Source: Antechinus flavipes (Eukaryota). From it: 64,000 nt of DNA. The notes under the pieces are model-generated. The model saw nothing but the letters and a program-made list of their open reading frames with translations, ran no database searches and was not told the DNA's origin. This document shows, one piece after another, positions 1-64,000 of this stretch (its first letter is position 1; every line of letters starts with the position of its first letter). A program made the position numbers and the translations under genes. The stretch is from NCBI RefSeq assembly GCF_016432865.1, contig NC_067403.1, positions 247,814,001-247,878,000 of the forward strand, given 5' to 3'.

Positions 1-194
1 CAGTTATGTCTGACTCTTTGTGTCCTTCTTTGAGTTTTCTTGGTAAAGATCCTGGAGTAGTTGGCCATTTCCATCTCCAACTCATTTTACCAACAAGAAA
101 ACTGAGGCAAGTAGGAGTGACTTACCCAGGACCACACAATTAATAAGTATCTGAGGCTAGTTTTGTTCTATCCACTGCACCATTTAGTTGTCCC
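1..194 (-). mobile_element. Mar1-type CORE/RTE SINE (marsupial)
   Basis: cagttatgtctgactctttg...ttttcttggtaaagatcctggagt...aaactgaggcaa...tccactgcaccatttagttgtccc. Confidence 0.75.
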
Positions 195-591
195 AAGTAA
201 AAGATAAAAGGTTGAATTTAGAGGACCTGAGTTTAAATTTCAGTTCCCTGTACAGATTTTGGCAAGTCAATTAACCTCTATATGTGTCAATTTTCTCAGC
301 TATAAAATAAGCGAATTGGACTAGATGATCTTTAAGATTCTAATTCTAAGCCTATTATCTTACTTACCTGTAGATCACCTATATTTCTAAAGAGGGGGAT
401 AAATTCTTTGAAATAGCTTGCACATTTATCCTTTCCTGGGATAGTTCTATAGTTAACAAGATTAATATATGTTTAGTATTTCAGAGACGCAAACAAAAAA
501 TTTAAGAGACTTCATACAAAGTATGTTTTAATTATGCTTTTTACAAGTTTCTCTGTCTTAACCATAATAACCATAATAACCATCTTGCTCT

Positions 592-1554
592 TCATGGAGT
601 TTCAGAGGCTCCTTTGCGGCTCACAGATTTTTTGAGAGCACCTTTGACATCCTTGTTCCGTAGTGTGTAAATGAGAGGGTTTAGCAAGGGAGTAACAAAA
701 GTATAGACCAAGGCAATCTGTCGATCCTCATCCTCTGAGGTGCTGGACCTGGGGCGTAAATAGACTAGGCTACAGCAGCCATATTGCAGCAGGACCACAG
801 TGAGATGGGAAGAGCAAGTGGAGAAGGCTCGGCGGCGGCCCTCAGCTGAGCGGATGCGCAAGATGGTGGTGGTGATGAAGACGTAAGAGATGCAGATGAG
901 CAGGAACGGGACAGTGAGAACAAGGATTCCTACCACATAGAGGACAGCCTGATGAATTTTGGTATCAGCACAGGCCAGGCGTAGGACAGGTGGCACATCA
1001 CAAAGGAAGTGGTTGATCTCCCTGTGGTGACCACAGAAGGGCAGGGTGAAAATCAGTGCTGTCAGCTGGAGAGAGAGAAAGAGAGCCAGACCCAGGGAGC
1101 CGACCACCATCTGGGTACAAAGCTTCTGAGTCATGATGAGGCTGTAGTGCAAAGGATGACAAATGGCCACATAGCGATCATAAGCCATGACAGCCAATAG
1201 GAAACAGTCAGTGCTGCCAAGGGTGACAAAAAAGAACATCTGAGCCCCACAACCAGCCAATGGGATGGGTTTCTGGGCTCCAAAGATGTTGGAGAGCATC
1301 AATGGTACCACAGTAGTGGTGTAACAGATCTCCAGGAAGGAGAGGTTGGACAGGAAGAAGTACATGGGGGTACGGAGGGAAGTATGGGTGCATACAACCC
1401 AGATGATAGCAGTGTTCCCACAGAGTATCATCATATAGAGGAGAAAAAAGAGAAGGAAGAGGAGGGCCTGGATTCGGGGGGAACTAGTGAACATCCGGAA
1501 TACAAATTCAGTAGGGCCAGATTGGTTGAGATAGATAAAGTTGGGTGGAACCAT
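592..1554 (-). CDS. OR10Q1: Olfactory receptor G1, class II family 10, probable OR10Q1 orthologue (320 aa from MVPPNF)
   Basis: Intact single-exon 7TM ORF with OR motifs NQS, GN, LRTPMYFFLSNLS, MAYDRYVAICHPL, AFSTCSSH, PLLNPLIYTLRNKDV. Subfamily-specific strings CGNTAIIWVVCTH, LQLTALIFTLPFCGHH and YLRPRSSTSEDED match human OR10Q1 as recalled. The ORF-track ATG at 1575 lies inside a polypyrimidine tract, so the ATG at 1554 is preferred. Confidence 0.88.
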   Translation of the reverse strand: MVPPNFIYLNQSGPTEFVFRMFTSSPRIQALLFLLFFLLYMMILCGNTAIIWVVCTHTSLRTPMYFFLSNLSFLEICYTTTVVPLMLSNIFGAQKPIPLAGCGAQMFFFVTLGSTDCFLLAVMAYDRYVAICHPLHYSLIMTQKLCTQMVVGSLGLALFLSLQLTALIFTLPFCGHHREINHFLCDVPPVLRLACADTKIHQAVLYVVGILVLTVPFLLICISYVFITTTILRIRSAEGRRRAFSTCSSHLTVVLLQYGCCSLVYLRPRSSTSEDEDRQIALVYTFVTPLLNPLIYTLRNKDVKGALKKSVSRKGASETP

Positions 1555-3109
1555 CTTATCTGCTAAAGAAAGCATAAAGAAAGGATGAGTTGCTGATTTA
1601 TCTAAATAAAACCAGAATCCAAAATGTCATTTTTATTGTTGCTCAGAATACACCGCAGTGAAAGTTAATTTACTTGAGGAGTTCTTTCTCTGTCCCTTCA
1701 GTAGAATGATAGGAACTGATTCTCCCTGATCACACCTTCCTCTACATCTTGGGGTAATCTCAGGCCATCACTGCTTGATGTCCCTATACCTACTCCTTCT
1801 CCCTTTTCTTCCATGAGAGTAGAGTTTCTTTATTCAAAGTGACTTCTTGGTTTGGAGACAAAATCTCATACGAGTGTAGATCTCATTTCCAAGTGGCTTT
1901 TTTTCTTTGCAAAATTATAAAGCTTAAAACTTTATTATATATAATATAATAATAAATAAAAATTAATAAAATCAATAATTAATAATAAAATTAACCTCAA
2001 ATTATTTTAATAACCAGTCTAGAAATGTGGTTTTCCAGTCTTGTTATATTCAACTATTTGTCTTCTTGATTTCTATAGAAAAGATGCTAATTAAGGATAC
2101 AATTATCCTTCCTTCATCCAGAAAGAACAGTCATTAAGACATAAACACATGGAAAAAATTAAAAGAGCAAAGAAACTATGATGAACAGTGATCCACAGTT
2201 GCATGTGGCAATGAAACAAAAAGAGCAGAAACAGAAGGGGGGATTCAGTAGCATTCTGGAGGCTTCTCCAAATTGGCAGAGTTCTTTCACTTCCTGCTGG
2301 ATTTATCTTAAGATGATTCCTAGAAAACCAAAGGAAAAAAAAAAGGTTGAAGCCAAGTCAGCTTCACGGAAAGTGTGCTTCTTTTCCTGATACTGTATGT
2401 CTCTCACTCAATATTGCTCTGTCTCCTTTCCTCCCCCACTAGCTCTGATTTTTTCATGTCTCCCACAGAAAGACTTTAAAAATTCATTGCTATGGAAAAA
2501 AAACAAAATAAAACTTTACCCTCCAATTTCAGTCTCATTGATGGTTTCATTATTTCACTCTTTGGAAAAGCTACAACATTCATTGCAATTGCATTAGCTA
2601 ATTAATACCCACATCAAGGCAGTCGGTCCACTCTTTGTCTGAATCACTATTATGTTAAGATGAAAGCACACCATTTCAGACTTCAATGCCCAGTTAAAAT
2701 CATCTTGATGCAATCATTTCATCTCACTGGGTCTTAGTTATCTTTATCTACATGAGAAAGTGCTTGATTTAGATGACTTCTCTAATTTGTTCTAGTTCTA
2801 ACAATCTATTTACTAAAGTTCCTTAAAGCTTGGAGATTCAAAGTTCAAAGTTGTAATTTCATTCCAGATCAGATATAAATCATTGTTCTACTTTAATATT
2901 TTATATAGCAAAGTTCTTGATTTTAACACCTATGTTCAAAGATATGTCCTGGTTCTGATGGTCTGTATTTTATGTTCTAAAATCCTTTCTAATACTGACG
3001 ATGTATGTTGACTCCCTTGGAAGCACGATATTATGTTCTAAATATGAAAGTTGAGTTAGGTGCTCTCTGTCAGAGGTTTTACTCCTGCACAATAGGATTA
3101 CATGCTTAC

Positions 3110-3160
3110 CACATATAAATATATAATTTTAGATAAATAACTATAATATAAGCTCCAAAT
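3110..3160 (-). other. Candidate 51-nt 5'UTR exon of G1
   Basis: Acceptor cttttttcag (AG 3162-3161) follows a ~260-nt pyrimidine tract. Donor GTG/GTAAGC (GT 3109-3108). Confidence 0.4.
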
Positions 3161-3162
3161 CT

Positions 3163-3425
3163 GAAAAAAGGGAGGAAAATATGAAAGAGAAAAAAGAAGA
3201 GAAGGAAAAAGAAGAGGACAAAGAGAAAAAAGAGAAGCAGGAAGAAAAGAGAAGAAGATGAAGAAGAAGAAGAAAAAGGAGGACGAGGAGGGAGTAGAAG
3301 GGATGGGAAGAGGAAAAGAAGGAAGAGAAGGAGAAGTATGTCAACAATGATGATGATGAAAGTGATTAGTAAATGGAAAATGGCAGAAGATGGAAGACAG
3401 AGGATAAAAAGCAAAAAAAAAAAAA
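3163..3425 (+). repeat. Purine-rich low-complexity (GAA/GGA) tract
   Basis: Direct reading. Confidence 0.9.
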
Positions 3426-4899
3426 GAACTAAGAGAAGATAGATGAAAAGAACAAAAGAAAGATAATTATTTCAACTAATATTGATTATATGCCAACCTA
3501 AGTCACAAATTTTTTTTAAGTCTCTGAAAGCCATAAATAAATTGAAAATATCATAGAATCTCAGAGTTAGAAGGCCTTTGAGATCACTGAGTCTGACATA
3601 TTTATGAATGTTTCCATTCTACAACTTACTTATCAGGTGATTCTTGAACCTTTTGTGAGGGACTCTAACAAGGAATAAACCACTATCTTCAGAGGCAATG
3701 TACTCTTTTTTGGGATAGCTTTAATAATAAGAAAAGCTTTTTAAAAAATTTCCCATGTTTAGCACAGTGCCTGACACATAATAGATACAATAAATGGTTA
3801 TTTATTATTGACTATTGGTTAGTCTATGATATATTTCTTTCTTTCCATATAGAACCTAAAAATGATGAGCAGTACCAAAACCTATTAGAAATTTGCCATT
3901 TCTCTTTTGAATGAGACCAACACATTTAAGCAAATTAACCTGATTATCTTGGAATAGGATTGTAAATCACACCCAGGAGAAACGGAGGCAGTGCTAATAT
4001 TCCCACATCGCATAAAATATATTTTTTCATGTATAGGACAAAAGATGAAGAAGAAATAACTGAAGGTGCCTGAATATCTGACTTCAAGTATTTTAAGTGC
4101 TTTCATGTAGGAAAGAAATTAAGTTTGTTTAGGTTGGTCCCAGTAGAAAGAACTAGGGATCAGTTGGGGAAAGCTACAGAAAAGCTTCCTTGAGCATGGC
4201 AAAAGGAAAGCGTTGCTGATAACTGGAGCCATCCCAGAATGCAATGAGCTGCTTCCAGCACATTGATCATTTGTCATTTGTCAAGAAACATGATAGAGGA
4301 TATTCCTACTCCAATAGGAGCTAGACAAGATGACCTTGAGAGTCTCTTCCAATATGGATATGTTGAGATTCTATCAAATAAAATAATACCTTTATATCTT
4401 GAATAAATCCTAGAACATCCATGAAACCATAGACAGGGCTAGCAAAGTCCTCTGAGATTGTTTAATCTTCTCCATAGAAGATGAGGAAACTGAAGCTTTA
4501 TAGAGAAAACTGAAGCTCATAAAGATATAATGTTTGAGGTCATATAGCTCCCAAATAACTTAGTCAACATTCAAACCCAGCTCTTCTGCCACCTAGTCTA
4601 GTACTTTCTGCACTAGAAGTGCCCTTGCATTTTTCTTAGATGTGTGTTTGGGAAATCAGCATCCCTTATTGAGAATACATGAGAACTGAAAGGACACATA
4701 TTAGTGTCCCCTTGCCAGAGAGAAATTAGGAGACAGTAACCAAAAAAAGATTTTCTCTAGAAATGTTTCTTGGGTACACTTTAAATTCATATTATCTAAC
4801 CCTATCTGGACTCTCATGGCAGCAAGCCAAGCCTTTTATACTTCCTCTTCTGCTTTCTTATCTTGTTTCCCAGAAAAGCATTTCTTAACATCCTCTTCT

Positions 4900-6365
4900 C
4901 TCCTCCAATCTCACACATTTCCTCTCTCTTCTCTCATACTTGCAGACCTGTGGATTACTTTTTTTTAAAAATTGGAATTAATCATCCACTGTGAGTTCCT
5001 TCTTTTCTCTTTGCATCTCAAAACTCCTTCATATTCTTCTTATTTTCCCCAGAATCTGATAAAAAGGTAACTCATTGTTTTTGACAAGACAAATTCCACC
5101 ATATATCTTCTTGATCCCAGCTCCTCCTATCTTTCCCAGAAGATTACAACCTCAATAATCTCTTAATGATTTTCAGCTTCTCCTTATCTCTTTGCTCCTT
5201 TCCTCCAGTCTTTTAACATATCTAACTCCCCCTATATTTAAAAAAAAATCATTAGACTTCACCACTCTCTTCAGCAATTGTCCTATTTCCCACCTCCCTT
5301 GCTCAACTATATTCCTAGAATACACTCACTGTTTCAGATACTTTTTTCTCAGTCATTTCTCAATCCTTTGCACTCTGGTTTCCATTTCCATTTCTCAATC
5401 CTTTGCACTCTGGTTTCCATTTCCAACCTCATTACTCAGCTGAAACTGCTCTCTACAATGTTACTAAAAATCTCTTAATTGATAAATCTGATTTTCTTTG
5501 TTAGTTCTCATCATTCTCCAACTAGCTGCTGAGTCTAACCTGTTGAATACCCTCTTCTCCTGTATACTTGTTTCTCTCTAGATTTTTTAACACCACTCTC
5601 TTTTACCTCTCCTTTTTAATTTCTTTTGCTTATCCACCATCCTGGTCATTCCCGCTACTTGGGAGTGTCACCCAAAGTTCTTTGCCAGGGTCCTTTTCTC
5701 TTTCTGCATTCTCTCATTCTGACTTCATCAACTCATAAATTTTTAAATGATCATTCTATGCCAGTGATTCTCAGATGTGGCTATATAGCTCCAATCTCTT
5801 TTCCGACTTTGAGTCTTGCATTACCAATTGCCTATTGGGCATGAAAAATGTATGTCAGGAAAATATGTCAAACTCAATGTACTCAAAAGAGAACTTCATC
5901 TTTCTCCATAACTCATTTCCTCTTCCAAACTTGCTTATATTCATTGATATTCTTTCTGCTTTCAAGATTCATAATCTTAGTCTTATCCTCTGTTCCTTAC
6001 TCTCCTTCTCCCTTATCTCACATGAATTCAATCACTTGCCAAATCTTGCTACTTCTATTTCCCCAATATCTCTTGCCCTTTTTATCTACTCACATGGTTG
6101 CCACATTGCCTAAGTATAGGTTCTCATCCGAATTAACCTAGATTAATACATCGCTCCCTTGGCTAGTTTCTCTGTCTTATCTTTCTATACTTCAGTGCAC
6201 CATCCATGATACTTGAAAGCAATTTTTCTTAAGTACAGATCTAACTGTGTCAGTTCCTTATTATACCAACTCCAGTGGCTTCCAATTGGCTCTCGAATAA
6301 AATACATTTTTGTCCTTAGCTTTTAAAGCCCTTCACAAACTCTGTTAAGTATTTGTTGAATTTAG
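4900..6365 (+). mobile_element. L2 LINE remnant; partial duplicate at 18955-20045
   Basis: C/T-rich L2-like body (tcaaactcaatgtactcaaaagagaac) ending agtatttgttgaat. Confidence 0.7.
5354..5423 (+). repeat. Perfect 2 x 35-bp tandem duplication
   Basis: catttctcaatcctttgcactctggtttccatttc twice; single copy at the paralogous site near 19094. Confidence 0.9.
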
Positions 6366-7259
6366 CAAATGACTCCTCCCCCAATTTTGACCACAATTTC
6401 CTTGTCTATCAAATGAGCATAAATTAATTGCTATTTTAGAATTCTCACACAACTCTGTGATTTCATGACCCATAATGCTACCCTTCTGTCTGGTGATCAA
6501 AGATCAATTTTATTCAAGCTAATGCTGCTTAGATTATGTATCATGGCACTAGTCAATGATACCACGAATTTGGTAAATGTTTGTTGAATCACACTGAACT
6601 GAAGGAAAGCATTGCAGGGACAAAGCTGTCCTGTACATGGACCAGTAGAGACTTTAAAACAAAGAATATTGGTAAAGAACCTGGGCTATTTCCCATTCCC
6701 TTAATAGCTAAACACTCTAGGGATTAGAGAGATTAGATTAGATGATGCAACATCTCAGATGATGTAAAAGATATCACAAAATGTAAAAAGACCTAGAGCA
6801 GAACTTTTTAACATTTTTTTTTTGAGTCATGCATCATGTCATTAGTTTGCTGAAGTGTATGGACTCTTTTTCAGAATGTTTTGAAATGAGCAAAATAAAA
6901 TAAACAGAATGGGAAAGGAAAACAATTTTGCTGAATTTAGATGTATTTTTCCTACTTTAATTCATTGACTCTATAAAATTGCTCCATGGATGCTCTATGA
7001 ACATCCTCAAGTCTGTGGATCCCAGATTAGGAACACCTATACTAGAGGAAAGCAGCCAGTACATTGAAAAACTTCTTTATGGAGGGTTTAGGGAAGGACA
7101 TGAAAAAGAATGACCAAGATGAGGTATACATATCTTATCTCTCCTCTCAATAAGGAGGGAATAAGACCCTTGAGGACAGCAGTTGTGGGTTGCCCTTTGT
7201 ACCTGTTTAGATGAGCATCTGCGAGGTAAAGAGGAAAGACTCCTGGCCAATAGGTAGTG

Positions 7260-7470
7260 AAGTGGAAAGAATACAGCACTTGGAATTAGTTTTGCCACTC
7301 ACTCTTATTAGCTAGGTGATTCTCAGCAAGACATTTAACTTCTATTTCAGTTTTCTCATCTGTAAAGTAAGAATAATAGTATTTATTTCATAATCATTGT
7401 GAGAACCAAGTGAATGAGCAAATGTAAGATGCTTTGCAAATCTTAAAACACTGTGTAAATGCTTACTAGT
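7260..7470 (+). mobile_element. MIR SINE (duplicate about 20945-21165)
   Basis: CORE sequence ttcagttttctcatctgtaaagtaagaataatag...gtgtaaatgct. Confidence 0.7.
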
Positions 7471-7513
7471 ACTACTGATATTTTTTGTACTACATCTACT
7501 AATCCTTCTCCTA

Positions 7514-7668
7514 NNNNNNNNNNNNNNNNNNNNNNNNNNNNNNNNNNNNNNNNNNNNNNNNNNNNNNNNNNNNNNNNNNNNNNNNNNNNNNNNNNNNNNN
7601 NNNNNNNNNNNNNNNNNNNNNNNNNNNNNNNNNNNNNNNNNNNNNNNNNNNNNNNNNNNNNNNNNNNN
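7514..7668. other. Assembly gap (155 N)
   Basis: Run of N. Confidence 1.
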
Positions 7669-7745
7669 ATCAGAATACCAAGGTTTAAAAGACAATACCA
7701 GAACTCTCTACCTGAGTTACCATGAGCAAGTTCATTTCTCTAGTC

Positions 7746-7919
7746 CAGGGGTCCTCAAACTACGGCCCTTGGGCCAGATTCGGCAGCTCACCCAGGGCTA
7801 TGAAGTTTCTTTATTTAAAGGCCTACAAAACAAAGTTTTTGTTTTTACTATAGTCCGGCCCTCCAACAGTCTGAGGGACAGTGAACCGGCCCCCTATTTA
7901 AAAAGTTTGAGGACCCCTG
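7746..7919. mobile_element. Non-autonomous hAT MITE, OC1/OposCharlie1 (hAT2_ML-like) family, 174 bp
   Basis: TIRs CAGGGGTCCTCAAACT ... AGTTTGAGGACCCCTG. Near-perfect 8-bp TSD ctctagtc (7738-7745) / c[g]tctagtc (7920-7928). Empty site in the paralogous copy near 21350. Confidence 0.85.
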
Positions 7920-8102
7920 CGTCTAGTCCTTACTTTCCTCATGTAATACCAAGGAATTGGATTAGATAATCTTTAAGGTCCTTTTCACTTCTAAGTCTAT
8001 GATGCTATGAGATCACAGTTCCCATACATTTAGCCATTTAGGTAAAGAACAGTAAAATCTGGCTCAAATAAATTTTTGACGATACTCTCTTTTCCATGAA
8101 AT

Positions 8103-8104
<2 letters not shown>

Positions 8105-8157
<53 letters not shown>
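8105..8157. repeat. (AT)n microsatellite
   Basis: Direct reading; absent from paralogous copy 2. Confidence 0.95.
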
Positions 8158-8164
<7 letters not shown>

Positions 8165-8866
8165 GAGATAAAAGTATCCTGTAACCTGATCCTGAGGGAA
8201 GCCACTTCATCATTATAGGGCAGATGCTTGGCCTATTTATGACTTTGTATCTTAAGAAATTTATGCTCCCTGGGTTTGGGGCTCTGAACTTAGGGTGGAT
8301 TAACCAAGGATGTGATCTATAGTCACTCTTAAAGAGTTTTAAGTCTATCACCCCTTTATTGTTACAGGTAAGAAAACTAAGAAAGAAAGTGGCACAGTGA
8401 ATGGAGTGTTTGCTTTAACAATCAAGAAGATCTGAATTCAATTTTGCCTTAGACTTTTACTAACTGTATGGCTATAGGTAACCTAACTAATCTCTCCAAA
8501 CCTCAGTTTCCTCATTTCTGAAAATAAAGTGATAGGACTGGATTACATGGCCTCTAAGGGAACTTTCAACTCTAACTGGAGTGGAATGAATTGTTGCCCA
8601 ACATCACATGGTAAATTAGGAGCAGAATTGTTTTTAGAACTCATATCACTTTGTTCCCATGTCTTTTCTGTACTTCAGCTTATGATTACTTGATGAGAAA
8701 AGACTGATATACTTGAGCCATTGAAGTATTATAGAAGAAGATCTTGAGAACTGGATCCAATGACAATAAGATGGGGGAGTATGTCCAGTTGGTCTACTTT
8801 TTTCTATCTTTAACATTTTCTTTATTATTGTGAACTTAATAACCATCAATAAAACAAATAATATTT

Positions 8867-9386
8867 TGTAGGGGGCCAGGAGGTGAGAATCCATTTCAGG
8901 TTTTGAATCTTACTGTCAACTCACTTTAAACTCCCTTATTGAAATAGCAGAGACTGCTTGTCAATATAATAAATTAATAATCTAGTGACTGAAGCAAAAT
9001 GCAAACACTACTCTTTAGATTAAAGGCAAACCTTTGAACTTAGGACAGAAAAAAGAGACCACAATAAACACTAAAGGCATTTAGGAGAAAGATACTTGAG
9101 ACAATGGTATGATAAACTTTACCCTGATGTGTATCTCAACTATATGCATCTCTGACTAATTAACTAAGATCTAGGGCTTAATCATTTACATCTCAGTAGA
9201 TCTTGTTTGTTAGAGAAAACAATAGGAACTTCAAAGAGTGTACTTTGTATCAAGTCTATGAACATTTGAAATATATATATTTGTCTCTCTGATCAATAAA
9301 CTTTAGAGTCCATAATCGAGACTCTCTCTGCCTACTCCTGGTAAAAGTCACATCCTTCATCTCACTACAGGAGCAGGACTTCAACA
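8867..9386 (+). mobile_element. ERV solo LTR c (520 bp)
   Basis: TG...CA termini, AATAAA at 9295-9300, 6-bp TSD atattt/atatat. Empty site caaata-atatat-aaaaag in the paralogue near 22370. Confidence 0.8.
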
Positions 9387-10003
9387 ATATATAAAAAAGG
9401 AAATTGTATAAGAAATCTCAAATTTATGTAATGTTCTTCCAGAAACATTTACATGCACACATATATGTATATACACACATATATACAATTTAATGATTTT
9501 ATAAAGAATTTTTGTGTTCTCTTTTACAGTTCTCTTTAATTTCTTCTCTGAATTTGAAATATTTCCTTGATGGTCTACTGATGGCTAACTCTCCTAACCT
9601 TTCTTCTCCCCACCAAGAGAAATCTCTCCATTATAAATAGGAATCTAGCCAAAGGAAATGACGATATTATTCATATCTAGAAAAGTATATCTATAGATTT
9701 GATTGGTAGCAAAGATTCCTCTTGCCTCTAACCATAGTCCTGCATGAGGACCAAATTGATAGGCTGGTTTATACATATTTAAGATAGTCCCTGAAAAATC
9801 CATTAGGATGAAAAGGATATTGGAGTTGAAACCAAAACCCCTCAGTTGATTGTATTTTCTTGGCCAGACACTTCCTTTCCCTGGGATTGAGTTTTCTTCT
9901 TAAAAGGAGAGGGTTTAAACTGAATTAATTCTAGGGAACTTTCCTTGCTCCAAATTATGGGATCTCAAGTCATATAAGTAAATAAAAAGGAAGCAGTGAA
10001 ATT

Positions 10004-10710
10004 ACCTCTTCTTTCCAGCATGTCTAAATCCATCAGTCATCTGAGGGAAGAGCTGATCAGCAGTCTGCTTTTGTCCTGAGATGCTCCTGTGCCCAGCTAC
10101 AACAGAGCTCAATTGCTTTCTTTCTACTTTCTCATTGATTTAAATGGAGTGAGATTACATGATTTTCACAGGATATTATGAGTAACTAGAAAGAAGAGAT
10201 CCTGCCTACTGGATATTCCCTTTTCTTTTACTCTCTGGCTAGATCTAATAGAACTAAAGGTGGGAACAGATACTGGTATCCTTCTCTACCTGGGGTCTTA
10301 GAGTTGAGACAGCTTTAGTGTATAGTGATCATATGTACCATGAGTACTTTCTAGACTAAGATTCAGGATGCTTCTGCTGAATGAAAAAAGCCAACAAGGG
10401 TAATCCCTATTGACTGCAATCATAGTACAGTCATGTTTTTCTTTAATCAAGTTATTTACAGTCTTCTCTGGATTCTCTCTCAGAGGAATGGGTCCCTGAA
10501 GCAGAGGGTTTGGGGAAAACTTTGTGAATTGAGGACAACTCAGGTAAAGTTAATGGACATTCATATCTCTATAGGCTTATTCAGTGGCCATCCCAACAGG
10601 AGCCTGGACACTTGTAGAAGGGAATCTTGCTCTCTTATCACCTCTTTTTTTCTCTTCTCCATCAGGGATCTTAGTTGTCTTCTAGTGAGTTTCTCCAAGG
10701 TGAAATGGCT
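10004..10710 (-). promoter_or_regulatory. Module A copy 1: putative promoter and non-coding exon 1 of G1
   Basis: Donor GAG/GTAATT (GT at 10005-10004), O/E-like TCTCAGAGGA 10478-10487, HD site TAATGG 10551-10556. Homologous to four other copies. Confidence 0.6.
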
Positions 10711-11099
10711 AAACTACAATTTTATATAAATTTATGAAGAATGTAGCTAAAGAGAGATAAGCTTCAGTTTTGTCAAGTGGAAAATGCCAAAAAAATTCTA
10801 ATTTGTTCAAAATTATTTAAAGTGTTTGCCCCCATATGAAGCCCTGAACCAGGTACTGAAGATAGAAGGCTAAAATGTAACACAGTGGCTCCCTTCAAGG
10901 AGCGCCTAGTCTTTTGGAGAGTGAGAAAGGAAGAGATTTGCAAAGAGAAACACAATACTTTGATAGTGTCAAGGGGAGTATTCAAAGTACTCCAGAAAAA
11001 TTTGAGGGAAAGATTGCTTCCAGCTCAGAGGATCAGAAAAAGCTCCTGCAAGTAGGTAGCATCTAATAGAGGCCTTGGGAAATCAGTTAGTAATAATTG

Positions 11100-11330
11100 T
11101 TGTTCATTCAAGCATTCTAAGGCTTGAAAATCATTGTAATCTGTTGTTTTATTTGATCCTATCAACAACTCTGTGAAGTAGACTCTATTATTTCCATTGT
11201 AGTGATGAGAAAATTGAGACACAAAGACTAAAGTGACTTGTCAAAAGTTACACAGGAAATAGCTGAGACTAAATTTGAACTAAGGTCTTTATGACGACAT
11301 ACATAGCACTCTACCCATTGGACAATCAAG
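11100..11330 (-). mobile_element. MIR SINE (duplicate about 24160-24375)
   Basis: gatcctatcaacaactctgtgaagtag...gatgagaaaattgagacacaaagactaaagtgacttgtc. Confidence 0.65.
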
Positions 11331-13407
11331 CTGCTTTCCTTAGCACGCCTGTTTGATGTGATTAGTTCCCAGGTGCCTTAATGGGGTACACAGAGAAAAT
11401 TGAGACCTGCTCAAAGTTTCCCAAATGCTGTTCTCTTTATTCTTTGGATATTCTCTGAAGCATTAGTAATTTTTTTTCTTGTCCTCATCCCTGGCAGCAT
11501 TTCTCAGGTGGGAAGCTGACTTCCTGCATTTCTTTTGGCTGCAGTGTCCAACAGAAGAATAAGCTCTTGACATCTCTATGCTTCTAAAAGATTGAGATTG
11601 TTACCCAGAAAATGCTCAGAGAAATCAGACCAACTCCATTTTCTATTTCAGATTCTCATGGAGTCCAACTAAACGCCTGTGAATTAAAAGTTTCATTCTC
11701 TCTAGTGCACTTGATGATCCTTGAATACAGTGAATGCATGAAAAAATGTTCTTCAGCTCTGAGTGTCTATCTGGGTGAACTATGATTTGGGGAATACTGG
11801 AAATCCAGACAGAGAAAACCAAGCTCTCCAATGGTAGGAGATTACATGGGTGGAGATTTGCCAGTTATTCTCCTTTCTCAGATTGTCCCTGATTCATTGT
11901 CTTTCTTTTTGGCTCCGATCAAAACTCATTTGTATCATATATTTCTCTGGTAAAGCTGTTGGCTTTCTAGGACAATATACAAAGTTTATTGAAGACATGG
12001 GCTGTCATTAAAAAATCAATACTTTTTTTTATATAAGTAAAACCAAATACTATTGATATTGAGCTCTTCCTTGTGATAAAAACAAACAACAACAACAAAA
12101 AAACCTATCATCCAAATCACTTCACTTGACAGCAAAACAATTTTCTATGCTTTTGAGAATACATTTTAAAAAAAAATCTTATATGACCAGCTCTTAGGTT
12201 ATCACCAGCTCTTATCACCTTACAAATAGCGGAATAATAATAAAATGAATGAATAATAATAAATCTTTATTTCTATTTATCTATGCATTTTGTATTTTTA
12301 ATTTGTATCCACAAGGATAGATTCTGTGTATTCTCTGATTTTTAAAATCTCTTTTTGTGTCAAACTCCAAGCTGTATACGTAGGAAATGTTTACTGTGTG
12401 TTTATACTTTAAAGGGTCTAGCACAGTGCTTGGACATTTGCAAGTGTCTTATACTTGTACAACGTATGAGAAAATGAATGAATGAATGAAGAGCGCTCCA
12501 AAACATCATAAAACACAATCAGAAAAACCTTTCTTCCTAAAGCTAACTATTATGGATAACAGCTGACATCAATCAGTCTAAGCTCTCTGAAACTAACCTA
12601 TATTTCTATATTGACAAATCACTTTCTTTCCCATTGTCTAATGCAATTTATGCATGGCCAATATAAAGGAGTTGGAACAGTTGTTGTTATACACTTATAA
12701 AAGTCAATTCATTTGCTGACTTGGAAGTGCTGGGATTTCCTATCATATGGAATGTAGATTGTACCTAACTATCTCCTTCTGGCCTCAGGCTGACTCCATT
12801 GTTTCTGAGAAGGAAAGAATATCAATTAAGGCTTGTTTTTGGAAAATCTGAGCATAATGGAAGGCATCTGTCTGGTTTTCTAGGGCAAACGTGTTTACAG
12901 TAACACAATAAATCCCAAAATTCCAATGGAAATAAAACAGCAGCAGTGGAGATCTTGGAGTGGCAGGGGAAGACTCAAAGGAATAAAAAGCCTTGATAAT
13001 GGATACTATTTATCATGCTGCATTCTCATCTTAAAACTTCCTTTATTTCCAAGCACGTTTATAGTTCAATAAAGTGTTTGCACATACATGTTTACATTTG
13101 TGTGTATGTGTACCTGTATGTGCATGCGTATCCTCATCTATATCTCTAGCTATTTATATGTATGTACCTGAGTCTTTGGATCCAACCAGATGCACTTGTG
13201 ATAAGGTAGTTTGCTTTGCTACCTGACATTGTTCATTGACAATGTGAGTGTTCTTCCAGTTTGTAGTAAAACCTGAACTTCTGGAGAATAAAGTTGGGTG
13301 AGACAAAGACTTTTTACTCTTTGTCTTGCCAGAAATTCAGGTGAAGAATTATTCCATCTTCATCCCAGAAGAAGCACCACAAATAATAATTTTACTTTTG
13401 CCTCCTG

Positions 13408-13809
13408 TGTAATGGGCTGAGGCTTGAATTGATGCACTGAGGTCCCAAGCATGTGAGGCTAAATAGTAATTGAACCATACTCTATTAATATATATGCTTG
13501 GAGAAAGCACCCACTCTTTGTGCAAGTCCTGATGTGTTGTATAGGAAATGATGATTTTGGTGGGTGGAGGCAGGGGAGTGGAGAGGGAAACAGAAAGAGA
13601 GACTGCTGGCTGGTGTCTTGTCACAGCTGCTCGCATTGCTATCGTGACCACCCTTCACCTCTGATCCCTCTTTGCTAGTTGGCTTCCTGTTATAGCTGCC
13701 CCTATTGCTATCGCAATCCTTCTTCACCTCTACTGAGAATAAAGATTGAAGATTTTTCCCTTAACCTGAATTCCTGACTCTGGCTGATTTTAAATATGTG
13801 GTCATCACA
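13408..13809 (+). mobile_element. ERV solo LTR a (402 bp)
   Basis: TGTAATGGG...CATCACA termini, perfect 6-bp TSD CTCCTG (13402-13407 / 13810-13815), AATAAA at 13738-13743, internal imperfect ~60-bp tandem repeat. Confidence 0.9.
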
Positions 13810-14591
13810 CTCCTGGATTCACTCTTTGTCTACATTTATTTTTATATGATAGGTAAAACCAAATATCACTACTATTGAGCTCTTCCTTGTGATAAACAAA
13901 ACAAAACAAAACAACAACAACAACAACAAAAACTATCACCCAAACGATTTCACTTGACAGCTTTGCTAGAATTTCTATATCAGGAGAGCTTTCTGCTTGT
14001 TGATACTTTTAAAGAAATCAAAGTAATGATCTTAAAAAAGAAGTTTCAATAGCCATACTTTGAAAATCATCAGTTGAGAACTGCCAACATACAACCTGAT
14101 GAGCCAAAAGCCTGCAGGTAGAACTGGAGTTGGGGGAGGGATAGTGACAAAAACATTGAGTACTTCATATGTTGATTATGGGAAGGCCTAATATCAAAGT
14201 AACTTCACCAAGTTCTTTTTTTAATCTTATCAGGTATAATAGATAGAACTGATTTTTTCCTGTAAGAAATCTGGGTTTGAATTTTATTTCTGGGACTTAC
14301 TTTCTCTGATATATTTAATAATAATGGTGTACTTAACATAAACTAGGGCACTTGTATAAAAAAAGAAAATAAAAATAAACTGAAACTCTTTTGGCTATAC
14401 TAAAAATAGAACTTCCACTGACCTTAATTTCATTCTCCTTTCAGGAATTGTCAGTAAATTCCATCAGAATTTAAATTCTTTGAAGGCAGGGACTATTAAA
14501 AAAAATTATCCTTCATGCTTAGTATAGAGTCTGTCATATAGTAAGCATGTAATAGATGTTTTTTAAGTTGATTAGTATTGAGTAGATCTGC

Positions 14592-15539
14592 CTATCTATT
14601 CCTGCTCACAACTTTTTTCAGAGCATTTTTGACATCCTTGTTCCTAAGGGTATAAATGATGGGATTAAGCAGTGGGGTTACAAAAGTATAGACCAAGGCA
14701 AGCATTCGATCCTCTTCTTCTCTGGTGCTTGATGGAGGACGGAAATAGACCAAACTGCAGCAGCCATATTGTATCAGGACTACTGTAAGATGGGAGGAAC
14801 AGGTAGAGAAGGCTCGCTGGCGACCCTCAGCTGAACGAATGTGCAAGATGGTGTTGGTTATGAAGACATAGGTGATGCAGATGAGCAGGAAAGGGGCGGT
14901 CAGTACAAGGATGCTTACCACATAGACAACAGCCTGGGGAATATGAGTATCAGCACAGACCAGCCTTAGAACAGGTGGTACATCACAGAAAAAGTGCTTG
15001 ATCACCCTGAGGTGTCCACAGAAGGGCAGAGTAAAGACCAGGCATGTGAGTTGCAAGGCAAGGAAAAGAGCCAGCATCAAGGAGCCACCTACCATCTGGA
15101 TACACAGCTTCTGGGTCATGATGAGAGTATAGTGTAAAGGATGACAGATGGCCACATAGCGGTCATATGCCATGACAGCCAATAGGAAACAGTCAGTCCC
15201 ACCAAGAGTTACAAAAAAGAACATTTGGATCCCACATCCAGCCAATGTGATGGGGTTTTGGGATCCAAAGATGTTGGAGAGCATCAATGGTACCAGAGTA
15301 GTGGTATAACAGATCTCCAGGAAGGATAGGTTGGACAGGAAGAAGTACATAGGGGTGTGTAAGGAGCTATGGGTGAACACAGCGCAGATGATGGCAGTGT
15401 TTCCACAGAGAATCATCATATAAAGAAGGAGAAAGAAGCAGAAGAGGAGGGCCTGGATCCTGGGGGAAGTAGTGAACACTTGGAACACAAATTCAGTGGG
15501 GCCAGACTGGTTGATCTGGAGAGTGTAGGGAGAAGACAT
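14592..15539 (-). CDS. Olfactory receptor G2, OR10Q1-like paralogue (315 aa)
   Basis: Intact ORF with all OR motifs. Splice acceptor tttctatctttctttggcag lies 7 nt upstream of the ATG. Confidence 0.93.
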   Translation of the reverse strand: MSSPYTLQINQSGPTEFVFQVFTTSPRIQALLFCFFLLLYMMILCGNTAIICAVFTHSSLHTPMYFFLSNLSFLEICYTTTLVPLMLSNIFGSQNPITLAGCGIQMFFFVTLGGTDCFLLAVMAYDRYVAICHPLHYTLIMTQKLCIQMVGGSLMLALFLALQLTCLVFTLPFCGHLRVIKHFFCDVPPVLRLVCADTHIPQAVVYVVSILVLTAPFLLICITYVFITNTILHIRSAEGRQRAFSTCSSHLTVVLIQYGCCSLVYFRPPSSTREEEDRMLALVYTFVTPLLNPIIYTLRNKDVKNALKKVVSRNR

Positions 15540-17107
15540 CTTTCACCTGCCAAAGAAAGATAGAAAACTTGGTCCAGTTACTAGATATAGACAAAAATGA
15601 AATCATAACTTTGTGGAATCCACAGAGACTTTTAAAGATCATCTTAGGATAATCATCCCACATTTTTATGGATTAGTCCTTTTTACCTTTTTGATTAAGT
15701 TTTAAACCTCTAAGGTCTCTTTTTGCAGTTTTGATTTTTTGTGTTCAATGTTCTAAAGCCACTTTTAGTTCTGATATTCTATGTTCTGAGTTTTTTTTAA
15801 TAGCTTCATGGTGTCATCCTTGGTTTAAATAATAGATATTCTGCTTCTATCCCCTTTCCAGAAAGTCATCTCTTATGAAAATAATTTAATAATAATTGTT
15901 GTTTTGTTGTTCATTCTTTTGGTTATGTTTGCTTCTTTGTGTCCTCATGGACCATAGCTTGCTAGATCCTACTAAGCTCTACTCTTTCTCAAAGTCTTTC
16001 CAAGTTCATGTTCATTGTTTCCATCACACTATCTATCAATTTTATCCTTTGCCATTTTTATGATGTGATCTTTCATAATTTTTGAACTTATCATGGAATA
16101 TAGTAGAAGATGGTAGACCAAGTCCAAAATCTCTAGGTTGTTTTCCATTTTTTAAATGATATTCTGATGAATAAAGAATTCTTTCCTATGTAATTTTTGT
16201 TTTAAGTTTATCACATATATTGTTTACTTCCTTGGTTTGTGTATCCTATTGATCTTTTTCTTTTTTTTTTTTTTAACCAGTACCAAGCAGTTTTGATATT
16301 GTTACTTTTTAATATGTTCTAAATTCTAAAGTTATTTGTAGACCTGTCCATCCCATTCTTTGTGCATCTATTTATTGCACATTTATATTGATATTTAAGA
16401 GAATAACTACTTTTTTACCGTTCTGATAGTGAAGCTCTAAAATGAGTTACCAAAAGAATTGGATCTAGAAGACACGTTAGTGAACCCCCTAGCCTAACTC
16501 TTTATTTGATAGAAAAGTTACTTAGATTGTTGAGAGGACAAAAAACTGATCTAGAGTCAAAGAACTAGTAAATAACAGCCAGGATTTCAATCCAGATTCT
16601 CTGACTCTAAATGCTTTACTCCTTTCACTTCAAGATTGGGAGATGATGAAAACTGCTCATGAATATCATGCATAGTTATGGCAATGCAATGGTATCAAAC
16701 TGAAAAAGAAATAGGCCACTAAATGACATGTAAAGTTCCCTGTCAACTGCATTTTGACTGAAAAACCCACATATTAACATTATCTATTTTCTATTGATTT
16801 TTAATTTATTTTCTTAAATGTTTTTCATTACATTTTAATCTAGGTAGGCAATATATTTGACATCTATATATCATACCCCCATTACACAAAGGGAAACTGG
16901 GGATCATAGAATTTAAATTATTTGTTTGATATTCTGAATTCTAAGGTCATTTCTGATTCTTTTTTACTATGTCTACTATTCTTAAAAACAAAGGTTTTTG
17001 GTGTAGAAGTCCTCTTAAGGATTCTTTTCCTTAAATTTTGTCCCATTTCTTTCTCACAGAACCATGTTGTAAGGATAAAACTGTGAGAAAGTAGACTTAA
17101 ATCTTAC

Positions 17108-17244
17108 CTTGTAGAGACTCTCTTCCAGGATTATAACAACAACAGCGGTAGCAGCAGCACAACAGCAATAATAAAGATAAAGATACTTTTATGAGCTTCT
17201 CTGACTGTGTGCATGGCTTATCAGTGGTTCTACAAGTGCCATAC
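17108..17244 (-). other. Candidate 137-nt 5'UTR exon of G2 containing a 17-aa uORF
   Basis: Acceptor gctttaaag (17246-17245) after a long pyrimidine tract. Donor AAG/GTAAGA (17107-17106). Confidence 0.45.
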
Positions 17245-17859
17245 CTTTAAAGCCACAATTGTAAGAAAAGGAAGAATGAAGAAAGAGAATAAAGATAAAA
17301 TATAAGAAAGAAGGTTAAGAAAGAAAGCTGTTACTGCTTCCAAAAAAAATTAAGTATAAAAGAAGTTTGTACAGAATAATTTTACATATCTGTATATACA
17401 CATGTGTGTGCTCATGTGTGTCTAATGATTAGTTATTTCTAGCATAGAGGAGAAGGAAAAAAGATGTAGCTCAAGTAGCATCTTTTGCAGAGAGTTCTTC
17501 AGGATCCCACCAAGAGCTAGTATCCTCTCTCCCAAACTAATTAGTGTTTAAATAATTGGAATATGTTTATATTTGAGATCACACATTTCTAGAAACATAT
17601 TACACACATTTATTTATATGCATTTGTTTCCTCCTTTAGGATACAAGCTACTTGAAAGTAGGGATAATTTCATTTTTTGTTCTTGTATCCTCTGTTCCCA
17701 GAATAGTACCTATTATAGTATAAACAGATGGTGCTACTTATTTATTATAAAAGTAAAGGGTTGGATCAGACCTCTGATCTCCCTTGAATGTTCTAAATCT
17801 AAGATCCTATAATCTCATGAGATCAAATTTCTCCCCCAAACAGTAGACACTGACTAGGT

Positions 17860-18200
17860 CATGAACCAGGGACTCTGGATTTAGGATTTCCTAATAGAAT
17901 CAATTTTTTTTTAACAGATTAAAGAGACGTGAATATCCTGCAGTCCTGCACTGAGGGAAGCAGCATCACACCTAGGTCAGATTGTTCAGCTCAACCAAGG
18001 CAGCTGGACTTAATGCTGTTTGCTAGGGCTGTGAAATCTGAGACTACTAGGAGTTATCTACAGAGGGAGAAGAGAGTTTTCAGGATTAGGTCATAATATG
18101 GCTCCTTCCTCTCAAGTAGCTGATGGATCAAAGTTGGAGTTCAGCCTGGAGTTGTCAGGACTACCTGAAGAGCTTTCCATTGATAGACCAACAAGTATTT
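17860..18200. promoter_or_regulatory. Module B (second conserved non-coding block), copy upstream of G2
   Basis: GGGACTCTG 17869-17877, O/E-like CACTGAGGGA 17949-17958, CAGCTG 18001-18006. Confidence 0.4.
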
Positions 18201-18264
18201 ATTGATTGATTGCTATGTGCTTGCTATAGCTATGGTAGTATATGAGATAAAAAGGAAGAACTGA

Positions 18265-18480
18265 TGTCACAGTATGTCAGAGCTTGGAAGGACTTTAGAG
18301 CACAGAATGTTAGAGGTTGGAAGGACCTGAAATGGAGCATGTTAGAACTGGAAGAATACAATGTCAAAGCAGTAAGGGACCTTAGAAAAGGGAATTTCAG
18401 AATGAGAAGGAACTTTAGAAAAGAAAATGTCAGATGTGGTAGAGGCTTTTGATCTTAGAAGAGGGAATGGGTCATAGCTG
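18265..18480 (+). repeat. Degenerate tandem array of ~30-bp MIR3/L3-tail-like units (duplicate about 29480-29700)
   Basis: Repeated aatgt(c/t)agag(c/g)t(t)ggaagg(g)ac(c/t)ttaga units. Confidence 0.6.
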
Positions 18481-21186
18481 AAATATGCCAGAGATTTCTG
18501 AGTTTAATATCATCATTTTACAGGTGAGAAAATTGAAGACCAGAAAGTGTAAATGACATATTCTGGTCGTGAAGTGAATTCCATAGCAGGGATTGATTAG
18601 AACCTAGGGCACCTTAATCCATTAATCTTTCTTCTACACTACTCAGTTGATATCTCTCTTAATAATCAACCAAGAAGCATCATTATATCATTGTTTCTCT
18701 TCCATTCTTGAAGAGGACCATGACATCATTAAAGTGATTCTATGACATACAAGTGAATAAAACTACCATAAACCAGACATAGTACTAGATCTTAGAGATT
18801 TAAATCTAAAGAATGAAATGAACTTTATTGATAAGGAGCTGATAATTAATAGAGGAGAGAAGAAATAGATGAAATGTATGTACTATCAATACAAACTGAA
18901 TTAATATACACTTATTAAATATAAAGTCATTGGGAAAGGAGAGTCTGATAATTTCTAATTCTTCCTCATATTAAAAAAATTCACTAGATTTCACCACTTT
19001 TTTCAACAATGTCCTATTTCCCAGATCCTTTGCTCAACTATATTCCTAGAATAAACTGTCTAAACTCACTGTTTCAGATACTTTTTTCTCAATCATTTCT
19101 CAATCCTTTGCACTCTAGTTTCCATTTCCAAACTCATTACTCAGCTGAAACTGCTCTCTACAATGTTACCAAAAAATCTCTTAATTGATAAATCTGATTT
19201 TCTTTGTTAGTTCTCATCATTCTCCAACTAGCTGCTGAGTCTAAGCCTGTTGAATACCCTCTTCTCCTGGGTACTTGTTTCTCTCTAGGTTTTTTTTACA
19301 CTTGATGTCTTACCTCTCTAATTACACCTTTTAAATTTCTTTTGCTTATTCATCATCCTGGTCCTGTCCCCTATCTGGAAGTGTTACCCAAAGCTCTTTG
19401 CCAAGTTCCTTTATTCTTCTTTCTGGATTTTATCTTTTCTGACTTCATCAGCTCATAAATTTTTAAATGATCATTCTATGCCAGTGATTCTCAGATGTGG
19501 ATGTATAGCTCCAATCTCTTTTCTGACTTTGAGTCTTGCATTACCAATTGCCTATTGGGCATTAAAAATGTATGTCAGGAAAATATGTCAAACTTAATGT
19601 ACTCAAAACAGAACTCTATTTTTCCTCATTACTCATCCTCTTCCAAACTTGCTTATATTCATTGAAATCATTTCTACTTTCAAGATTCATAATCTTAGGG
19701 TTATCCACTATTCCTTACTCTCACTCTCCCTCATCCCACATACTCAATCACTTGCCACATCTTGCTACTTTTAGCAATATTTCTTGCCCTTTTTTACCCT
19801 ACTCACATGGTAGATGGCTCTCATTACAGTTAGCCTAGATTAGTATATGACTCTCTCAATTGGTTTCTCTGTCTTAAGTCTCTCTATGCTTCAGTTCACC
19901 ATCCATGATACATGAAAACAATTTTTCTTAAGTACAGATCTAACTGTGTCAGTTCTACTATATCAACTCCAGTGGCTTCCAACTGGCTCTTGTCTTTAGC
20001 TTTTAAAGCCCGTTACAAACTCTGTTAAGTAGCTGTTGAATTTAGCAAATGACCCTCCCTCCTCCCCCCAATTCTGACACACAGTTTCCTTGTATATCAA
20101 ATGAGGGTGAATTAGTTGCTATTTTAGAATTCTCATAAAACTCTGTGATTTCATGACCCGATGCTTCCATTCTGTCTGCTGACCAAAGATCAGTTTTATT
20201 CAAGCTATTGCTGCCTGGATTATGTATTATGGCACTAGTCAATGATATCAAGAATTTGACAAATGCTTGTTGAATCACACTGCACTGAAAGAAAGTATTG
20301 CAGGGACAAAGCTGTCCTGTATATAGGTTAGTAGTGACTTTAAGACAAAGAATATTGATAAAAAACCTTGACTATTTCCATTCCTCTAATGGCTAAACAA
20401 TCTTGGAGGGATTAGATGATATGATGTGACATTTCAGGTAATATAAAAGAAATCAGAGATTGTGAAAATACATAGAGCAGAACTGTTTTTTTTTTTTTTT
20501 TTTTTTGAGTCATGGATTATGTCAACAGTTTGGAGAAGTGTATGAACTCTTTCAGAATGTTTTGAAATGAGCAAAATAAAATATACAGAATGGGAAAGGA
20601 AAACAATTTTGCTGAATTTAAATGTATTTTTCTCGCTTAAATTCATTGACTTTATGAAATTGCTTCATGGATTCTCTTTGGACACCCCTGAATCTGTGAA
20701 TCCTAGATCAGGCACACCTGTGCTAAAGGAAAGCAGTCAATACATTGAATAGCTTCTCTATGGAGGGTTTATGGGGATGACATGAAGAAGAATGATTAAA
20801 ATGAGGTATAGATATCTTATCTCTTTTCTTTGCAAGAAGGAAATAAGATGCTTGAGGACAGCAGTTGTGGATTGCCATCTGCACCTGTATAGATGAGCAT
20901 CTGTGAGGTAAAGAGGAAGGAATCCTGGCAGCTAGGTAGTGAAATGGATAGAATATAGCACTTGGAATTGGGAAGACCCAAGTTCAAATCCTGCCTCTTA
21001 CTCTTATTAGCTAGTTGGTTCTCAGCAAGTCATTTAACCTCTTTCAATTTCCTCATCTGTAACATAAGAATAATGGCATTTATTTCATTATCATTGTGAG
21101 AATCAAGTGAATGAGCAAATATAAGATGCTTTGCAAACCTTAAAACACTATGTAAATGCTTACTAGTATGACTAACAATTTTTGTG

Positions 21187-21223
<37 letters not shown>

Positions 21224-21278
21224 CACTGCAGTTACTACTACTACTACTATTTCTACTGCTGCTGCTATTACTACTACT
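21187..21278 (+). repeat. (CTA)n microsatellite, interrupted
   Basis: Direct reading. Confidence 0.95.
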
Positions 21279-23045
21279 TTTATCATTTTTACTATCAGAA
21301 TACATGGGTATTCCAGATCTCTCTACCTGAGTAACCATGAGTAAGATCATTTCTCTTTTTCTTGCTTTCCTCATGTAACAGCAAGGAATTGGATTAGATA
21401 ATCTTTAAGGTCCTTTTCACCACTAAGTCTATGATGCTATGAGATCCTGTTCCATGCATTCATTTAGCGATTTAGGTGAAGGATTGTGAAATTTGGTTTA
21501 AATAACTTTCTGAGGATAATCTCTTTTTCAGGAATTATAGAGATGAATATGTCCTGTAGCCTGCTCCTGAGGGATCCCACTTCATCATTATAGGGCAGAT
21601 GCTTGGCTGTGACTTAAGAAATTGAGATTCCTTGGGTTTGAGGCTCTAAGCTTAGGGCGAATTAACAAAGGAGAAGGGAGCACTAAGAATTGGCTGATAT
21701 ATTTGACCACAAAAGTCGGAGGACTTTTCTGGTTCTGTGGTATTATGAAGTCTGTCTGAGTTAACTTAATCATTGAAGGAACAAACATTAATTGAATATC
21801 TATTATGTGCCCAGCAGTATATCTAGTGCTATCTAGAGGATACAGAGAAATGGGAAAAATGGGCCCTGCTCTTAAGTAACTGGAGTCATTGAATGTCAGA
21901 GCTGGAAGGGACCTTAAAGAGTATTAGGTTTATCACCCTTTTAATTTTACAGATGAGAAAAATGAGGCACATGGCACAGGAGTGTTTCATGTAACAGTCA
22001 GAAAGACCTGAATTTGAATCTTGGCTTAGACTTTTACTAGCTATGTGGCTACAGGCGAACTAATCTCTCCAAGCCTCAAAGGGATAGGACTGGATTGTCC
22101 TCTAAGGGAATGTTCAGTTATAACTGGAGTGGAATGAATTATTGCCCAATATGACATGGCAGTTTAGTAGAAGAATTATCTTTAGAACTCATATGTCTTT
22201 ATTCGCATGTCTTTTTTGTACTTCAATTTGAGCCATTGAAACACATGATAGATGGAGATCTTGAGAATTGGATCCAGTGACAATAAGATGGGAGAGTATG
22301 TCTAATTGGTCTACTTTTTTATATATTTAACATTTATTATTGTGAACCTAATAACCATCCATAAAACAAATAATATATAAAAAGAAAATTGCGTAAAAAA
22401 TCTTGAATTTATATAACACTCGTTCAGAAACATTTATATGTACACAAATATATATATATATATATATTCACACATATATAACAATTTAATGATTTATAAA
22501 AATTTTTGTGTTCTCTTTTACATTTCTCTTTAATTTCTTCTCTGAATTTGAAATATTTCCTTGATGTTCTTTTTTCTTCATGTTACCTATCATTGCCCAT
22601 TAATCTACTGACTGATAACTGTCCCCCATGTCTCCAAGAAGTTTCCTTCAAGAGAAACCTTCTTCCTTTATTACAAATATGGACAGTCTATCCAAAGAAA
22701 TGAACATATTATTCATATCTAAGAAAGTACATCTATGGATTTGATTGATATCAAAGATTCTTGTTGCTTCTAACCATAGTCCTGCATGAGGTCCAAATAG
22801 GCTGGCTTATACATATTTCTATGATAACCCCTGAAAAGTCCATTAGGATGAAAAGAACATTAGAGTTGAATGCCAAACCCCTCAGTCAATTATATTTTCT
22901 TGGCCAGACATTTCCTTTCACTGGGATTCAGTTTTCTTCTTTGTAAAAGGAGAAGGTTTAGACTGAATTAATTCTAAGGGACTTTCCCTGCTCCAAATCC
23001 TGAGATCTCAAGTTAATAAGTAAATAAAAAGGAAGCAGTGAAATT

Positions 23046-23750
23046 ACCTCTTCTTTCCAGCATCTCTGAATCCATCAGTCATCCGAGGGAAGAGCTGATC
23101 AGCAGTCTGCTTTGTCCTGAGATGCTCCTGTGCCCATCTACAACAGAGCTCAATTACTTTCTTTTTACCTTCTCACTGATTTAAATGGAGTGAGATTACA
23201 TGATTTTCAAAGGGTATTATGAGTAACTAGAAAAAAGAGATGCTGCCTAATGAATATTCCCCTTTCTTTTACTCTCTGGCTAGGTCTAATAGAACTAAAG
23301 GTGGGAATAGATAATGGTATCCTTCTCTACAAGGGGTCTTAGAGTTGAGATAGCTTTAGTGTAGAGTGGTCATATGTACCATGGACACTTTCTAGACTGA
23401 GATTCAGGATGCTTCTGCTGAATGAAAAAAGCCAACAAAGGTAATCCCTGTTGACTCCAATCATAGTCTAGTCATGTTTTACTTTAATCAGGTTATTTAC
23501 GGACTTCTCTGGGCTCTCCCTCAGAGGAATGGGTCCCTGAAGCAGATGGTTTGGGGAAAACTGTGAATTGAGGACAATTCAGGTAAAGCTAATGGACATT
23601 CATATCTCTATAGGCTTGTTCAGTAGATATCCCAACTGGAGACTGAAGACCAGTAGAAGGGAATCTTGCTCTCTTTATCACCTCTTTTTTTTTTTTCTCC
23701 CCTCCATCAAGAATCTTAGTTGTCTTCTAGTTAATTTCTCCAGGGAAAAA
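23046..23750 (-). promoter_or_regulatory. Module A copy 2 (duplicate of the G1 module) now upstream of G2
   Basis: Donor GAG/GTAATT (23047-23046), CCTCAGAGGA 23519-23528, TAATGG 23590-23595, second O/E TCTCCAGGGA 23737-23746. Confidence 0.58.
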
Positions 23751-25701
23751 TGGCTAAACTACAATTTTATATCAACTTATGAAGAATGTGGCTAAAGGGA
23801 GTTAATTTTCAGTTTTGCCAAGTGGAAAAATGTCAAAAAATTCTAATTCATCCAAAATGATTTAAAGTGTTTGCCATATATAAAGCATTGAACTAGATAC
23901 TGAAGATAGAAGGATAAAATGTAATAGAGTGGGCTCCCCTTAAAGAGCTCCTACTCTTTTGGAGAGTGAGAGAGGAAGAGATTTGCAAAGAGAAACACAG
24001 TACTTTGATAGTGTCAAGGGGAATATTCAAAGTACTCCGGAAAAATTTGAGGGAAAGATTGCTTTCAGCTCAAAGGATCAGAAAAAGTTCCTGCAAGTAG
24101 GTAGCAACTGATATAGGCCTTAGGAAATCAATTAATAATAACTGTAGTTCACATTTACATAGCACTCTAAGATTTGCAAATCATTGTAATCTTTTGTCTT
24201 ATTTGATCCTATCAACAACCTTGTGAAGTAGACACTATTATTTCCATTTCAGTGATAAGAAAATTGAGACACAAAGAGTTAAGTGACTTGTCAAGAGTTG
24301 CACAATTAGGAAATATCTTAGACTGGATTTGAACTAAGGTTTTCATGATGACATACATAGCATTCTACCCACTGGACAAGCAAGCTGCTTTCCCTAGCAT
24401 GCCTATTTGACGTGATTAGTTCCCAGGTGCCTTAACACATTGGGGTGGACAGAGAAAATTGAGATCTGTTCACAGTTTCCCAAATGCTGTTCTTTTTATT
24501 CTTTGGATATTCTCTGAAGCATTAGTAATTTTTTTCTTGTCCTCATCCCTGGCAGCATTTCTCAGGTGGGAAGATGACATCCTGCATTTCTTTTGGCTGC
24601 AGTGTCCAACAGAAGAAAAAACTCTTGATATCTTCCTCTCTCTACCCAGAAAATGCTCAGAGACATCAGAACAATTCTATTTTGTATTTCAGATTCTCTT
24701 GGACCCCTCACTAAACTCTCTGTGAATTAAGGGTTTCATTCTCTCTGGTGCTCTTGTGTCTCATGATCCTTGAGTACAGTGAATACATGAAAAAAAATGT
24801 TATTCAACTTTGAGTGTCAATCTGGGTGAAGTATGATTTGGGGAATACTGGAAGTCCAGACAGAGAAAACCAAGCTCTCCAGTGCTAGGAGATTACATGG
24901 GTAGAGATTTGCAAGCTTTTCTCCTTTCTCAAATTGTCCTTGACTTGTCTTTGCTCCTTCAAAAACCATCTGTTTCATAATATGTCTCTGGTAAAGCTGC
25001 TGGACTTCTAGGACAAAGTACAAAGCTTGTTGAAGGCATAGGCTGTTATTAAAAAATCAAAACTTTTTTTTTTTTTTTACCTTAGGTAAAACCAAATACC
25101 ATTGATATTGAGCTCTTCCTTATAATTAAAAAAAAAAAACAACAATCACCCAAAGCTTTTCATTTGACAGCAAAACAATTTTCTATGCTTCTGGGACTAC
25201 AATTTTTTTTTATCTTATATGACCATCGCTTAGTTCATATCCTTACAAATAGTAGGAAAATCCTGCAGGTAGAACTGATATTGGGGGAGAGGTAGAGACA
25301 GACACATTTAATACTTTATATGTTGACTATAGAAGGCCTTAACATCAAAGCAATTCCACAAGCTCTTTATCTTATCAGGCATAATAGATAGAGCTGATTT
25401 TGCTATCAGAAAACTGGGTCTGAATTTTGTCTCTGAAATTTACTACCTCTGATATAAAGATAATGGTTGTGCTTGCCATAGACTAAGATACTTGTTTAAA
25501 AAACGAAATAAAACAAAAATTGTAAGTCTTTTTGCTACACTTAAAATATAACTCCAATGACCCTAATTTCTTCTCTACTTTCAGGAACTGTCAGAAAACT
25601 CCATTAGAATTTTAATTCTTGTTGGCAGGGACTATTAAAAATTATTCTTCATAAGCATGTAATAAATGCTTTTAAAATTGATTGATATTAAATAGATTTG
25701 A

Positions 25702-26649
25702 CTATCTATTCATGCTCACAACTTTTTTCAGAGCATTTTTGACATCCTTGTTCCTAAGGGTATAAATGATGGGATTAAGCAGTGGGGTTACAAAGGTATA
25801 GACCAAAGCAAGCATTCGATCCTCTTCTTCTGTGGTACTTGATGGAGGACGGAAGTAGACTAAACTGCAGCAGCCATATTGTATCAGGACTACTGTAAGA
25901 TGGGAGGAACAGGTAGAGAAGGCTCGCTGGCGGCCCTCAGCTGAACGAATGTGCAAGATGGTGTTGGTGATGAAGACGTAGGTGATGCAGATGAGCAGGA
26001 ATGGGATGGTCAGGAGAATGATGCTTACTACATAGACAACAGCCTGGGGAATATGAGTATCAGCACAGTCCAGTCTTAGTACAGGTGGTACATCACAGAA
26101 AAAGTGCTTGATCACCCTGAGGTGCCCACAGAAGGGCAGAGTAAAGACCAGGGATGTGAGGTGCAAAGCAAGAAAAAGAGCCAGGATCAAGGAACCACCC
26201 ACCATCTGGATACACAACTTCTGGGTCATGATGAGAGTATAGTGTAAAGGATGACAGATGGCCACATAGCGGTCATATGCCATGACAGCCAATAGGAAAC
26301 AGTCAGTCCCACCGAGAGTTACAAAAAAGAACATTTGGATCCCACAGCCAGCCAAAGTGATGGGGTTCTGGGATCCAAAGATGTTAGAGAGCATTAATGG
26401 TACCAGAGTAGTGGTATAACAGATTTCCAGGAAGGATAGGTTGGACAGGAAGAAGTACATAGGGGTGTGTAAGGAGCTATGGGTGAACACAGCCCAGATA
26501 ATGGCAGTGTTCCCACAGAGAATCATCATATAAAGAAGGAGGAAGAAGCAGAAGAGGAGGGCCTGGATCCTAGGGGAAGTGCTGAACACTTGGAACACAA
26601 ATTCAGTGGGGCCAGACTGGTTGATCTGGAGAATGTAGGGAGAAGACAT
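25702..26649 (-). CDS. Olfactory receptor G3, OR10Q1-like paralogue (315 aa), sister of G2
   Basis: Intact ORF, 12 aa differences from G2 by manual alignment, with the same acceptor position. Confidence 0.93.
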   Translation of the reverse strand: MSSPYILQINQSGPTEFVFQVFSTSPRIQALLFCFFLLLYMMILCGNTAIIWAVFTHSSLHTPMYFFLSNLSFLEICYTTTLVPLMLSNIFGSQNPITLAGCGIQMFFFVTLGGTDCFLLAVMAYDRYVAICHPLHYTLIMTQKLCIQMVGGSLILALFLALHLTSLVFTLPFCGHLRVIKHFFCDVPPVLRLDCADTHIPQAVVYVVSIILLTIPFLLICITYVFITNTILHIRSAEGRQRAFSTCSSHLTVVLIQYGCCSLVYFRPPSSTTEEEDRMLALVYTFVTPLLNPIIYTLRNKDVKNALKKVVSMNR

Positions 26650-28298
26650 CTCTTACCTGCCAAAGAAAAATAGAAAAATTGGTCCAGTTACTTGATATAG
26701 CCAAAAATGAAATCATAGCTTTGTGGAATCCACAGGGACTTTTATAGATCACCTTAGAAAAATCATCCTACATTTCTGTGTGTTAATATTTTTTTTTACC
26801 TATTTGGTTAAGCTTTTACCCTCTAAGGTCTCTTGCAATTTTGATTTTTTGTGTTCAATATTCTAACATGAAGAAATCAAACAGATGATTTTTGATAGGA
26901 ATTTTAGCTTTGACATTCTATATTCTATTTTTTAAAATGGCTTCATGGTGATGTCCTTGGTTTAAATAATAGATATTCTGCTTCTTCCTCATTTTCAGAA
27001 AGTCATCTTTTATGACAAATAATTTAATAATAATTGTGGTTGTTTTGTTGCTGTTCAGATGTTTGATTACATCTGCTTCTTTGTGTCCTCATGGACCAAA
27101 GCTTGCCAGACCCTACTAAGCTCTACTCCTTTTCAAAGTCTTTCCAAGTTCACGTTCATTGTTTCCATCACACTAGCCATCCATTTTATCCTTTGCCATT
27201 TTTATGTTCTAGATTGCATATTATTTTTAGATTGCATATTAATTTTGAACTAATCATGGAGTGTAGTACAAGATGTTAGACTAAGCCCCAAATCTCTAGG
27301 TGGTTTTCAAGTTTTTAAATGATATTCTAATGAATAAAGAATTCTTTCCTATGTAATTTTTGTTTTTAGGTTGATCACATATGTTTTACTTTCCTTGGTT
27401 TCTGTTTCCCATTGAACTTTTATATTTTTTGACCTGTGTCAAGTGGTTTTGATATTGTTAGTTTTTAATAGATTCTAAATTCTAGGTCATTTCCAAACCT
27501 GTTTTTTCTAAGATTTTTTTCCACCTTTCCCATTCTTTATGAATCTATCTATTAGACATTTCTATTGATGTTTAAGAGGATAATTATTTTTTTACCTTTC
27601 CGATAGCAAAACTCTAAAATGAGTTGCTAACAGAATTGGATCTAGAAGGTACATTAGTGAACTCCTAGCCTAACTCCTTATTTGATAGAAAAGTTAATTA
27701 GATTCTTGAGAGGTCAAAAAACTAAGCTAGAGTCAAAGAACTAGTAAATAAGAGCCAGGATTTCAATCCAGATTCTTTGACTCTAAATGCTCTTTTTCTT
27801 TCACTTCAAGATGTGAAGAATATGGTTACTGCTCATGAATATCATAGATACTCATGGAAATGCAATGGTGTCAAACTCAAATAGAAATAGGGGCCACTAA
27901 ATGACACATAAAGATACTTATCGACTGTATTTTGACTTAGAAAACCACATATTAACATTATCTATTTTCTATTGATTTTTATTTATTTTGTTAAATGTAT
28001 TCCATTACATTTAATTTTAGGTAGAGCCACACATAGTAGCAATATATTTGACATCTGTATATCACACCCCCATTACAGGCAGGGAGACTGAGGATCATAG
28101 AATTTAAATTATTCATTTGGTATTCTGAATTCTAAGGTCATTTCTGACTCTTCACTGTTTTCTATTCTTAAAAACAAACAGGCATTTGATGCAGGAGTTC
28201 TCGTATGGATTATTTTTTCCTTAAATTTTGTCCTACTCCTTTCTCACAACACCATGTTTTAAAGATAAAAGTGTTGAGAAACCAGACTTAAATCTTAC

Positions 28299-28447
28299 AT
28301 TGTAGAGACTCTTTTCCAGGATTGTAACAACAGCAGCAACAGCAGCAGCAGCAGCACAGCAACGACAGCAATAATAAAGATAAAGATACTTTTATGAACT
28401 TTTCTGACTATGTACATGGCTTACCAGTGGTTCTGCAAGTGCCATGA
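28299..28447 (-). other. Candidate 149-nt 5'UTR exon of G3 containing a 17-aa uORF
   Basis: Acceptor gcttttatag (28449-28448). Donor AAT/GTAAGA (28298-28297). Paralogous to 17108-17244. Confidence 0.45.
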
Positions 28448-29059
28448 CTATAAAAGCAACAATTGTAAGAGAAGGAAAAATGAAGAAAGAGATTAAAGAT
28501 AAAATACAAGAAAGAAGGTTAAGAAAGAAAGCTGTTAACTGCTTCCAGAAAAATAAGTATAAGAGAAGTATGTATGGAATAATTTTACATATTTGTATAT
28601 ACACGTGTGTGTGCTCTTGTGTGTTGTATGGTTAGGTATTTCTAGAGTAGGGGAGAGTGGAAAAATGATGGAGCTCAAGCATCATCTTTTGCAGAGAGCT
28701 CTTCATGATCCCACCAAGAGCTAGTATCTTCTCTCCCAAACTAATTTCTGTTTAAATAATTGGAATATATTTATATTTGAGATCATATATTTATAGAAAC
28801 ATATTATACCTATTTATTTGTTTATACTTGTTTCCTCTTTTGGATGCAAGCCACTTGAGAGTAGGGATCATTTCATTATTTGTACTTGTATCTTCTGTTC
28901 CCAGAATAGTACTTACCATAGTATAAACAGATGGTGCTACTTGTTTATTGTAAAGGTAAAGGGTTGGATAAGACCTCTGATCTTCCTTGAATGTTCTAAA
29001 TCTAAGATCCTATGATCTCTTGGGATCAAATTTTCCTCCCAAACAGTAGACTAACTGAT

Positions 29060-29410
29060 TGGATTGTGAACTAGGGACTCTGGATTTAGGATTTCCTAAT
29101 AGAACCATTTTTTAAAACAGATTAAAGAGATATGGGTCATGTCATGCCCCAAGGGAAGCTGTTTCACCATTGCAACCCCTAGTTTGGGTTGTTCAGTTCA
29201 ACCCAGGCAGCTGGACTTAGTGCTGTTTGCTAGGGTTGTAGAATCTGAGACTACAAGGGATGGTCTATATAGGGGAAAAGAAGTATTCAGGATTGGATCA
29301 TAATATGACTCCTTCCTCTCAAGTATCTGATGGATCAAAGTTGGAGTTCAGCCTGGAGCTGTCTGGGCTACCTGAAGAGCTCTCCATTGATTGAGCCAAC
29401 AAATATTTAT
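29060..29410. promoter_or_regulatory. Module B, copy upstream of G3
   Basis: GGGACTCTG 29074-29082, EBF-type CCCCAAGGGA 29147-29156, CAGCTG 29208-29213. Confidence 0.45.
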
Positions 29411-31064
29411 TGCCTGACTGCTATGTGCCTGCCATAGCTATGGTACTGTATGGGATAAAAAGGAAGAACAGATGTGCCCTGAGAATTCAGAATCATAGTA
29501 TGTTAGAGCTTGGAGAGACCTTAGAGCACAGAATGTTAGAGCTGGGAAGGAACCTGGAAAAGGGCATGTTAGAACTGGAAGAATACAAGGTCAAAGCAAG
29601 GAGGGACCTTAGAAAAGGGAATTTCAGAATAAGAAGGAACTTTTAAAATAAAATCTCAATGTGATAGAGACCTTTAAACTTAAAGGATGAACTGTATCAC
29701 AGCTAAAATATATCTTAGAGATCTCCGAATTTAATATCATCATTTTATAGGTGAGAAAATTAAAGATCAGAAAGAGAAAATGACATACTCCAGTTGTGAA
29801 TTCCATAGCACAGATTGATTAGAACCCAGGAAACCTTAATCCATCATTCTTTCTTCTACACTACTCAGTTGGTATAATCTCTTATTAATCAACCAAGAAG
29901 CATTATTATTATATATTGTTGTTTGTCCTTCATTCTTGAAGAGGACCATGAGAAGTGATTCTATGACATGCAATTGAATTGAACCTACTTCAAACCAGAC
30001 ATAGTACTAAATCCTAGAGGTACAATTACAAATAAACTTTTTTGATGAGGTGCTGACAATCTAACAGAGGAGAGAGCAAATAAATATAAAATGTATGTAG
30101 CATTAATACAAACTGAATTAATATACATTTTTATTAAATATAAGGTAATTTAGAAAGGGAAAGCCCAATAGTTTGGAGGAATAAGGAAAAGCTTTTTGCA
30201 GAAGACTGTGCTCAAACTGGGTCATAAAGGAAGAGAAAGATTCTATGAGGTGGAATTGAGGAGAAAGTTCTTTCCAAGCATGTAAGGTAGCTTATGCAAA
30301 GATGCAGAGATGGTAGAAGTGTAAGGGACAGAGAGAAGACCAGTTTGGCTGGACAAGAATCCAGAAGGAAGAACAATGGATTATTCTAAACTTTTGGAAA
30401 CAACTGCAATATTGGGCAATAGAAAGCAAGTCAGTTGATACTGGATTTAGGTCAAGAACCAGATCCTGAACTAATTCTGGATGTCAGCATTTTTTAAAAA
30501 GTAAAATGGGATTTTGTGTTCAATATCCTTAAAGATAAGTGCCACTTCTCATAAGACTGAAATCTCTGACATCCCTCCTCCTTCCTGAGGACCAGGAGTT
30601 GGGGCTATTGACAAAATGACTCAAGCTGATGCCAGAAAAACTTAGTCTAGAGAAAAAGGTCCTGGATTTGGAGTCAGAGAATCTTGGATTCAATCTTGAA
30701 TCTTCTTGGGCAAGTCATTATGGAATTATGGATCTGTAGGATTGAGGCTTTCTAGTCAAAATCCTCTCATTATAGAAGAGGAAATTAAGATCTAGAATGG
30801 GTAAGTGATCTAAGATTATAGGATCATTGACCTAGAGCTGGAAGAGACCTAAAAAACCAGTTAGTGCAAAAACCTTCATTGTACAAATGAGAAACTGACA
30901 CTCAGACAGGACAAATGATTTGCTCAGTTACAGAGGTCATGAGTATGAGAGGAGATATTTGAACCAAGGTCCTGTGACCAAGGAGCCCATATTCTTCTCT
31001 CTATGAATCTCAGTTTTCTTCTCTGCAAAATAAATGGGTTGGATGTAAACAATAATCTTCCCTT

Positions 31065-31390
31065 TTTAATTTTTTAATAGTATTTATACAAGCAAAGATA
31101 ATTTTCAACACTACCTTTTGCAAAACCTTGTGTTCCAAAATTTTCTCCTTGTCTCTCTTCTTCCTCTCCTAAAGAGCAAACAATCCAAAATAGTTTAGAC
31201 AGTTCGATTCTTCTAAACATTTTTTCCCATATTCATCATGCTGCACCCCCAAAAAATCAGATCAAGAAGGGAAAAAACATGAGAAAGAAAAAACAACCAA
31301 CCAACAACAACAACAAAAAAGGTGAAAGTACTATACTTTGATTTACATTCAAAGACCATAGTTCTTTCTTTGGATGTGGATCATAAGACT
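31065..31390 (-). mobile_element. Marsupial L1 3'UTR fragment
   Basis: Reverse complement resembles 32750-33060 (gttccaaaatttt, aaaaccttg, ttttcaaca motifs). Confidence 0.65.
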
Positions 31391-31709
31391 ATTGGAAATG
31401 CTTTTCTCATTTCAACTAGTAGTTATCAAAGTGTGTTTGGTAACCTCTAAGTTCCTTGAAATCTTTTTAGGGTTTCTGTAAGGTCAAAAAATTTCCACAA
31501 AATTTCTAAGACATTTTAATTTTTGATATATTAATAACTATAACTAAAATAAACAAAAAATCTTTAGGGTCTCAATGATTTTGCAGAGCATAAGGGGGTT
31601 CTGTGAGTAGCACTAGAGTAGGTGATCTCTAAGATTCTTCCAACTCTAAATCCCAATATCTTTATTTAGTCAATTAAACAAAAATAAAGAAAAAAAATTA
31701 TATTCCCTT

Positions 31710-32415
31710 ACCACTATTCAGTGACTCTGACTCCATCAGCCATTTAAGGAAAATCGTTGTTTCATGGGCCTTTGTCTTGAGATGCTCCAGAGACAGTGTT
31801 CATAAAACACTTTGCAATTCTCAACTTCTTGTTGAGCTAAATGGAATGAGAACCCATGACATTCAAAGGAAGTAGGGTTTCCTGTAAAGGAGAGACCTTG
31901 GCTGGTGCAGGTACTCCCTGCCTCTGCTTTCTGGCTGGATTTCATTCAGTTGCAAATGGATAAAAATTTCAGTGTCCTTCACAAGCTAAGAGCCTTCAAG
32001 TACAATTGCTTTTTGGGTAAAGATCAACAGAGTTTTCTTAGATTGTGGTACAAGTGTATTCCCTGCATCAAGTAACCCAGTTATTTGACACAGTACCTCT
32101 ATCCATCAACAGGATAGACATTGTCTTCTTATCCAGGTTATTTTGGGCTCTCTTTGGGTTATTTCTCAGGGGAATGATTCGGTGAATCACATGTTTTTCC
32201 CTAGAGCTGTCTTAAAGTGGGTTTGAGATTTGGGGAAAGCTTTCTGAATAGAGGACAACAAAGACAAAGTTAATGGGCAGTCACATCCTCCAGGGTTTTA
32301 TCTGTGGAGGCCACAGGTGGTATGTGGGGAATAGGAGGAAATAAGTTTGCATTCCAATCTGGTCCCCAGCAGAGGCTTAATCTGTGTATCAATAATTCTC
32401 TCCCAGGGGAATGTT
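31710..32415 (-). promoter_or_regulatory. Module A copy 3: putative promoter and exon 1 of G3
   Basis: Donor GTG/GTAAGG (31711-31710), TCTCAGGGGA 32164-32173, TAATGG 32271-32276, perfect EBF-type TCCCAGGGGA 32401-32410. Confidence 0.65.
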
Positions 32416-32749
32416 AAAGATGCAAATTTATGGAGACTTAAGATTCCTGAAAATTTTAACATTGTGGAAAGAGTTTTTGTATGAGAAGGGAGGGGAAGCA
32501 GGAAAGTGGTGGAGAATCACAAGTCCTGGATGATAGTTGGTTTTTAGATCTTTTAGCTCATTCATTTTTCAATAAATACTGCCATACATTACATTGATCC
32601 TTGTTTTATAACCAATAAATTCAAATAAACAGAATTCACTTTAAAAATGATTTCTTTGAATATTTCATGCAGCTCTAGAACTATCATTTTTATCCAATAA
32701 TAGCCCTTAATAAAGTGCTTGTTAATGAGATGATTTAGGCAATTCTAAT

Positions 32750-33060
32750 AGACTTGTGTTGGAAAGTGCCATTTGCATCCAGGGAGAGAACTATGGAGAT
32801 GAATGTGGATCAAAGCATAGTATTTTCATCTTATTATTGTGATGGTTTGCTTGTTTTTCTTTTTCTTTTGATTTTCTTTTTCTTGCATAGCACAACAAAT
32901 ATGGAAATATTTGGAAGAATGGAACATATTTAGCCTATAGCTGTTGTCTTGGAGAGAGGATGGGGGGAGAAAGGAAGAAAAATTTGGAACACAAGATTTT
33001 GCAAAGGTGAATGTTGAAAACTATCTTTGCATGTATTTGGAAAAATAAAATACCATTAAG
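32750..33060 (+). mobile_element. Marsupial L1 3'UTR fragment
   Basis: catccagggagagaactatggag...ttggaacacaagattttgcaaaggtgaatgttgaaaactatc...aaaaataaaa. Confidence 0.7.
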
Positions 33061-33776
33061 TGTGGAAATAGCTTTCGAATGGGAAAAAAGTGTTGCTTGA
33101 ATGAATAAATGATTTATAATTATTTCTATTTTACTTCTCTAAAAATCTCTACATTTAATGAAATCAGAGGTTTGGAGCTTCTCTAAACTTCATTATCTTC
33201 TCCAGTGTCATTAGCACAGGGCTTGAAGTAGAGTGGATTTTAGGTATAGTGTAGTTTCTAGATTTCTTATGGAGTGTCATAGCTGAACTATTTGTAATGG
33301 CTCTACTTGCCTCAAATCTCTCCCCACTTCAATCCATCCTCCATTCAGTCTCTAAAGTGATGTTCCTAAAGTTGAGTTCTATCATACCCTCCCACCTCAC
33401 ACTCAACAAACTCCAGTGTCTCTCTATGGTCTCAAGGATCAAATATCAAATTTTCTGCTGACATCCTAAACTTTTCATAACTTAACTTATTGTTGCCTTT
33501 GAAGTCTTCTTATACTTTACTCTTAAATATTTAGTTTTTGATCCAGTGATTTTTATCTTCTGATTGTTTCATTAACAAGATCCTTTCTCTCTTGATTCTA
33601 TATATTTCCTGTGGCTGTCCCCAGTGCATGAAATGTTCTCTCTCCTTTGTCCCATCTGCTGCCCTCCTTCGCTTTCTTTAAATCCCAACTAAAATTTCCT
33701 TTTTTAATTGGAAACCTTCCACACCTTCATTTAATTAGACTTTGTTTCTTCTGTTATTTCCTAGTTAGCTTAAGTA

Positions 33777-34799
33777 GAGGATTCTAGGTAGCAGAATTGG
33801 CAAGCAGATTGTTAAATTCCAAGCTCTTCAGATTTCCTCCACAAACAGAACAAATTTATGCTTCAGGTTGAACATAGGTGGGTGAAAAACAAATAAGATT
33901 TGGGGCAGAACACCAGTCCTTCTAGGATAACCTGAGAAACTCGAAGAAAGACCTCAGGCTAGGATTAATCTATGTGTAGTGCAAATACCTCTGGGCTAGC
34001 TCTGAAGAAAGAGCAAGTGAGAACCCCTGGTGCTAATGGGCTTTGGCTGGAGCCTTAGCTCAAACCACAAGAACTTTCACTTCCGGGACAGTAAGAGGAG
34101 TCCAGGATCTAAGGGAGCCTCTGCTGATTAGGAACCCCAGGCCCAGCTGTGTTGTGATGCTAGCCTCGGGGAGAAAGATCCAGCAAAGGTAAGTGCAGAA
34201 GTAGGGGAACAGGGACACTACTGAGTGTTGGCATTTTCAGCAGGGGGGGAGGCTCTTGGTTTGAGGTTCCAGGTCACAAGGGAGAGCTGAAGTGAACTCT
34301 AGAACACTATCCCTCCACTTCACGATTTGAAGTGCTTACATTTAGTTCTTACTGAAAAAAATGAATTAGCAAAGAAGAAAGATCTCAAGGAGAGAAACTT
34401 ACTAATAAAGACAACAAGGATTCATGCTGAGAGACATTAAAAAAAAGCCTCTCCTACTCCAAAGAGTAAAGTTAAATTGCTCCCTGCCCAGAAAGAATTT
34501 TTTAGAACTCAAAAAGATTTCAAAAATCAAATGAGAGAGATTAAGGAAAAACAAACAAACAAACAAACAAACAAACAAACAAACAAAAAAAAAAAAACCA
34601 AAAAACACTACAAGACTAAAACAAAACAAAACAAAATCCAAGAAAAACAAAATTATTAAAAAAGGTAATTAACTAAAAACAGAGATCCAGAATCTTAAGG
34701 AAAATTCTTTAAAAATTATAATTGGGGAAACCAATAAAGTGGTGAGACCAAGAAACAAAATATAAGGAAAGAAAAAAAATAGAACAGAATATGAAACAA
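33777..34799 (+). mobile_element. L1 5'UTR plus start of ORF1, 3'-truncated, no poly(A)
   Basis: Coiled-coil ORF1-like peptide (AQKEFFRTQKDFKNQMREIKEK). Flanked by direct repeat CTTAAGTA (33769-33776 / 34800-34807). Interrupts an L2 that is uninterrupted in paralogous units. Confidence 0.72.
34547..34636 (+). repeat. (AAAC)n / A-rich expansion inside the L1 ORF1 remnant
   Basis: Direct reading. Confidence 0.9.
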
Positions 34800-35924
34800 C
34801 TTAAGTAAAACTTGCTTGCATATATTTATTTGTGAGTGTTTTTTCTCCTATTAGCTTGTAAAGTCCTTGAAGTCAGGGACTATGTTTTGCTTTTTTTGTG
34901 TGTCTTTAATCCTAACATAGAGCTTGGCATTCAGCAGGTGCTTAATAAACACTGATTGTTGATTACCTAGACACCTGGTCTCAGAGACAGGAAAGCTGAT
35001 TTCAGTTTCTACTTTTGAAAGATTTTGTCTGTGTTATTCTGTGTAAGTCATTTCCCCTCTTGCTCTAAGAAAAGTAATCACATCAGAATTCTTATTTCTT
35101 TTGGAGAGCACTGCTCATTGATTAGCATATAGTTCCATTTAACTATCTTGTGACTAATTTCTCCTATGCCCCACAGAAAACTTTAGTCCTCCTTTTGTTC
35201 TGTCTCTCTTATTAGAATATAATCTGTGAGGCATTTAAATGGCAAAATGAATATATCACTTTTTTTTAAGTGAGGAAGACTTGAATTCAAGTCTGGCTTC
35301 AGATATTTATGAACAGTATGACTGTGGGCAAGTTAAGAAGAAATTACAAAAATATACCAGGGACTAATGGCAGCGGGGTGAAAATACTGTAACATGCCTC
35401 TATTTTTATCTGACCTAGAAGCACTTAGTTATCCTAGTCACTCAAAAGCTACCAGGCAGAGAATTATTATCTGTTCAAATTATATATATGCACAATCAGT
35501 TCTCAATGAACTCAGCAATCAACTAATTTTTTCCTTCACTACCCACTATATCAAAATTTAAAAACCTATTTTATGTGTAATTTTTATATGTAAATAAAAT
35601 ATTAAAAAGAAAAAGATTCTACAACATATCATAAAATGGCTATCCTGCTTCAAGAGAAAAATAAGATTAGGATCTAAGAGGGTTGGGATGCATGAAACAA
35701 GAGCATTGGGGTCTTATTGAAATATATCTATTTGCCTAAATTTGCATACAGAGCTTTGGATAGAAATTATAGTTTTTTTTTCTATCAAGGGAAATGGATT
35801 AATGATGTGGTGCTTCCTGAAAAAACTTAGTGGTACTTTGCACCTGCTTAAAATCCTGACCTTCTAATTGTTCACTATTTCCACAAAGGACAGCCAACTG
35901 TTTCACTGATATGGTTTCATGATT

Positions 35925-36410
35925 GTGGGAGTTAATGCCCAAAGAGCAACAAAACTGTGCATATATATCCTTTGATCCAACAGTGCCATTACTGGATCTG
36001 TATCCCAAGGAAATCATAAAGGAGGGAAAAGGACCTACATGTGCAAAAATATTTGTAGCAGCTCTTTTTGTATTATCAAAGAATTGGAAAAAGAAGAGAT
36101 GCCCATCGATTGAGGAATGGTTGAATAAGCTGTGATAATGAAGATAATGGAATATTATTGTTCTATAAAAAATGATGAACTAACTGATTTTAGAAAGGCC
36201 TGAAAAGAGTTACATGAATTGATACTAAAAGAAACAAGCAGAACCAGGAATACATTGTACACAATAACAGCGAGAATATGCAATGATCAACTATAAGATT
36301 CTTGGTCCTTCTCAGTGGTTCAGTTATTCAAAGCAATCCCAATAAACTTTGGATAGAAAAGACCATCTTGCATTCAGAGAGAGAACTATGGAAACTAAAT
36401 ATAGATCAAC
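35925..36410 (+). mobile_element. L1 fragment: ORF2 C-terminus and 3'UTR
   Basis: Peptide SFDPTVPLLDLYPKEIIKEGKGPTCAKIFVAALFV...CPSIEEWLNKL is typical of the L1 ORF2 end. Confidence 0.9.
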
Positions 36411-36411
36411 A

Positions 36412-36431
36412 GGGAGAGGGGGGGAGGGAGG

Positions 36432-36500
<69 letters not shown>
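36412..36500 (+). repeat. (GGA)/(GA)n microsatellite at the end of the L1 fragment
   Basis: Direct reading. Confidence 0.95.
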
Positions 36501-36501
<1 letters not shown>

Positions 36502-38224
36502 AAACACAAACACTATCTAGAATCATTGATGAGTCAGTTATAAAGCTTTTTATCTCTTCTGGGATGCCTATAGGAGCATGTGGCATCTGACTTGCATACC
36601 CCAAGTAACCATCAAACTATACCTGAAGTCAAGATTTCTTTAAATCCCAGGAAAGGGAGTTGGCAAACCTAATATGTAGCTTCTGGAATAAAAGGTTCCT
36701 GTCAAGACTGTGTTTATTCCGCATGGCATACTAGATATAATGCTTAACTTGGACCCTGCAATAAATGGATTTAAATACAGCTTCTGTCACCTACTGTGTC
36801 ACCAGGGATAGGTCGTTCAACATCCCTTTGCCTCAAGTTTCTCAGGATTAAAATAGGAATAACAATATCCATAGTATTTACCTTATATGGTTGTTATTAA
36901 GCTTAAATGAAAGGATGCATGAAAAATACTTTGAATGCCTTAAATGACTATGTATTTGTGTATGTAATAGATTTTTGGAGAATTAGCCATGTGACTCTCA
37001 AAAAGTAATTTAACCCTTTCTAACCTCAGTTTCTTTATCTTTACATTGGGGGCTGGGGGGAGAGAGACAATTGGACTTGATCGTCTCTAAGGTACCTTGT
37101 AGCTATAAATATTGATTCTATGAAATGATAACAGTATCTTCTATCTAACAATATCTATTAAATAAAGGTTAGATATTATTTGTCCTATTCAAGAATGGTG
37201 CATTCAAAGGCACTTTAGGTCTGCTTTCTCTAGGCTGATACAAAACTCTCATTTTGTTTAAAACCCTACTGATACTAATTCTCTGGGCTGTCTAAACCAG
37301 GTGGAAAAAGTCTAGGCTGGGATGCTTATCTGGCACCAATTGGCCTGCTTCCAAGTCAGAATTAATATTCAGACTCCAAATGGGAATAAGGCTATAATAT
37401 TCATATTAACATAGGGTTTAAAGCTGAAAGGTGGCCTCAGAGATTACTTACTGCAAACTCATCATTTTCATGTGGAGAAACTAGGGTCAGAAAGGGAAAG
37501 TAATTTATTAAAGTTTATCCAAGGAGCAAAAAAGAGAGACAAGATTTGAACTCAGGTCCTAAGCATGCAAAGGCAACTTTTTTTTTTTTGTATTATGCAA
37601 TAACTCTTCTCTAACAGGTATATCTGCTTAACAGTGGATATGATATACATATCCTATGATTATATATATTATAACATAATACTCCTATTAATGTATTACT
37701 ATAATGCTTTAATTATGGCTTTGCTCTTATAAGGGTACTTAGCACAGTGTAAATGTGAATTAAATGTACAGTATAATCAGACTTTTCATTTTGCATTTAT
37801 ATGTGTGTGTATATATATAGCTATAAAAAACATAATGATATGTACCTATATATGTATAAATATGTATGTATATATACATACACACACATATATACATACA
37901 TACATAATATATATAACACATTTCAAATAAAAGAAAAATAAAATTAAACTGCATGCTTCTTAATTATAATGAATATGTTTGGTCCTGTAGAAGAGATAAA
38001 AAAAAGTAACTCCTTTCCTGCATTGTATAGATCCCCACTTCATTAGGAACCAGTTGTCATAGTGGGAAAGCTTAAGTACAGGGCTTTTAGAGTTAACTAG
38101 GACATTGATTATCATACCTTATTGCTAATAATGATGACATGATAGGATTTCTTCACTTAGACACCCTTTAAAAATATGATTATAATTTTGTTTCCCAGAG
38201 AAAAATCTCCAAGATTAAATCTAA

Positions 38225-38670
38225 AACCCTTTACTTGGGCCATTAAAATCCTTCAAGTCTTGCCCACTATTTTTTCAGTCTCCCTATTCTTTACTCTCTT
38301 GCAATGAACTCTTTTGATTCTATGACACTGGCTTCTTTGCTGGTCCTCAAACAAGCTTTTCCCAGCTTTTCCCAGACTGTCCTTCATCGTGGGAATTCTC
38401 TTTTGGTTTATCTCTGCCTCCTTGTTTCCATGGTTTCCTTCCCAGATAAAGTTCCATCTTCTGCAAGAAGTCTTTCCCAATCCCTCTTAATGCAAAGTGC
38501 CTTCACTTGTTGATTAATTTCCAATTTATCCTATAAAAAGCTTATTTATATACACATTTTTGCATGTTTTTCCTCCTTTAGATTGTGAGATCCCTGAGAG
38601 CACAGACTGTATTTTGCCTTTCTTTGTAACCCTAACACTTAGCACAGTGCCTGACACATAATGCTCGTTG
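38225..38670 (+). mobile_element. L2 3' fragment
   Basis: tagattgtgagatccctgagagcacagactg...cttagcacagtgcctgacacata tail. Confidence 0.7.
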
Positions 38671-39069
38671 ATTTGTTTTTGTACTTCTGTCAATGAAAAG
38701 ACCATTATGCACTAAAAATTTTAACTTGACCTGTTTTTATTTACATGGCATTAACCAAGTTGTTTAGAGGTTGGACTAAAGTTTTCTTCATCTTAAAGTC
38801 TGTAATTTGGTTATCCTATGATCTTCAAATGGGCAAGTTCTAGAATAGGGACTACATAAGAGGGATAGTATATTTATAAAAAAGGTTTAGATAGATATTA
38901 AAAAACTCATAACAACTTGACTTAGATGACATATTTGCTCTTTCATTGTAGTTTCAGGCAAAACTGTTGAATAATCAAACAAATAGAAAAGACCTACAAA
39001 GTATAGGAAACTATGTATTAGACTCATGTTTTAAAGAGTTCCATTTCTTTAACTCATGAGACATCCACC

Positions 39070-39992
39070 CTATAGCTTCAGAGTTTCAGAAGCTCCATTG
39101 TGAATCACAGATTTTTTCAGAGCTTCTTTGACATCCTTGTTCCATAGGGAATAAATGAGAGGATTAAGCAGAGGTTTGAAAAAGGTATAAATCAAGGCAA
39201 ACTGCTGGTCCTTGTCCTTTGAGTTGTTCCATCTGGAACAAAAGTAGATCAGGAAATTGCAGCAATATTGTAGTAGGACCACAGTGAAGTAGGAGGAGCA
39301 GGTGGCCTTCTAGCTCCCTTCTGCTGAGTGGTTATGCAAGATAGTGATAGCAATAAAAATAAGAGATGTAGGTAACTAGGAAGCCAATGGTCAACACAAA
39401 GATACCCACCATATGTAGGATAGCCTGGTGTATGTGAGTATCCTTACAACTAACCATAGGAGAGATGGTGTCAAGAGGATGTGATTGATCTCTAGGTGAT
39501 ACATACAGAAGAGAAAGGAGCAAAGGCAAATAGCTAGATCAAGGGCTAACCACCATGTGGAGACACAACTGCTGGATCATGATGAATACATAGTGCAGGA
39601 GATGTCAAATGGCTACATTATGGTCATATGCTATAATAGCCAGCAGGAAGCAATCAATCCCACCAAAGGTGAGAAAAAAATGTCTGGGCTCCACAGCCAG
39701 CCAATGAAGTGAGCTTCTAAGCTCCAAAATTGGAGAGAAGCAAGGGCACAGTAATAGCAGTATAACAGATTTTTAGGGAAGATTAATTGGACAGGAAGAA
39801 GTACATGGAAGTGTGTAGGGAGATGTAGGCCCACACAATCCCAATAATGGTGCTATTACCACAGAGGATCATTATGTAGAGAAGGAAGAAACAGAAAAGG
39901 AAAACCTGGATACTGGGGGAAGTGGTTAAAACTTGGAACACAAACTTGAAGGGACCAGACTAGTTAAAATGGAAAGTATTGGAAGAAGATAT
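39070..39992 (-). pseudogene. Decayed OR10Q-like pseudogene G4
   Basis: Start codon reads ATA (39992-39990). The NQS sequon reads AAC TAG TCT, there is a TAA after MYFFLSN, and there are several frameshifts. The C-terminal frame VLLQY...PLLNPLIYSLWNKDVKEALKKSV is still recognisable. Confidence 0.92.
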
Positions 39993-40925
39993 CTCACCAT
40001 CTTCACTGAGCTTCATGACCAAAGACATATACCATCCAATGGTAAGTGTGTCCAAGGATGACTATGATGGGACAAAAGGGAGTTGCCTCTCAGTAGGGTT
40101 TTTCTTATCTACATTTTCCTAAGTTTCAGAGCAATGAGTCTAGAAGAATTCTTAGGGGATCCACTCAGAAGATCATCCATGAAGAGTTGACGTTTTCCAG
40201 TCTGTTATGTAGGGTGGGACCTCTTCTGTAAAAAGGGTTTTAAATCTAGATTTCAAGGTACATCTTTCTATTCACTGATAACTGAAACTTACCATTTAGC
40301 ATGAGGACAATATTATCTTTTACTTTGCAGTGTTATTTTGAGGATCAAATAAGATAGTATATGTAAGGAGGATTCATCGCATGGAACATACTCAAAATTG
40401 CTCTTCTTGGTTCTAGTTAATTACATGGAACATTTGGGGTCTTCTTCTGCTTGTATGGTGATTATACTCTGAGAGAATTTGGATTTTTTTTATGACAACA
40501 AACCTGTTAAAGTCCTGTTCCTAAAGGTTCAAAATTTATTTCTCTTAATAGAATATTCTTTATCTCTAGGAATCCAGAAACCAGAATTTCTAGTGTCAGT
40601 TCCAGTTGGTACCCAGCTCTAATGAAAGATAAACAGAAAGCACTGTGTGTCATTTTAAAAAGGTTTCAGTCTGCTTATTAAAAAAGTTTGTATTTTAATT
40701 TACATTTGCTTATCTAGGTAGAGAATCACAGAACAAAACAGAACAAAAAAACCAATAGTGACATGGATCTAAACAATCAATAAGCCAGCTGATATGTATT
40801 TATTAAGCACTCCTTATGAAACTGAAGAAACTAAGGAACTATGAATTGTGGGAAATGACACACTGGAGTTATACTTTTTAAGGGCTCTACTTCTTAGCAA
40901 CCATCAAGTCTCCTACCCTCCACCT

Positions 40926-41887
40926 TCACAGATTCTCAAAGGCCGCCTTTTTGCTCATGGCTTTTTTCAGAGCATTTTTGACATCCTTGTTCCTTAAGGT
41001 ATAAATGACGGGATTGAGGAGGGGAGTGACAAAGGTATAGACCAATGCAAGATACCGATCTTCATCTGCAGGAGTGCTTGATGGGGGTCGAAAGTAGACC
41101 AAACTGCAGCAGCCATATTGTAGCAGGACCACAGTGAGATGGAAGAGCAGGTGGAAAAGGCTCGCTGGCGTCCCTCAGCTGAAGGAATGTGCAAGATGGC
41201 GATGGTAATGAAGACATAGGAAATGCAGATGAGTAGGAAAGGGGTGGTCAGCACAAGGATGCTTATCACGTAGAGGACAGCCTGTGGCACACGAGTGTCA
41301 GCACAAGCTAGCTGTAGGACAGGTGGTATATCACAGAAGAAATGGTTGATCTCCAGGAAGCGTCCACAGAAGGGTAGGGTGAAAACCAATGATGTGAGTG
41401 GCAGTGAAAGAAAAAAAGCCAGACCTAGGGGTCCAGCCACCATTTGGGTACACAGCTGTGGGGTCATGATGAGAGTGTATTGTAGGGGATGGCAGATGGC
41501 TACATAACGATCATATGCCATGACAGCCAATAGGAAACAGTCGGTGCTGCCAAGGGTGGCAAAAAAGAACATCTGGGTTGCACAAGCAGTCAATGAGATG
41601 GGTTTCCTTTCCCCCATGATGTTGGAGAGCATCAGAGGTACCAAAGTAGTTGTATAACAGATCTCCAGGAAGGACAGGCTGGACAGGAAGAAGTACATGG
41701 GGGTTTGCAGGGAGATGTTTGTGTACACAGCCCAGATAATGGCAGCATTCCCACAGAGAATCATTACATAGAGAAAAAGGAAGAAGCAGAAGAGGAGAAC
41801 CTGAATTTTGGGGGAAGAAGTGAACACTCTGAATATAAATTCAGTGGGGCCAGATTGGTTGAGATGAATAGTCGCAGGAGAAGACAT
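40926..41887 (-). pseudogene. OR10Q-like G5 with one 1-bp deletion in TM6 (frameshifted, or a sequencing error)
   Basis: 962 nt versus 963 nt in G6/G7. Plus strand reads gagatGGaagag at 41141-41142 where G1/G6/G7 read gagatGGGaagag. The ORF track shows the two halves in different frames. The track start at 41899 is a TTG in the intron; the ATG is at 41887. Confidence 0.85.
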
Positions 41888-42944
41888 GTCACCTATCAAA
41901 GAAAAATAGAAAGTCAGGCCAAGTTCCTGAATTTCCTTAATATCAGCAACTCTTAATGCTATTTCTAGAGAATAGACTGATAGAATCTTGAACTTTCAAT
42001 ATATTAAAGATCCTTTGGCAGAAATAGTTTTAACTCTTTGGTTTTTAATTTCACTGTTTCATGGAGCAAGTAAAATTTCATGATCTCTCTGCTGCCATCT
42101 TTCTCTTTCAGTTTAATAGTGTAAATTATCAGTGCAAAACTCTTTATGCTTATTCTCTCATCCTTGTACTTGAAAAGGCAAGTTGAGTCTTGGGAGGCCA
42201 ATTGACTAGCATTGTGGGGGTAATCCTGAGTGGTTGTAATTTTTAACATCATTTCTCATGGACTCCCAATATGAGAAATCTTCCAATATTACTTAACAAT
42301 GGTTAATTAATTTGCTTTTTCAGAAGTATATGTATTGAGACGGTTTAGAAAAGATAGCAATTAGAAAAAAATGCTTCTTAAACCTAGAAATATATTTTCT
42401 TCTATGTAGTGGAGTCTTGGAAGAGCATAACCTCAAACTTAAAGTGCTTGGTAGGTAATATACCCTTTTAACCTAGGACCATTCTTCCCTAATGCACTCT
42501 TGTTCACAAACACAGAGACATGCATCACACAAACACAAATTATCTACAAGAAAAGCCTCTCTAGGGCTATCAACTCTAACTTCATTGATGAAGGCAATGA
42601 GAAAGTAAATAGAGGGTATAATCACCAAGTGGTACCTTCAGGGCCTAGAAATCTTTTTCTTTACTGGCATAACCACCAATAGTACTTCTGGGAGTGACAT
42701 AATCAATGGACCTTGAACATATTCCCTAGCCCAGTTGGGCCAGCATCTTCCAGGGTCAGGTTTATTGGCTTCTGGACCAAAGCAGTGCTGGCATTGATCA
42801 TGGAAGTCAATTTTTCCTGCTGCCAGATACAGGAATCTCTACTATTGTCACCAGTAGCTCAAGACACTTTAGATGGTTCTTTGGTCTATTTATTTATTTT
42901 TATTATTTTTTTTTCTTCTGATCTTTTGAATTCCACAAGCTTAC

Positions 42945-42979
42945 CACTTGATTCATTCTATCTCCAGTTTAAGATTCAC
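42945..42979 (-). other. Candidate 35-nt 5'UTR micro-exon of G5
   Basis: Acceptor cttttctatgctttcttatttcctcatcgcag. Donor GTG/GTAAGC. Confidence 0.5.
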
Positions 42980-45334
42980 CTGCGATGAGGAAATAAGAAA
43001 GCATAGAAAAGGTACCATGGTACTACAATAAGATCAGATAAACATGCTAAGAATTAAAATATGTAAGAAAAACTCCTACATACAGACTATTGCCATTTGT
43101 GGAGGAACAGACTGTCAAAGAAAATTTGTTCCTTTTGTCCTTTGTTCAAGTGCATTTAATGAGGAGAATCTGTGGCAGGATTTCAGTCTAGCCCTCCAAA
43201 TTGTAAGATGAATAATGTAAACTTTTACTTATTGAGCGAGAAGGTGAAGACATAGAAGAAGGAGCAGAAGTAGAAGGAAAAAAGAATAGATGGAAAAGGA
43301 CGATGGGGAAGTGTGGGGAAAGAAGGAAGAATAGTGGTTAACTATATTCACTGTGGCTCCTTCTCCCAACTGCTTTTCACACTGGAAATTTTGTTCCGAG
43401 GAAGTACCTAATATTTTCCCTCCCAAAGTTTGTAGAAATAGCCCTGAATGGTTGAATTTCTGATAATTTTGTTTTTGAACCACATCCACCAGATTTCCCA
43501 TTGTTAACCAGTCAGTTGAAATTGGTGAGGTTTCACAAAAGTGTGAGAAAGAAGCAAGAGCAAGCAGAGTGGCTCTAAAATAATATCCTCAAGCCAGGAG
43601 ACATTCTTCCCTTTCATACACACAGTGCTTTTGAAGAGTTTAAATTTAATAATAAAAAAGTATTTGTAATAGTTAATGCCTTTATAAATATTATCTCCCT
43701 TTTTCTTCATAAAACCCTAGGTACTATTCTTATCTCCATTTATAGATGGAAAAGAGGCAGGGAGACACTAAGGGACTTGCCTGGATCACATATTCAATAA
43801 GCATCTTGGTTTGGATTTGTGGTCAGATCTTCCTGCCTCCAGATTCAGCACTCCATGCAGTACCCCACCTAGGTATGATACAAAGGTGGCCAAGTACACA
43901 TGGAAAAACACATGAGACTCTGAGGGAAATCTCAACTCCTGGTGCCAGACTCCTTGTGTTCAATTCCAACCTTTCCAGCTCTTGAAGACAGCTGTCACAT
44001 TTAACCAAAGTCATATGTTTTTAGCACATGACTAGGAAATAAAGGCTTGAGTTTTGGATTTTTTTCCTACTTTTTATCATATTGGATAGTTCTTAATAAT
44101 TTAAATAAAATGAGGAGGTTGGAAAAATTGGTCTCTTTCAGTTTTGATCCCTGTGATCTTGTGAGGGCAGAATTTTTTTTTTAATCTAGAAAAGATGGAT
44201 GATCAGCAACATGTATTTGGAAACAAGTAGATCTTTTTTCAATAATGCAAACTTACCCATTAGGACAAATAGACTTGACTTGGCTATGGAAGACATTGCT
44301 ATCCTCTTAGTCATCAGGCTTCCAAAGTAGATTTTTATCAACTACTTATTTTCTCTCATTCTCCATATCCAATCATTTCCCATCTCTCCTCATTTATTCC
44401 TATAGAACATCTATTGCATGTGCCCATGTTTTTCTTCTGACACTGCTACTACTCTGCCCCCACCTCCATATACCTGTAAATTGCAATAACCTTCTAACTG
44501 GTTTTCCTGCCCCAAGTTTCTCCATTCCAACCTCCACTCAGCTGTCAAAGGGATCTTCCTAAAGCACACTTCCAATCATGTCAACTCTTTCCCTTGCACT
44601 CAATCTATTCCACTAACTTTCCGGAATTCAATATGAAATCTCCTTTTTAAAGTCATTGTTATCTTCATCTCTTCTTACATTTCCAATCTTCTTACCCATT
44701 TTACTCTGTCACATATTCTGTGGTGCAGTCACATTGTTCTCATGTTCCTCCCACAAAACACTCTACCTCCCCACTGAGAGCATTTTTGTTAGCTGTCCCC
44801 CAAGTTTGAAATGCTCTCCCCCTCCAAACCTCTGCTTCCTACCTTCTCTGGATTTCATCACATTAAACAACACTGAAGAATTTAATAATGAAACTTGGCT
44901 TCACCTCTCACCTCACATGATAAATAGTTGGTGTGGAATGAGATATATGCTTTCAGACATATAAAATAAAATAAATGGACATTTTGTTTGAGTAAACTAA
45001 GTTATTTCAGGAAGGGTTCTATTGTGGCAAGGTAGGAAATCATTGAGAAATGATAGTGATATGTATAAAAAAGGAATAACCTCAATAAAATTCTTTTGAA
45101 AGAAAATCAAGGTCCCTTACATGTGGTGCTTGAGACATAAAAGGGAAACTATTCAATTTTATTAATTATATAGAGAATCAGAGATAGTCTAAATTTTGAA
45201 AAATTACACTCCAAAATACTGTCCTGCTTCTTTGATCCTCAGAAGTCCTGGGTCAAAATCCTAAATCTGTTCTTAACTAGGACAAATTACTTCTTTTTGA
45301 GCTCCAATAAGTCTTCCTAGGATGTAGGTGAGAC

Positions 45335-46640
45335 ATGACAAGATCTGGAGAAAAGATCAAGAAAATAGAAGAATATTTGGACTAGTAAAAGCTATGATCA
45401 AGGAAAGAACCTTTATAATAATACAAAAAATAATTAAAGAATATTCTTCTGAACAACAGGGAAAAGTAGAAATATAAAGAACCCTTGAAAGAGATCTTGC
45501 AAGGAAAACATACAGAATATCATAGGTAAATTCTGGAATTCTCAGATCAAAGAGAAAATTTTATTTACAATAAAAAATTCAAATATACTAGAGTTACAAT
45601 TAGACTAATACAAGACCTATATGCAGCTACCATAAAAGACTTCAGGTCCTGGAACATTATATATTAAACAAGCAAATGAAATAGGGTTGAGGCCAAAAAT
45701 ATTAACTCCAGGAAAATTATATATAATAATGAAAGACCAAAATGGACATTTATGCAATAGATTTTTCAGGATTTTGTTGCAACCAAATCAGAACTCAATA
45801 GAAAACTTGACATATAATTGGCCAAATTAAAGACTAATTTCAAGGGACTCAGTAAGGTCAACATTTTTATGTTTTATATGTGAAAATGTAAACCATATGA
45901 ATAAGATTGTCATTGATAATTGAGTAGTCCAAAAGTAAAGACCAGGGTAGAGCTGAATAAGATGTGATTCTAAAAAAACCAAAACCATGTAGAAAAAACT
46001 GTAATCATGCTAAGTTCAAAAACAAAAATAAACACAGAGGTATTAAATAAGGGAGGAGGCCTGATAGGTCTGAAATCTTACTGGAATCAGGAATGTGTTA
46101 AAGTAGGAAATATATACCTAGAAGGGTTTAACAGCCTCCAAAAGCTATAAATAAATGAGTGAGAGGGAAAAGGATAAAGCAGGGAAGAGAAGAATATGTA
46201 TTTTATTAGGAGTTGGACAAATATCATCAATGGGAAAGAGATAAAGAGAAAGGGAAAGGGTGAAGGTGGAAGCCAAGGGAGGGATTGTTGAGGTGGTGGC
46301 AGGGAGAGGTAAAGTGATAGCAAGGTAAGTTAATTAGTGGAAGTAAAGTAGAAGAGTTAGCAGAAATAGGAGACAAGAGATAATGCATATATATGTTTAT
46401 GTATATGTGGGCTGATATATATGTATATTTTTGTATGTGCATGTGTATATTTGTATGTGTATGTGTGTTTGTGTCTATATGAGTATCAACATAAATATAT
46501 CCATGATAAAATTTAGTCTGCTTGAGGGAAATAAGGAGAATAAAAAAATAAAAAATGCACAGCAGAGAACACAAAAAAACCTAAGAGGAAGCAAAGGACA
46601 GTTCTGAATGCAATGTGTTCTTTTATTATATATTCTTTCT
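45335..46640 (+). mobile_element. Old L1 fragment (ORF1 C-terminal half and downstream)
   Basis: A-rich degenerate ORF1-like sequence, duplicated at about 53945-55620. Confidence 0.65.
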
Positions 46641-47429
46641 TGAAATAGACATTTACATAGTTTGAAGAGAATTCTGCTGTGTACATAACAATTTTTTTTC
46701 TGTTTTTCTTTTTTTTTTTTGTTTGTTTGTTTTAAAGCCAAAAAAAAAAAAAAAAAAGAAAGAAAGAAAAGAAATGAGATGTCTTAAGGTCTCTTCTAAA
46801 ATCTTTGGATTTCCTGACCTATATTCCATTGATTTTCCCTGATGATAAAGCAACAGATTTATACAAATACCGGGTGTTTGATATGTAGGAAGAATTTAAT
46901 GAATATATGTTGAACAGAGTTGAACTAAAGTAAGCTTCTGGGTTACAAAGATTCCCTGAGTCTGTGCATGTGGTGACTTCAAAGAACTGTGGGGTCTATG
47001 GGATAATTCTTCTTTATATTTAAAGCTCCTCATTTTTGGACTTATTGAAGATTAGGAAGTCATATAAGACAATAAACTGATACCCAGAAATTGTCCAAAG
47101 ACAAAGAAAGGAGAAGGGCCTTTCTACCTTGGACAGCTCTTCTGTGGAGGATTTTGGTAATGTGATCATAAATGGCACATGATGAAAAGGCATCTCTTTC
47201 TGTTTTCAACAGGACATTTGTGGGTAATTCCTTCTTCAGCATGAGGGCAGAGTAAAGCACTTTGGGTTTGCAATCAGAGGATAGGAGTTCAAATCAGAGT
47301 TCTGCGTGATTTTTCTCATTTGCTAATGAAGGGGCTGGACTAGTTGAATTCTTATGTCATTGAGAGCTCTAAATCTATAATTTTATGATTTTATAAGATA
47401 AAAGTTCCTTGAATTATCTTCTGGACAAT

Positions 47430-47720
47430 GTTCTGGGGACTCTGTTTTTAGATCCCTTTAAGAAAAATCAAAATTTTAACCATCTAATGAATTACAAGTG
47501 CCCTCAATCCTGTCCAAAGGGAATCAGCTTCTTCATTAGTCAAGAGAGGTTTGACTATTCACCTTGCTACCTTCTTCCAGACAGCTGGACTAAATATTTA
47601 CTGCTGCCCTGATCTACACAAAATGGTCACAATCACAATCACAATAGGTTGGAGCTTTTACAGGAGCTCTGTTCTGCTTGAAGAACTATCCATTGAGTCC
47701 TTAAGAAATATTTATTGAAT
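47430..47720. promoter_or_regulatory. Module B, copy upstream of G5
   Basis: GGGACTCTG 47436-47444, TAATGA 47485-47490, TCCAAAGGGA 47513-47522, TCATTA 47533-47538, CAGCTG 47582-47587. Confidence 0.45.
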
Positions 47721-48848
47721 GCCTATTACATACTGTGTAACATGTGTAGTGCTGCATGAGATGCAGAGAAAAAGCAGGTTCCTTCCTAAGGACTATGAGA
47801 CATATCATGCATGAATTGGGAGGGACTCTTAGAGGATAGTGATGAAAGGAACACTGGCACATAACCCATGGAATGCATCAGAGCTGAAGTCAGGTCAACA
47901 AGCATTTATTAAGTGCCTACTGTGCACCAAAAATTGCATTATTTGAAAAATAGCTCATACTTCCACATTTTTATAGATGAAAAATAAGGTTTAGAAAAGA
48001 CAAGTGATATACCAATTTGGCAGCAAAGCTGGGTATAGAACTGCAAGGAATTACAGTGAAAGGCTCTTTCATTTATACCAGTCACTGCACATAAATATTA
48101 GTGATTTTCTAAACTTGACGATGCAAGATTAGGATACAGAAAAGAATTTCAGTGTGGCATAATAGAAAGGACTCAGTTCTAGGACTGAGCCCCAGCTTGG
48201 TCATGCTATAACTGTGTGACTTTAGGCAAGTGACTCCATCGTCCTAGACCTCAGTATTCATTTTAGCAAAATGAGAGAGTGATTACCAATGAGCTTGAAG
48301 AAATGTCTTACTTCTAAAATAACAACAAAAACAACTAGCATTTGTATAGCTTTTAGGTTTGCAAAATGATTTGCTATTTAAATGAACTTGATTAATAGAT
48401 GACAGCTATAAAATCATTCTGGCACAGAGATTGAGTAGAAGATGATGATGCCAGAATAGTTTAGTCTAGGGGACAGGATCCTAGATCTGCCACTGGAGGA
48501 TCTTAGTTTCAATCCTAACCTGGCTAAGGAAAGTCACTTCTCTATAAGTCTCTGATTTCTCATAAAATAAAAGACTTGGATTAGATCTATGACTTTTAAT
48601 CTGAACAATTTTTTCACATCTCAATAACATTATTTCAATGTAATTGATTTCTGTTATATTCCTATTGATCTCATTTGTTGAATTTAATGATTCTGAGAAG
48701 TCAGAAGTCCATTAGCTTCAGTAGGCTGCCAAAGGGGTCCGTGAAATCTATGGCTGCAGAATGTCTAAGGGTACCACCCAGCTTTTAAAAAAATATGATG
48801 CTTATCTAGACAACTAAATGAAAATAAAGAAAAAAAGTCATATTCCTT

Positions 48849-49530
48849 ACCACCATCCAATGCTTCTGCCTCCATGAGCCATCTAGCAAAAGGCTCTGAT
48901 CCAAAGACTATCTTGGACATGCAATGCTTTGACCTCAGTCCTTTCCAAAAATACACTGATTTTCTTCAACCTCTTTGTTTTGTGTTCAATGGGATGATGG
49001 CCCATGACTTTCCAAGCAGTAGACTTTACTGGAAAGGAAAGTGTTTCAGTTCTATGCCTTTGCTTTCTGATTTGATTTCTTTCAGAAGGCAAGGAGAGAC
49101 TTAGGTTCCCTTCATTACATGGTGACCTGAGAGAGACAACACTTTTAGTGAATGGAGTTGGTCAGGGATATCACAGAGTCTTCCTAGATGCAGACTAAGC
49201 TGTCTCACAAATTAAAAACCCAAATAAGTACAAGTTTTGCTGTGTCCATTCATAGTGTCACTCTGGCTACTTTGGCAATGTAATTGAGTTTTTTCTTTGA
49301 ATAGTTTCTCATGGGAGTGGTTTGCTGAACTACAGGAGTTTTCCCAATAGTCCCTCTAAGTGAATCCCAGACAAGATTAATGGGCACTGAGATCCTCTCT
49401 GTATGTGATGTGGAACCACTATTGATATCTAGGGACTAATAGGAGGGAGTCTCATTCTTCTATCCTCCCCTTTCTTCCATCAAGGGCTTCCTGAGGCCTG
49501 TTCCAGTTTATCTTAGTAGTGGGAAAACAT
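48849..49530 (-). promoter_or_regulatory. Module A copy 4: putative promoter and exon 1 of G5
   Basis: Donor GTG/GTAAGG (48850-48849), TAATTG 49281-49286, TCTCATGGGA 49307-49316, TAATGG 49378-49383, CTAGGGACTAAT 49429-49440. Confidence 0.62.
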
Positions 49531-49821
49531 GTGTTTATCCCAGCACTGGAAGAGCCCCGTATAGGAGATCAAAAAACTGGGAACAACATTCCAGTTTGGT
49601 CACTGAACAAAGTGTATAGCTCTGGGGTAAGGTACTAAGCTCTTGTGGTTGGATTGCTATGCAGTGGTTCCCATATATGTAGTCCCTCATTTGGCCCTTC
49701 TTCTTTTCAACCAACATTTATTAATCATTTTCATAGCAGAGCCTGATATCATAAAGCTCTGATATTGTCTTCAAGGAGTTTATAGTCTGCTGTCATTCCA
49801 GAATAAGTTCATTTCTTTTTT

Positions 49822-49915
49822 TTTTAATTTAATTCTTTTAATTTAATTTTCTTTAATTAATTAAATTAATTAATTCTTAAATTAATTAATAATTAATTTA
49901 ATTTCTTTAAATTTT
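49822..49915. repeat. TAATT/TTAA low-complexity expansion
   Basis: Present only in duplication B copy 1; the paralogue near 58680-58710 lacks it. Confidence 0.85.
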
Positions 49916-50384
49916 TAAAATTTTTTCTGAGCTAAAAATTTCAGCTCCCAAGGGATATGGTAAAATATGGGAACATCATGTAACTACATTGTTTCTCAAT
50001 TTTTTTTTATCATGAAATGAGACAGTTGGACAAGATGGCTCTTAAAGTGCCTTCCAGCACCAAAATCCTATGATTCTATGAGGCTGATACAATAGATTTG
50101 GCGTCAGAGGACCTAGATGGAGATCCTGCCTAGTACTTACTTTTCATATTGTTTTCTCCATTAGAGAATGATTTCCTTGACAGTAGGAGGTTTTTTTTTT
50201 TTTTTTTTTTTTGGCTTTTATTTTTATCTGCAGTGCTTTGCACAGTGCCTGAATAATAGTAGGCACTTAATAAATATTAAACAATTTTCTCTTTTCTTGT
50301 AGGTGACTTTAGGCACATCCCTTTATTTCTTTTGATCTCAGTTTTGTCATGTGAAAATGAGAGATTTGAATTAGATTATAGGTT

Positions 50385-51045
50385 TCCTGGTGGCTTTGCC
50401 TGCCTTGAGTCTTTCCCCACTTCAATCCATCCTCCATTCAGTCATTAAGTGCTCTTCTTAAAGTGTTGTCCTTTTCTATTCCTTTACAACCCACAGTCAA
50501 TAACTGCTGTAGCAATTTCTCTCAGTTTCTGGGAGCAAATACAATATTTTCTACTTGCCACCCAAAGCCCTTGATAACAAATCTTTGCTACATTTTCAGT
50601 ATTTTTACACTTTACTCCTCAATATTTAGTCTTTGATCCAGTGATCATGATCTTCTAATTGTTCCATTAACAAGAAACTCTTTCTTTTGACTCCATATAT
50701 TTTCTATTTCTGCCCTCAGTACCTACAATTGTCTCTTGTCTCCTCTTCCTGGTGACTTCCTTAAGTTTTCTTTAAGTCTCAACTGAAATCTCTTTTACTA
50801 GAAACCTTCCCTACCCCCAATTAATTCTATTTCTTTTTTTTTGTTGTTGTTGTTGTTAATAATTTCTTATTTATCCTATATAAAACTTGCTTGTATGTAT
50901 TTATTTGTCTGTGTATTATTCCTCCTTAATAATCTGTAAGGTCCTTGAAGGTAGAGACTGTGTTTTATCTCATTTTATATCCTCAATATTTAGCACATCA
51001 CCTAAACATAATAGGTGCTTAATAAATGTAGATGAATTGATTGGA
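50385..51045 (+). mobile_element. L2 3' fragment shared by paralogous units (also about 59165-59815 and 33290-33775 plus 34808-34960)
   Basis: ccccacttcaatccatcctccattcagtc and aatatttagt.t.tgatccagtgat strings recur in all three copies. Confidence 0.7.
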
Positions 51046-51680
51046 TGAGTAGAGATCTGTCCTCAGTGGCTGGAATATCTGGGTTGAAGTTCTACTTCTA
51101 CTACATTCTTTCTTGAGTACCTGGGTAAGCATTTCCCCCTCTTTCTCTAGCAAAAGTAATCTTGTCAGTATTCACATTTTTTTTCTGGAAAGATCTACTT
51201 GTAGTTCTACTTAACTATCATTTGAACCCCACTGGAAAAAATTCTCCTTTCTGCAGTCCTCTTTATGTCCTATCTGTCTTATTAAAAGTTAATTTGTAAG
51301 ACACTTAGGCAGAAAATATGTGAGACAGAGGATTTCAATATATAATATTTAAGTTTTTTTCTAGATTTAATTCATTATCCTATTATGCTATATTCCCTGA
51401 GTAGAGAATTGAAAGATATGCAGGGAATATAGAGTGTCATTTAAAAATGGACTGAGTCTGTTTATGAAAAGTTTGTATTTTTATTCTCATTTGTTCTCGC
51501 AGGTGTAAGGTCACAAAAAATATGACAATTATGAACTCAATCAATAATCTGACAGATGACAAGCATTTATTAAACCAACAAAAAACTAAGCACATATAAG
51601 CTGTGGGAAATAATGCATTGGAACTCTGTTTTTTAAGGGCTTCATTTCTTAGCAACCATTGAGTCTCTTAGCCTCCACCT

Positions 51681-52643
51681 TCACAGGTTCTCAGAGGCTG
51701 CCTTTTTGCTTATGGCTTTTTTCAGAGCATCTTTGACATCCTTGTTCCTCAAAGTATAAATGACAGGATTGAGGAGGGGAGTGACAAAGGTGTAGACCAA
51801 TGCAAGATACCGATCTTCATCTGCAGGAGTGTTTGATGGGGGTCGAAAGTAGACCAAACTGCAGCAGCCGTATTGTAGCAGGACCACAGTGAGATGGGAA
51901 GAGCAGGTGGAGAAGGCTCGCTGGCGTCCCTCAGCTGAAGGAATATGCAAGATGGTGATGGCAATGAAGACATAGGAAATGCAAATAAGCAGGAAGGGGA
52001 TGGCCAGTACAAGGATGCTTATCACATAAAGGACAGCCTGTGGCACACGAATGTCAGCACAAGCTAGCTGTAGGACAGGTGGTACATCACAGAAGAAATG
52101 GTTGATCTCCAGGAAGCGTCCACAGAAAGGCAGGGTGAAGACCAATGATGTGAATGGCAATGAAAGAAAAAAAGCCAGACCCAGGGGTCCAGCCACCATT
52201 TGGGTACACAGCTGTGGGGTCATGATGAGAGTGTATTGTAGGGGATGGCAGATGGCCACATAGCGGTCATATGCCATGACAGCCAATAGGAAACAGTCGG
52301 TGCTGCCAAGGGTGCCAAAAAAGAACATCTGGGTTGCACAAGCAGTCAATGAGATGGGTTTCCTTTTCCCCATGATGTTGGAGAGCATCAGCGGTACCAA
52401 AGTAGTTGTATAACAGATCTCCAGGAAGGACAGGCTGGACAGGAAGAAGTACATGGGGGTTTGCAGGGAGATGTTTGTGTACACAGCCCAGATAATGGCA
52501 GCATTCCCACAGAGAATCATTACATAGAGAAAAAGGAAGAAGCAGAAGAGGAGAACCTGAATCTTGGGGGAAGAGGTGAATACCCTGAATACAAACTCAG
52601 TGGGGCCAGATTGGTTGAGATTAATAGTAGCAGGAGAAGGCAT
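51681..52643 (-). CDS. Olfactory receptor G6, OR10Q1-like paralogue (320 aa from MPSPAT)
   Basis: Intact ORF. Acceptor ttttctttgatag lies 5 nt upstream of the ATG at 52643; the track extension to 52679 is intronic. Confidence 0.92.
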   Translation of the reverse strand: MPSPATINLNQSGPTEFVFRVFTSSPKIQVLLFCFFLFLYVMILCGNAAIIWAVYTNISLQTPMYFFLSSLSFLEICYTTTLVPLMLSNIMGKRKPISLTACATQMFFFGTLGSTDCFLLAVMAYDRYVAICHPLQYTLIMTPQLCTQMVAGPLGLAFFLSLPFTSLVFTLPFCGRFLEINHFFCDVPPVLQLACADIRVPQAVLYVISILVLAIPFLLICISYVFIAITILHIPSAEGRQRAFSTCSSHLTVVLLQYGCCSLVYFRPPSNTPADEDRYLALVYTFVTPLLNPVIYTLRNKDVKDALKKAISKKAASENL

Positions 52644-53944
52644 GTCACCTATCAAAGAAAAATAGAAAATCAAACCCATTACTGCATATACTTGATAATG
52701 CCATTAACACTCAATATTTTTTTTCCCTAGAGTCATAGATAGATGAATAGAATTTTGGACTTTCAATATTTATTAAGGATTCTTTGGCAGAAATTATTTT
52801 ATGTTTTTGGTCCTCAATTCCATTGGTTCAAGAAGGGAGCGAAATTTTATGACAAATAGACTTGACTTCACTATTATATGGAAGACATTGCCATCCTCTT
52901 AGTCATCAGGCTTCCAAAGTTGATTTTATCAACTACTTGTTTTCTCTCATTCTCCATATCCAATCATTTCCCATCTCTCCTCATTTATTCTTACATAATA
53001 TCTATTGCATATGCTCACATTTTTCCTCAGACATTGCTACCACTCTCTACAGGCCCCCACCTCCATATGCCTGTAAACTGCAATAGCTTTCTAACTGGTT
53101 TTCCTGCCACAAGTCTCTCCATTCCAACCTCCACTCAACTGTCAAAAGGATCTTCTTAAAGCACACTTCCAATCATGTCAACTCTTCCCCTTGCACTCAA
53201 TCTATTCCACTAACTTCCAAAGTCTCCAGAATCCAATATGAAATCTTCTCCTTTTTAAAGTCATTGTTATCTTCATCTCTTCTTACATTTCCAATCTTCT
53301 TGCCCATTTTACTCTATCACATATTCTGTGGTGCAGTCACATTGTTCTCACGTTCCTCCCACAAGACACTCTACCTCCCCACTGAGAGCATTTTTTCTAG
53401 CTGTCCCCCAAGTTTGAAATGCTCTCTCCCTCCAAACCTCTATCTTCTGCTTTCTCTGGATTTCATGACATTAAATAACTCTGAAGAATTTAATAATGAA
53501 ACTTGGCTTCTACCTCTCACCTCGTATGATAAACAATTGATGTGGAATGAAATATATGCTTTCAAACATATAAAATAAATGGCAATTTTTTTTGACTAAA
53601 CTAAGTTATTTCAGGAAGGGTTCCATTGTGGCAAGGTAGGAAATCAATGAGAAATGATAGTTATATGTATAAAAAAGGAATAACCTCAACAAAATTCTTT
53701 TGAAAGAAAAGCATGTTTCTTTAGATGTGGTACTTGAGACATAAAAGGGAAGCTATTCAATTCTATTAGTTATATAGAGAATCAGATATAGTCTAAATTT
53801 TTAAAAATTATATTCCAAAATACTATCATGCTTCTTTGATCCTCAGAAGTCCTGGGTTAAAATTCTGAATCTGTTCCTAACTAGGACAAATGACTTCTTC
53901 TTTTTGAGCCCCAATAACTCTTCTTAGGATGTATGTGAGACATG

Positions 53945-55620
53945 GCAAGATCTGGAGAAAAGATCAAGAAAATAGAAGAATATGTGGACTACTAAAAACT
54001 ATGATCAAAGAAAGAACCTTGGTATAATAATCCAAAAAATACTTAAAGAATATTCTCTGAAGAGATAGAACAACAGGGGAAAGTAGAAATATAAAAAGCC
54101 CACAAAATAACCCTTGGAAGAGATCTTGCAGGAAAAACATACACAATATCATAGGTAAATTTTGAAATTCTCAGATGAAAGAGAAAAATTTACAAGGTAC
54201 AATAAAAAATTTAAATATACTAGAGCTACAATTAGACTAACATAAGACCTATATGCAGCTATAATAAAAGACTTCAGGTCCTGGAACACTATATATTGAA
54301 CAAGGAAATGAAATAGGGTTGAGGCCAAAAATATTAACTCCAGCAAAAGTATGTATAATACTGAAAGACCAAAATGGACATTTATCCAATAGATTTTTCA
54401 GGATTTTGTTGCAATCAAATCAGAACTCAATAGAAAACTTAACATATAATTGGCCACATTAAAGACTAATGTCAAGGGACTAAGGAAGGTCAACAGTTTT
54501 ATGTTTTATATGTGAAAATGTAAACCATATGAATAAGATTTTCATTGATAATTGGGTAGTCCCAAAGTTAAAACTGGGGTAGAGCTGAATATGATGTGAT
54601 TCTAAAACAACCAAAACCATGTAGAAAAACTGCAGTTATGCTAAGTTCAAGAGCAAAAATAGACACAGAGATATTAAATGAGGGAGGAGACCTGATAGGT
54701 CTGAAATCTTACTGGAATCAGGAATGTGTTAAAGAAGGAAATATATATCTACAAGGGTTTAACATCCTCCAAAAACTATAAATAAATGAATGAGAGGTAA
54801 AAGGATAAAGCAGGGAAGAGAAGAATATGTATTTTATTAGGAGTTGGACAAAGTGTATAATATTAATGGGCAAGGGGTAAAGAGAAAGGGAAAGGGTTAA
54901 GGTGGAAGCTAAGGGAGGGATTGTTGAGGTAGTGGCAGGGGGAGGTAAAGTAATAGCAAGGCAAGCTAATTAATGGAAGTAAAGTAGAAGAGTTAGCAGA
55001 AATAGGAGACAAGAGATAATGCATATATATGTTTATGTATATATGGGCTGATATATATGTATATTTTTGTATTGCATGTATATTTTCATATGTGTATGTG
55101 TATTTGTGTCTATGTAAGTATTTGTCAGCACAAATATATCCATGATAAAATTTAGCTGCTTGAGGGAAATTGTGGGGACTAAGTCAACATCCTGGATACC
55201 TTAGAATCAGCCAAAGTCAGGATAAGCAAAAATCCTTGATCTTTATTCTTTGTCCAAGTGAGAGGAATGGACACAGGAATCTCCATCTTCCTCTCTTGGC
55301 CACTTTTCTTACCCCACTCTCTAATCCCTCCTACTATTCTCTGTACACACCAACAGATCCTGTATACACCACAAGATAGTGGGGCAGGCCATTTTCCAAA
55401 CATATGCTAGTAGAGTATTGTCCAATAAGTAATTAGCCTTAAGTGCTTGGCAGTCCAAATGCGTCTGCTCAGTTTCAGCCCATTACATGACATAGGGAGA
55501 ATAAAAAAGTAAAAAAAGAATAAAATAAAAAATGCATAGCAGAGAACACAAGAAACCCTAAGAGGAAGCAAAGGACAGTTCTGAATGTAATATGTTCTTT
55601 TATTATATATACTTTCTTGA
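53945..55620 (+). mobile_element. Duplicate of the old L1 fragment, interrupted by LTR b
   Basis: Paralogous to 45335-46640. Confidence 0.65.
55171..55487 (-). mobile_element. ERV solo LTR b (317 bp), same family as LTR a
   Basis: On the minus strand begins TGTAATGGGCTGA like LTR a, has AATAAA (plus-strand TTTATT 55242-55247) and ends CCCCACA. Degenerate TSD ggaaat/tgacat. Empty site in the paralogue near 46530. Confidence 0.85.
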
Positions 55621-56284
55621 AATAGACATTTATGTATTTTGAATTCTCTTATATTCTGCTGTGTACATGACAATTGTTTCTTTTTTTCCTTTTTATTTAA
55701 GTTTTAAAGCAAAAAAAAAAAAAGGAAGAAATGAGATGTCTTAAGGTCTCTTCTAAAATCTTTGTATTTCCTGATTGTATTCCACTGATTTTCCCTGATG
55801 ATAAAGCAGCAGATTTATTCAAATGCTTGATGTTTGACATGTAGGAAGAATTTAATGAATATATGTTGAACAGAGTTGAATAAAGTAAGCTTCTGTGTTA
55901 CAAAGATTCCCTGAGTCTGTGCATGTGATGACTTCAAAAGACTGTGGAGTCTATGAGATAATTTTCCTTTGTACTTAAAGCTCCTCAATTTTGGACTTAT
56001 TGAAGGTGATCACAATATGATCACAAATGGCACATGGTGAAAAGGCATCTCTTTCTATTTTCATCAGAACATGTAAAGGGATATTCCTTCTTCAGCATGA
56101 GGGCAGTGTAAAGCACTCTGGATTTGCAATCAGAGGATAGGAGTTCAAATCAGACTTCTACATGATTTTTCACATTTACTAATGGAGGGGCTGGACTAGT
56201 TGAATTCTTATATCATTGAGAGCTCTAAATCTATAATTTTGTGATTTTATAAGATAAAAGTTCCTTGAATTATCTTCCGGACAA

Positions 56285-56580
56285 TGTTCTGGGGACTCTG
56301 GTTTTAGATCCCTTTAAGAAAAATCAAAATTTTAACCATCTAATGAATTGCAAGTGCCCTCAATCCTGTCCAAAGGGAATCAGCTTCCTCATTAGTCAAG
56401 ATAGGTTTGACTATTCCCCTTGCTACCTTCTTCCAGACAGCTGGAATAAATGTTTACTGCTACCCTGAGTCTACACAAAATGGTCACACTCACAATCACA
56501 AGAGGTTGAAGCTTTTACAGGAGCTCTGTTCTGCTTGAAGAACTATCCATTGAGTCCTTAAGAAATACTTATTGAATGCC
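56285..56580. promoter_or_regulatory. Module B, copy upstream of G6
   Basis: GGGACTCTG 56292-56300, TAATGA 56341-56346, TCCAAAGGGA 56369-56378, CAGCTG 56438-56443. Confidence 0.45.
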
Positions 56581-57706
56581 TACTACATACTGTGTAACAT
56601 GTGTAGTGCTGCATGAGATGCAGAGAAAAAGCAGGTCCCTTCTTAAGGACTGTGAGACATATCATGTGTGAACTGGGAGGGACTCTTAGAGGATAGTGCT
56701 GAAAGGAACACTGGAACATAGAATGCATCAGAACTGGAGTCAAGTCAATAAGCATTTATTAAGTGCCTACTGTGCACCAAGAATTGCATTGTTTGAAAAA
56801 TAGCTCACACTTCCACATTTTATAGATGAAATATGAGGTTCAGAAAGGACAAGTGATAGAGCAATTTGGCAGCAAACCTGGATATAGAACCGAAGGGACT
56901 TGAATTACAGTGAAAGGCTCTTTCATTTATACCAATCACTTCACACAAATATTAGTGATTTTCCTAAACTTGAAGATGCAAGATTAGGATACGGAAAAGA
57001 ATTTCAGTGTGACATAATGGAAAGGACTCAGTTCGGGGGCTGAGCCCCAGCTTGGTCATGCTATAACTGTGTGACTTTAGGCACAGTGTTCATTTTTGTA
57101 AAATGAGAGAGTGATTACCATTGAGCTTGAAGATATTCCTCACCTCTAAAGTAACAACAAAAACAACTAGCATTTGTATAGCTTTTAGGTTTGCAAAATG
57201 GTTTGCCTATTTAAATGAACTTGATTAATAGATGACATCTATGAAATCATTGTGGCACGGAGATCAAGTAGAAACAGACAGGATAGTTGATGGATCCTTC
57301 TAAAATGATGATGCCAGAACAGCTTAGTCTAGTGGACAGGATCCTAGATCTGTCACTGGAGGATCTTAGTTTCAATCCTAACCTGGCTAAGGAAAGTCAC
57401 TTCTTATAAGTCTCTGATTTCTCATAAAATAAAAGACTTGGATTAGATCTATGATTTTTAATCTAAACAATTTTTTCACATCTCAATAACATTATTTCAA
57501 TGTAATTGATTTCTGTTGTATTCCTAATGATCTCATTTGTTGAATTTAATGATTCTGAGAAATCAGAAATCCATTAGCTTCAGCAGGCTGCCAAAGGGGT
57601 CCATGAACTCCATGGCTGCTGAAACTCTAAGGGTACCACCCAGCTTAAAAAATATGATGCCTATCTAAACAACTAAATGAAAATAGAGAAAAAAGTCATA
57701 TTCCTT

Positions 57707-58390
57707 ACCACTATCCAATGCTTTTGACTCCATGAGCCATCTAGCAAAAGGCTCTGATCCAGAGATTGTCTTGGATATGCAATGCTTTGATCTCAGTCCT
57801 TTTCAAAAATACACAGATTTTCTTCAACCTCTTTGTTTTGTGTTCAATGGAATGATGACCCATGACTTTCCAAGGCAGTAGACTTTACTGGAAAGGAAAG
57901 TGTTTCAGTTCTATGCCTCTGCTTTCTGATTTGATTTCTTTCAGAAGGCAAGGAGAGACTTAGGTTCCCTTCATTACATGATGACCTGAGAGAGACAACA
58001 CTTTTAGTGAATGGAGTTGGTCAGGGATATCACAGAGTCTTCCTAGATGCAGACTAAGTTATCTCACAAATAAAAAATCCAAATAAGTACAAGTTTTGGT
58101 GTGTCCATTCATAGTGTTGCTCTGGCTACTTTGGCAATGTAATTGAGTTTTTTCTTTGAATAGTTTCTCATGGGAGTGGTTTGCTGAACTACAGGAGTTT
58201 TCCCAATAGTCCCTCTAAGTGAATCCCAGGCAAGATTAATGGGCACTGAGATTCTCTCTGTATGTGATGTGGAACTACTTACTACTGATATCTAGGGACT
58301 AATAGGAGGGAGTCTCATTCTTCTATCCTCCCCTTTCTTCCATCAAGGGCTTCCTGAGGCCTGTTCCAGTTTATCTTAGTAGTGGGAAAA
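57707..58390 (-). promoter_or_regulatory. Module A copy 5 (duplicate of the G5 module) now upstream of G6
   Basis: Donor GTG/GTAAGG (57708-57707), TAATTG 58140-58145, TCTCATGGGA 58166-58175, TAATGG 58237-58242. Confidence 0.6.
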
Positions 58391-60436
58391 CATGTGTTTA
58401 TCCCAGCACTGGAAGAGCCCCGTATAGGAGATCAGGAGACTGGGATTAACATTCCAGTTTGATCACTGAACAAAGTGTATAGCTCTGGGGTAAGGTACTA
58501 AGCTCTTGTGGTTGAATTGTTATGCAGTGATTCCCATAGATGTAGTCCCTCATTTGGCCCTTCTTCTTTTCAACCAACATTTATTAATCATTTTTATAGG
58601 AGAGCCTGATACCATAAAGCTCTGATATTGTCTTCAAGGAGTTTATAGTCTGGTGTCATTCCAGAATAAGTTCATTTCAATTTTTTTTAATTGATGGGGC
58701 TGGTTAATTTTTTCTGAGCTAAAAATTTCAGCTCCCAAGGGACATGGTAAAATACGGGAACATCATGTAATTACATTATTTCTCAATTTTTTAAATCATG
58801 AAATGAGACAGTTGGACAAGATGGTTCTTAAAGTGCCTTCTAGCACCAAAATCCGATGATTGTATGAGGCTGATACAATAGATTTGGAGTCAGAGGATCT
58901 AGATGTAGATCCTGCCTGCTATTTACTTTTCACATTGTTTTCTCCATTAGCGAATGATTTCCTTGACAGAAGGAGTTTTTTTTTTTTTTTTGGCTTTTAT
59001 TTTTATCTCCAGTTCTTTGCACAGTGCCTGAATAATAGCAGGCACTTGATAAATATTAAACAATTTTCTCTTTTCTTGTAGGTGACGTTAGGCACATCCC
59101 TTTATTTCTTTTGATCTCAGTTTTGTCATGTGAAAAGGAGAGATTTGAATTAGATCATAAGTTTCCTGGTGGCTTTGCCTGCTTTGAGCCTTTCCCCACT
59201 TCAATCCATCCTCCATTCAGTCATTAAAATGCTCTTCTTAAAGTGGGGTCCTTTTATATTCCTTTACAATCCACAGTCAATAACTGCTATGGCTCTCTGT
59301 AGTTTCTGGGAGCAAATACAGAATTTTCTACTTGCCACCCAAAGCCCTTAATAACAAATCTTTGCTTTCTTTTCATCTTTTGATGGACTTTACTCCTCAA
59401 TATTTAGTCTCTGATCCAGTGATCATGATCTTCTAATTGTTCCATTAATAAGAAACTCTTCCTTTTGACTCCATATAGTTTCTATTTCTGCCCTCAGTAC
59501 CTGCAATTGTCTCTCACCAACTCTTCCTAGTGACCTCCTTAAGTTTTCTTTAAGTCTCAACTGAAATTTCCTCTTTTACTGGAAACCTTCCCTACCTCCA
59601 ATTAATCCTGTTTCTTTTCTTTTGTTAATAATTTCTTATTTATCCTATATAAAACTTGCTTGTATGTATTTATTTATCTGTGTATTTTTTTCCCCTTAAT
59701 AGTCTGCAAGATCCTTGAATGTAGAGACTGTGTTTTGTCTCATTTTATATCCTCAATATTTAGCACATCGCCTAAACATAATAGGTGCTTAATAAATGTT
59801 GATGAATTGATTGGTTCTCAGTGGCTGGAATATCTGGGTTGAAGTTCTACTTCTACTACATTCTTTCTTGAGTACCTGGGTAAGCATTTCCCCCTCTTTC
59901 TCTAGCAAAAGTAATCATGTCAGTACTCTCATTTTTTTCTGCAAAGATCATTATACTCATTGATTGGCATGTAGTTCTACTAAACTATCATTTGAACCCC
60001 ACTGGGAAAAAACTCTCCTTCCTGCAGTCCTCTTTATGTCCTATCTGTCTTATTAGAATTTAATTAGTGAGATACTTAGGCAGAAAATATGTAAGACAGA
60101 GGATTTTAATACATAATATTTAAGTTTCTTTCCAGATTTAATTCATTATCCTATCATGCTATATTTCCTGAGTAGAGAATTGCAGGGAATATAGAGTGTT
60201 ATTTGAAAATGGGCTGAGTCTGTTTATGAAAAATTTGTATTTTTATCCTCATTTGCTTTCGCAAGTGTAGAGTCGCAAAAAATATGACAATTATGAACTC
60301 AATCAATAAATCTGACAGATGACAAGCATTTATTAAACAAACAAAAAACTAAGCACATATAAGCTGTGGGAAATGATGCATTGGAGCTATAAAGGCTCTA
60401 TTTCTTAGCAACCATTGAGTCTCTTAGCCTTCACCT

Positions 60437-61399
60437 TCACAGGTTATCAGAGGCTGCCTTTTTGCTCATGGCTTTTTTCAGAGCATCTCTGACATCCTTG
60501 TTCCTTAAAGTATAAATGATAGGATTGAGGAGGGGAGTGACAAAGGTGTAGACCAATGCAAGATACCGATTTTCATCTGCAGGAGTGTTTGATGGGGGTC
60601 GAAAGTAGACCAAACTGCCGCAACCATATTGTAGCAGGACCACAGTGAGATGGGAAGAGCAGGTGGAGAAGGCTCGCTGGCGTCCCTCAGCTGAAGGAAT
60701 GTGCAAGATGGCTATGGTAATGAAGACATAGGAAATGCAAATGAGTAGGAAGGGGGTGGTTAGAACAAGGATGCCCATCACATAGAGGACAGCCTGTGGC
60801 ACACGAGTGTCAGCACAAGCAAGTTGTAGCACAGGTGGGACATCACAGAAGAAATGGTTGATCTCCAGGAAGCGTCCACAGAAGGGTAGGGTGAAGACCA
60901 ATGATGTGAGTGGCAGTGAAAGGAAAAGAGCCAGATCCAGGGAACCAGCCACCATTTGGGTACACAGCTGTGGGGTCATGATGAGAGTGTATTGTAGGGG
61001 ATGGCAGATGGCCGCAAAACGATCATATGCCATGACAGCCAATAGGAAACAGTCAGTGCTGCCAAGGGTGGCGAAAAAGAACATCTGGGTTGCACAACCA
61101 CTCAATGGGATGGGTTTCCTTTCCCCCATGATGTTGGAGAGCATCAGTGGTACCAAAGTAGTTGTATAACAGATCTCTAGGAAGGACAGGTTCGATAGGA
61201 AAAAATACATTGGTGTTTGAAGGGAGATGTTTGTGTACACAGCCCAGATAATGGCAGCATTCCCACAGAGAATCATTACATAGAGAAAAAGGAAGAAGCA
61301 GAAGAGGAGAACCTGAATCTTGGGGGAAGAGGTGAACACCCTGAATACAAATTCAGTGGGACCAGATTGGTTGAGATGAATAGTTGCAAGAGAAGACAT
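60437..61399 (-). CDS. Olfactory receptor G7, OR10Q1-like paralogue (320 aa from MSSLAT)
   Basis: Intact ORF with DRY changed to DRF. Acceptor lies 5 nt upstream of the ATG at 61399. Confidence 0.9.
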   Translation of the reverse strand: MSSLATIHLNQSGPTEFVFRVFTSSPKIQVLLFCFFLFLYVMILCGNAAIIWAVYTNISLQTPMYFFLSNLSFLEICYTTTLVPLMLSNIMGERKPIPLSGCATQMFFFATLGSTDCFLLAVMAYDRFAAICHPLQYTLIMTPQLCTQMVAGSLDLALFLSLPLTSLVFTLPFCGRFLEINHFFCDVPPVLQLACADTRVPQAVLYVMGILVLTTPFLLICISYVFITIAILHIPSAEGRQRAFSTCSSHLTVVLLQYGCGSLVYFRPPSNTPADENRYLALVYTFVTPLLNPIIYTLRNKDVRDALKKAMSKKAASDNL

Positions 61400-62420
61400 G
61401 TCACCTATCAAAGAAAAATAGAAAGTTGAACCCCATTACTGCATTTACTTGATAATGCCATTAATACACAGTGGCTTTTTTCTAGACTCAGATAAAGGGA
61501 TAGAATTTTGGACTTTCAATATTTATTAAAGATCCTTTGACAGAAATTATTTTATGTTTTTAGTCTTCAATTCCATTGGTTCAAGAAGGAAGTGAAATTT
61601 TATGACTTCTTTTGTACCACTTTCTCTTACAGTCTCAAAATGTGTATTTTTAATGTAAAATTCTCTGTGTTAACTCTCCCACCATTGTACTTGAAATAGT
61701 AAGTTGAGTCTTGATAGTACAGTTGATTTGATTAGCTTTGTTGGGGTAATTGTGAGTGGTTATGACTTTTAACAACATAGCTCATGAGCTCTTATCTTGA
61801 GGGATCTTCCAAATATTACTTAACTGCTGAATATAATTTGCTTTTAAAGAGGTTATACACACTGAGATGTTTTAGAAGAGATAGAGATGAGAAGAAAAAA
61901 AGCCTTTTTTGAAACCAAGAAGTATATGCTATCTTCCATGTAATAAAGTCTTTGAAGAGCATAAAGTAGATTTAAAGTAGTTGTTACAAAACACTCCCTT
62001 TAATCAAGCATTCAGTCTATCCTTATCCATTCTAATTTGAACACATGGAGACATGTACAAGAAAAGCCTCTAGGAATAGTTGATTCCAACTTCATTGACA
62101 AAGGGAATGAGAAAATCAAGCAAAGAATGTAATTCATAAGGTGGTACTTTCTGGGTTCAGATGTTCTTTTCTTTACTGGCATAACCATCAAGCTTACTTC
62201 TGGGAATGACATTGTTTAATGGATTTTATACAAACACCTTAGATCAGTTGGGTCATCATTTTGTAGGATGAGATCTATTGGCTGTTGGATCTCTCCTATG
62301 GTGTACTGTGTCAAGTTGGCCAATTACTACATCTTCCAACTATAGTAGTCCTTGCTACTATCGCTAGTAGCTTAGGACACTTGACATGGTTCTTCTGATC
62401 CTTTCCATTTATGAGTTTAT

Positions 62421-62455
62421 CACTGGATTCATCTTATCTCCAAATTAACCTTCAC
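62421..62455 (-). other. Proximal duplicate of the 35-nt micro-exon upstream of G7, donor lost (GT to AT)
   Basis: Acceptor ttttttcctcatcttag is intact, and the same 35-nt span is followed by ATAAAC instead of GTAAGC. Confidence 0.42.
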
Positions 62456-62564
62456 CTAAGATGAGGAAAAAATAAATTATAAAACTGGCACCATGAACTC
62501 AAAGACATATGGCAGCTGGGAAAAATATATGGCAGCATGCCCCTATTCCTATACTTGTCACTAC

Positions 62565-62566
<2 letters not shown>

Positions 62567-62624
<58 letters not shown>
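62567..62624 (+). repeat. (GA)29 microsatellite
   Basis: Direct reading. Confidence 0.95.
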
Positions 62625-62629
<5 letters not shown>

Positions 62630-63898
62630 AATAAATAAGGAATTATCTGCTCAAATCATGTATTTGTACACTGTTCTCAATGAAAAGATTTATATTACTC
62701 GGCAAACAACTAAAAGATTTTTCTTCACTAGCTACTATGTCAAATGGGCATAGAGTATTTTTTCCATAGTCTGAATTGGGGAGAATTGAAATCTTTTACA
62801 CATATGTAGATGTATATTTATTAACCCAATATGATTTACAGTGGCTGAAGACAGGGAATATTGTGCCTGCTTTAGATAATTCAAGAAAAGCTAATCCACA
62901 AATGCTCAAAGGACTGGGCACTTAACTGGTCAATACTAATTACATTAGCACTGAGATTCTATATTCTGTGTTCTTAGTTTCCTTCAAAATATGATTTTGG
63001 CATAATTTTATTCTTTCAATTACTTTATTATTATTATAATATTTCATCTAGAGAATTAAAAAATAACAGTCTCTGGAATAAATTATACATAGGTATTATA
63101 TAATTACACTTTATTTTTAGATATCTTTAAAAGTAAAATAGACATTTATGTCCCTGAGTGAGTTCAGATATACTAAAAATAGAGAAATACAATAAAAAAT
63201 ACCTGAAATCTCTTGTTACAGTAATATTCTCAATATGAAACACTAGAGACGAACTATGGAAAATATTGAAATCAATTGTAATGTCATTAAACTCTCTGCA
63301 AAATTTATGAGATGTATCACTTTTTGTCTGAATTGTTTGGGTATTTCTATAATTTATGGAATAGGATTCAATTAACGATCTATTCTAAATGCTGCCAAAA
63401 ACTTGCCTCATCTTGTCATGCAATAATACTGTTTCCTGGGAGAATGTGCCCATGAAGAACAAGTCTGGAAAGTCCCCCTGTCAAAGCTAGAAAGGTAAAA
63501 CTTGAGTAAAGCTCTGGTGATGGACCTTTTGTGTGTTGTCTGAATATCAGTTTCCTTAAGTCTGGAAAGGCTCAAACCCAGGTTAGCTAAGGGCATGACA
63601 CTTGTTAACCATGACAACCCTCAAAAAGAATGTGTCAAATCAGAGGGAGGTTGTCGTCTGTTGTCAATGAATGGGATCTTTCAGTGAAATACACAGCTTT
63701 CAATGAAATTCACCAAGCTAACTACTAGGACTTACAGTCAGGGAATTTTGAGTAAGCTCCCTAGCTAAGTTGGATCCTATGGGATGAGGTCTATTGGCTG
63801 TTGGATCAATGCAATGCTTGTCTGGATCAAGCCAGTCTATTACTGCTACCATCTACACTAGTCTCTACTACTGTCATCTGTATCTGTCACAAGCTTAC

Positions 63899-63933
63899 CA
63901 CCTGATTCATTCTATCTCTAGATTAGCATTCAC
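63899..63933 (-). other. Candidate 35-nt 5'UTR micro-exon of G7 (distal copy)
   Basis: Acceptor ctttctatgctttcttatttcctcatcttag. Donor GTG/GTAAGC. Same length as the G5 copy. Confidence 0.5.
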
Positions 63934-64000
63934 CTAAGATGAGGAAATAAGAAAGCATAGAAAGGCACCATGCCTTTGGTGCCTCAGAAAGATCAGGTGA

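What the first reader, a model, noticed from the sequence alone, without database searches (positions are those of the whole stretch)
5222..30174. Duplication A swapped promoters: G2 sits under a copy of the OR10Q1 (G1) promoter
Seen: the duplicated unit runs from mid-L2 at 5222 through module A copy 1 and G2 to 18954, with an essentially blunt junction at 18954/18955 (at most 1 bp microhomology; the flanking L2s are in opposite orientation, so not NAHR). It therefore copies G1's putative promoter with the neighbouring gene's CDS. Result: G1-A1-G2-[junction]-A2(=A1 copy)-G3-A3. Inference: G3 kept the ancestral promoter, while G2 is a chimeric transcription unit with a G1-type exon 1 spliced across the junction. 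OR promoters influence zone and choice frequency, so near-identical receptors G2 and G3 (12 aa differences) may be expressed in different patterns.
Basis: partly seen in the sequence, partly recalled or inferred. Interest (0 to 1): 0.72.

Follow-up and report, generated by a model that had tools for sequence, protein, structure and literature searches.

The report
Old staggered duplication re-pairs smell-receptor genes
In a marsupial smell-receptor cluster, an ancient tandem duplication really did place one receptor gene downstream of a copy of its neighbour's upstream module, but no RNA data exist to show that this module is a promoter or that the gene uses it.

Summary
The structural observation holds. 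Window 5218-18954 and 18955-30174 are two direct tandem copies. Non-coding divergence is about 0.13-0.15. There is one end-to-start junction and no long homology at the breakpoints.

The genome is Antechinus flavipes. All genes are OR10Q1-type olfactory receptors on the minus strand. The same layout occurs in Tasmanian devil and dunnart, and the dunnart aligns straight through the junction. Dromiciops has a single, unduplicated gene. The event therefore predates crown Dasyuridae and is not an assembly artefact.

G2 and G3 differ by 12 residues, with dN/dS 0.12, so both have stayed functional.

"Module A" exists in five same-orientation copies, one 5-8 kb upstream of each receptor gene in the window whose upstream region is covered. 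Each copy keeps a splice donor, and each coding exon has a conserved acceptor. In trees A2 groups with A1, while the G2 coding sequence groups with G3.

The functional reading is untested, because no RNA run holds the locus. A3 is clearly constrained, A2 only in sub-blocks, and A1 not at all. G2 also keeps 3.4 kb of its own upstream DNA. A second G1-type element, B'2, also lies upstream of G2.

The same reader noted a similar "swap" for duplication B in this window (s1-189930), which has not been checked.

The parts
592..1554 (-). G1, the OR10Q1 orthologue (320 aa). The listed ORF runs to 1575, but the conserved acceptor (AG 1564-1563) lies inside those 7 extra codons, so the likely start is the ATG at 1554.
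5218..5222 (.). Left breakpoint: homology to copy 2 begins here. The sequence to the left (X) has no counterpart at the junction.
7514..7668 (.). Assembly gap (N) in copy 1, in non-coding DNA. The flanks are collinear with copy 2 and with the devil orthologue. Not filled.
7936..8236 (-). B'1, the remnant of the G1-type module B upstream of G1. Its core (homeodomain-like plus O/E-like site) is at 8190-8215 and is followed by a (TA)n run. The core is mutated in the devil and replaced by a microsatellite in the dunnart.
9831..10733 (-). Module A copy 1 (A1), 8.3-9.2 kb upstream of the G1 start. The putative exon ends at 10006, with GT at 10005-10004. No detectable constraint among the three dasyurids.
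12167..14106 (.). 1.9-kb segment downstream of G2 that is missing from copy 2. It is present in the devil, the dunnart and (in part) Dromiciops, so it is ancestral and was later deleted from copy 2.
14592..15539 (-). G2, an intact OR10Q1-like receptor (315 aa). The splice acceptor AG is at 15548-15547 after a pyrimidine tract, so the coding exon starts at 15546.
17108..17244 (-). AG and GT are present in Antechinus and the devil, but the donor is lost in the dunnart G2 copy and deleted in the dunnart G3 copy. A weak candidate.
17650..18465 (-). Module B copy on the G2 side (B2). It contains MIR-like SINE debris plus an O/E-like/TA-rich core. In B2 the O/E-like site is degenerate and the core carries indels in all three dasyurids. 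Evolves at the neutral rate.
18942..18954 (.). Duplication junction: the end of copy 1 joined to the start of copy 2 (best placed at 18954|18955). The dunnart aligns straight through it. The devil has a later deletion of about 350 bp spanning it.
21383..21919 (-). B'2, the G1-type module B copied upstream of G2. Its homeodomain-like plus O/E-like core (21565-21590) lies in a 58-nt block (21550-21607) with 1 variable site among the three dasyurids.
22872..23778 (-). Module A copy 2 (A2), 7.3-8.2 kb upstream of the G2 start and 1.9-2.8 kb downstream of the G3 stop. The putative exon ends at 23048, with GT at 23047-23046. Blocks 23043-23110 and 23442-23546 are very conserved.
25702..26649 (-). 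G3, an intact OR10Q1-like receptor (315 aa) with 12 aa differences from G2. The acceptor AG is at 26658-26657.
28853..29697 (-). Module B copy on the G3 side (B3). Its O/E-like site is better preserved than the one in B2.
30174..30175 (.). Right breakpoint: the end of copy 2. The sequence beyond it is the ancestral upstream DNA of the G2/G3 ancestor.
31561..32440 (-). Module A copy 3 (A3), 4.9-5.8 kb upstream of G3 and outside the duplicated unit. The donor follows 31712. It has a perfect O/E palindrome near its 5' end and a homeodomain-like block. Under purifying selection in dasyurids (0.61 of the background rate).

Best explanation
**Shown (probability at least 0.95).**
- This is a cluster of OR10Q1-type class II olfactory receptor genes of Antechinus flavipes, all on the minus strand.
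- Before the living dasyurids diverged, and after the split from Dromiciops, a non-homologous or microhomology-mediated tandem duplication copied a unit of about 11-13.7 kb.
- The breakpoints were out of register with the ancestral 'module A - module B - coding exon' repeat. The left break fell between the G1 coding exon and its upstream modules. The right break fell between module B and module A of the G2/G3 ancestor.
- As a result G3 keeps the ancestral distal module A3. G2 keeps 3.4 kb of its own upstream DNA, including B2. Beyond the junction, G2 has copies of G1's two upstream modules, B'2 at 5.8-6.4 kb and A2 at 7.3-8.2 kb.
- Both genes have stayed intact under purifying selection.

**Inferred (the confidence figure applies to this part).**
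- Module A is the family's distal promoter plus non-coding first exon.
- G2 is transcribed from the G1-type copy A2, possibly helped by B'2. An exon ending at 23048 would be spliced across the junction to the acceptor at 15547.
- If so, G2 and G3 encode near-identical receptors behind unrelated upstream modules, while G1 and G2 encode different receptors behind sister modules.
For: **Structure and age**
- The duplication, junction and breakpoints are mapped.
- The layout is collinear in the devil and the dunnart, and the dunnart reads through the junction.
- A tree of the within-unit upstream DNA gives two three-species clades with 100/100 support.
- Dromiciops has one gene, with a G1-type A downstream and A3 upstream.

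**Discordant trees**
- A2 groups with A1 and the Dromiciops G1-type A. The G2 coding sequence groups with G3.

**Both genes stayed in use**
- dS is 0.153 and dN/dS is 0.12.
- Intact orthologues of G2 and of G3 exist in three species.

**Module A as a gene part**
- There are five copies in the window, all in gene orientation. One lies 4.9-8.3 kb upstream of each receptor gene whose upstream region is in the window.
- A GT donor is kept in all 14 copies examined in four species. In the G1-type copies a second, pre-existing donor survives the 7-bp deletion of the first.
- Every coding exon has a pyrimidine tract and an AG 5-8 nt before its ATG.

**Constraint**
- A3 has 66 variable sites in 877, a ratio of 0.61 to background (p = 6e-6), lower than all 41 background windows.
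- Of 14 very conserved 58-nt non-coding blocks in about 31 kb, four are in A3, two are in A2 (the donor block and an O/E-like/TA-rich block) and one is in the B'2 core. None is in A1, B2 or B3.

**Module B seems dispensable**
- It is absent upstream of the intact Dromiciops gene.
- B'1 is destroyed in the dunnart although G1 is intact there.
- B2 and B3 diverged at the synonymous rate, 0.158.
Against: - No transcript evidence of any kind: no RNA run holds the locus, and no read-level test was possible.
- A2 as a whole evolves at the background rate (ratio 0.95). A1, the supposed promoter of a well-conserved G1, is at 1.06.
- Sites invariant among deep paralogues are not protected in A1 or A2.
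- Deep paralogue distances of module A (0.6-0.7) are about equal to synonymous distances.
- The low A1-A2 distance (0.07-0.10) is explained by gene conversion, since the dunnart A1 and A2 group together. It is not evidence of constraint.
- The conserved blocks in A2 could belong to the 3' untranslated region of G3, which ends 1.9 kb away. The block holds a conserved ATTAAA.
- G2 kept 3.4 kb of its own upstream DNA with module B2, whose paralogues have the homeodomain-like + O/E-like + TA-rich look of an OR promoter.
- Published work states that OR transcription start sites cannot be predicted reliably from sequence (PMC3247239).
Confidence: 0.45

Rival explanations
1. G2 never changed promoter. 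The working promoter of the G2/G3 ancestor lay within the 3.4 kb that was duplicated with the coding exon (module B or nearer). G2 uses B2 and G3 uses B3. A2 and B'2 are bystanders, or at most rarely used alternative starts.
For: - Module B paralogues share a homeodomain-like site, an O/E-like site with an invariant TCCCT in 13 copies, and a TA-rich box about 25-30 nt further on. This is the known OR promoter layout (PMC3247239).
- Its distance from the ATG, 2.2-2.9 kb, is ordinary for OR genes (my own knowledge).
- B3 shows a weak trend towards protecting deep-invariant sites (OR 0.57, p = 0.07).
- A2 is neutral overall.
Against: - B2 and B3 diverged at the synonymous rate (0.158 against 0.153) and evolve at the background rate in dasyurids.
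- The O/E-like site of B2 is degenerate and its core carries indels in all three species, with an excess of variable sites (23 of 121).
- Much of module B is MIR-like SINE debris.
- Dromiciops has an intact orthologue with no module B upstream.
- This reading leaves the constraint on A3 unexplained.
Confidence: 0.3
2. Module A is not a promoter or first exon at all. It is an old piece of the ancestral repeat unit that survives for another reason: gene conversion, membership of the 3' untranslated region of the upstream neighbour, enhancer-like activity, or a locally low mutation rate. On this reading, what drives G1-G3 is simply unknown.
For: - Deep distances in module A are about equal to dS.
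- A1 and A2 are neutral overall.
- There is a clear gene-conversion signal in A1/A2.
- In duplication B the module A block is again the most similar non-coding piece, 94.9% against about 90%, as expected of a conversion hot spot.
- A2 lies within reach of the G3 3' end and contains a conserved ATTAAA.
- Nothing like A or B is detectable upstream of mouse Or10q1.
Against: - There is one copy per gene, always in the same orientation and at a similar distance.
- The donor is retained in 14 of 14 copies, and a back-up donor survived after the deletion.
- A3 is 6.6 kb or more from the next gene upstream and is still the most constrained non-coding stretch of the region.
- Every coding exon needs an upstream donor, because each has a conserved acceptor.
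Confidence: 0.2
3. The duplication is an assembly artefact, such as a falsely expanded or mis-joined repeat.
For: - There is an assembly gap inside copy 1.
- Read-level confirmation of the junction could not be obtained.
Against: - The copies differ by about 13-15%, far too much for a collapsed or duplicated haplotype.
- The same order of genes and modules is found in two devil assemblies and one dunnart assembly, and the dunnart carries the same junction.
- Distinct G2 and G3 orthologue proteins are annotated in three species.
Confidence: 0.01

Closest known systems
Tandem duplications that create chimeric or re-paired genes when the breakpoints fall inside two neighbouring transcription units (described in Drosophila and in human structural variants; from my own knowledge)
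   Same: A single direct tandem duplication with non-homologous breakpoints. The junction puts the 5' part of one unit in front of the 3' part of the neighbour. The outer copies stay intact.
   Different: Both breaks fall in presumed 5' introns, and the whole protein lies in the last exon. Any chimera therefore changes only the promoter and leader, not the protein. The event is about 1.4 times as old as the Antechinus-Sminthopsis split, and both genes were kept.
Mammalian OR gene structure and promoters: an intronless coding exon, spliced non-coding 5' exons, and AT-rich promoters enriched in O/E and homeodomain sites, with TATA boxes in a subset (PMC3247239)
   Same: A conserved acceptor lies just before each ATG. 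The upstream modules have donors, O/E-like and homeodomain-like sites, and TA-rich boxes. The sequence is AT-rich.
   Different: No start site is mapped here. Two competing modules (A and B) carry such motifs. The motifs are short enough to occur by chance.
Gene conversion and concerted evolution among clustered OR paralogues (known for the family; also noted elsewhere in this genome, s1-193731 and s1-189961)
   Same: Within-species paralogues are closer than between-species orthologues in parts of the unit: the module A core, and the 5' half of the G2/G3 coding sequence in the devil and the dunnart.
   Different: Here one conversion tract covers a non-coding upstream module shared by two genes that encode different receptors (G1 and G2).

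Membership tests
Olfactory receptor, family 10 subfamily Q (class II OR, rhodopsin-type GPCR) | Full-length match to the olfactory receptor 7TM profile (Pfam 7tm_4) in an uninterrupted ORF of about 310-330 aa | tested here: met
   G1, G2 and G3 match PF13853 over positions 1-278/280, with E-values of 1e-50 to 1e-52. The ORFs are intact.
Olfactory receptor, family 10 subfamily Q (class II OR, rhodopsin-type GPCR) | Closest named relatives are OR10Q1 or OR10Q1-like proteins | tested here: met
   All of the best 120 named hits are OR10Q1 or 10Q1-like. G1 is 316/320 identical to devil OR10Q1.
Tandem segmental duplication by a non-homologous or microhomology mechanism | Two adjacent direct copies, collinear over their length, joined end-to-start at a single junction | tested here: met
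Tandem segmental duplication by a non-homologous or microhomology mechanism | No extended direct-repeat homology between the two ancestral breakpoints | tested here: met
   nhmmer and sensitive blastn find no significant direct match between 4400-6000 and 29400-31000. Short microhomology cannot be scored after about 13-15% divergence.
Tandem segmental duplication by a non-homologous or microhomology mechanism | Real in the organism, not only in one assembly | tested here: met
   The same architecture is found in the devil (two assemblies) and the dunnart.
OR promoter plus non-coding first exon (as claimed for module A) | A mapped transcription start in olfactory tissue | not testable with these tools
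The gene calls are coding sequence only.
OR promoter plus non-coding first exon (as claimed for module A) | A splice donor able to pair with the acceptor in front of the coding exon | tested here: met
   The donor is kept in all 14 module A copies of four species. Acceptors are conserved before every ATG. This is sequence-level evidence only.
OR promoter plus non-coding first exon (as claimed for module A) | Conserved O/E and homeodomain sites close to the start site | tested here: inconclusive
   O/E-like and homeodomain-like blocks are among the best-conserved parts of A. Module B has them too, and without a start site their position cannot be judged.
OR promoter plus non-coding first exon (as claimed for module A) | Purifying selection relative to neighbouring non-coding DNA | tested here: inconclusive
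   A3 passes (ratio 0.61, p = 6e-6). A2 passes only in two sub-blocks. A1 does not pass.
Promoter-swapped (chimeric) transcription unit | Transcripts that join the foreign 5' exon to the gene's coding exon | not testable with these tools
   No RNA data. I built no joined spliced model.

The most novel reading that the evidence does not exclude
For roughly 1.4 times the age of the Antechinus-Sminthopsis split, G2 has been expressed from a G1-type promoter (A2, perhaps with B'2). G3, its near-identical sister, uses the unrelated ancestral module A3. Gene conversion keeps the G1 and G2 upstream modules alike.

This would be a natural, long-running promoter-swap experiment on olfactory receptor choice, conserved in at least three dasyurid genera. 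One receptor type would sit behind two promoters, and one promoter type would sit in front of two receptors.
Probability: 0.4. Interest if true: 0.55.

Novelty: new member of a known kind. Interest (0 to 1): 0.4.

Why it matters
Which olfactory neurons choose a receptor gene, and how often, depends partly on the gene's promoter. Evolution rarely offers clean comparisons. If the inference holds, this locus supplies two:
- Near-identical receptors (G2 and G3) behind unrelated upstream modules.
- Different receptors (G1 and G2) behind sister modules.

Both pairs are conserved in three genera, one of which (the fat-tailed dunnart) is, to my knowledge, kept as a laboratory colony.

If the inference fails, the locus is an ordinary old tandem duplication in a receptor array. 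It would then serve mainly as a caution that per-gene repeated non-coding modules are not necessarily promoters.

Tried and rejected
**RNA and read evidence**
- The look-up of sequencing runs listed only DNA-type holders.
In my local working copy I replaced them with N.

**Annotation**
- Gene ranges returned for Antechinus, the devil, the dunnart, Dromiciops and mouse cover the coding sequence only, so they say nothing about 5' exons.

**More outgroups**

**Deep conservation**
- Profiles of modules A and B, and their best blocks, find nothing convincing upstream of mouse Or10q1. There was one marginal O/E-like hit.

**Constraint at deep-invariant sites**
- The test was not significant for A1, A2, B2 or B'2.

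**Readings I rejected**
- The low A1-A2 distance is not evidence of constraint, because trees and distances point to gene conversion.
- Module B's conserved 'core' alone is not evidence of function. Its best-conserved stretch is a MIR-like SINE core, and an invariant 5-mer is expected by chance several times in 800 columns.

**L2 identity of the breakpoints**
- Pfam finds no LINE domains in ORFs at either breakpoint, and no repeat library is available.

**Steps I left out**
- The N gap was not filled.

Full report
**What the window is.** The exact G2 and G3 proteins are found on chromosome CM028222.1 of Antechinus flavipes assembly GCA_016432865.2. Six long ORFs, all on the minus strand, match the olfactory receptor profile PF13853. 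Their named relatives are all OR10Q1 or OR10Q1-like. G1 is 316/320 identical to devil OR10Q1 when read from the ATG at 1554. The seven extra codons of the listed ORF overlap the conserved splice acceptor.

**The observation.**
- Self-comparison shows a direct tandem duplication in three collinear blocks: 5218-7501 with 18951-21198, 9614-12167 with 22649-25206, and 14106-18954 with 25257-30174.
- Non-coding JC distance is 0.133. dS between G2 and G3 is 0.153.
- Homology of the unit's end runs to 18954 (matching 30174). Homology of its start is clear from 18955 (matching 5223).
- Using the dunnart and devil sequences as well, the crossover can only be placed within 18942-18954. A few bases of microhomology therefore cannot be excluded.
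- The two ancestral breakpoints share no significant direct similarity. Whether they are L2 elements could not be tested.
- G2 and G3 differ by 44 nt, 33 of them at third codon positions, and by 12 aa.

**The assembly gap.** The gap at 7514-7668 lies in non-coding DNA of copy 1. Its flanks keep the order and orientation seen in copy 2, with spacing of 193 against 111 bp. They are also collinear with the devil orthologue. I did not fill it.

**Age, and whether the duplication is real.**
- Protein clusters separate G2 orthologues (devil, dunnart, antechinus) from G3 orthologues of the same three species. Single bilby and Dromiciops proteins fall with G3.
- The devil and dunnart loci are collinear with window 1.8-36 kb. 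The dunnart aligns straight through the junction. The devil has a later deletion of about 350 bp over it.
- A tree of the upstream DNA inside the unit gives two three-species clades with 100/100 support. The coding-sequence tree puts the dasyurid G2+G3 clade next to the single Dromiciops gene.
- Non-coding distances are 0.065 (antechinus-devil), 0.098 (antechinus-dunnart) and 0.133-0.153 (copy to copy).
- The event is therefore about 1.4-1.6 times as old as the antechinus-dunnart split and younger than the split from Dromiciops. It is not an assembly artefact.
- dN/dS of 0.12 shows that both genes stayed in use.

**The repeat unit.**
- Module A has five same-orientation copies: 9831-10733, 22872-23778, 31561-32440, 48701-49539 and 57563-58403. 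Each lies 4.9-8.3 kb upstream of a receptor gene.
- A second module, B, lies between A and the coding exon. Its copies are B2 (17650-18465), B3 (28853-29697), two copies in the second cluster, and G1-type copies B'2 (21383-21919) and a remnant B'1 (7936-8236).
- The ancestral unit was therefore A - B - coding exon. The duplication's right break fell between B and A of the G2/G3 ancestor. Its left break fell between the G1 coding exon and its B'/A.
- Hence G2 has B2 of its own, then the junction, then G1-type B'2 and A2. G3 keeps A3.
- Dromiciops confirms this: its single gene has a G1-type A and B' downstream, and the A3 orthologue upstream past the equivalent of 30174.
- In the module A tree, A2 groups with A1 and the Dromiciops G1-type copy (100/100), and A3 stands apart.

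**Is module A a promoter or first exon?**

Evidence for:
- There is one copy per gene, in a fixed orientation.
- A GT donor is present in all 14 copies from four species. In the G1-type copies of dasyurids a 7-bp deletion removed the usual donor, but a second donor 10 nt on is kept in all six. That second donor was already present in Dromiciops.
- Every coding exon has a pyrimidine tract and an AG 5-8 nt before its ATG, so each needs an upstream donor.
- A3 has 0.61 of the background rate of variable sites among the three dasyurids (p = 6e-6), below every one of 41 background windows.
- Of the 14 most conserved 58-nt non-coding blocks in about 31 kb, four are in A3 and two are in A2. The two in A2 are the donor block 23043-23110 and an O/E-like/TA-rich block at 23442-23546. 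One more is the B'2 core. None is in A1, B2 or B3.

Evidence against:
- A2 (0.95) and A1 (1.06) are neutral overall.
- Sites invariant among deep paralogues are not protected in A1 or A2.
- Deep distances in A roughly equal dS.
- The low A1-A2 distance reflects gene conversion. The dunnart A1 and A2 group together, and within-species distances fall below orthologue distances.
- A2 lies only 1.9-2.8 kb beyond the G3 stop, and its conserved block holds a conserved ATTAAA. It could serve the G3 3' end, although a conserved AATAAA at +1.2 kb makes that unnecessary.

**Module B as the rival.**
- Its paralogues share a homeodomain-like site, an O/E-like site and a TA-rich box. This is the layout known to be enriched at OR start sites (PMC3247239).
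- However, B2 and B3 diverged at the synonymous rate and evolve neutrally.
- The B2 core is degenerate in all three species.
- Much of B is MIR-like debris.
- B is absent upstream of the intact Dromiciops gene, and B'1 is lost in the dunnart although G1 is intact there.
- B'2, the copy now upstream of G2, is almost invariant over 58 nt. Only 1.8% of such windows are as conserved.

**Verdict.**
- The structure and its history are established.
- The most economical functional reading is that G3 kept the ancestral distal module and that G2, having lost it, relies on the G1-type copy. I put this at about 0.45.
- Against it stand use of G2's own proximal DNA (0.3) and the reading that module A is not a promoter at all (0.2).
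- The literature warns that OR start sites cannot be predicted from sequence (PMC3247239). I sent those letters to no search tool afterwards.
- The kind of event, a tandem duplication that re-pairs the 5' part of one unit with the body of its neighbour, is known. This is a well-preserved example in a receptor family where promoters matter.

Noticed in passing
window 15103-15539 with 26213-26649, and the devil and dunnart orthologues (L004/L007, L005/L008): In the devil and the dunnart, the 5' half of the G2 and G3 coding sequences is closer within a species (K 0.014-0.020) than between orthologues (0.035-0.045). This suggests lineage-specific gene conversion between G2 and G3. Antechinus shows it less (0.045).
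   Followed up: partly
window 10101-10600 with 23142-23639: The core of module A has been homogenised between A1 and A2. Paralogue K is 0.07-0.10, against 0.15 in the flanks. The dunnart A1 and A2 group together in the tree (94/94).
   Followed up: yes
window 48439-49829 with 57302-58692: In the second duplication the block that holds module A is again the most similar non-coding piece (94.9%, against about 90% in the flanks). This points to constraint or to a conversion hot spot. It bears on the neighbouring note s1-189930.
   Followed up: partly
L006 7992-8786 (Dromiciops): Dromiciops has an extra, deeply diverged module A copy only 1.2-2.0 kb upstream of its single G2/G3-type gene, in the interval where dasyurids have module B. 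One lineage has replaced the content of this interval.
   Followed up: partly
window 18700-19054 and 2920-5080: The devil lacks about 350 bp spanning the duplication junction, and 2.16 kb of the G1 upstream region that antechinus and the dunnart share. These stretches are therefore dispensable for G1 and G2 in the devil.
   Followed up: partly
window 8065-8150: A long (TA)n microsatellite has grown out of the TA-rich box of B'1. In the dunnart, (TA)n/(TG)n repeats have replaced the whole B'1 core.
   Followed up: yes
window 40994-41899: This receptor ORF matches only positions 1-213 of the 280-position OR profile and has an unrelated C-terminus. It is probably a frameshifted pseudogene. BLAST also shows a more decayed OR remnant at about 39076-39995.
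   Followed up: no
window 1555-1575: The longest ORF of G1 starts 7 codons before the likely true start. The conserved splice acceptor (AG 1564-1563) lies inside those codons, and orthologues are annotated at 320 aa.
   Followed up: yes
window 36427-36504 and 62566-62635: Near-identical simple-repeat-like stretches (up to 100% over 58 nt) recur at these two places. Not examined.
   Followed up: no

What the first reader, a model, noticed from the sequence alone, without database searches (positions are those of the whole stretch)
10004..58390. One conserved promoter/first-exon module per OR gene, detectable across old paralogues
Seen: a ~600-700 bp non-repeat block recurs at 10004-10710, 23046-23750, 31710-32415, 48849-49530 and 57707-58390. 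Conserved anchors include ccat(c/g)ag(t/c)cat, tttgtc(c/t)tgagatgctcc and aatgg(a/g)(g/a)tga. Each copy has a minus-strand splice donor at the homologous position (GAG/GTAATT or GTG/GTAAGG), an O/E-like (T/C)CTCA(G/T)(A/G)GGA site and a TAATGG site. The O/E-to-HD gap is 61-63 bp in four copies and ~97 bp in copy 3. Known: mammalian OR promoters lie kb upstream of the single coding exon and are marked by O/E (EBF) and homeodomain (Lhx2/Emx2, TAATNN) sites. Inference: this is the OR10Q-family promoter plus exon 1. Module relationships mirror gene relationships: copies 3-5 group together like G3/G5/G6, and the divergent copy 1 pairs with the divergent G1.
Basis: partly seen in the sequence, partly recalled or inferred. 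Interest (0 to 1): 0.72.

Follow-up and report, generated by a model that had tools for sequence, protein, structure and literature searches.

The report
Upstream exon-and-promoter block of smell-receptor genes
Each gap between neighbouring smell-receptor genes in this antechinus cluster holds one copy of an 800-base block that looks like the usual mammalian receptor-gene front end (regulatory sites plus a short non-coding exon), which is ordinary architecture and not yet backed by RNA data.

Summary
Five collinear, same-strand copies of a ~0.8-kb block lie one per intergenic interval in a minus-strand array of OR10Q1-like genes of the yellow-footed antechinus. They are homologous across three old lineages (nhmmer E 1e-20 to 1e-38).

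The promoter/first-exon reading is partly supported.
- For: each copy carries the best splice donor of its stretch at the same column.
- For: all six coding exons have an acceptor 4-8 nt before the ATG.
- For: across old lineages, detectable homology stops at the donor.
- For: in two independent young duplications the block has about half the mismatches of other non-coding DNA (p 2e-5 and 7e-5).
- For: O/E-like sites are about ten times denser in these blocks than elsewhere in the window.
- For: the block is single-copy in three other dasyurid genomes.
- Against: no RNA run was available.
- Against: old-lineage identity (55-62%) is no higher than at fourfold-degenerate coding sites (57-65%).
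- Against: a second conserved block with HD and O/E-like sites lies between each module and its coding exon.

The claim that modules mirror gene relationships fails. c1/c2 are 91% alike but their genes 81%; c2/c3 are 57% alike but their genes 95%. This is a new member of a known kind.

The parts
9942..10737 (-). Module c1, 8.45 kb upstream of the G1 ATG (1554). Young copy partner of c2.
22953..23781 (-). Module c2, 7.5 kb upstream of the G2 ATG (15539). It is a copy of c1, not of c3.
31581..32443 (-). Module c3, 5.06 kb upstream of the G3 ATG (26649). It has no young twin. Single contigs of three other dasyurid genomes span it at single-copy depth.
48734..49560 (-). Module c4, 6.96 kb upstream of the ATG of the frameshifted gene G4 (41887).
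57581..58420 (-). Module c5, 5.07 kb upstream of the G5 ATG (52643). It is a copy of c4.
10006..10185 (-). Candidate non-coding exon of c1 (180 nt). Acceptor AG ends at 10186; donor G+1 is at 10005.
23048..23226 (-). Candidate non-coding exon of c2 (179 nt).
31712..31881 (-). Candidate non-coding exon of c3 (170 nt). Acceptor scores 14.2 bits and donor 9.2 bits. On its own it matches all five copies (E 1e-8 to 1e-11).
48851..49028 (-). Candidate non-coding exon of c4 (178 nt).
57709..57887 (-). Candidate non-coding exon of c5 (179 nt).
32140..32300 (-). HD-to-O/E zone of c3: HD-like CCATTAA at 32270-32276 and O/E-like site at 32164-32173. Homologous sites: c1 10550-10556 / 10478-10487; c2 23589-23595 / 23519-23528; c4 49377-49383 / 49307-49316; c5 58236-58242 / 58166-58175.
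32401..32410 (.). Exact O/E consensus site in the upstream part of c3. The only other exact sites in the window are at 49946-49955 and 58733-58742, about 1.0-1.1 kb upstream of the c4 and c5 donors.
26650..26672 (-). Polypyrimidine tract and AG acceptor 8 nt before the G3 ATG. Equivalent acceptors (G of AG) are at 1560, 15547, 41893, 52649 and 61405 for the other five genes.
592..1554 (-). G1, intact OR10Q1-like coding exon (320 aa).
14592..15539 (-). G2, intact coding exon (315 aa), 95% identical to G3.
25702..26649 (-). G3, intact coding exon (315 aa).
40994..41887 (-). It has a 1-nt deletion at coding position 746 and so is probably a pseudogene.
51681..52643 (-).
60437..61399 (-). Its own module would lie beyond the window's end.
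29025..29388 (-). Core of the second conserved block ('blk_a') between module and coding exon. Other copies are at 8012-8311, 17822-18181, 21444-21770, 47398-47694 and 56254-56551. Four copies carry TAATGA, then 10 nt, then an O/E-like site. There is no conserved donor.

Best explanation
Each module is the 5' end of the transcription unit of the OR10Q1-like gene that lies 5-8.5 kb further along the minus strand.

Read on the minus strand, a module has three parts. First comes an upstream regulatory zone with a homeodomain-type site (CCATTA) and an O/E (EBF)-like site. Next come about 290 nt of weakly conserved sequence. Last comes a 170-180-nt non-coding exon bounded by a conserved acceptor and a conserved donor.

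The donor is inferred to splice to the acceptor that sits 4-8 nt before the ATG of the single coding exon. This is the usual arrangement in mouse and human OR genes. Transcription is inferred to start either within the module downstream of the O/E-like site, making the exon the 3' part of a long first exon, or further upstream, making it an internal 5'UTR exon.

Shown here: homology, splice-site motifs, position, slower change than flanks in young duplicates, O/E-site enrichment, and single-copy status. Inferred only: transcription, use of the splice sites, and binding of EBF or Lhx2.
For: 1. There is one copy per intergenic interval, all on the genes' strand, with no other copy in 64 kb.
2. 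The donor is at the same alignment column in all five copies and is the best donor of each stretch. Only 17 donors of 9.2 bits or more exist on the whole minus strand, and three of them are these.
3. All six coding exons have a polypyrimidine tract and AG 4-8 nt before the ATG, scoring 8.6-12.7 bits.
4. The exon candidate alone and the HD-O/E zone alone each still match all five copies. The 100-140 nt beyond the donor match only the young twin, so old-lineage homology ends at the donor.
5. In both independent young duplications the module has fewer mismatches than other non-coding DNA: 91.4 vs 86.3% (odds ratio 0.59, p 2.4e-5) and 95.9 vs 92.2% (odds ratio 0.51, p 6.8e-5). In unit B it is the best-conserved window of the whole unit, above the coding exon.
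6. Orthologous contigs of three other dasyurids show 3.3-4.5% substitutions over 31327-32499, against 4.2-6.1% in the intron pieces (Fisher p 0.03, 0.15, 0.21).
7. Matches to TCCCNNGGGA with at most one mismatch, counted on both strands, run at 3.4 per kb in modules plus blk_a and 0.32 per kb elsewhere. They exceed the blocks' own dinucleotide shuffles (p about 0.01-0.02). All three exact sites lie 0.7-1.1 kb upstream of a module donor.
8. Depth in the module bins equals one contig's depth, while neighbouring bins reach 1e3 to 3.6e5, so the module is not a young interspersed repeat. Its open stretches give no Pfam match and the window gives no Rfam match.
9. The mouse benchmarks fit. TSSs lie on average 4.2 kb (0.2-24 kb) from the ATG, in repeat-poor, AT-rich DNA with O/E, HD and TATA sites (PMC3247239; PMC12547500). 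Also, 866 of 913 reconstructed mouse OR models have 5' exons (PMC4154679).
Against: - No RNA run holds this stretch and no spliced joint was seen. The one run guessed to be RNA cannot be told from low-coverage DNA.
- Between old lineages the module is 55-62% identical, no better than fourfold-degenerate coding sites at 57-65%. Long-term survival therefore needs no constraint.
- The cross-species deficit of substitutions is small and only borderline significant.
- The O/E-like sites of c1/c2 have two mismatches, and TAATNN is too short to carry weight.
- The O/E-like site is about 455-475 nt upstream of the donor, which would make a rather long first exon.
- The conserved acceptor inside the module argues that the exon is not always first.
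- c4 sits upstream of a frameshifted gene.
- A second block (blk_a) also carries an HD plus O/E-like pair and could be the real proximal promoter.
Confidence: 0.55

Rival explanations
1. The module is a neutral leftover. It is the part of the ancestral tandem-duplication unit that has not yet been deleted or overwritten by repeat insertions, and it has no present function.
For: - Old-lineage identity of the module (55-62%) equals that of fourfold-degenerate coding sites (57-65%).
- Other non-coding collinear blocks also survive: the blk_a cores, 46790-47110 matching 6444-6796, and the 3'-flank blocks 33294-35245 matching 50387-51315 (the last with higher scores than the module).
- There is no transcript evidence.
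- c4 lies upstream of a broken gene.
Against: - The module has about half the mismatches of other non-coding DNA in two independent young duplications.
- Donor and acceptor motifs are both kept in all three old lineages at the same columns.
- Homology stops at the donor.
- O/E-like sites are enriched over composition-matched shuffles.
- It is the strongest non-coding block shared by all three lineages.
Confidence: 0.2
2. The working proximal promoter is the second block (blk_a), 1.1-2.2 kb nearer the coding exon. The module would then be a more distal element, either an alternative promoter with an upstream exon or an enhancer.
For: - blk_a is collinear in every unit between module and coding exon. 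Its non-repeat core is homologous across lineages (E 1e-4 to 1e-6).
- Four of six copies keep TAATGA, 10 nt, then an O/E-like site; that tight spacing is, from my memory of M71/MOR23-type OR promoters (not checked here), more like them than the module's 60-96 nt.
- O/E-like sites exceed shuffles in the cores (6 observed vs 0.85 expected).
- Identity is raised in the B pair (95.4 vs 92.2%, p 0.006).
Against: - There is no donor at a shared position downstream of the sites.
- Identity is not raised in the A pair (83.6%, many gaps).
- In the G3 unit, blk_a is no better conserved than the intron across species (5.0-6.6% substitutions against 3.3-4.5% for the module contig).
- Its flanks look to me like old MIR-type SINE pieces. 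This is from memory and was not confirmed by copy number in the window.
Confidence: 0.15
3. The module is an ancient transposable-element fragment (for example a solo LTR or an old non-autonomous element) that was already in the ancestral unit. It evolves as such, whether or not it was later co-opted.
For: - No repeat library could be run, so an old family cannot be excluded.
- LTR-like elements can carry promoter and donor-like signals.
- The sequence just beyond the donor resembles, from memory, the start of a marsupial MIR-type SINE.
Against: - The five copies are at homologous positions, so they reflect one ancestral locus and not five insertions.
- There is no further copy on either strand in 64 kb at E<=10.
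- Depth is single-copy at 90% likeness or more in three dasyurid genomes.
- The open stretches show no reverse transcriptase, transposase or gag remnant.
- It changes more slowly than its flanks in the young pairs.
Confidence: 0.1

Closest known systems
Mouse and human class II odorant-receptor gene structure and promoters (Young et al. 2011, PMC3247239; Ibarra-Soria et al. 2014, PMC4154679; review PMC12547500)
   Same: - A single coding exon is preceded by short non-coding exon(s) several kb upstream, with the acceptor just before the ATG.
- The upstream region is AT-rich and repeat-poor, without a CpG island.
- O/E and homeodomain-type sites lie within a few hundred bp.
- The promoter is carried along in local duplications.
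   Different: - No TSS or splice junction has been mapped here.
- The O/E-like sites are imperfect in two copies.
- The exon has a conserved acceptor as well as a donor.
- The animal is a marsupial; my three literature searches, none of them aimed at marsupials, turned up no OR promoter work on one.
V1R promoter and upstream-exon conservation within subfamilies (Stewart and Lane 2007, PMC1955453)
   Same: Promoter regions and the 5' exon-intron junction are recognisably conserved among paralogues of one chemoreceptor subfamily. In that work a shared motif overlapped the splice donor of the upstream exon.
   Different: It concerns a different receptor family and organ, and the TSSs were mapped by RACE. 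Here conservation between old paralogues is no higher than at synonymous sites.
OR enhancers with HD and O/E sites (H, P and other 'Greek Island' elements; J element, PMC5638857)
   Same: Homeodomain and O/E sites co-occur in a conserved non-coding block inside an OR cluster.
   Different: Those are single elements serving many genes. As far as I recall, the two sites there are closely juxtaposed. Here there is one block per gene with splice signals, and the sites are 60-96 nt apart in the module and 10 nt apart in blk_a.

Membership tests
Mammalian OR gene 5' end (promoter plus non-coding exon) | Lies upstream of the coding exon on the same strand, within the range seen in mouse (0.2-24 kb, mean 4.2 kb) | tested here: met
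   Donor-to-ATG distances are 8451, 7508, 5062, 6963 and 5065 nt, all on the minus strand. The benchmark is from PMC3247239.
Mammalian OR gene 5' end (promoter plus non-coding exon) | Non-coding exon whose donor pairs with an acceptor just upstream of the ATG | tested here: met
   As sequence motifs only. The donor is at the same column in all five copies (7.3 or 9.2 bits), and acceptors of 8.6-12.7 bits lie 4-8 nt before all six ATGs.
Mammalian OR gene 5' end (promoter plus non-coding exon) | Transcription start and splice junction seen in olfactory RNA | not testable with these tools
Mammalian OR gene 5' end (promoter plus non-coding exon) | O/E (EBF) site within a few hundred bp upstream of the TSS | tested here: inconclusive
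   O/E-like sites are conserved at one column (one mismatch in c3-c5, two in c1/c2) and are enriched against shuffles (p about 0.01-0.02). The TSS is unknown.
Mammalian OR gene 5' end (promoter plus non-coding exon) | Homeodomain (TAATNN) site near the O/E site | tested here: met
   TAATGG is invariant in all five copies, 60-96 nt from the O/E-like site. The motif carries little information.
Mammalian OR gene 5' end (promoter plus non-coding exon) | Repeat-poor, AT-rich, no CpG island | tested here: met
   Depth is single-copy over 31500-32499 while neighbouring bins are 1e3 to 3.6e5. GC is 0.29-0.48 in 50-nt steps.
Mammalian OR gene 5' end (promoter plus non-coding exon) | More conserved than its surroundings | tested here: inconclusive
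   Yes in the young paralogue pairs (p 2e-5 and 7e-5). Weakly so across dasyurid species (p 0.03-0.21). No when measured against fourfold-degenerate sites between old lineages.
   A 9.9-14.2-bit acceptor is conserved in all five copies 170-180 nt upstream of the donor. Its use cannot be tested.
Interspersed repeat (transposable element) | Many copies, in both orientations, at non-homologous places | tested here: not met
   There are only the five collinear same-strand copies in 64 kb, and depth is single-copy at 90% likeness or more in three other genomes.
Interspersed repeat (transposable element) | Match to a curated repeat library (Dfam/RepeatMasker) | not testable with these tools
   No repeat library is on hand. 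The open stretches show no Pfam transposon domains.
OR10Q subfamily of olfactory receptors | 7tm_4 domain, and close relatives named OR10Q1-like by the sources | tested here: met
   7tm_4 matches at E 1e-40 to 1e-56. Members of the 90% clusters are named 'olfactory receptor 10Q1-like' in devil, dunnart, bilby, monito del monte and antechinus. These are automatic names and orthology to human OR10Q1 was not tested.

The most novel reading that the evidence does not exclude
Both young tandem duplications are out of register with the module-to-coding-exon unit, so one daughter gene each time sits behind a copy of its neighbour's module. G2 and G3 encode 96%-identical receptors behind modules only 57% alike. 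G1 and G2 encode 82%-identical receptors behind modules 91% alike. G5 sits behind a copy of the module of the now broken G4. If the modules are working promoters, this locus is a natural promoter-swap experiment. It would separate what the promoter and what the coding sequence contribute to how often, and in which zone, an odorant receptor is chosen.
Probability: 0.3. Interest if true: 0.5.

Novelty: new member of a known kind. Interest (0 to 1): 0.3.

Why it matters
The finding gives testable coordinates for the 5' exons and likely regulatory zones of six marsupial OR10Q1-like genes. In my three literature searches, none of them aimed at marsupials, I came across no OR promoter work on this group. 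It also shows that 'still alignable between old paralogues' is not evidence of constraint in this cluster. The out-of-register duplications offer natural promoter swaps that olfactory RNA-seq of any dasyurid could read out. Otherwise it is the expected mammalian OR gene architecture.

Tried and rejected
- RNA evidence: the one run search found no RNA holder. The one read-laying run gave only contigs and no module-to-coding-exon joint. Run X20, guessed to be RNA, has pieces on the coding exon, blk_a and the module, but also thin depth elsewhere, so I did not count it as expression.
- Rfam: no family in the window.
- Pfam on the ten longest stop-free stretches of c1, c3 and c4: nothing.
- Coding potential of the exon candidate: stops in all frames in every copy.
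- A TATA-like (A/T)AAATAAC lies 20-27 nt downstream of the O/E-like site, and a weak GT lies at alignment column ~588. I saw both by eye, but neither is conserved well enough to place a TSS or a small first intron.
- Poly(A) signals between the upstream gene and the module are too frequent in this AT-rich DNA to be decisive. Only AATAAA at 34830, 50905 and 59674 is shared, and it sits at the end of a conserved 3' block.
- My recollection that blk_a's flanks and the post-donor stretch are MIR-type SINE pieces was not borne out by extra copies in the window, so I leave it as a lead.
- A tree test of 'c3 groups with c4/c5' was rejected as meaningless, because three lineages without an outgroup have no topology.
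- The N run at 7514-7668 was left alone.

Full report
**Setting.** The window holds a tandem array of olfactory-receptor genes, all on the minus strand. Coordinates run from the stop codon to the ATG.
- Five coding exons are intact: G1 592-1554, G2 14592-15539, G3 25702-26649, G5 51681-52643 and G6 60437-61399.
- G4 (40994-41887) has a 1-nt deletion at coding position 746.
- An old relic with 13 or more stops lies at about 38972-39998.

The exact proteins are in the public collection. Members of their 90% clusters are named 'olfactory receptor 10Q1-like' in Tasmanian devil, fat-tailed dunnart, bilby, monito del monte and Antechinus flavipes.

The five stretches align end to end. Each copy, used alone as an nhmmer query, finds the other four and nothing else, always on the + strand and over nearly its full length. 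Between the three old lineages (c1/c2, c3, c4/c5) E is 1e-20 to 1e-38. A profile of all five finds no sixth copy at E<=10. Anchor 2 is poor in c4/c5, and the c1/c2 'O/E' sites have two mismatches to TCCCNNGGGA.

**Two ages of similarity.** The window contains two young segmental duplications:
- unit A, 5218-18939 matching 18951-30158, about 86% identical;
- unit B, 44260-52853 matching 52847-61606, about 92% identical.

c1/c2 (90.6%) and c4/c5 (96.3%) are simply parts of these units. Only the comparison between lineages (55-58%) speaks to old conservation. That comparison is not special in degree, because fourfold-degenerate sites of the coding exons are 57-65% identical between the same lineages. 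Anything from the ancestral unit that has escaped deletion should still be alignable, and other collinear non-coding pieces indeed are. Even so, the module is the longest and strongest non-coding block shared by all three lineages (75-137 bits).

**Anatomy, read on the minus strand**.
- A homeodomain-type site, CCATTA(A/G).
- 60-96 nt further, an O/E-like site.
- About 290 nt of weak conservation.
- A strong acceptor (polypyrimidine tract plus AG, 9.9-14.2 bits) at one alignment column in all five copies.
- 170-180 nt with stops in every frame.
- The donor, which is the best donor of each stretch.

All six coding exons carry an acceptor 4-8 nt before the ATG. Split into parts, the exon candidate alone matches all five copies (E 1e-8 to 1e-11). 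So does the HD-O/E zone alone (E 3e-10 to 2e-3). The 100-140 nt past the donor match only the young twin. Old-lineage homology therefore ends at the donor, as expected for an exon edge.

**Signs of constraint.**
- In both young duplications the module has about half the mismatches of the other non-coding DNA of its unit: A 91.4 vs 86.3% (p 2.4e-5), B 95.9 vs 92.2% (p 6.8e-5).
- In B it is the best-conserved window of its size in the whole unit, above the coding exon.
- In the B pair, the excess sits mainly in the part from the HD site to the acceptor.
- Across species, single contigs from three other dasyurid genomes span 31327-32499 with 3.3-4.5% substitutions, against 4.2-6.1% in intron pieces. 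This is a small deficit, significant in only one of three non-independent comparisons.

**Repeat test.** Laid contigs give one-contig depth over the module. Bins at 27100-27299, 27700-28099, 29900-30099 and 30900-31499 reach thousands to hundreds of thousands. The module is therefore not a young interspersed repeat. An ancient family cannot be excluded without a repeat library. Its open stretches have no Pfam match and the window has no Rfam match.

**O/E sites.** TCCCNNGGGA with at most one mismatch occurs 23 times in the window against 15 expected. Fourteen of these lie in the modules or in a second block described below. Density there is about ten times that of the rest of the window, and the sites exceed dinucleotide shuffles of the blocks themselves (p about 0.01-0.02, one copy per lineage). 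The only three exact sites lie 0.7-1.1 kb upstream of module donors.

**A second block.** Between each module and its coding exon lies 'blk_a': 8012-8311, 17822-18181, 21444-21770, 29025-29388, 47398-47694 and 56254-56551. Its core is weakly homologous across lineages. Four copies carry TAATGA, 10 nt, then an O/E-like site. It lacks a shared donor, and in the G3 unit it is no better conserved than the intron across species. It may be an alternative promoter or an intronic element, and I keep it as a rival.

**Gene relationships.** The modules do not mirror the genes. c1 and c2 are 91% alike, but G1 and G2 are 81% alike. c2 and c3 are 57% alike, but G2 and G3 are 95% alike. The reason is the register of the duplications. 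Unit A runs from G1's intron through c1 and G2 to 3.4 kb upstream of G2, so G2 now lies behind a copy of G1's module. Unit B ends 210 nt upstream of the G5 ATG, so G5 lies behind a copy of G4's module.

**What could not be done.** No repeat library or marsupial genome collection was on hand. I built and searched no joined exon model.

**Comparison with what is known.** In mouse, OR start sites lie on average 4.2 kb (0.2-24 kb) from the ATG. They sit in repeat-poor, AT-rich DNA where conservation rises and O/E, homeodomain and TATA sites are enriched, and recent duplicates can carry the promoter along (PMC3247239; PMC12547500). Most mouse OR genes have one or more 5' non-coding exons with alternative use (PMC4154679). 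V1R promoters and their upstream exon junctions are conserved within subfamilies (PMC1955453). The present block fits this known pattern.

**Verdict.**
- Observation: confirmed.
- Interpretation: partly supported.
- Most likely reading (0.55): the regulatory zone plus a non-coding 5' exon of each downstream OR gene. Whether the exon is first or internal is open.
- Novelty: a new member of a known kind.
- Interest: 0.3.

Noticed in passing
window 8012-8311, 17822-18181, 21444-21770, 29025-29388, 47398-47694, 56254-56551: A second collinear conserved block (blk_a) lies between each module and its coding exon. Four copies carry TAATGA, 10 nt, then an O/E-like site. G2's upstream region holds two copies because the unit A junction (18939/18951) falls between them.
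   Followed up: partly
It is probably a pseudogene, although ORF listing shows a 301-aa ORF.
   Followed up: yes
window 33294-35580: This looks like the 3' flank of a gene that is no longer there. Blocks 33294-33756 and 34801-35245 match the 3' flanks of G5 and G6, including a shared AATAAA at 34830, 50905 and 59674. Next, 35357-35579 matches 62499-62768 upstream of G6. About 2.4 kb, including a coding exon, seems to have been deleted.
   Followed up: partly
window 38972-39998: An old OR relic about 67% identical to the other genes, with 13 or more stops in every frame. It lies only 1 kb from G4 and has no module of its own.
   Followed up: partly
window 33294-33756, 44495-44854, 50387-50844, 53085-53470, 59166-59627: A ~400-nt element with five same-strand copies, two in each B unit. 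It may be an old repeat or another recurrent feature of the unit.
   Followed up: no
window 51681-52643 versus 60437-61399: The G5 and G6 coding exons are less alike (93.3%; fourfold-degenerate sites 84%) than their non-coding flanks (92.2%) and the module (95.9%). This fits the gene-conversion mosaic noted earlier (s1-189961), or diversifying change.
   Followed up: no
window 12200-14100: About 1.9 kb is present in unit A1 but absent from A2 (alignment gap). It is probably a later insertion between c1 and G2, and it explains why c1 is 3.9 kb rather than about 2 kb from the upstream gene's stop.
   Followed up: no
window 27100-27299, 27700-28099, 29900-30099, 30900-31499: Contig depth in three dasyurid genomes reaches 1e3 to 3.6e5 here. 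These are young high-copy repeats inside the G3 intron, one of them ending about 80 nt from the module.
   Followed up: partly
window 29044-29378, 31849-32024, 32112-32361, 26563-26621: The only unique pieces of run X20 (guessed to be RNA; organism H, about 5-6% diverged) fall on blk_a, the module and the coding exon. I could not tell whether this is expression or chance in a thin DNA run.
   Followed up: partly
window 32181-32241: Five differences are shared by all four laid runs within 60 nt. They fall inside the spacer between the O/E-like and HD sites, in and beside the extra ~34 nt that c1/c2 lack.
   Followed up: no
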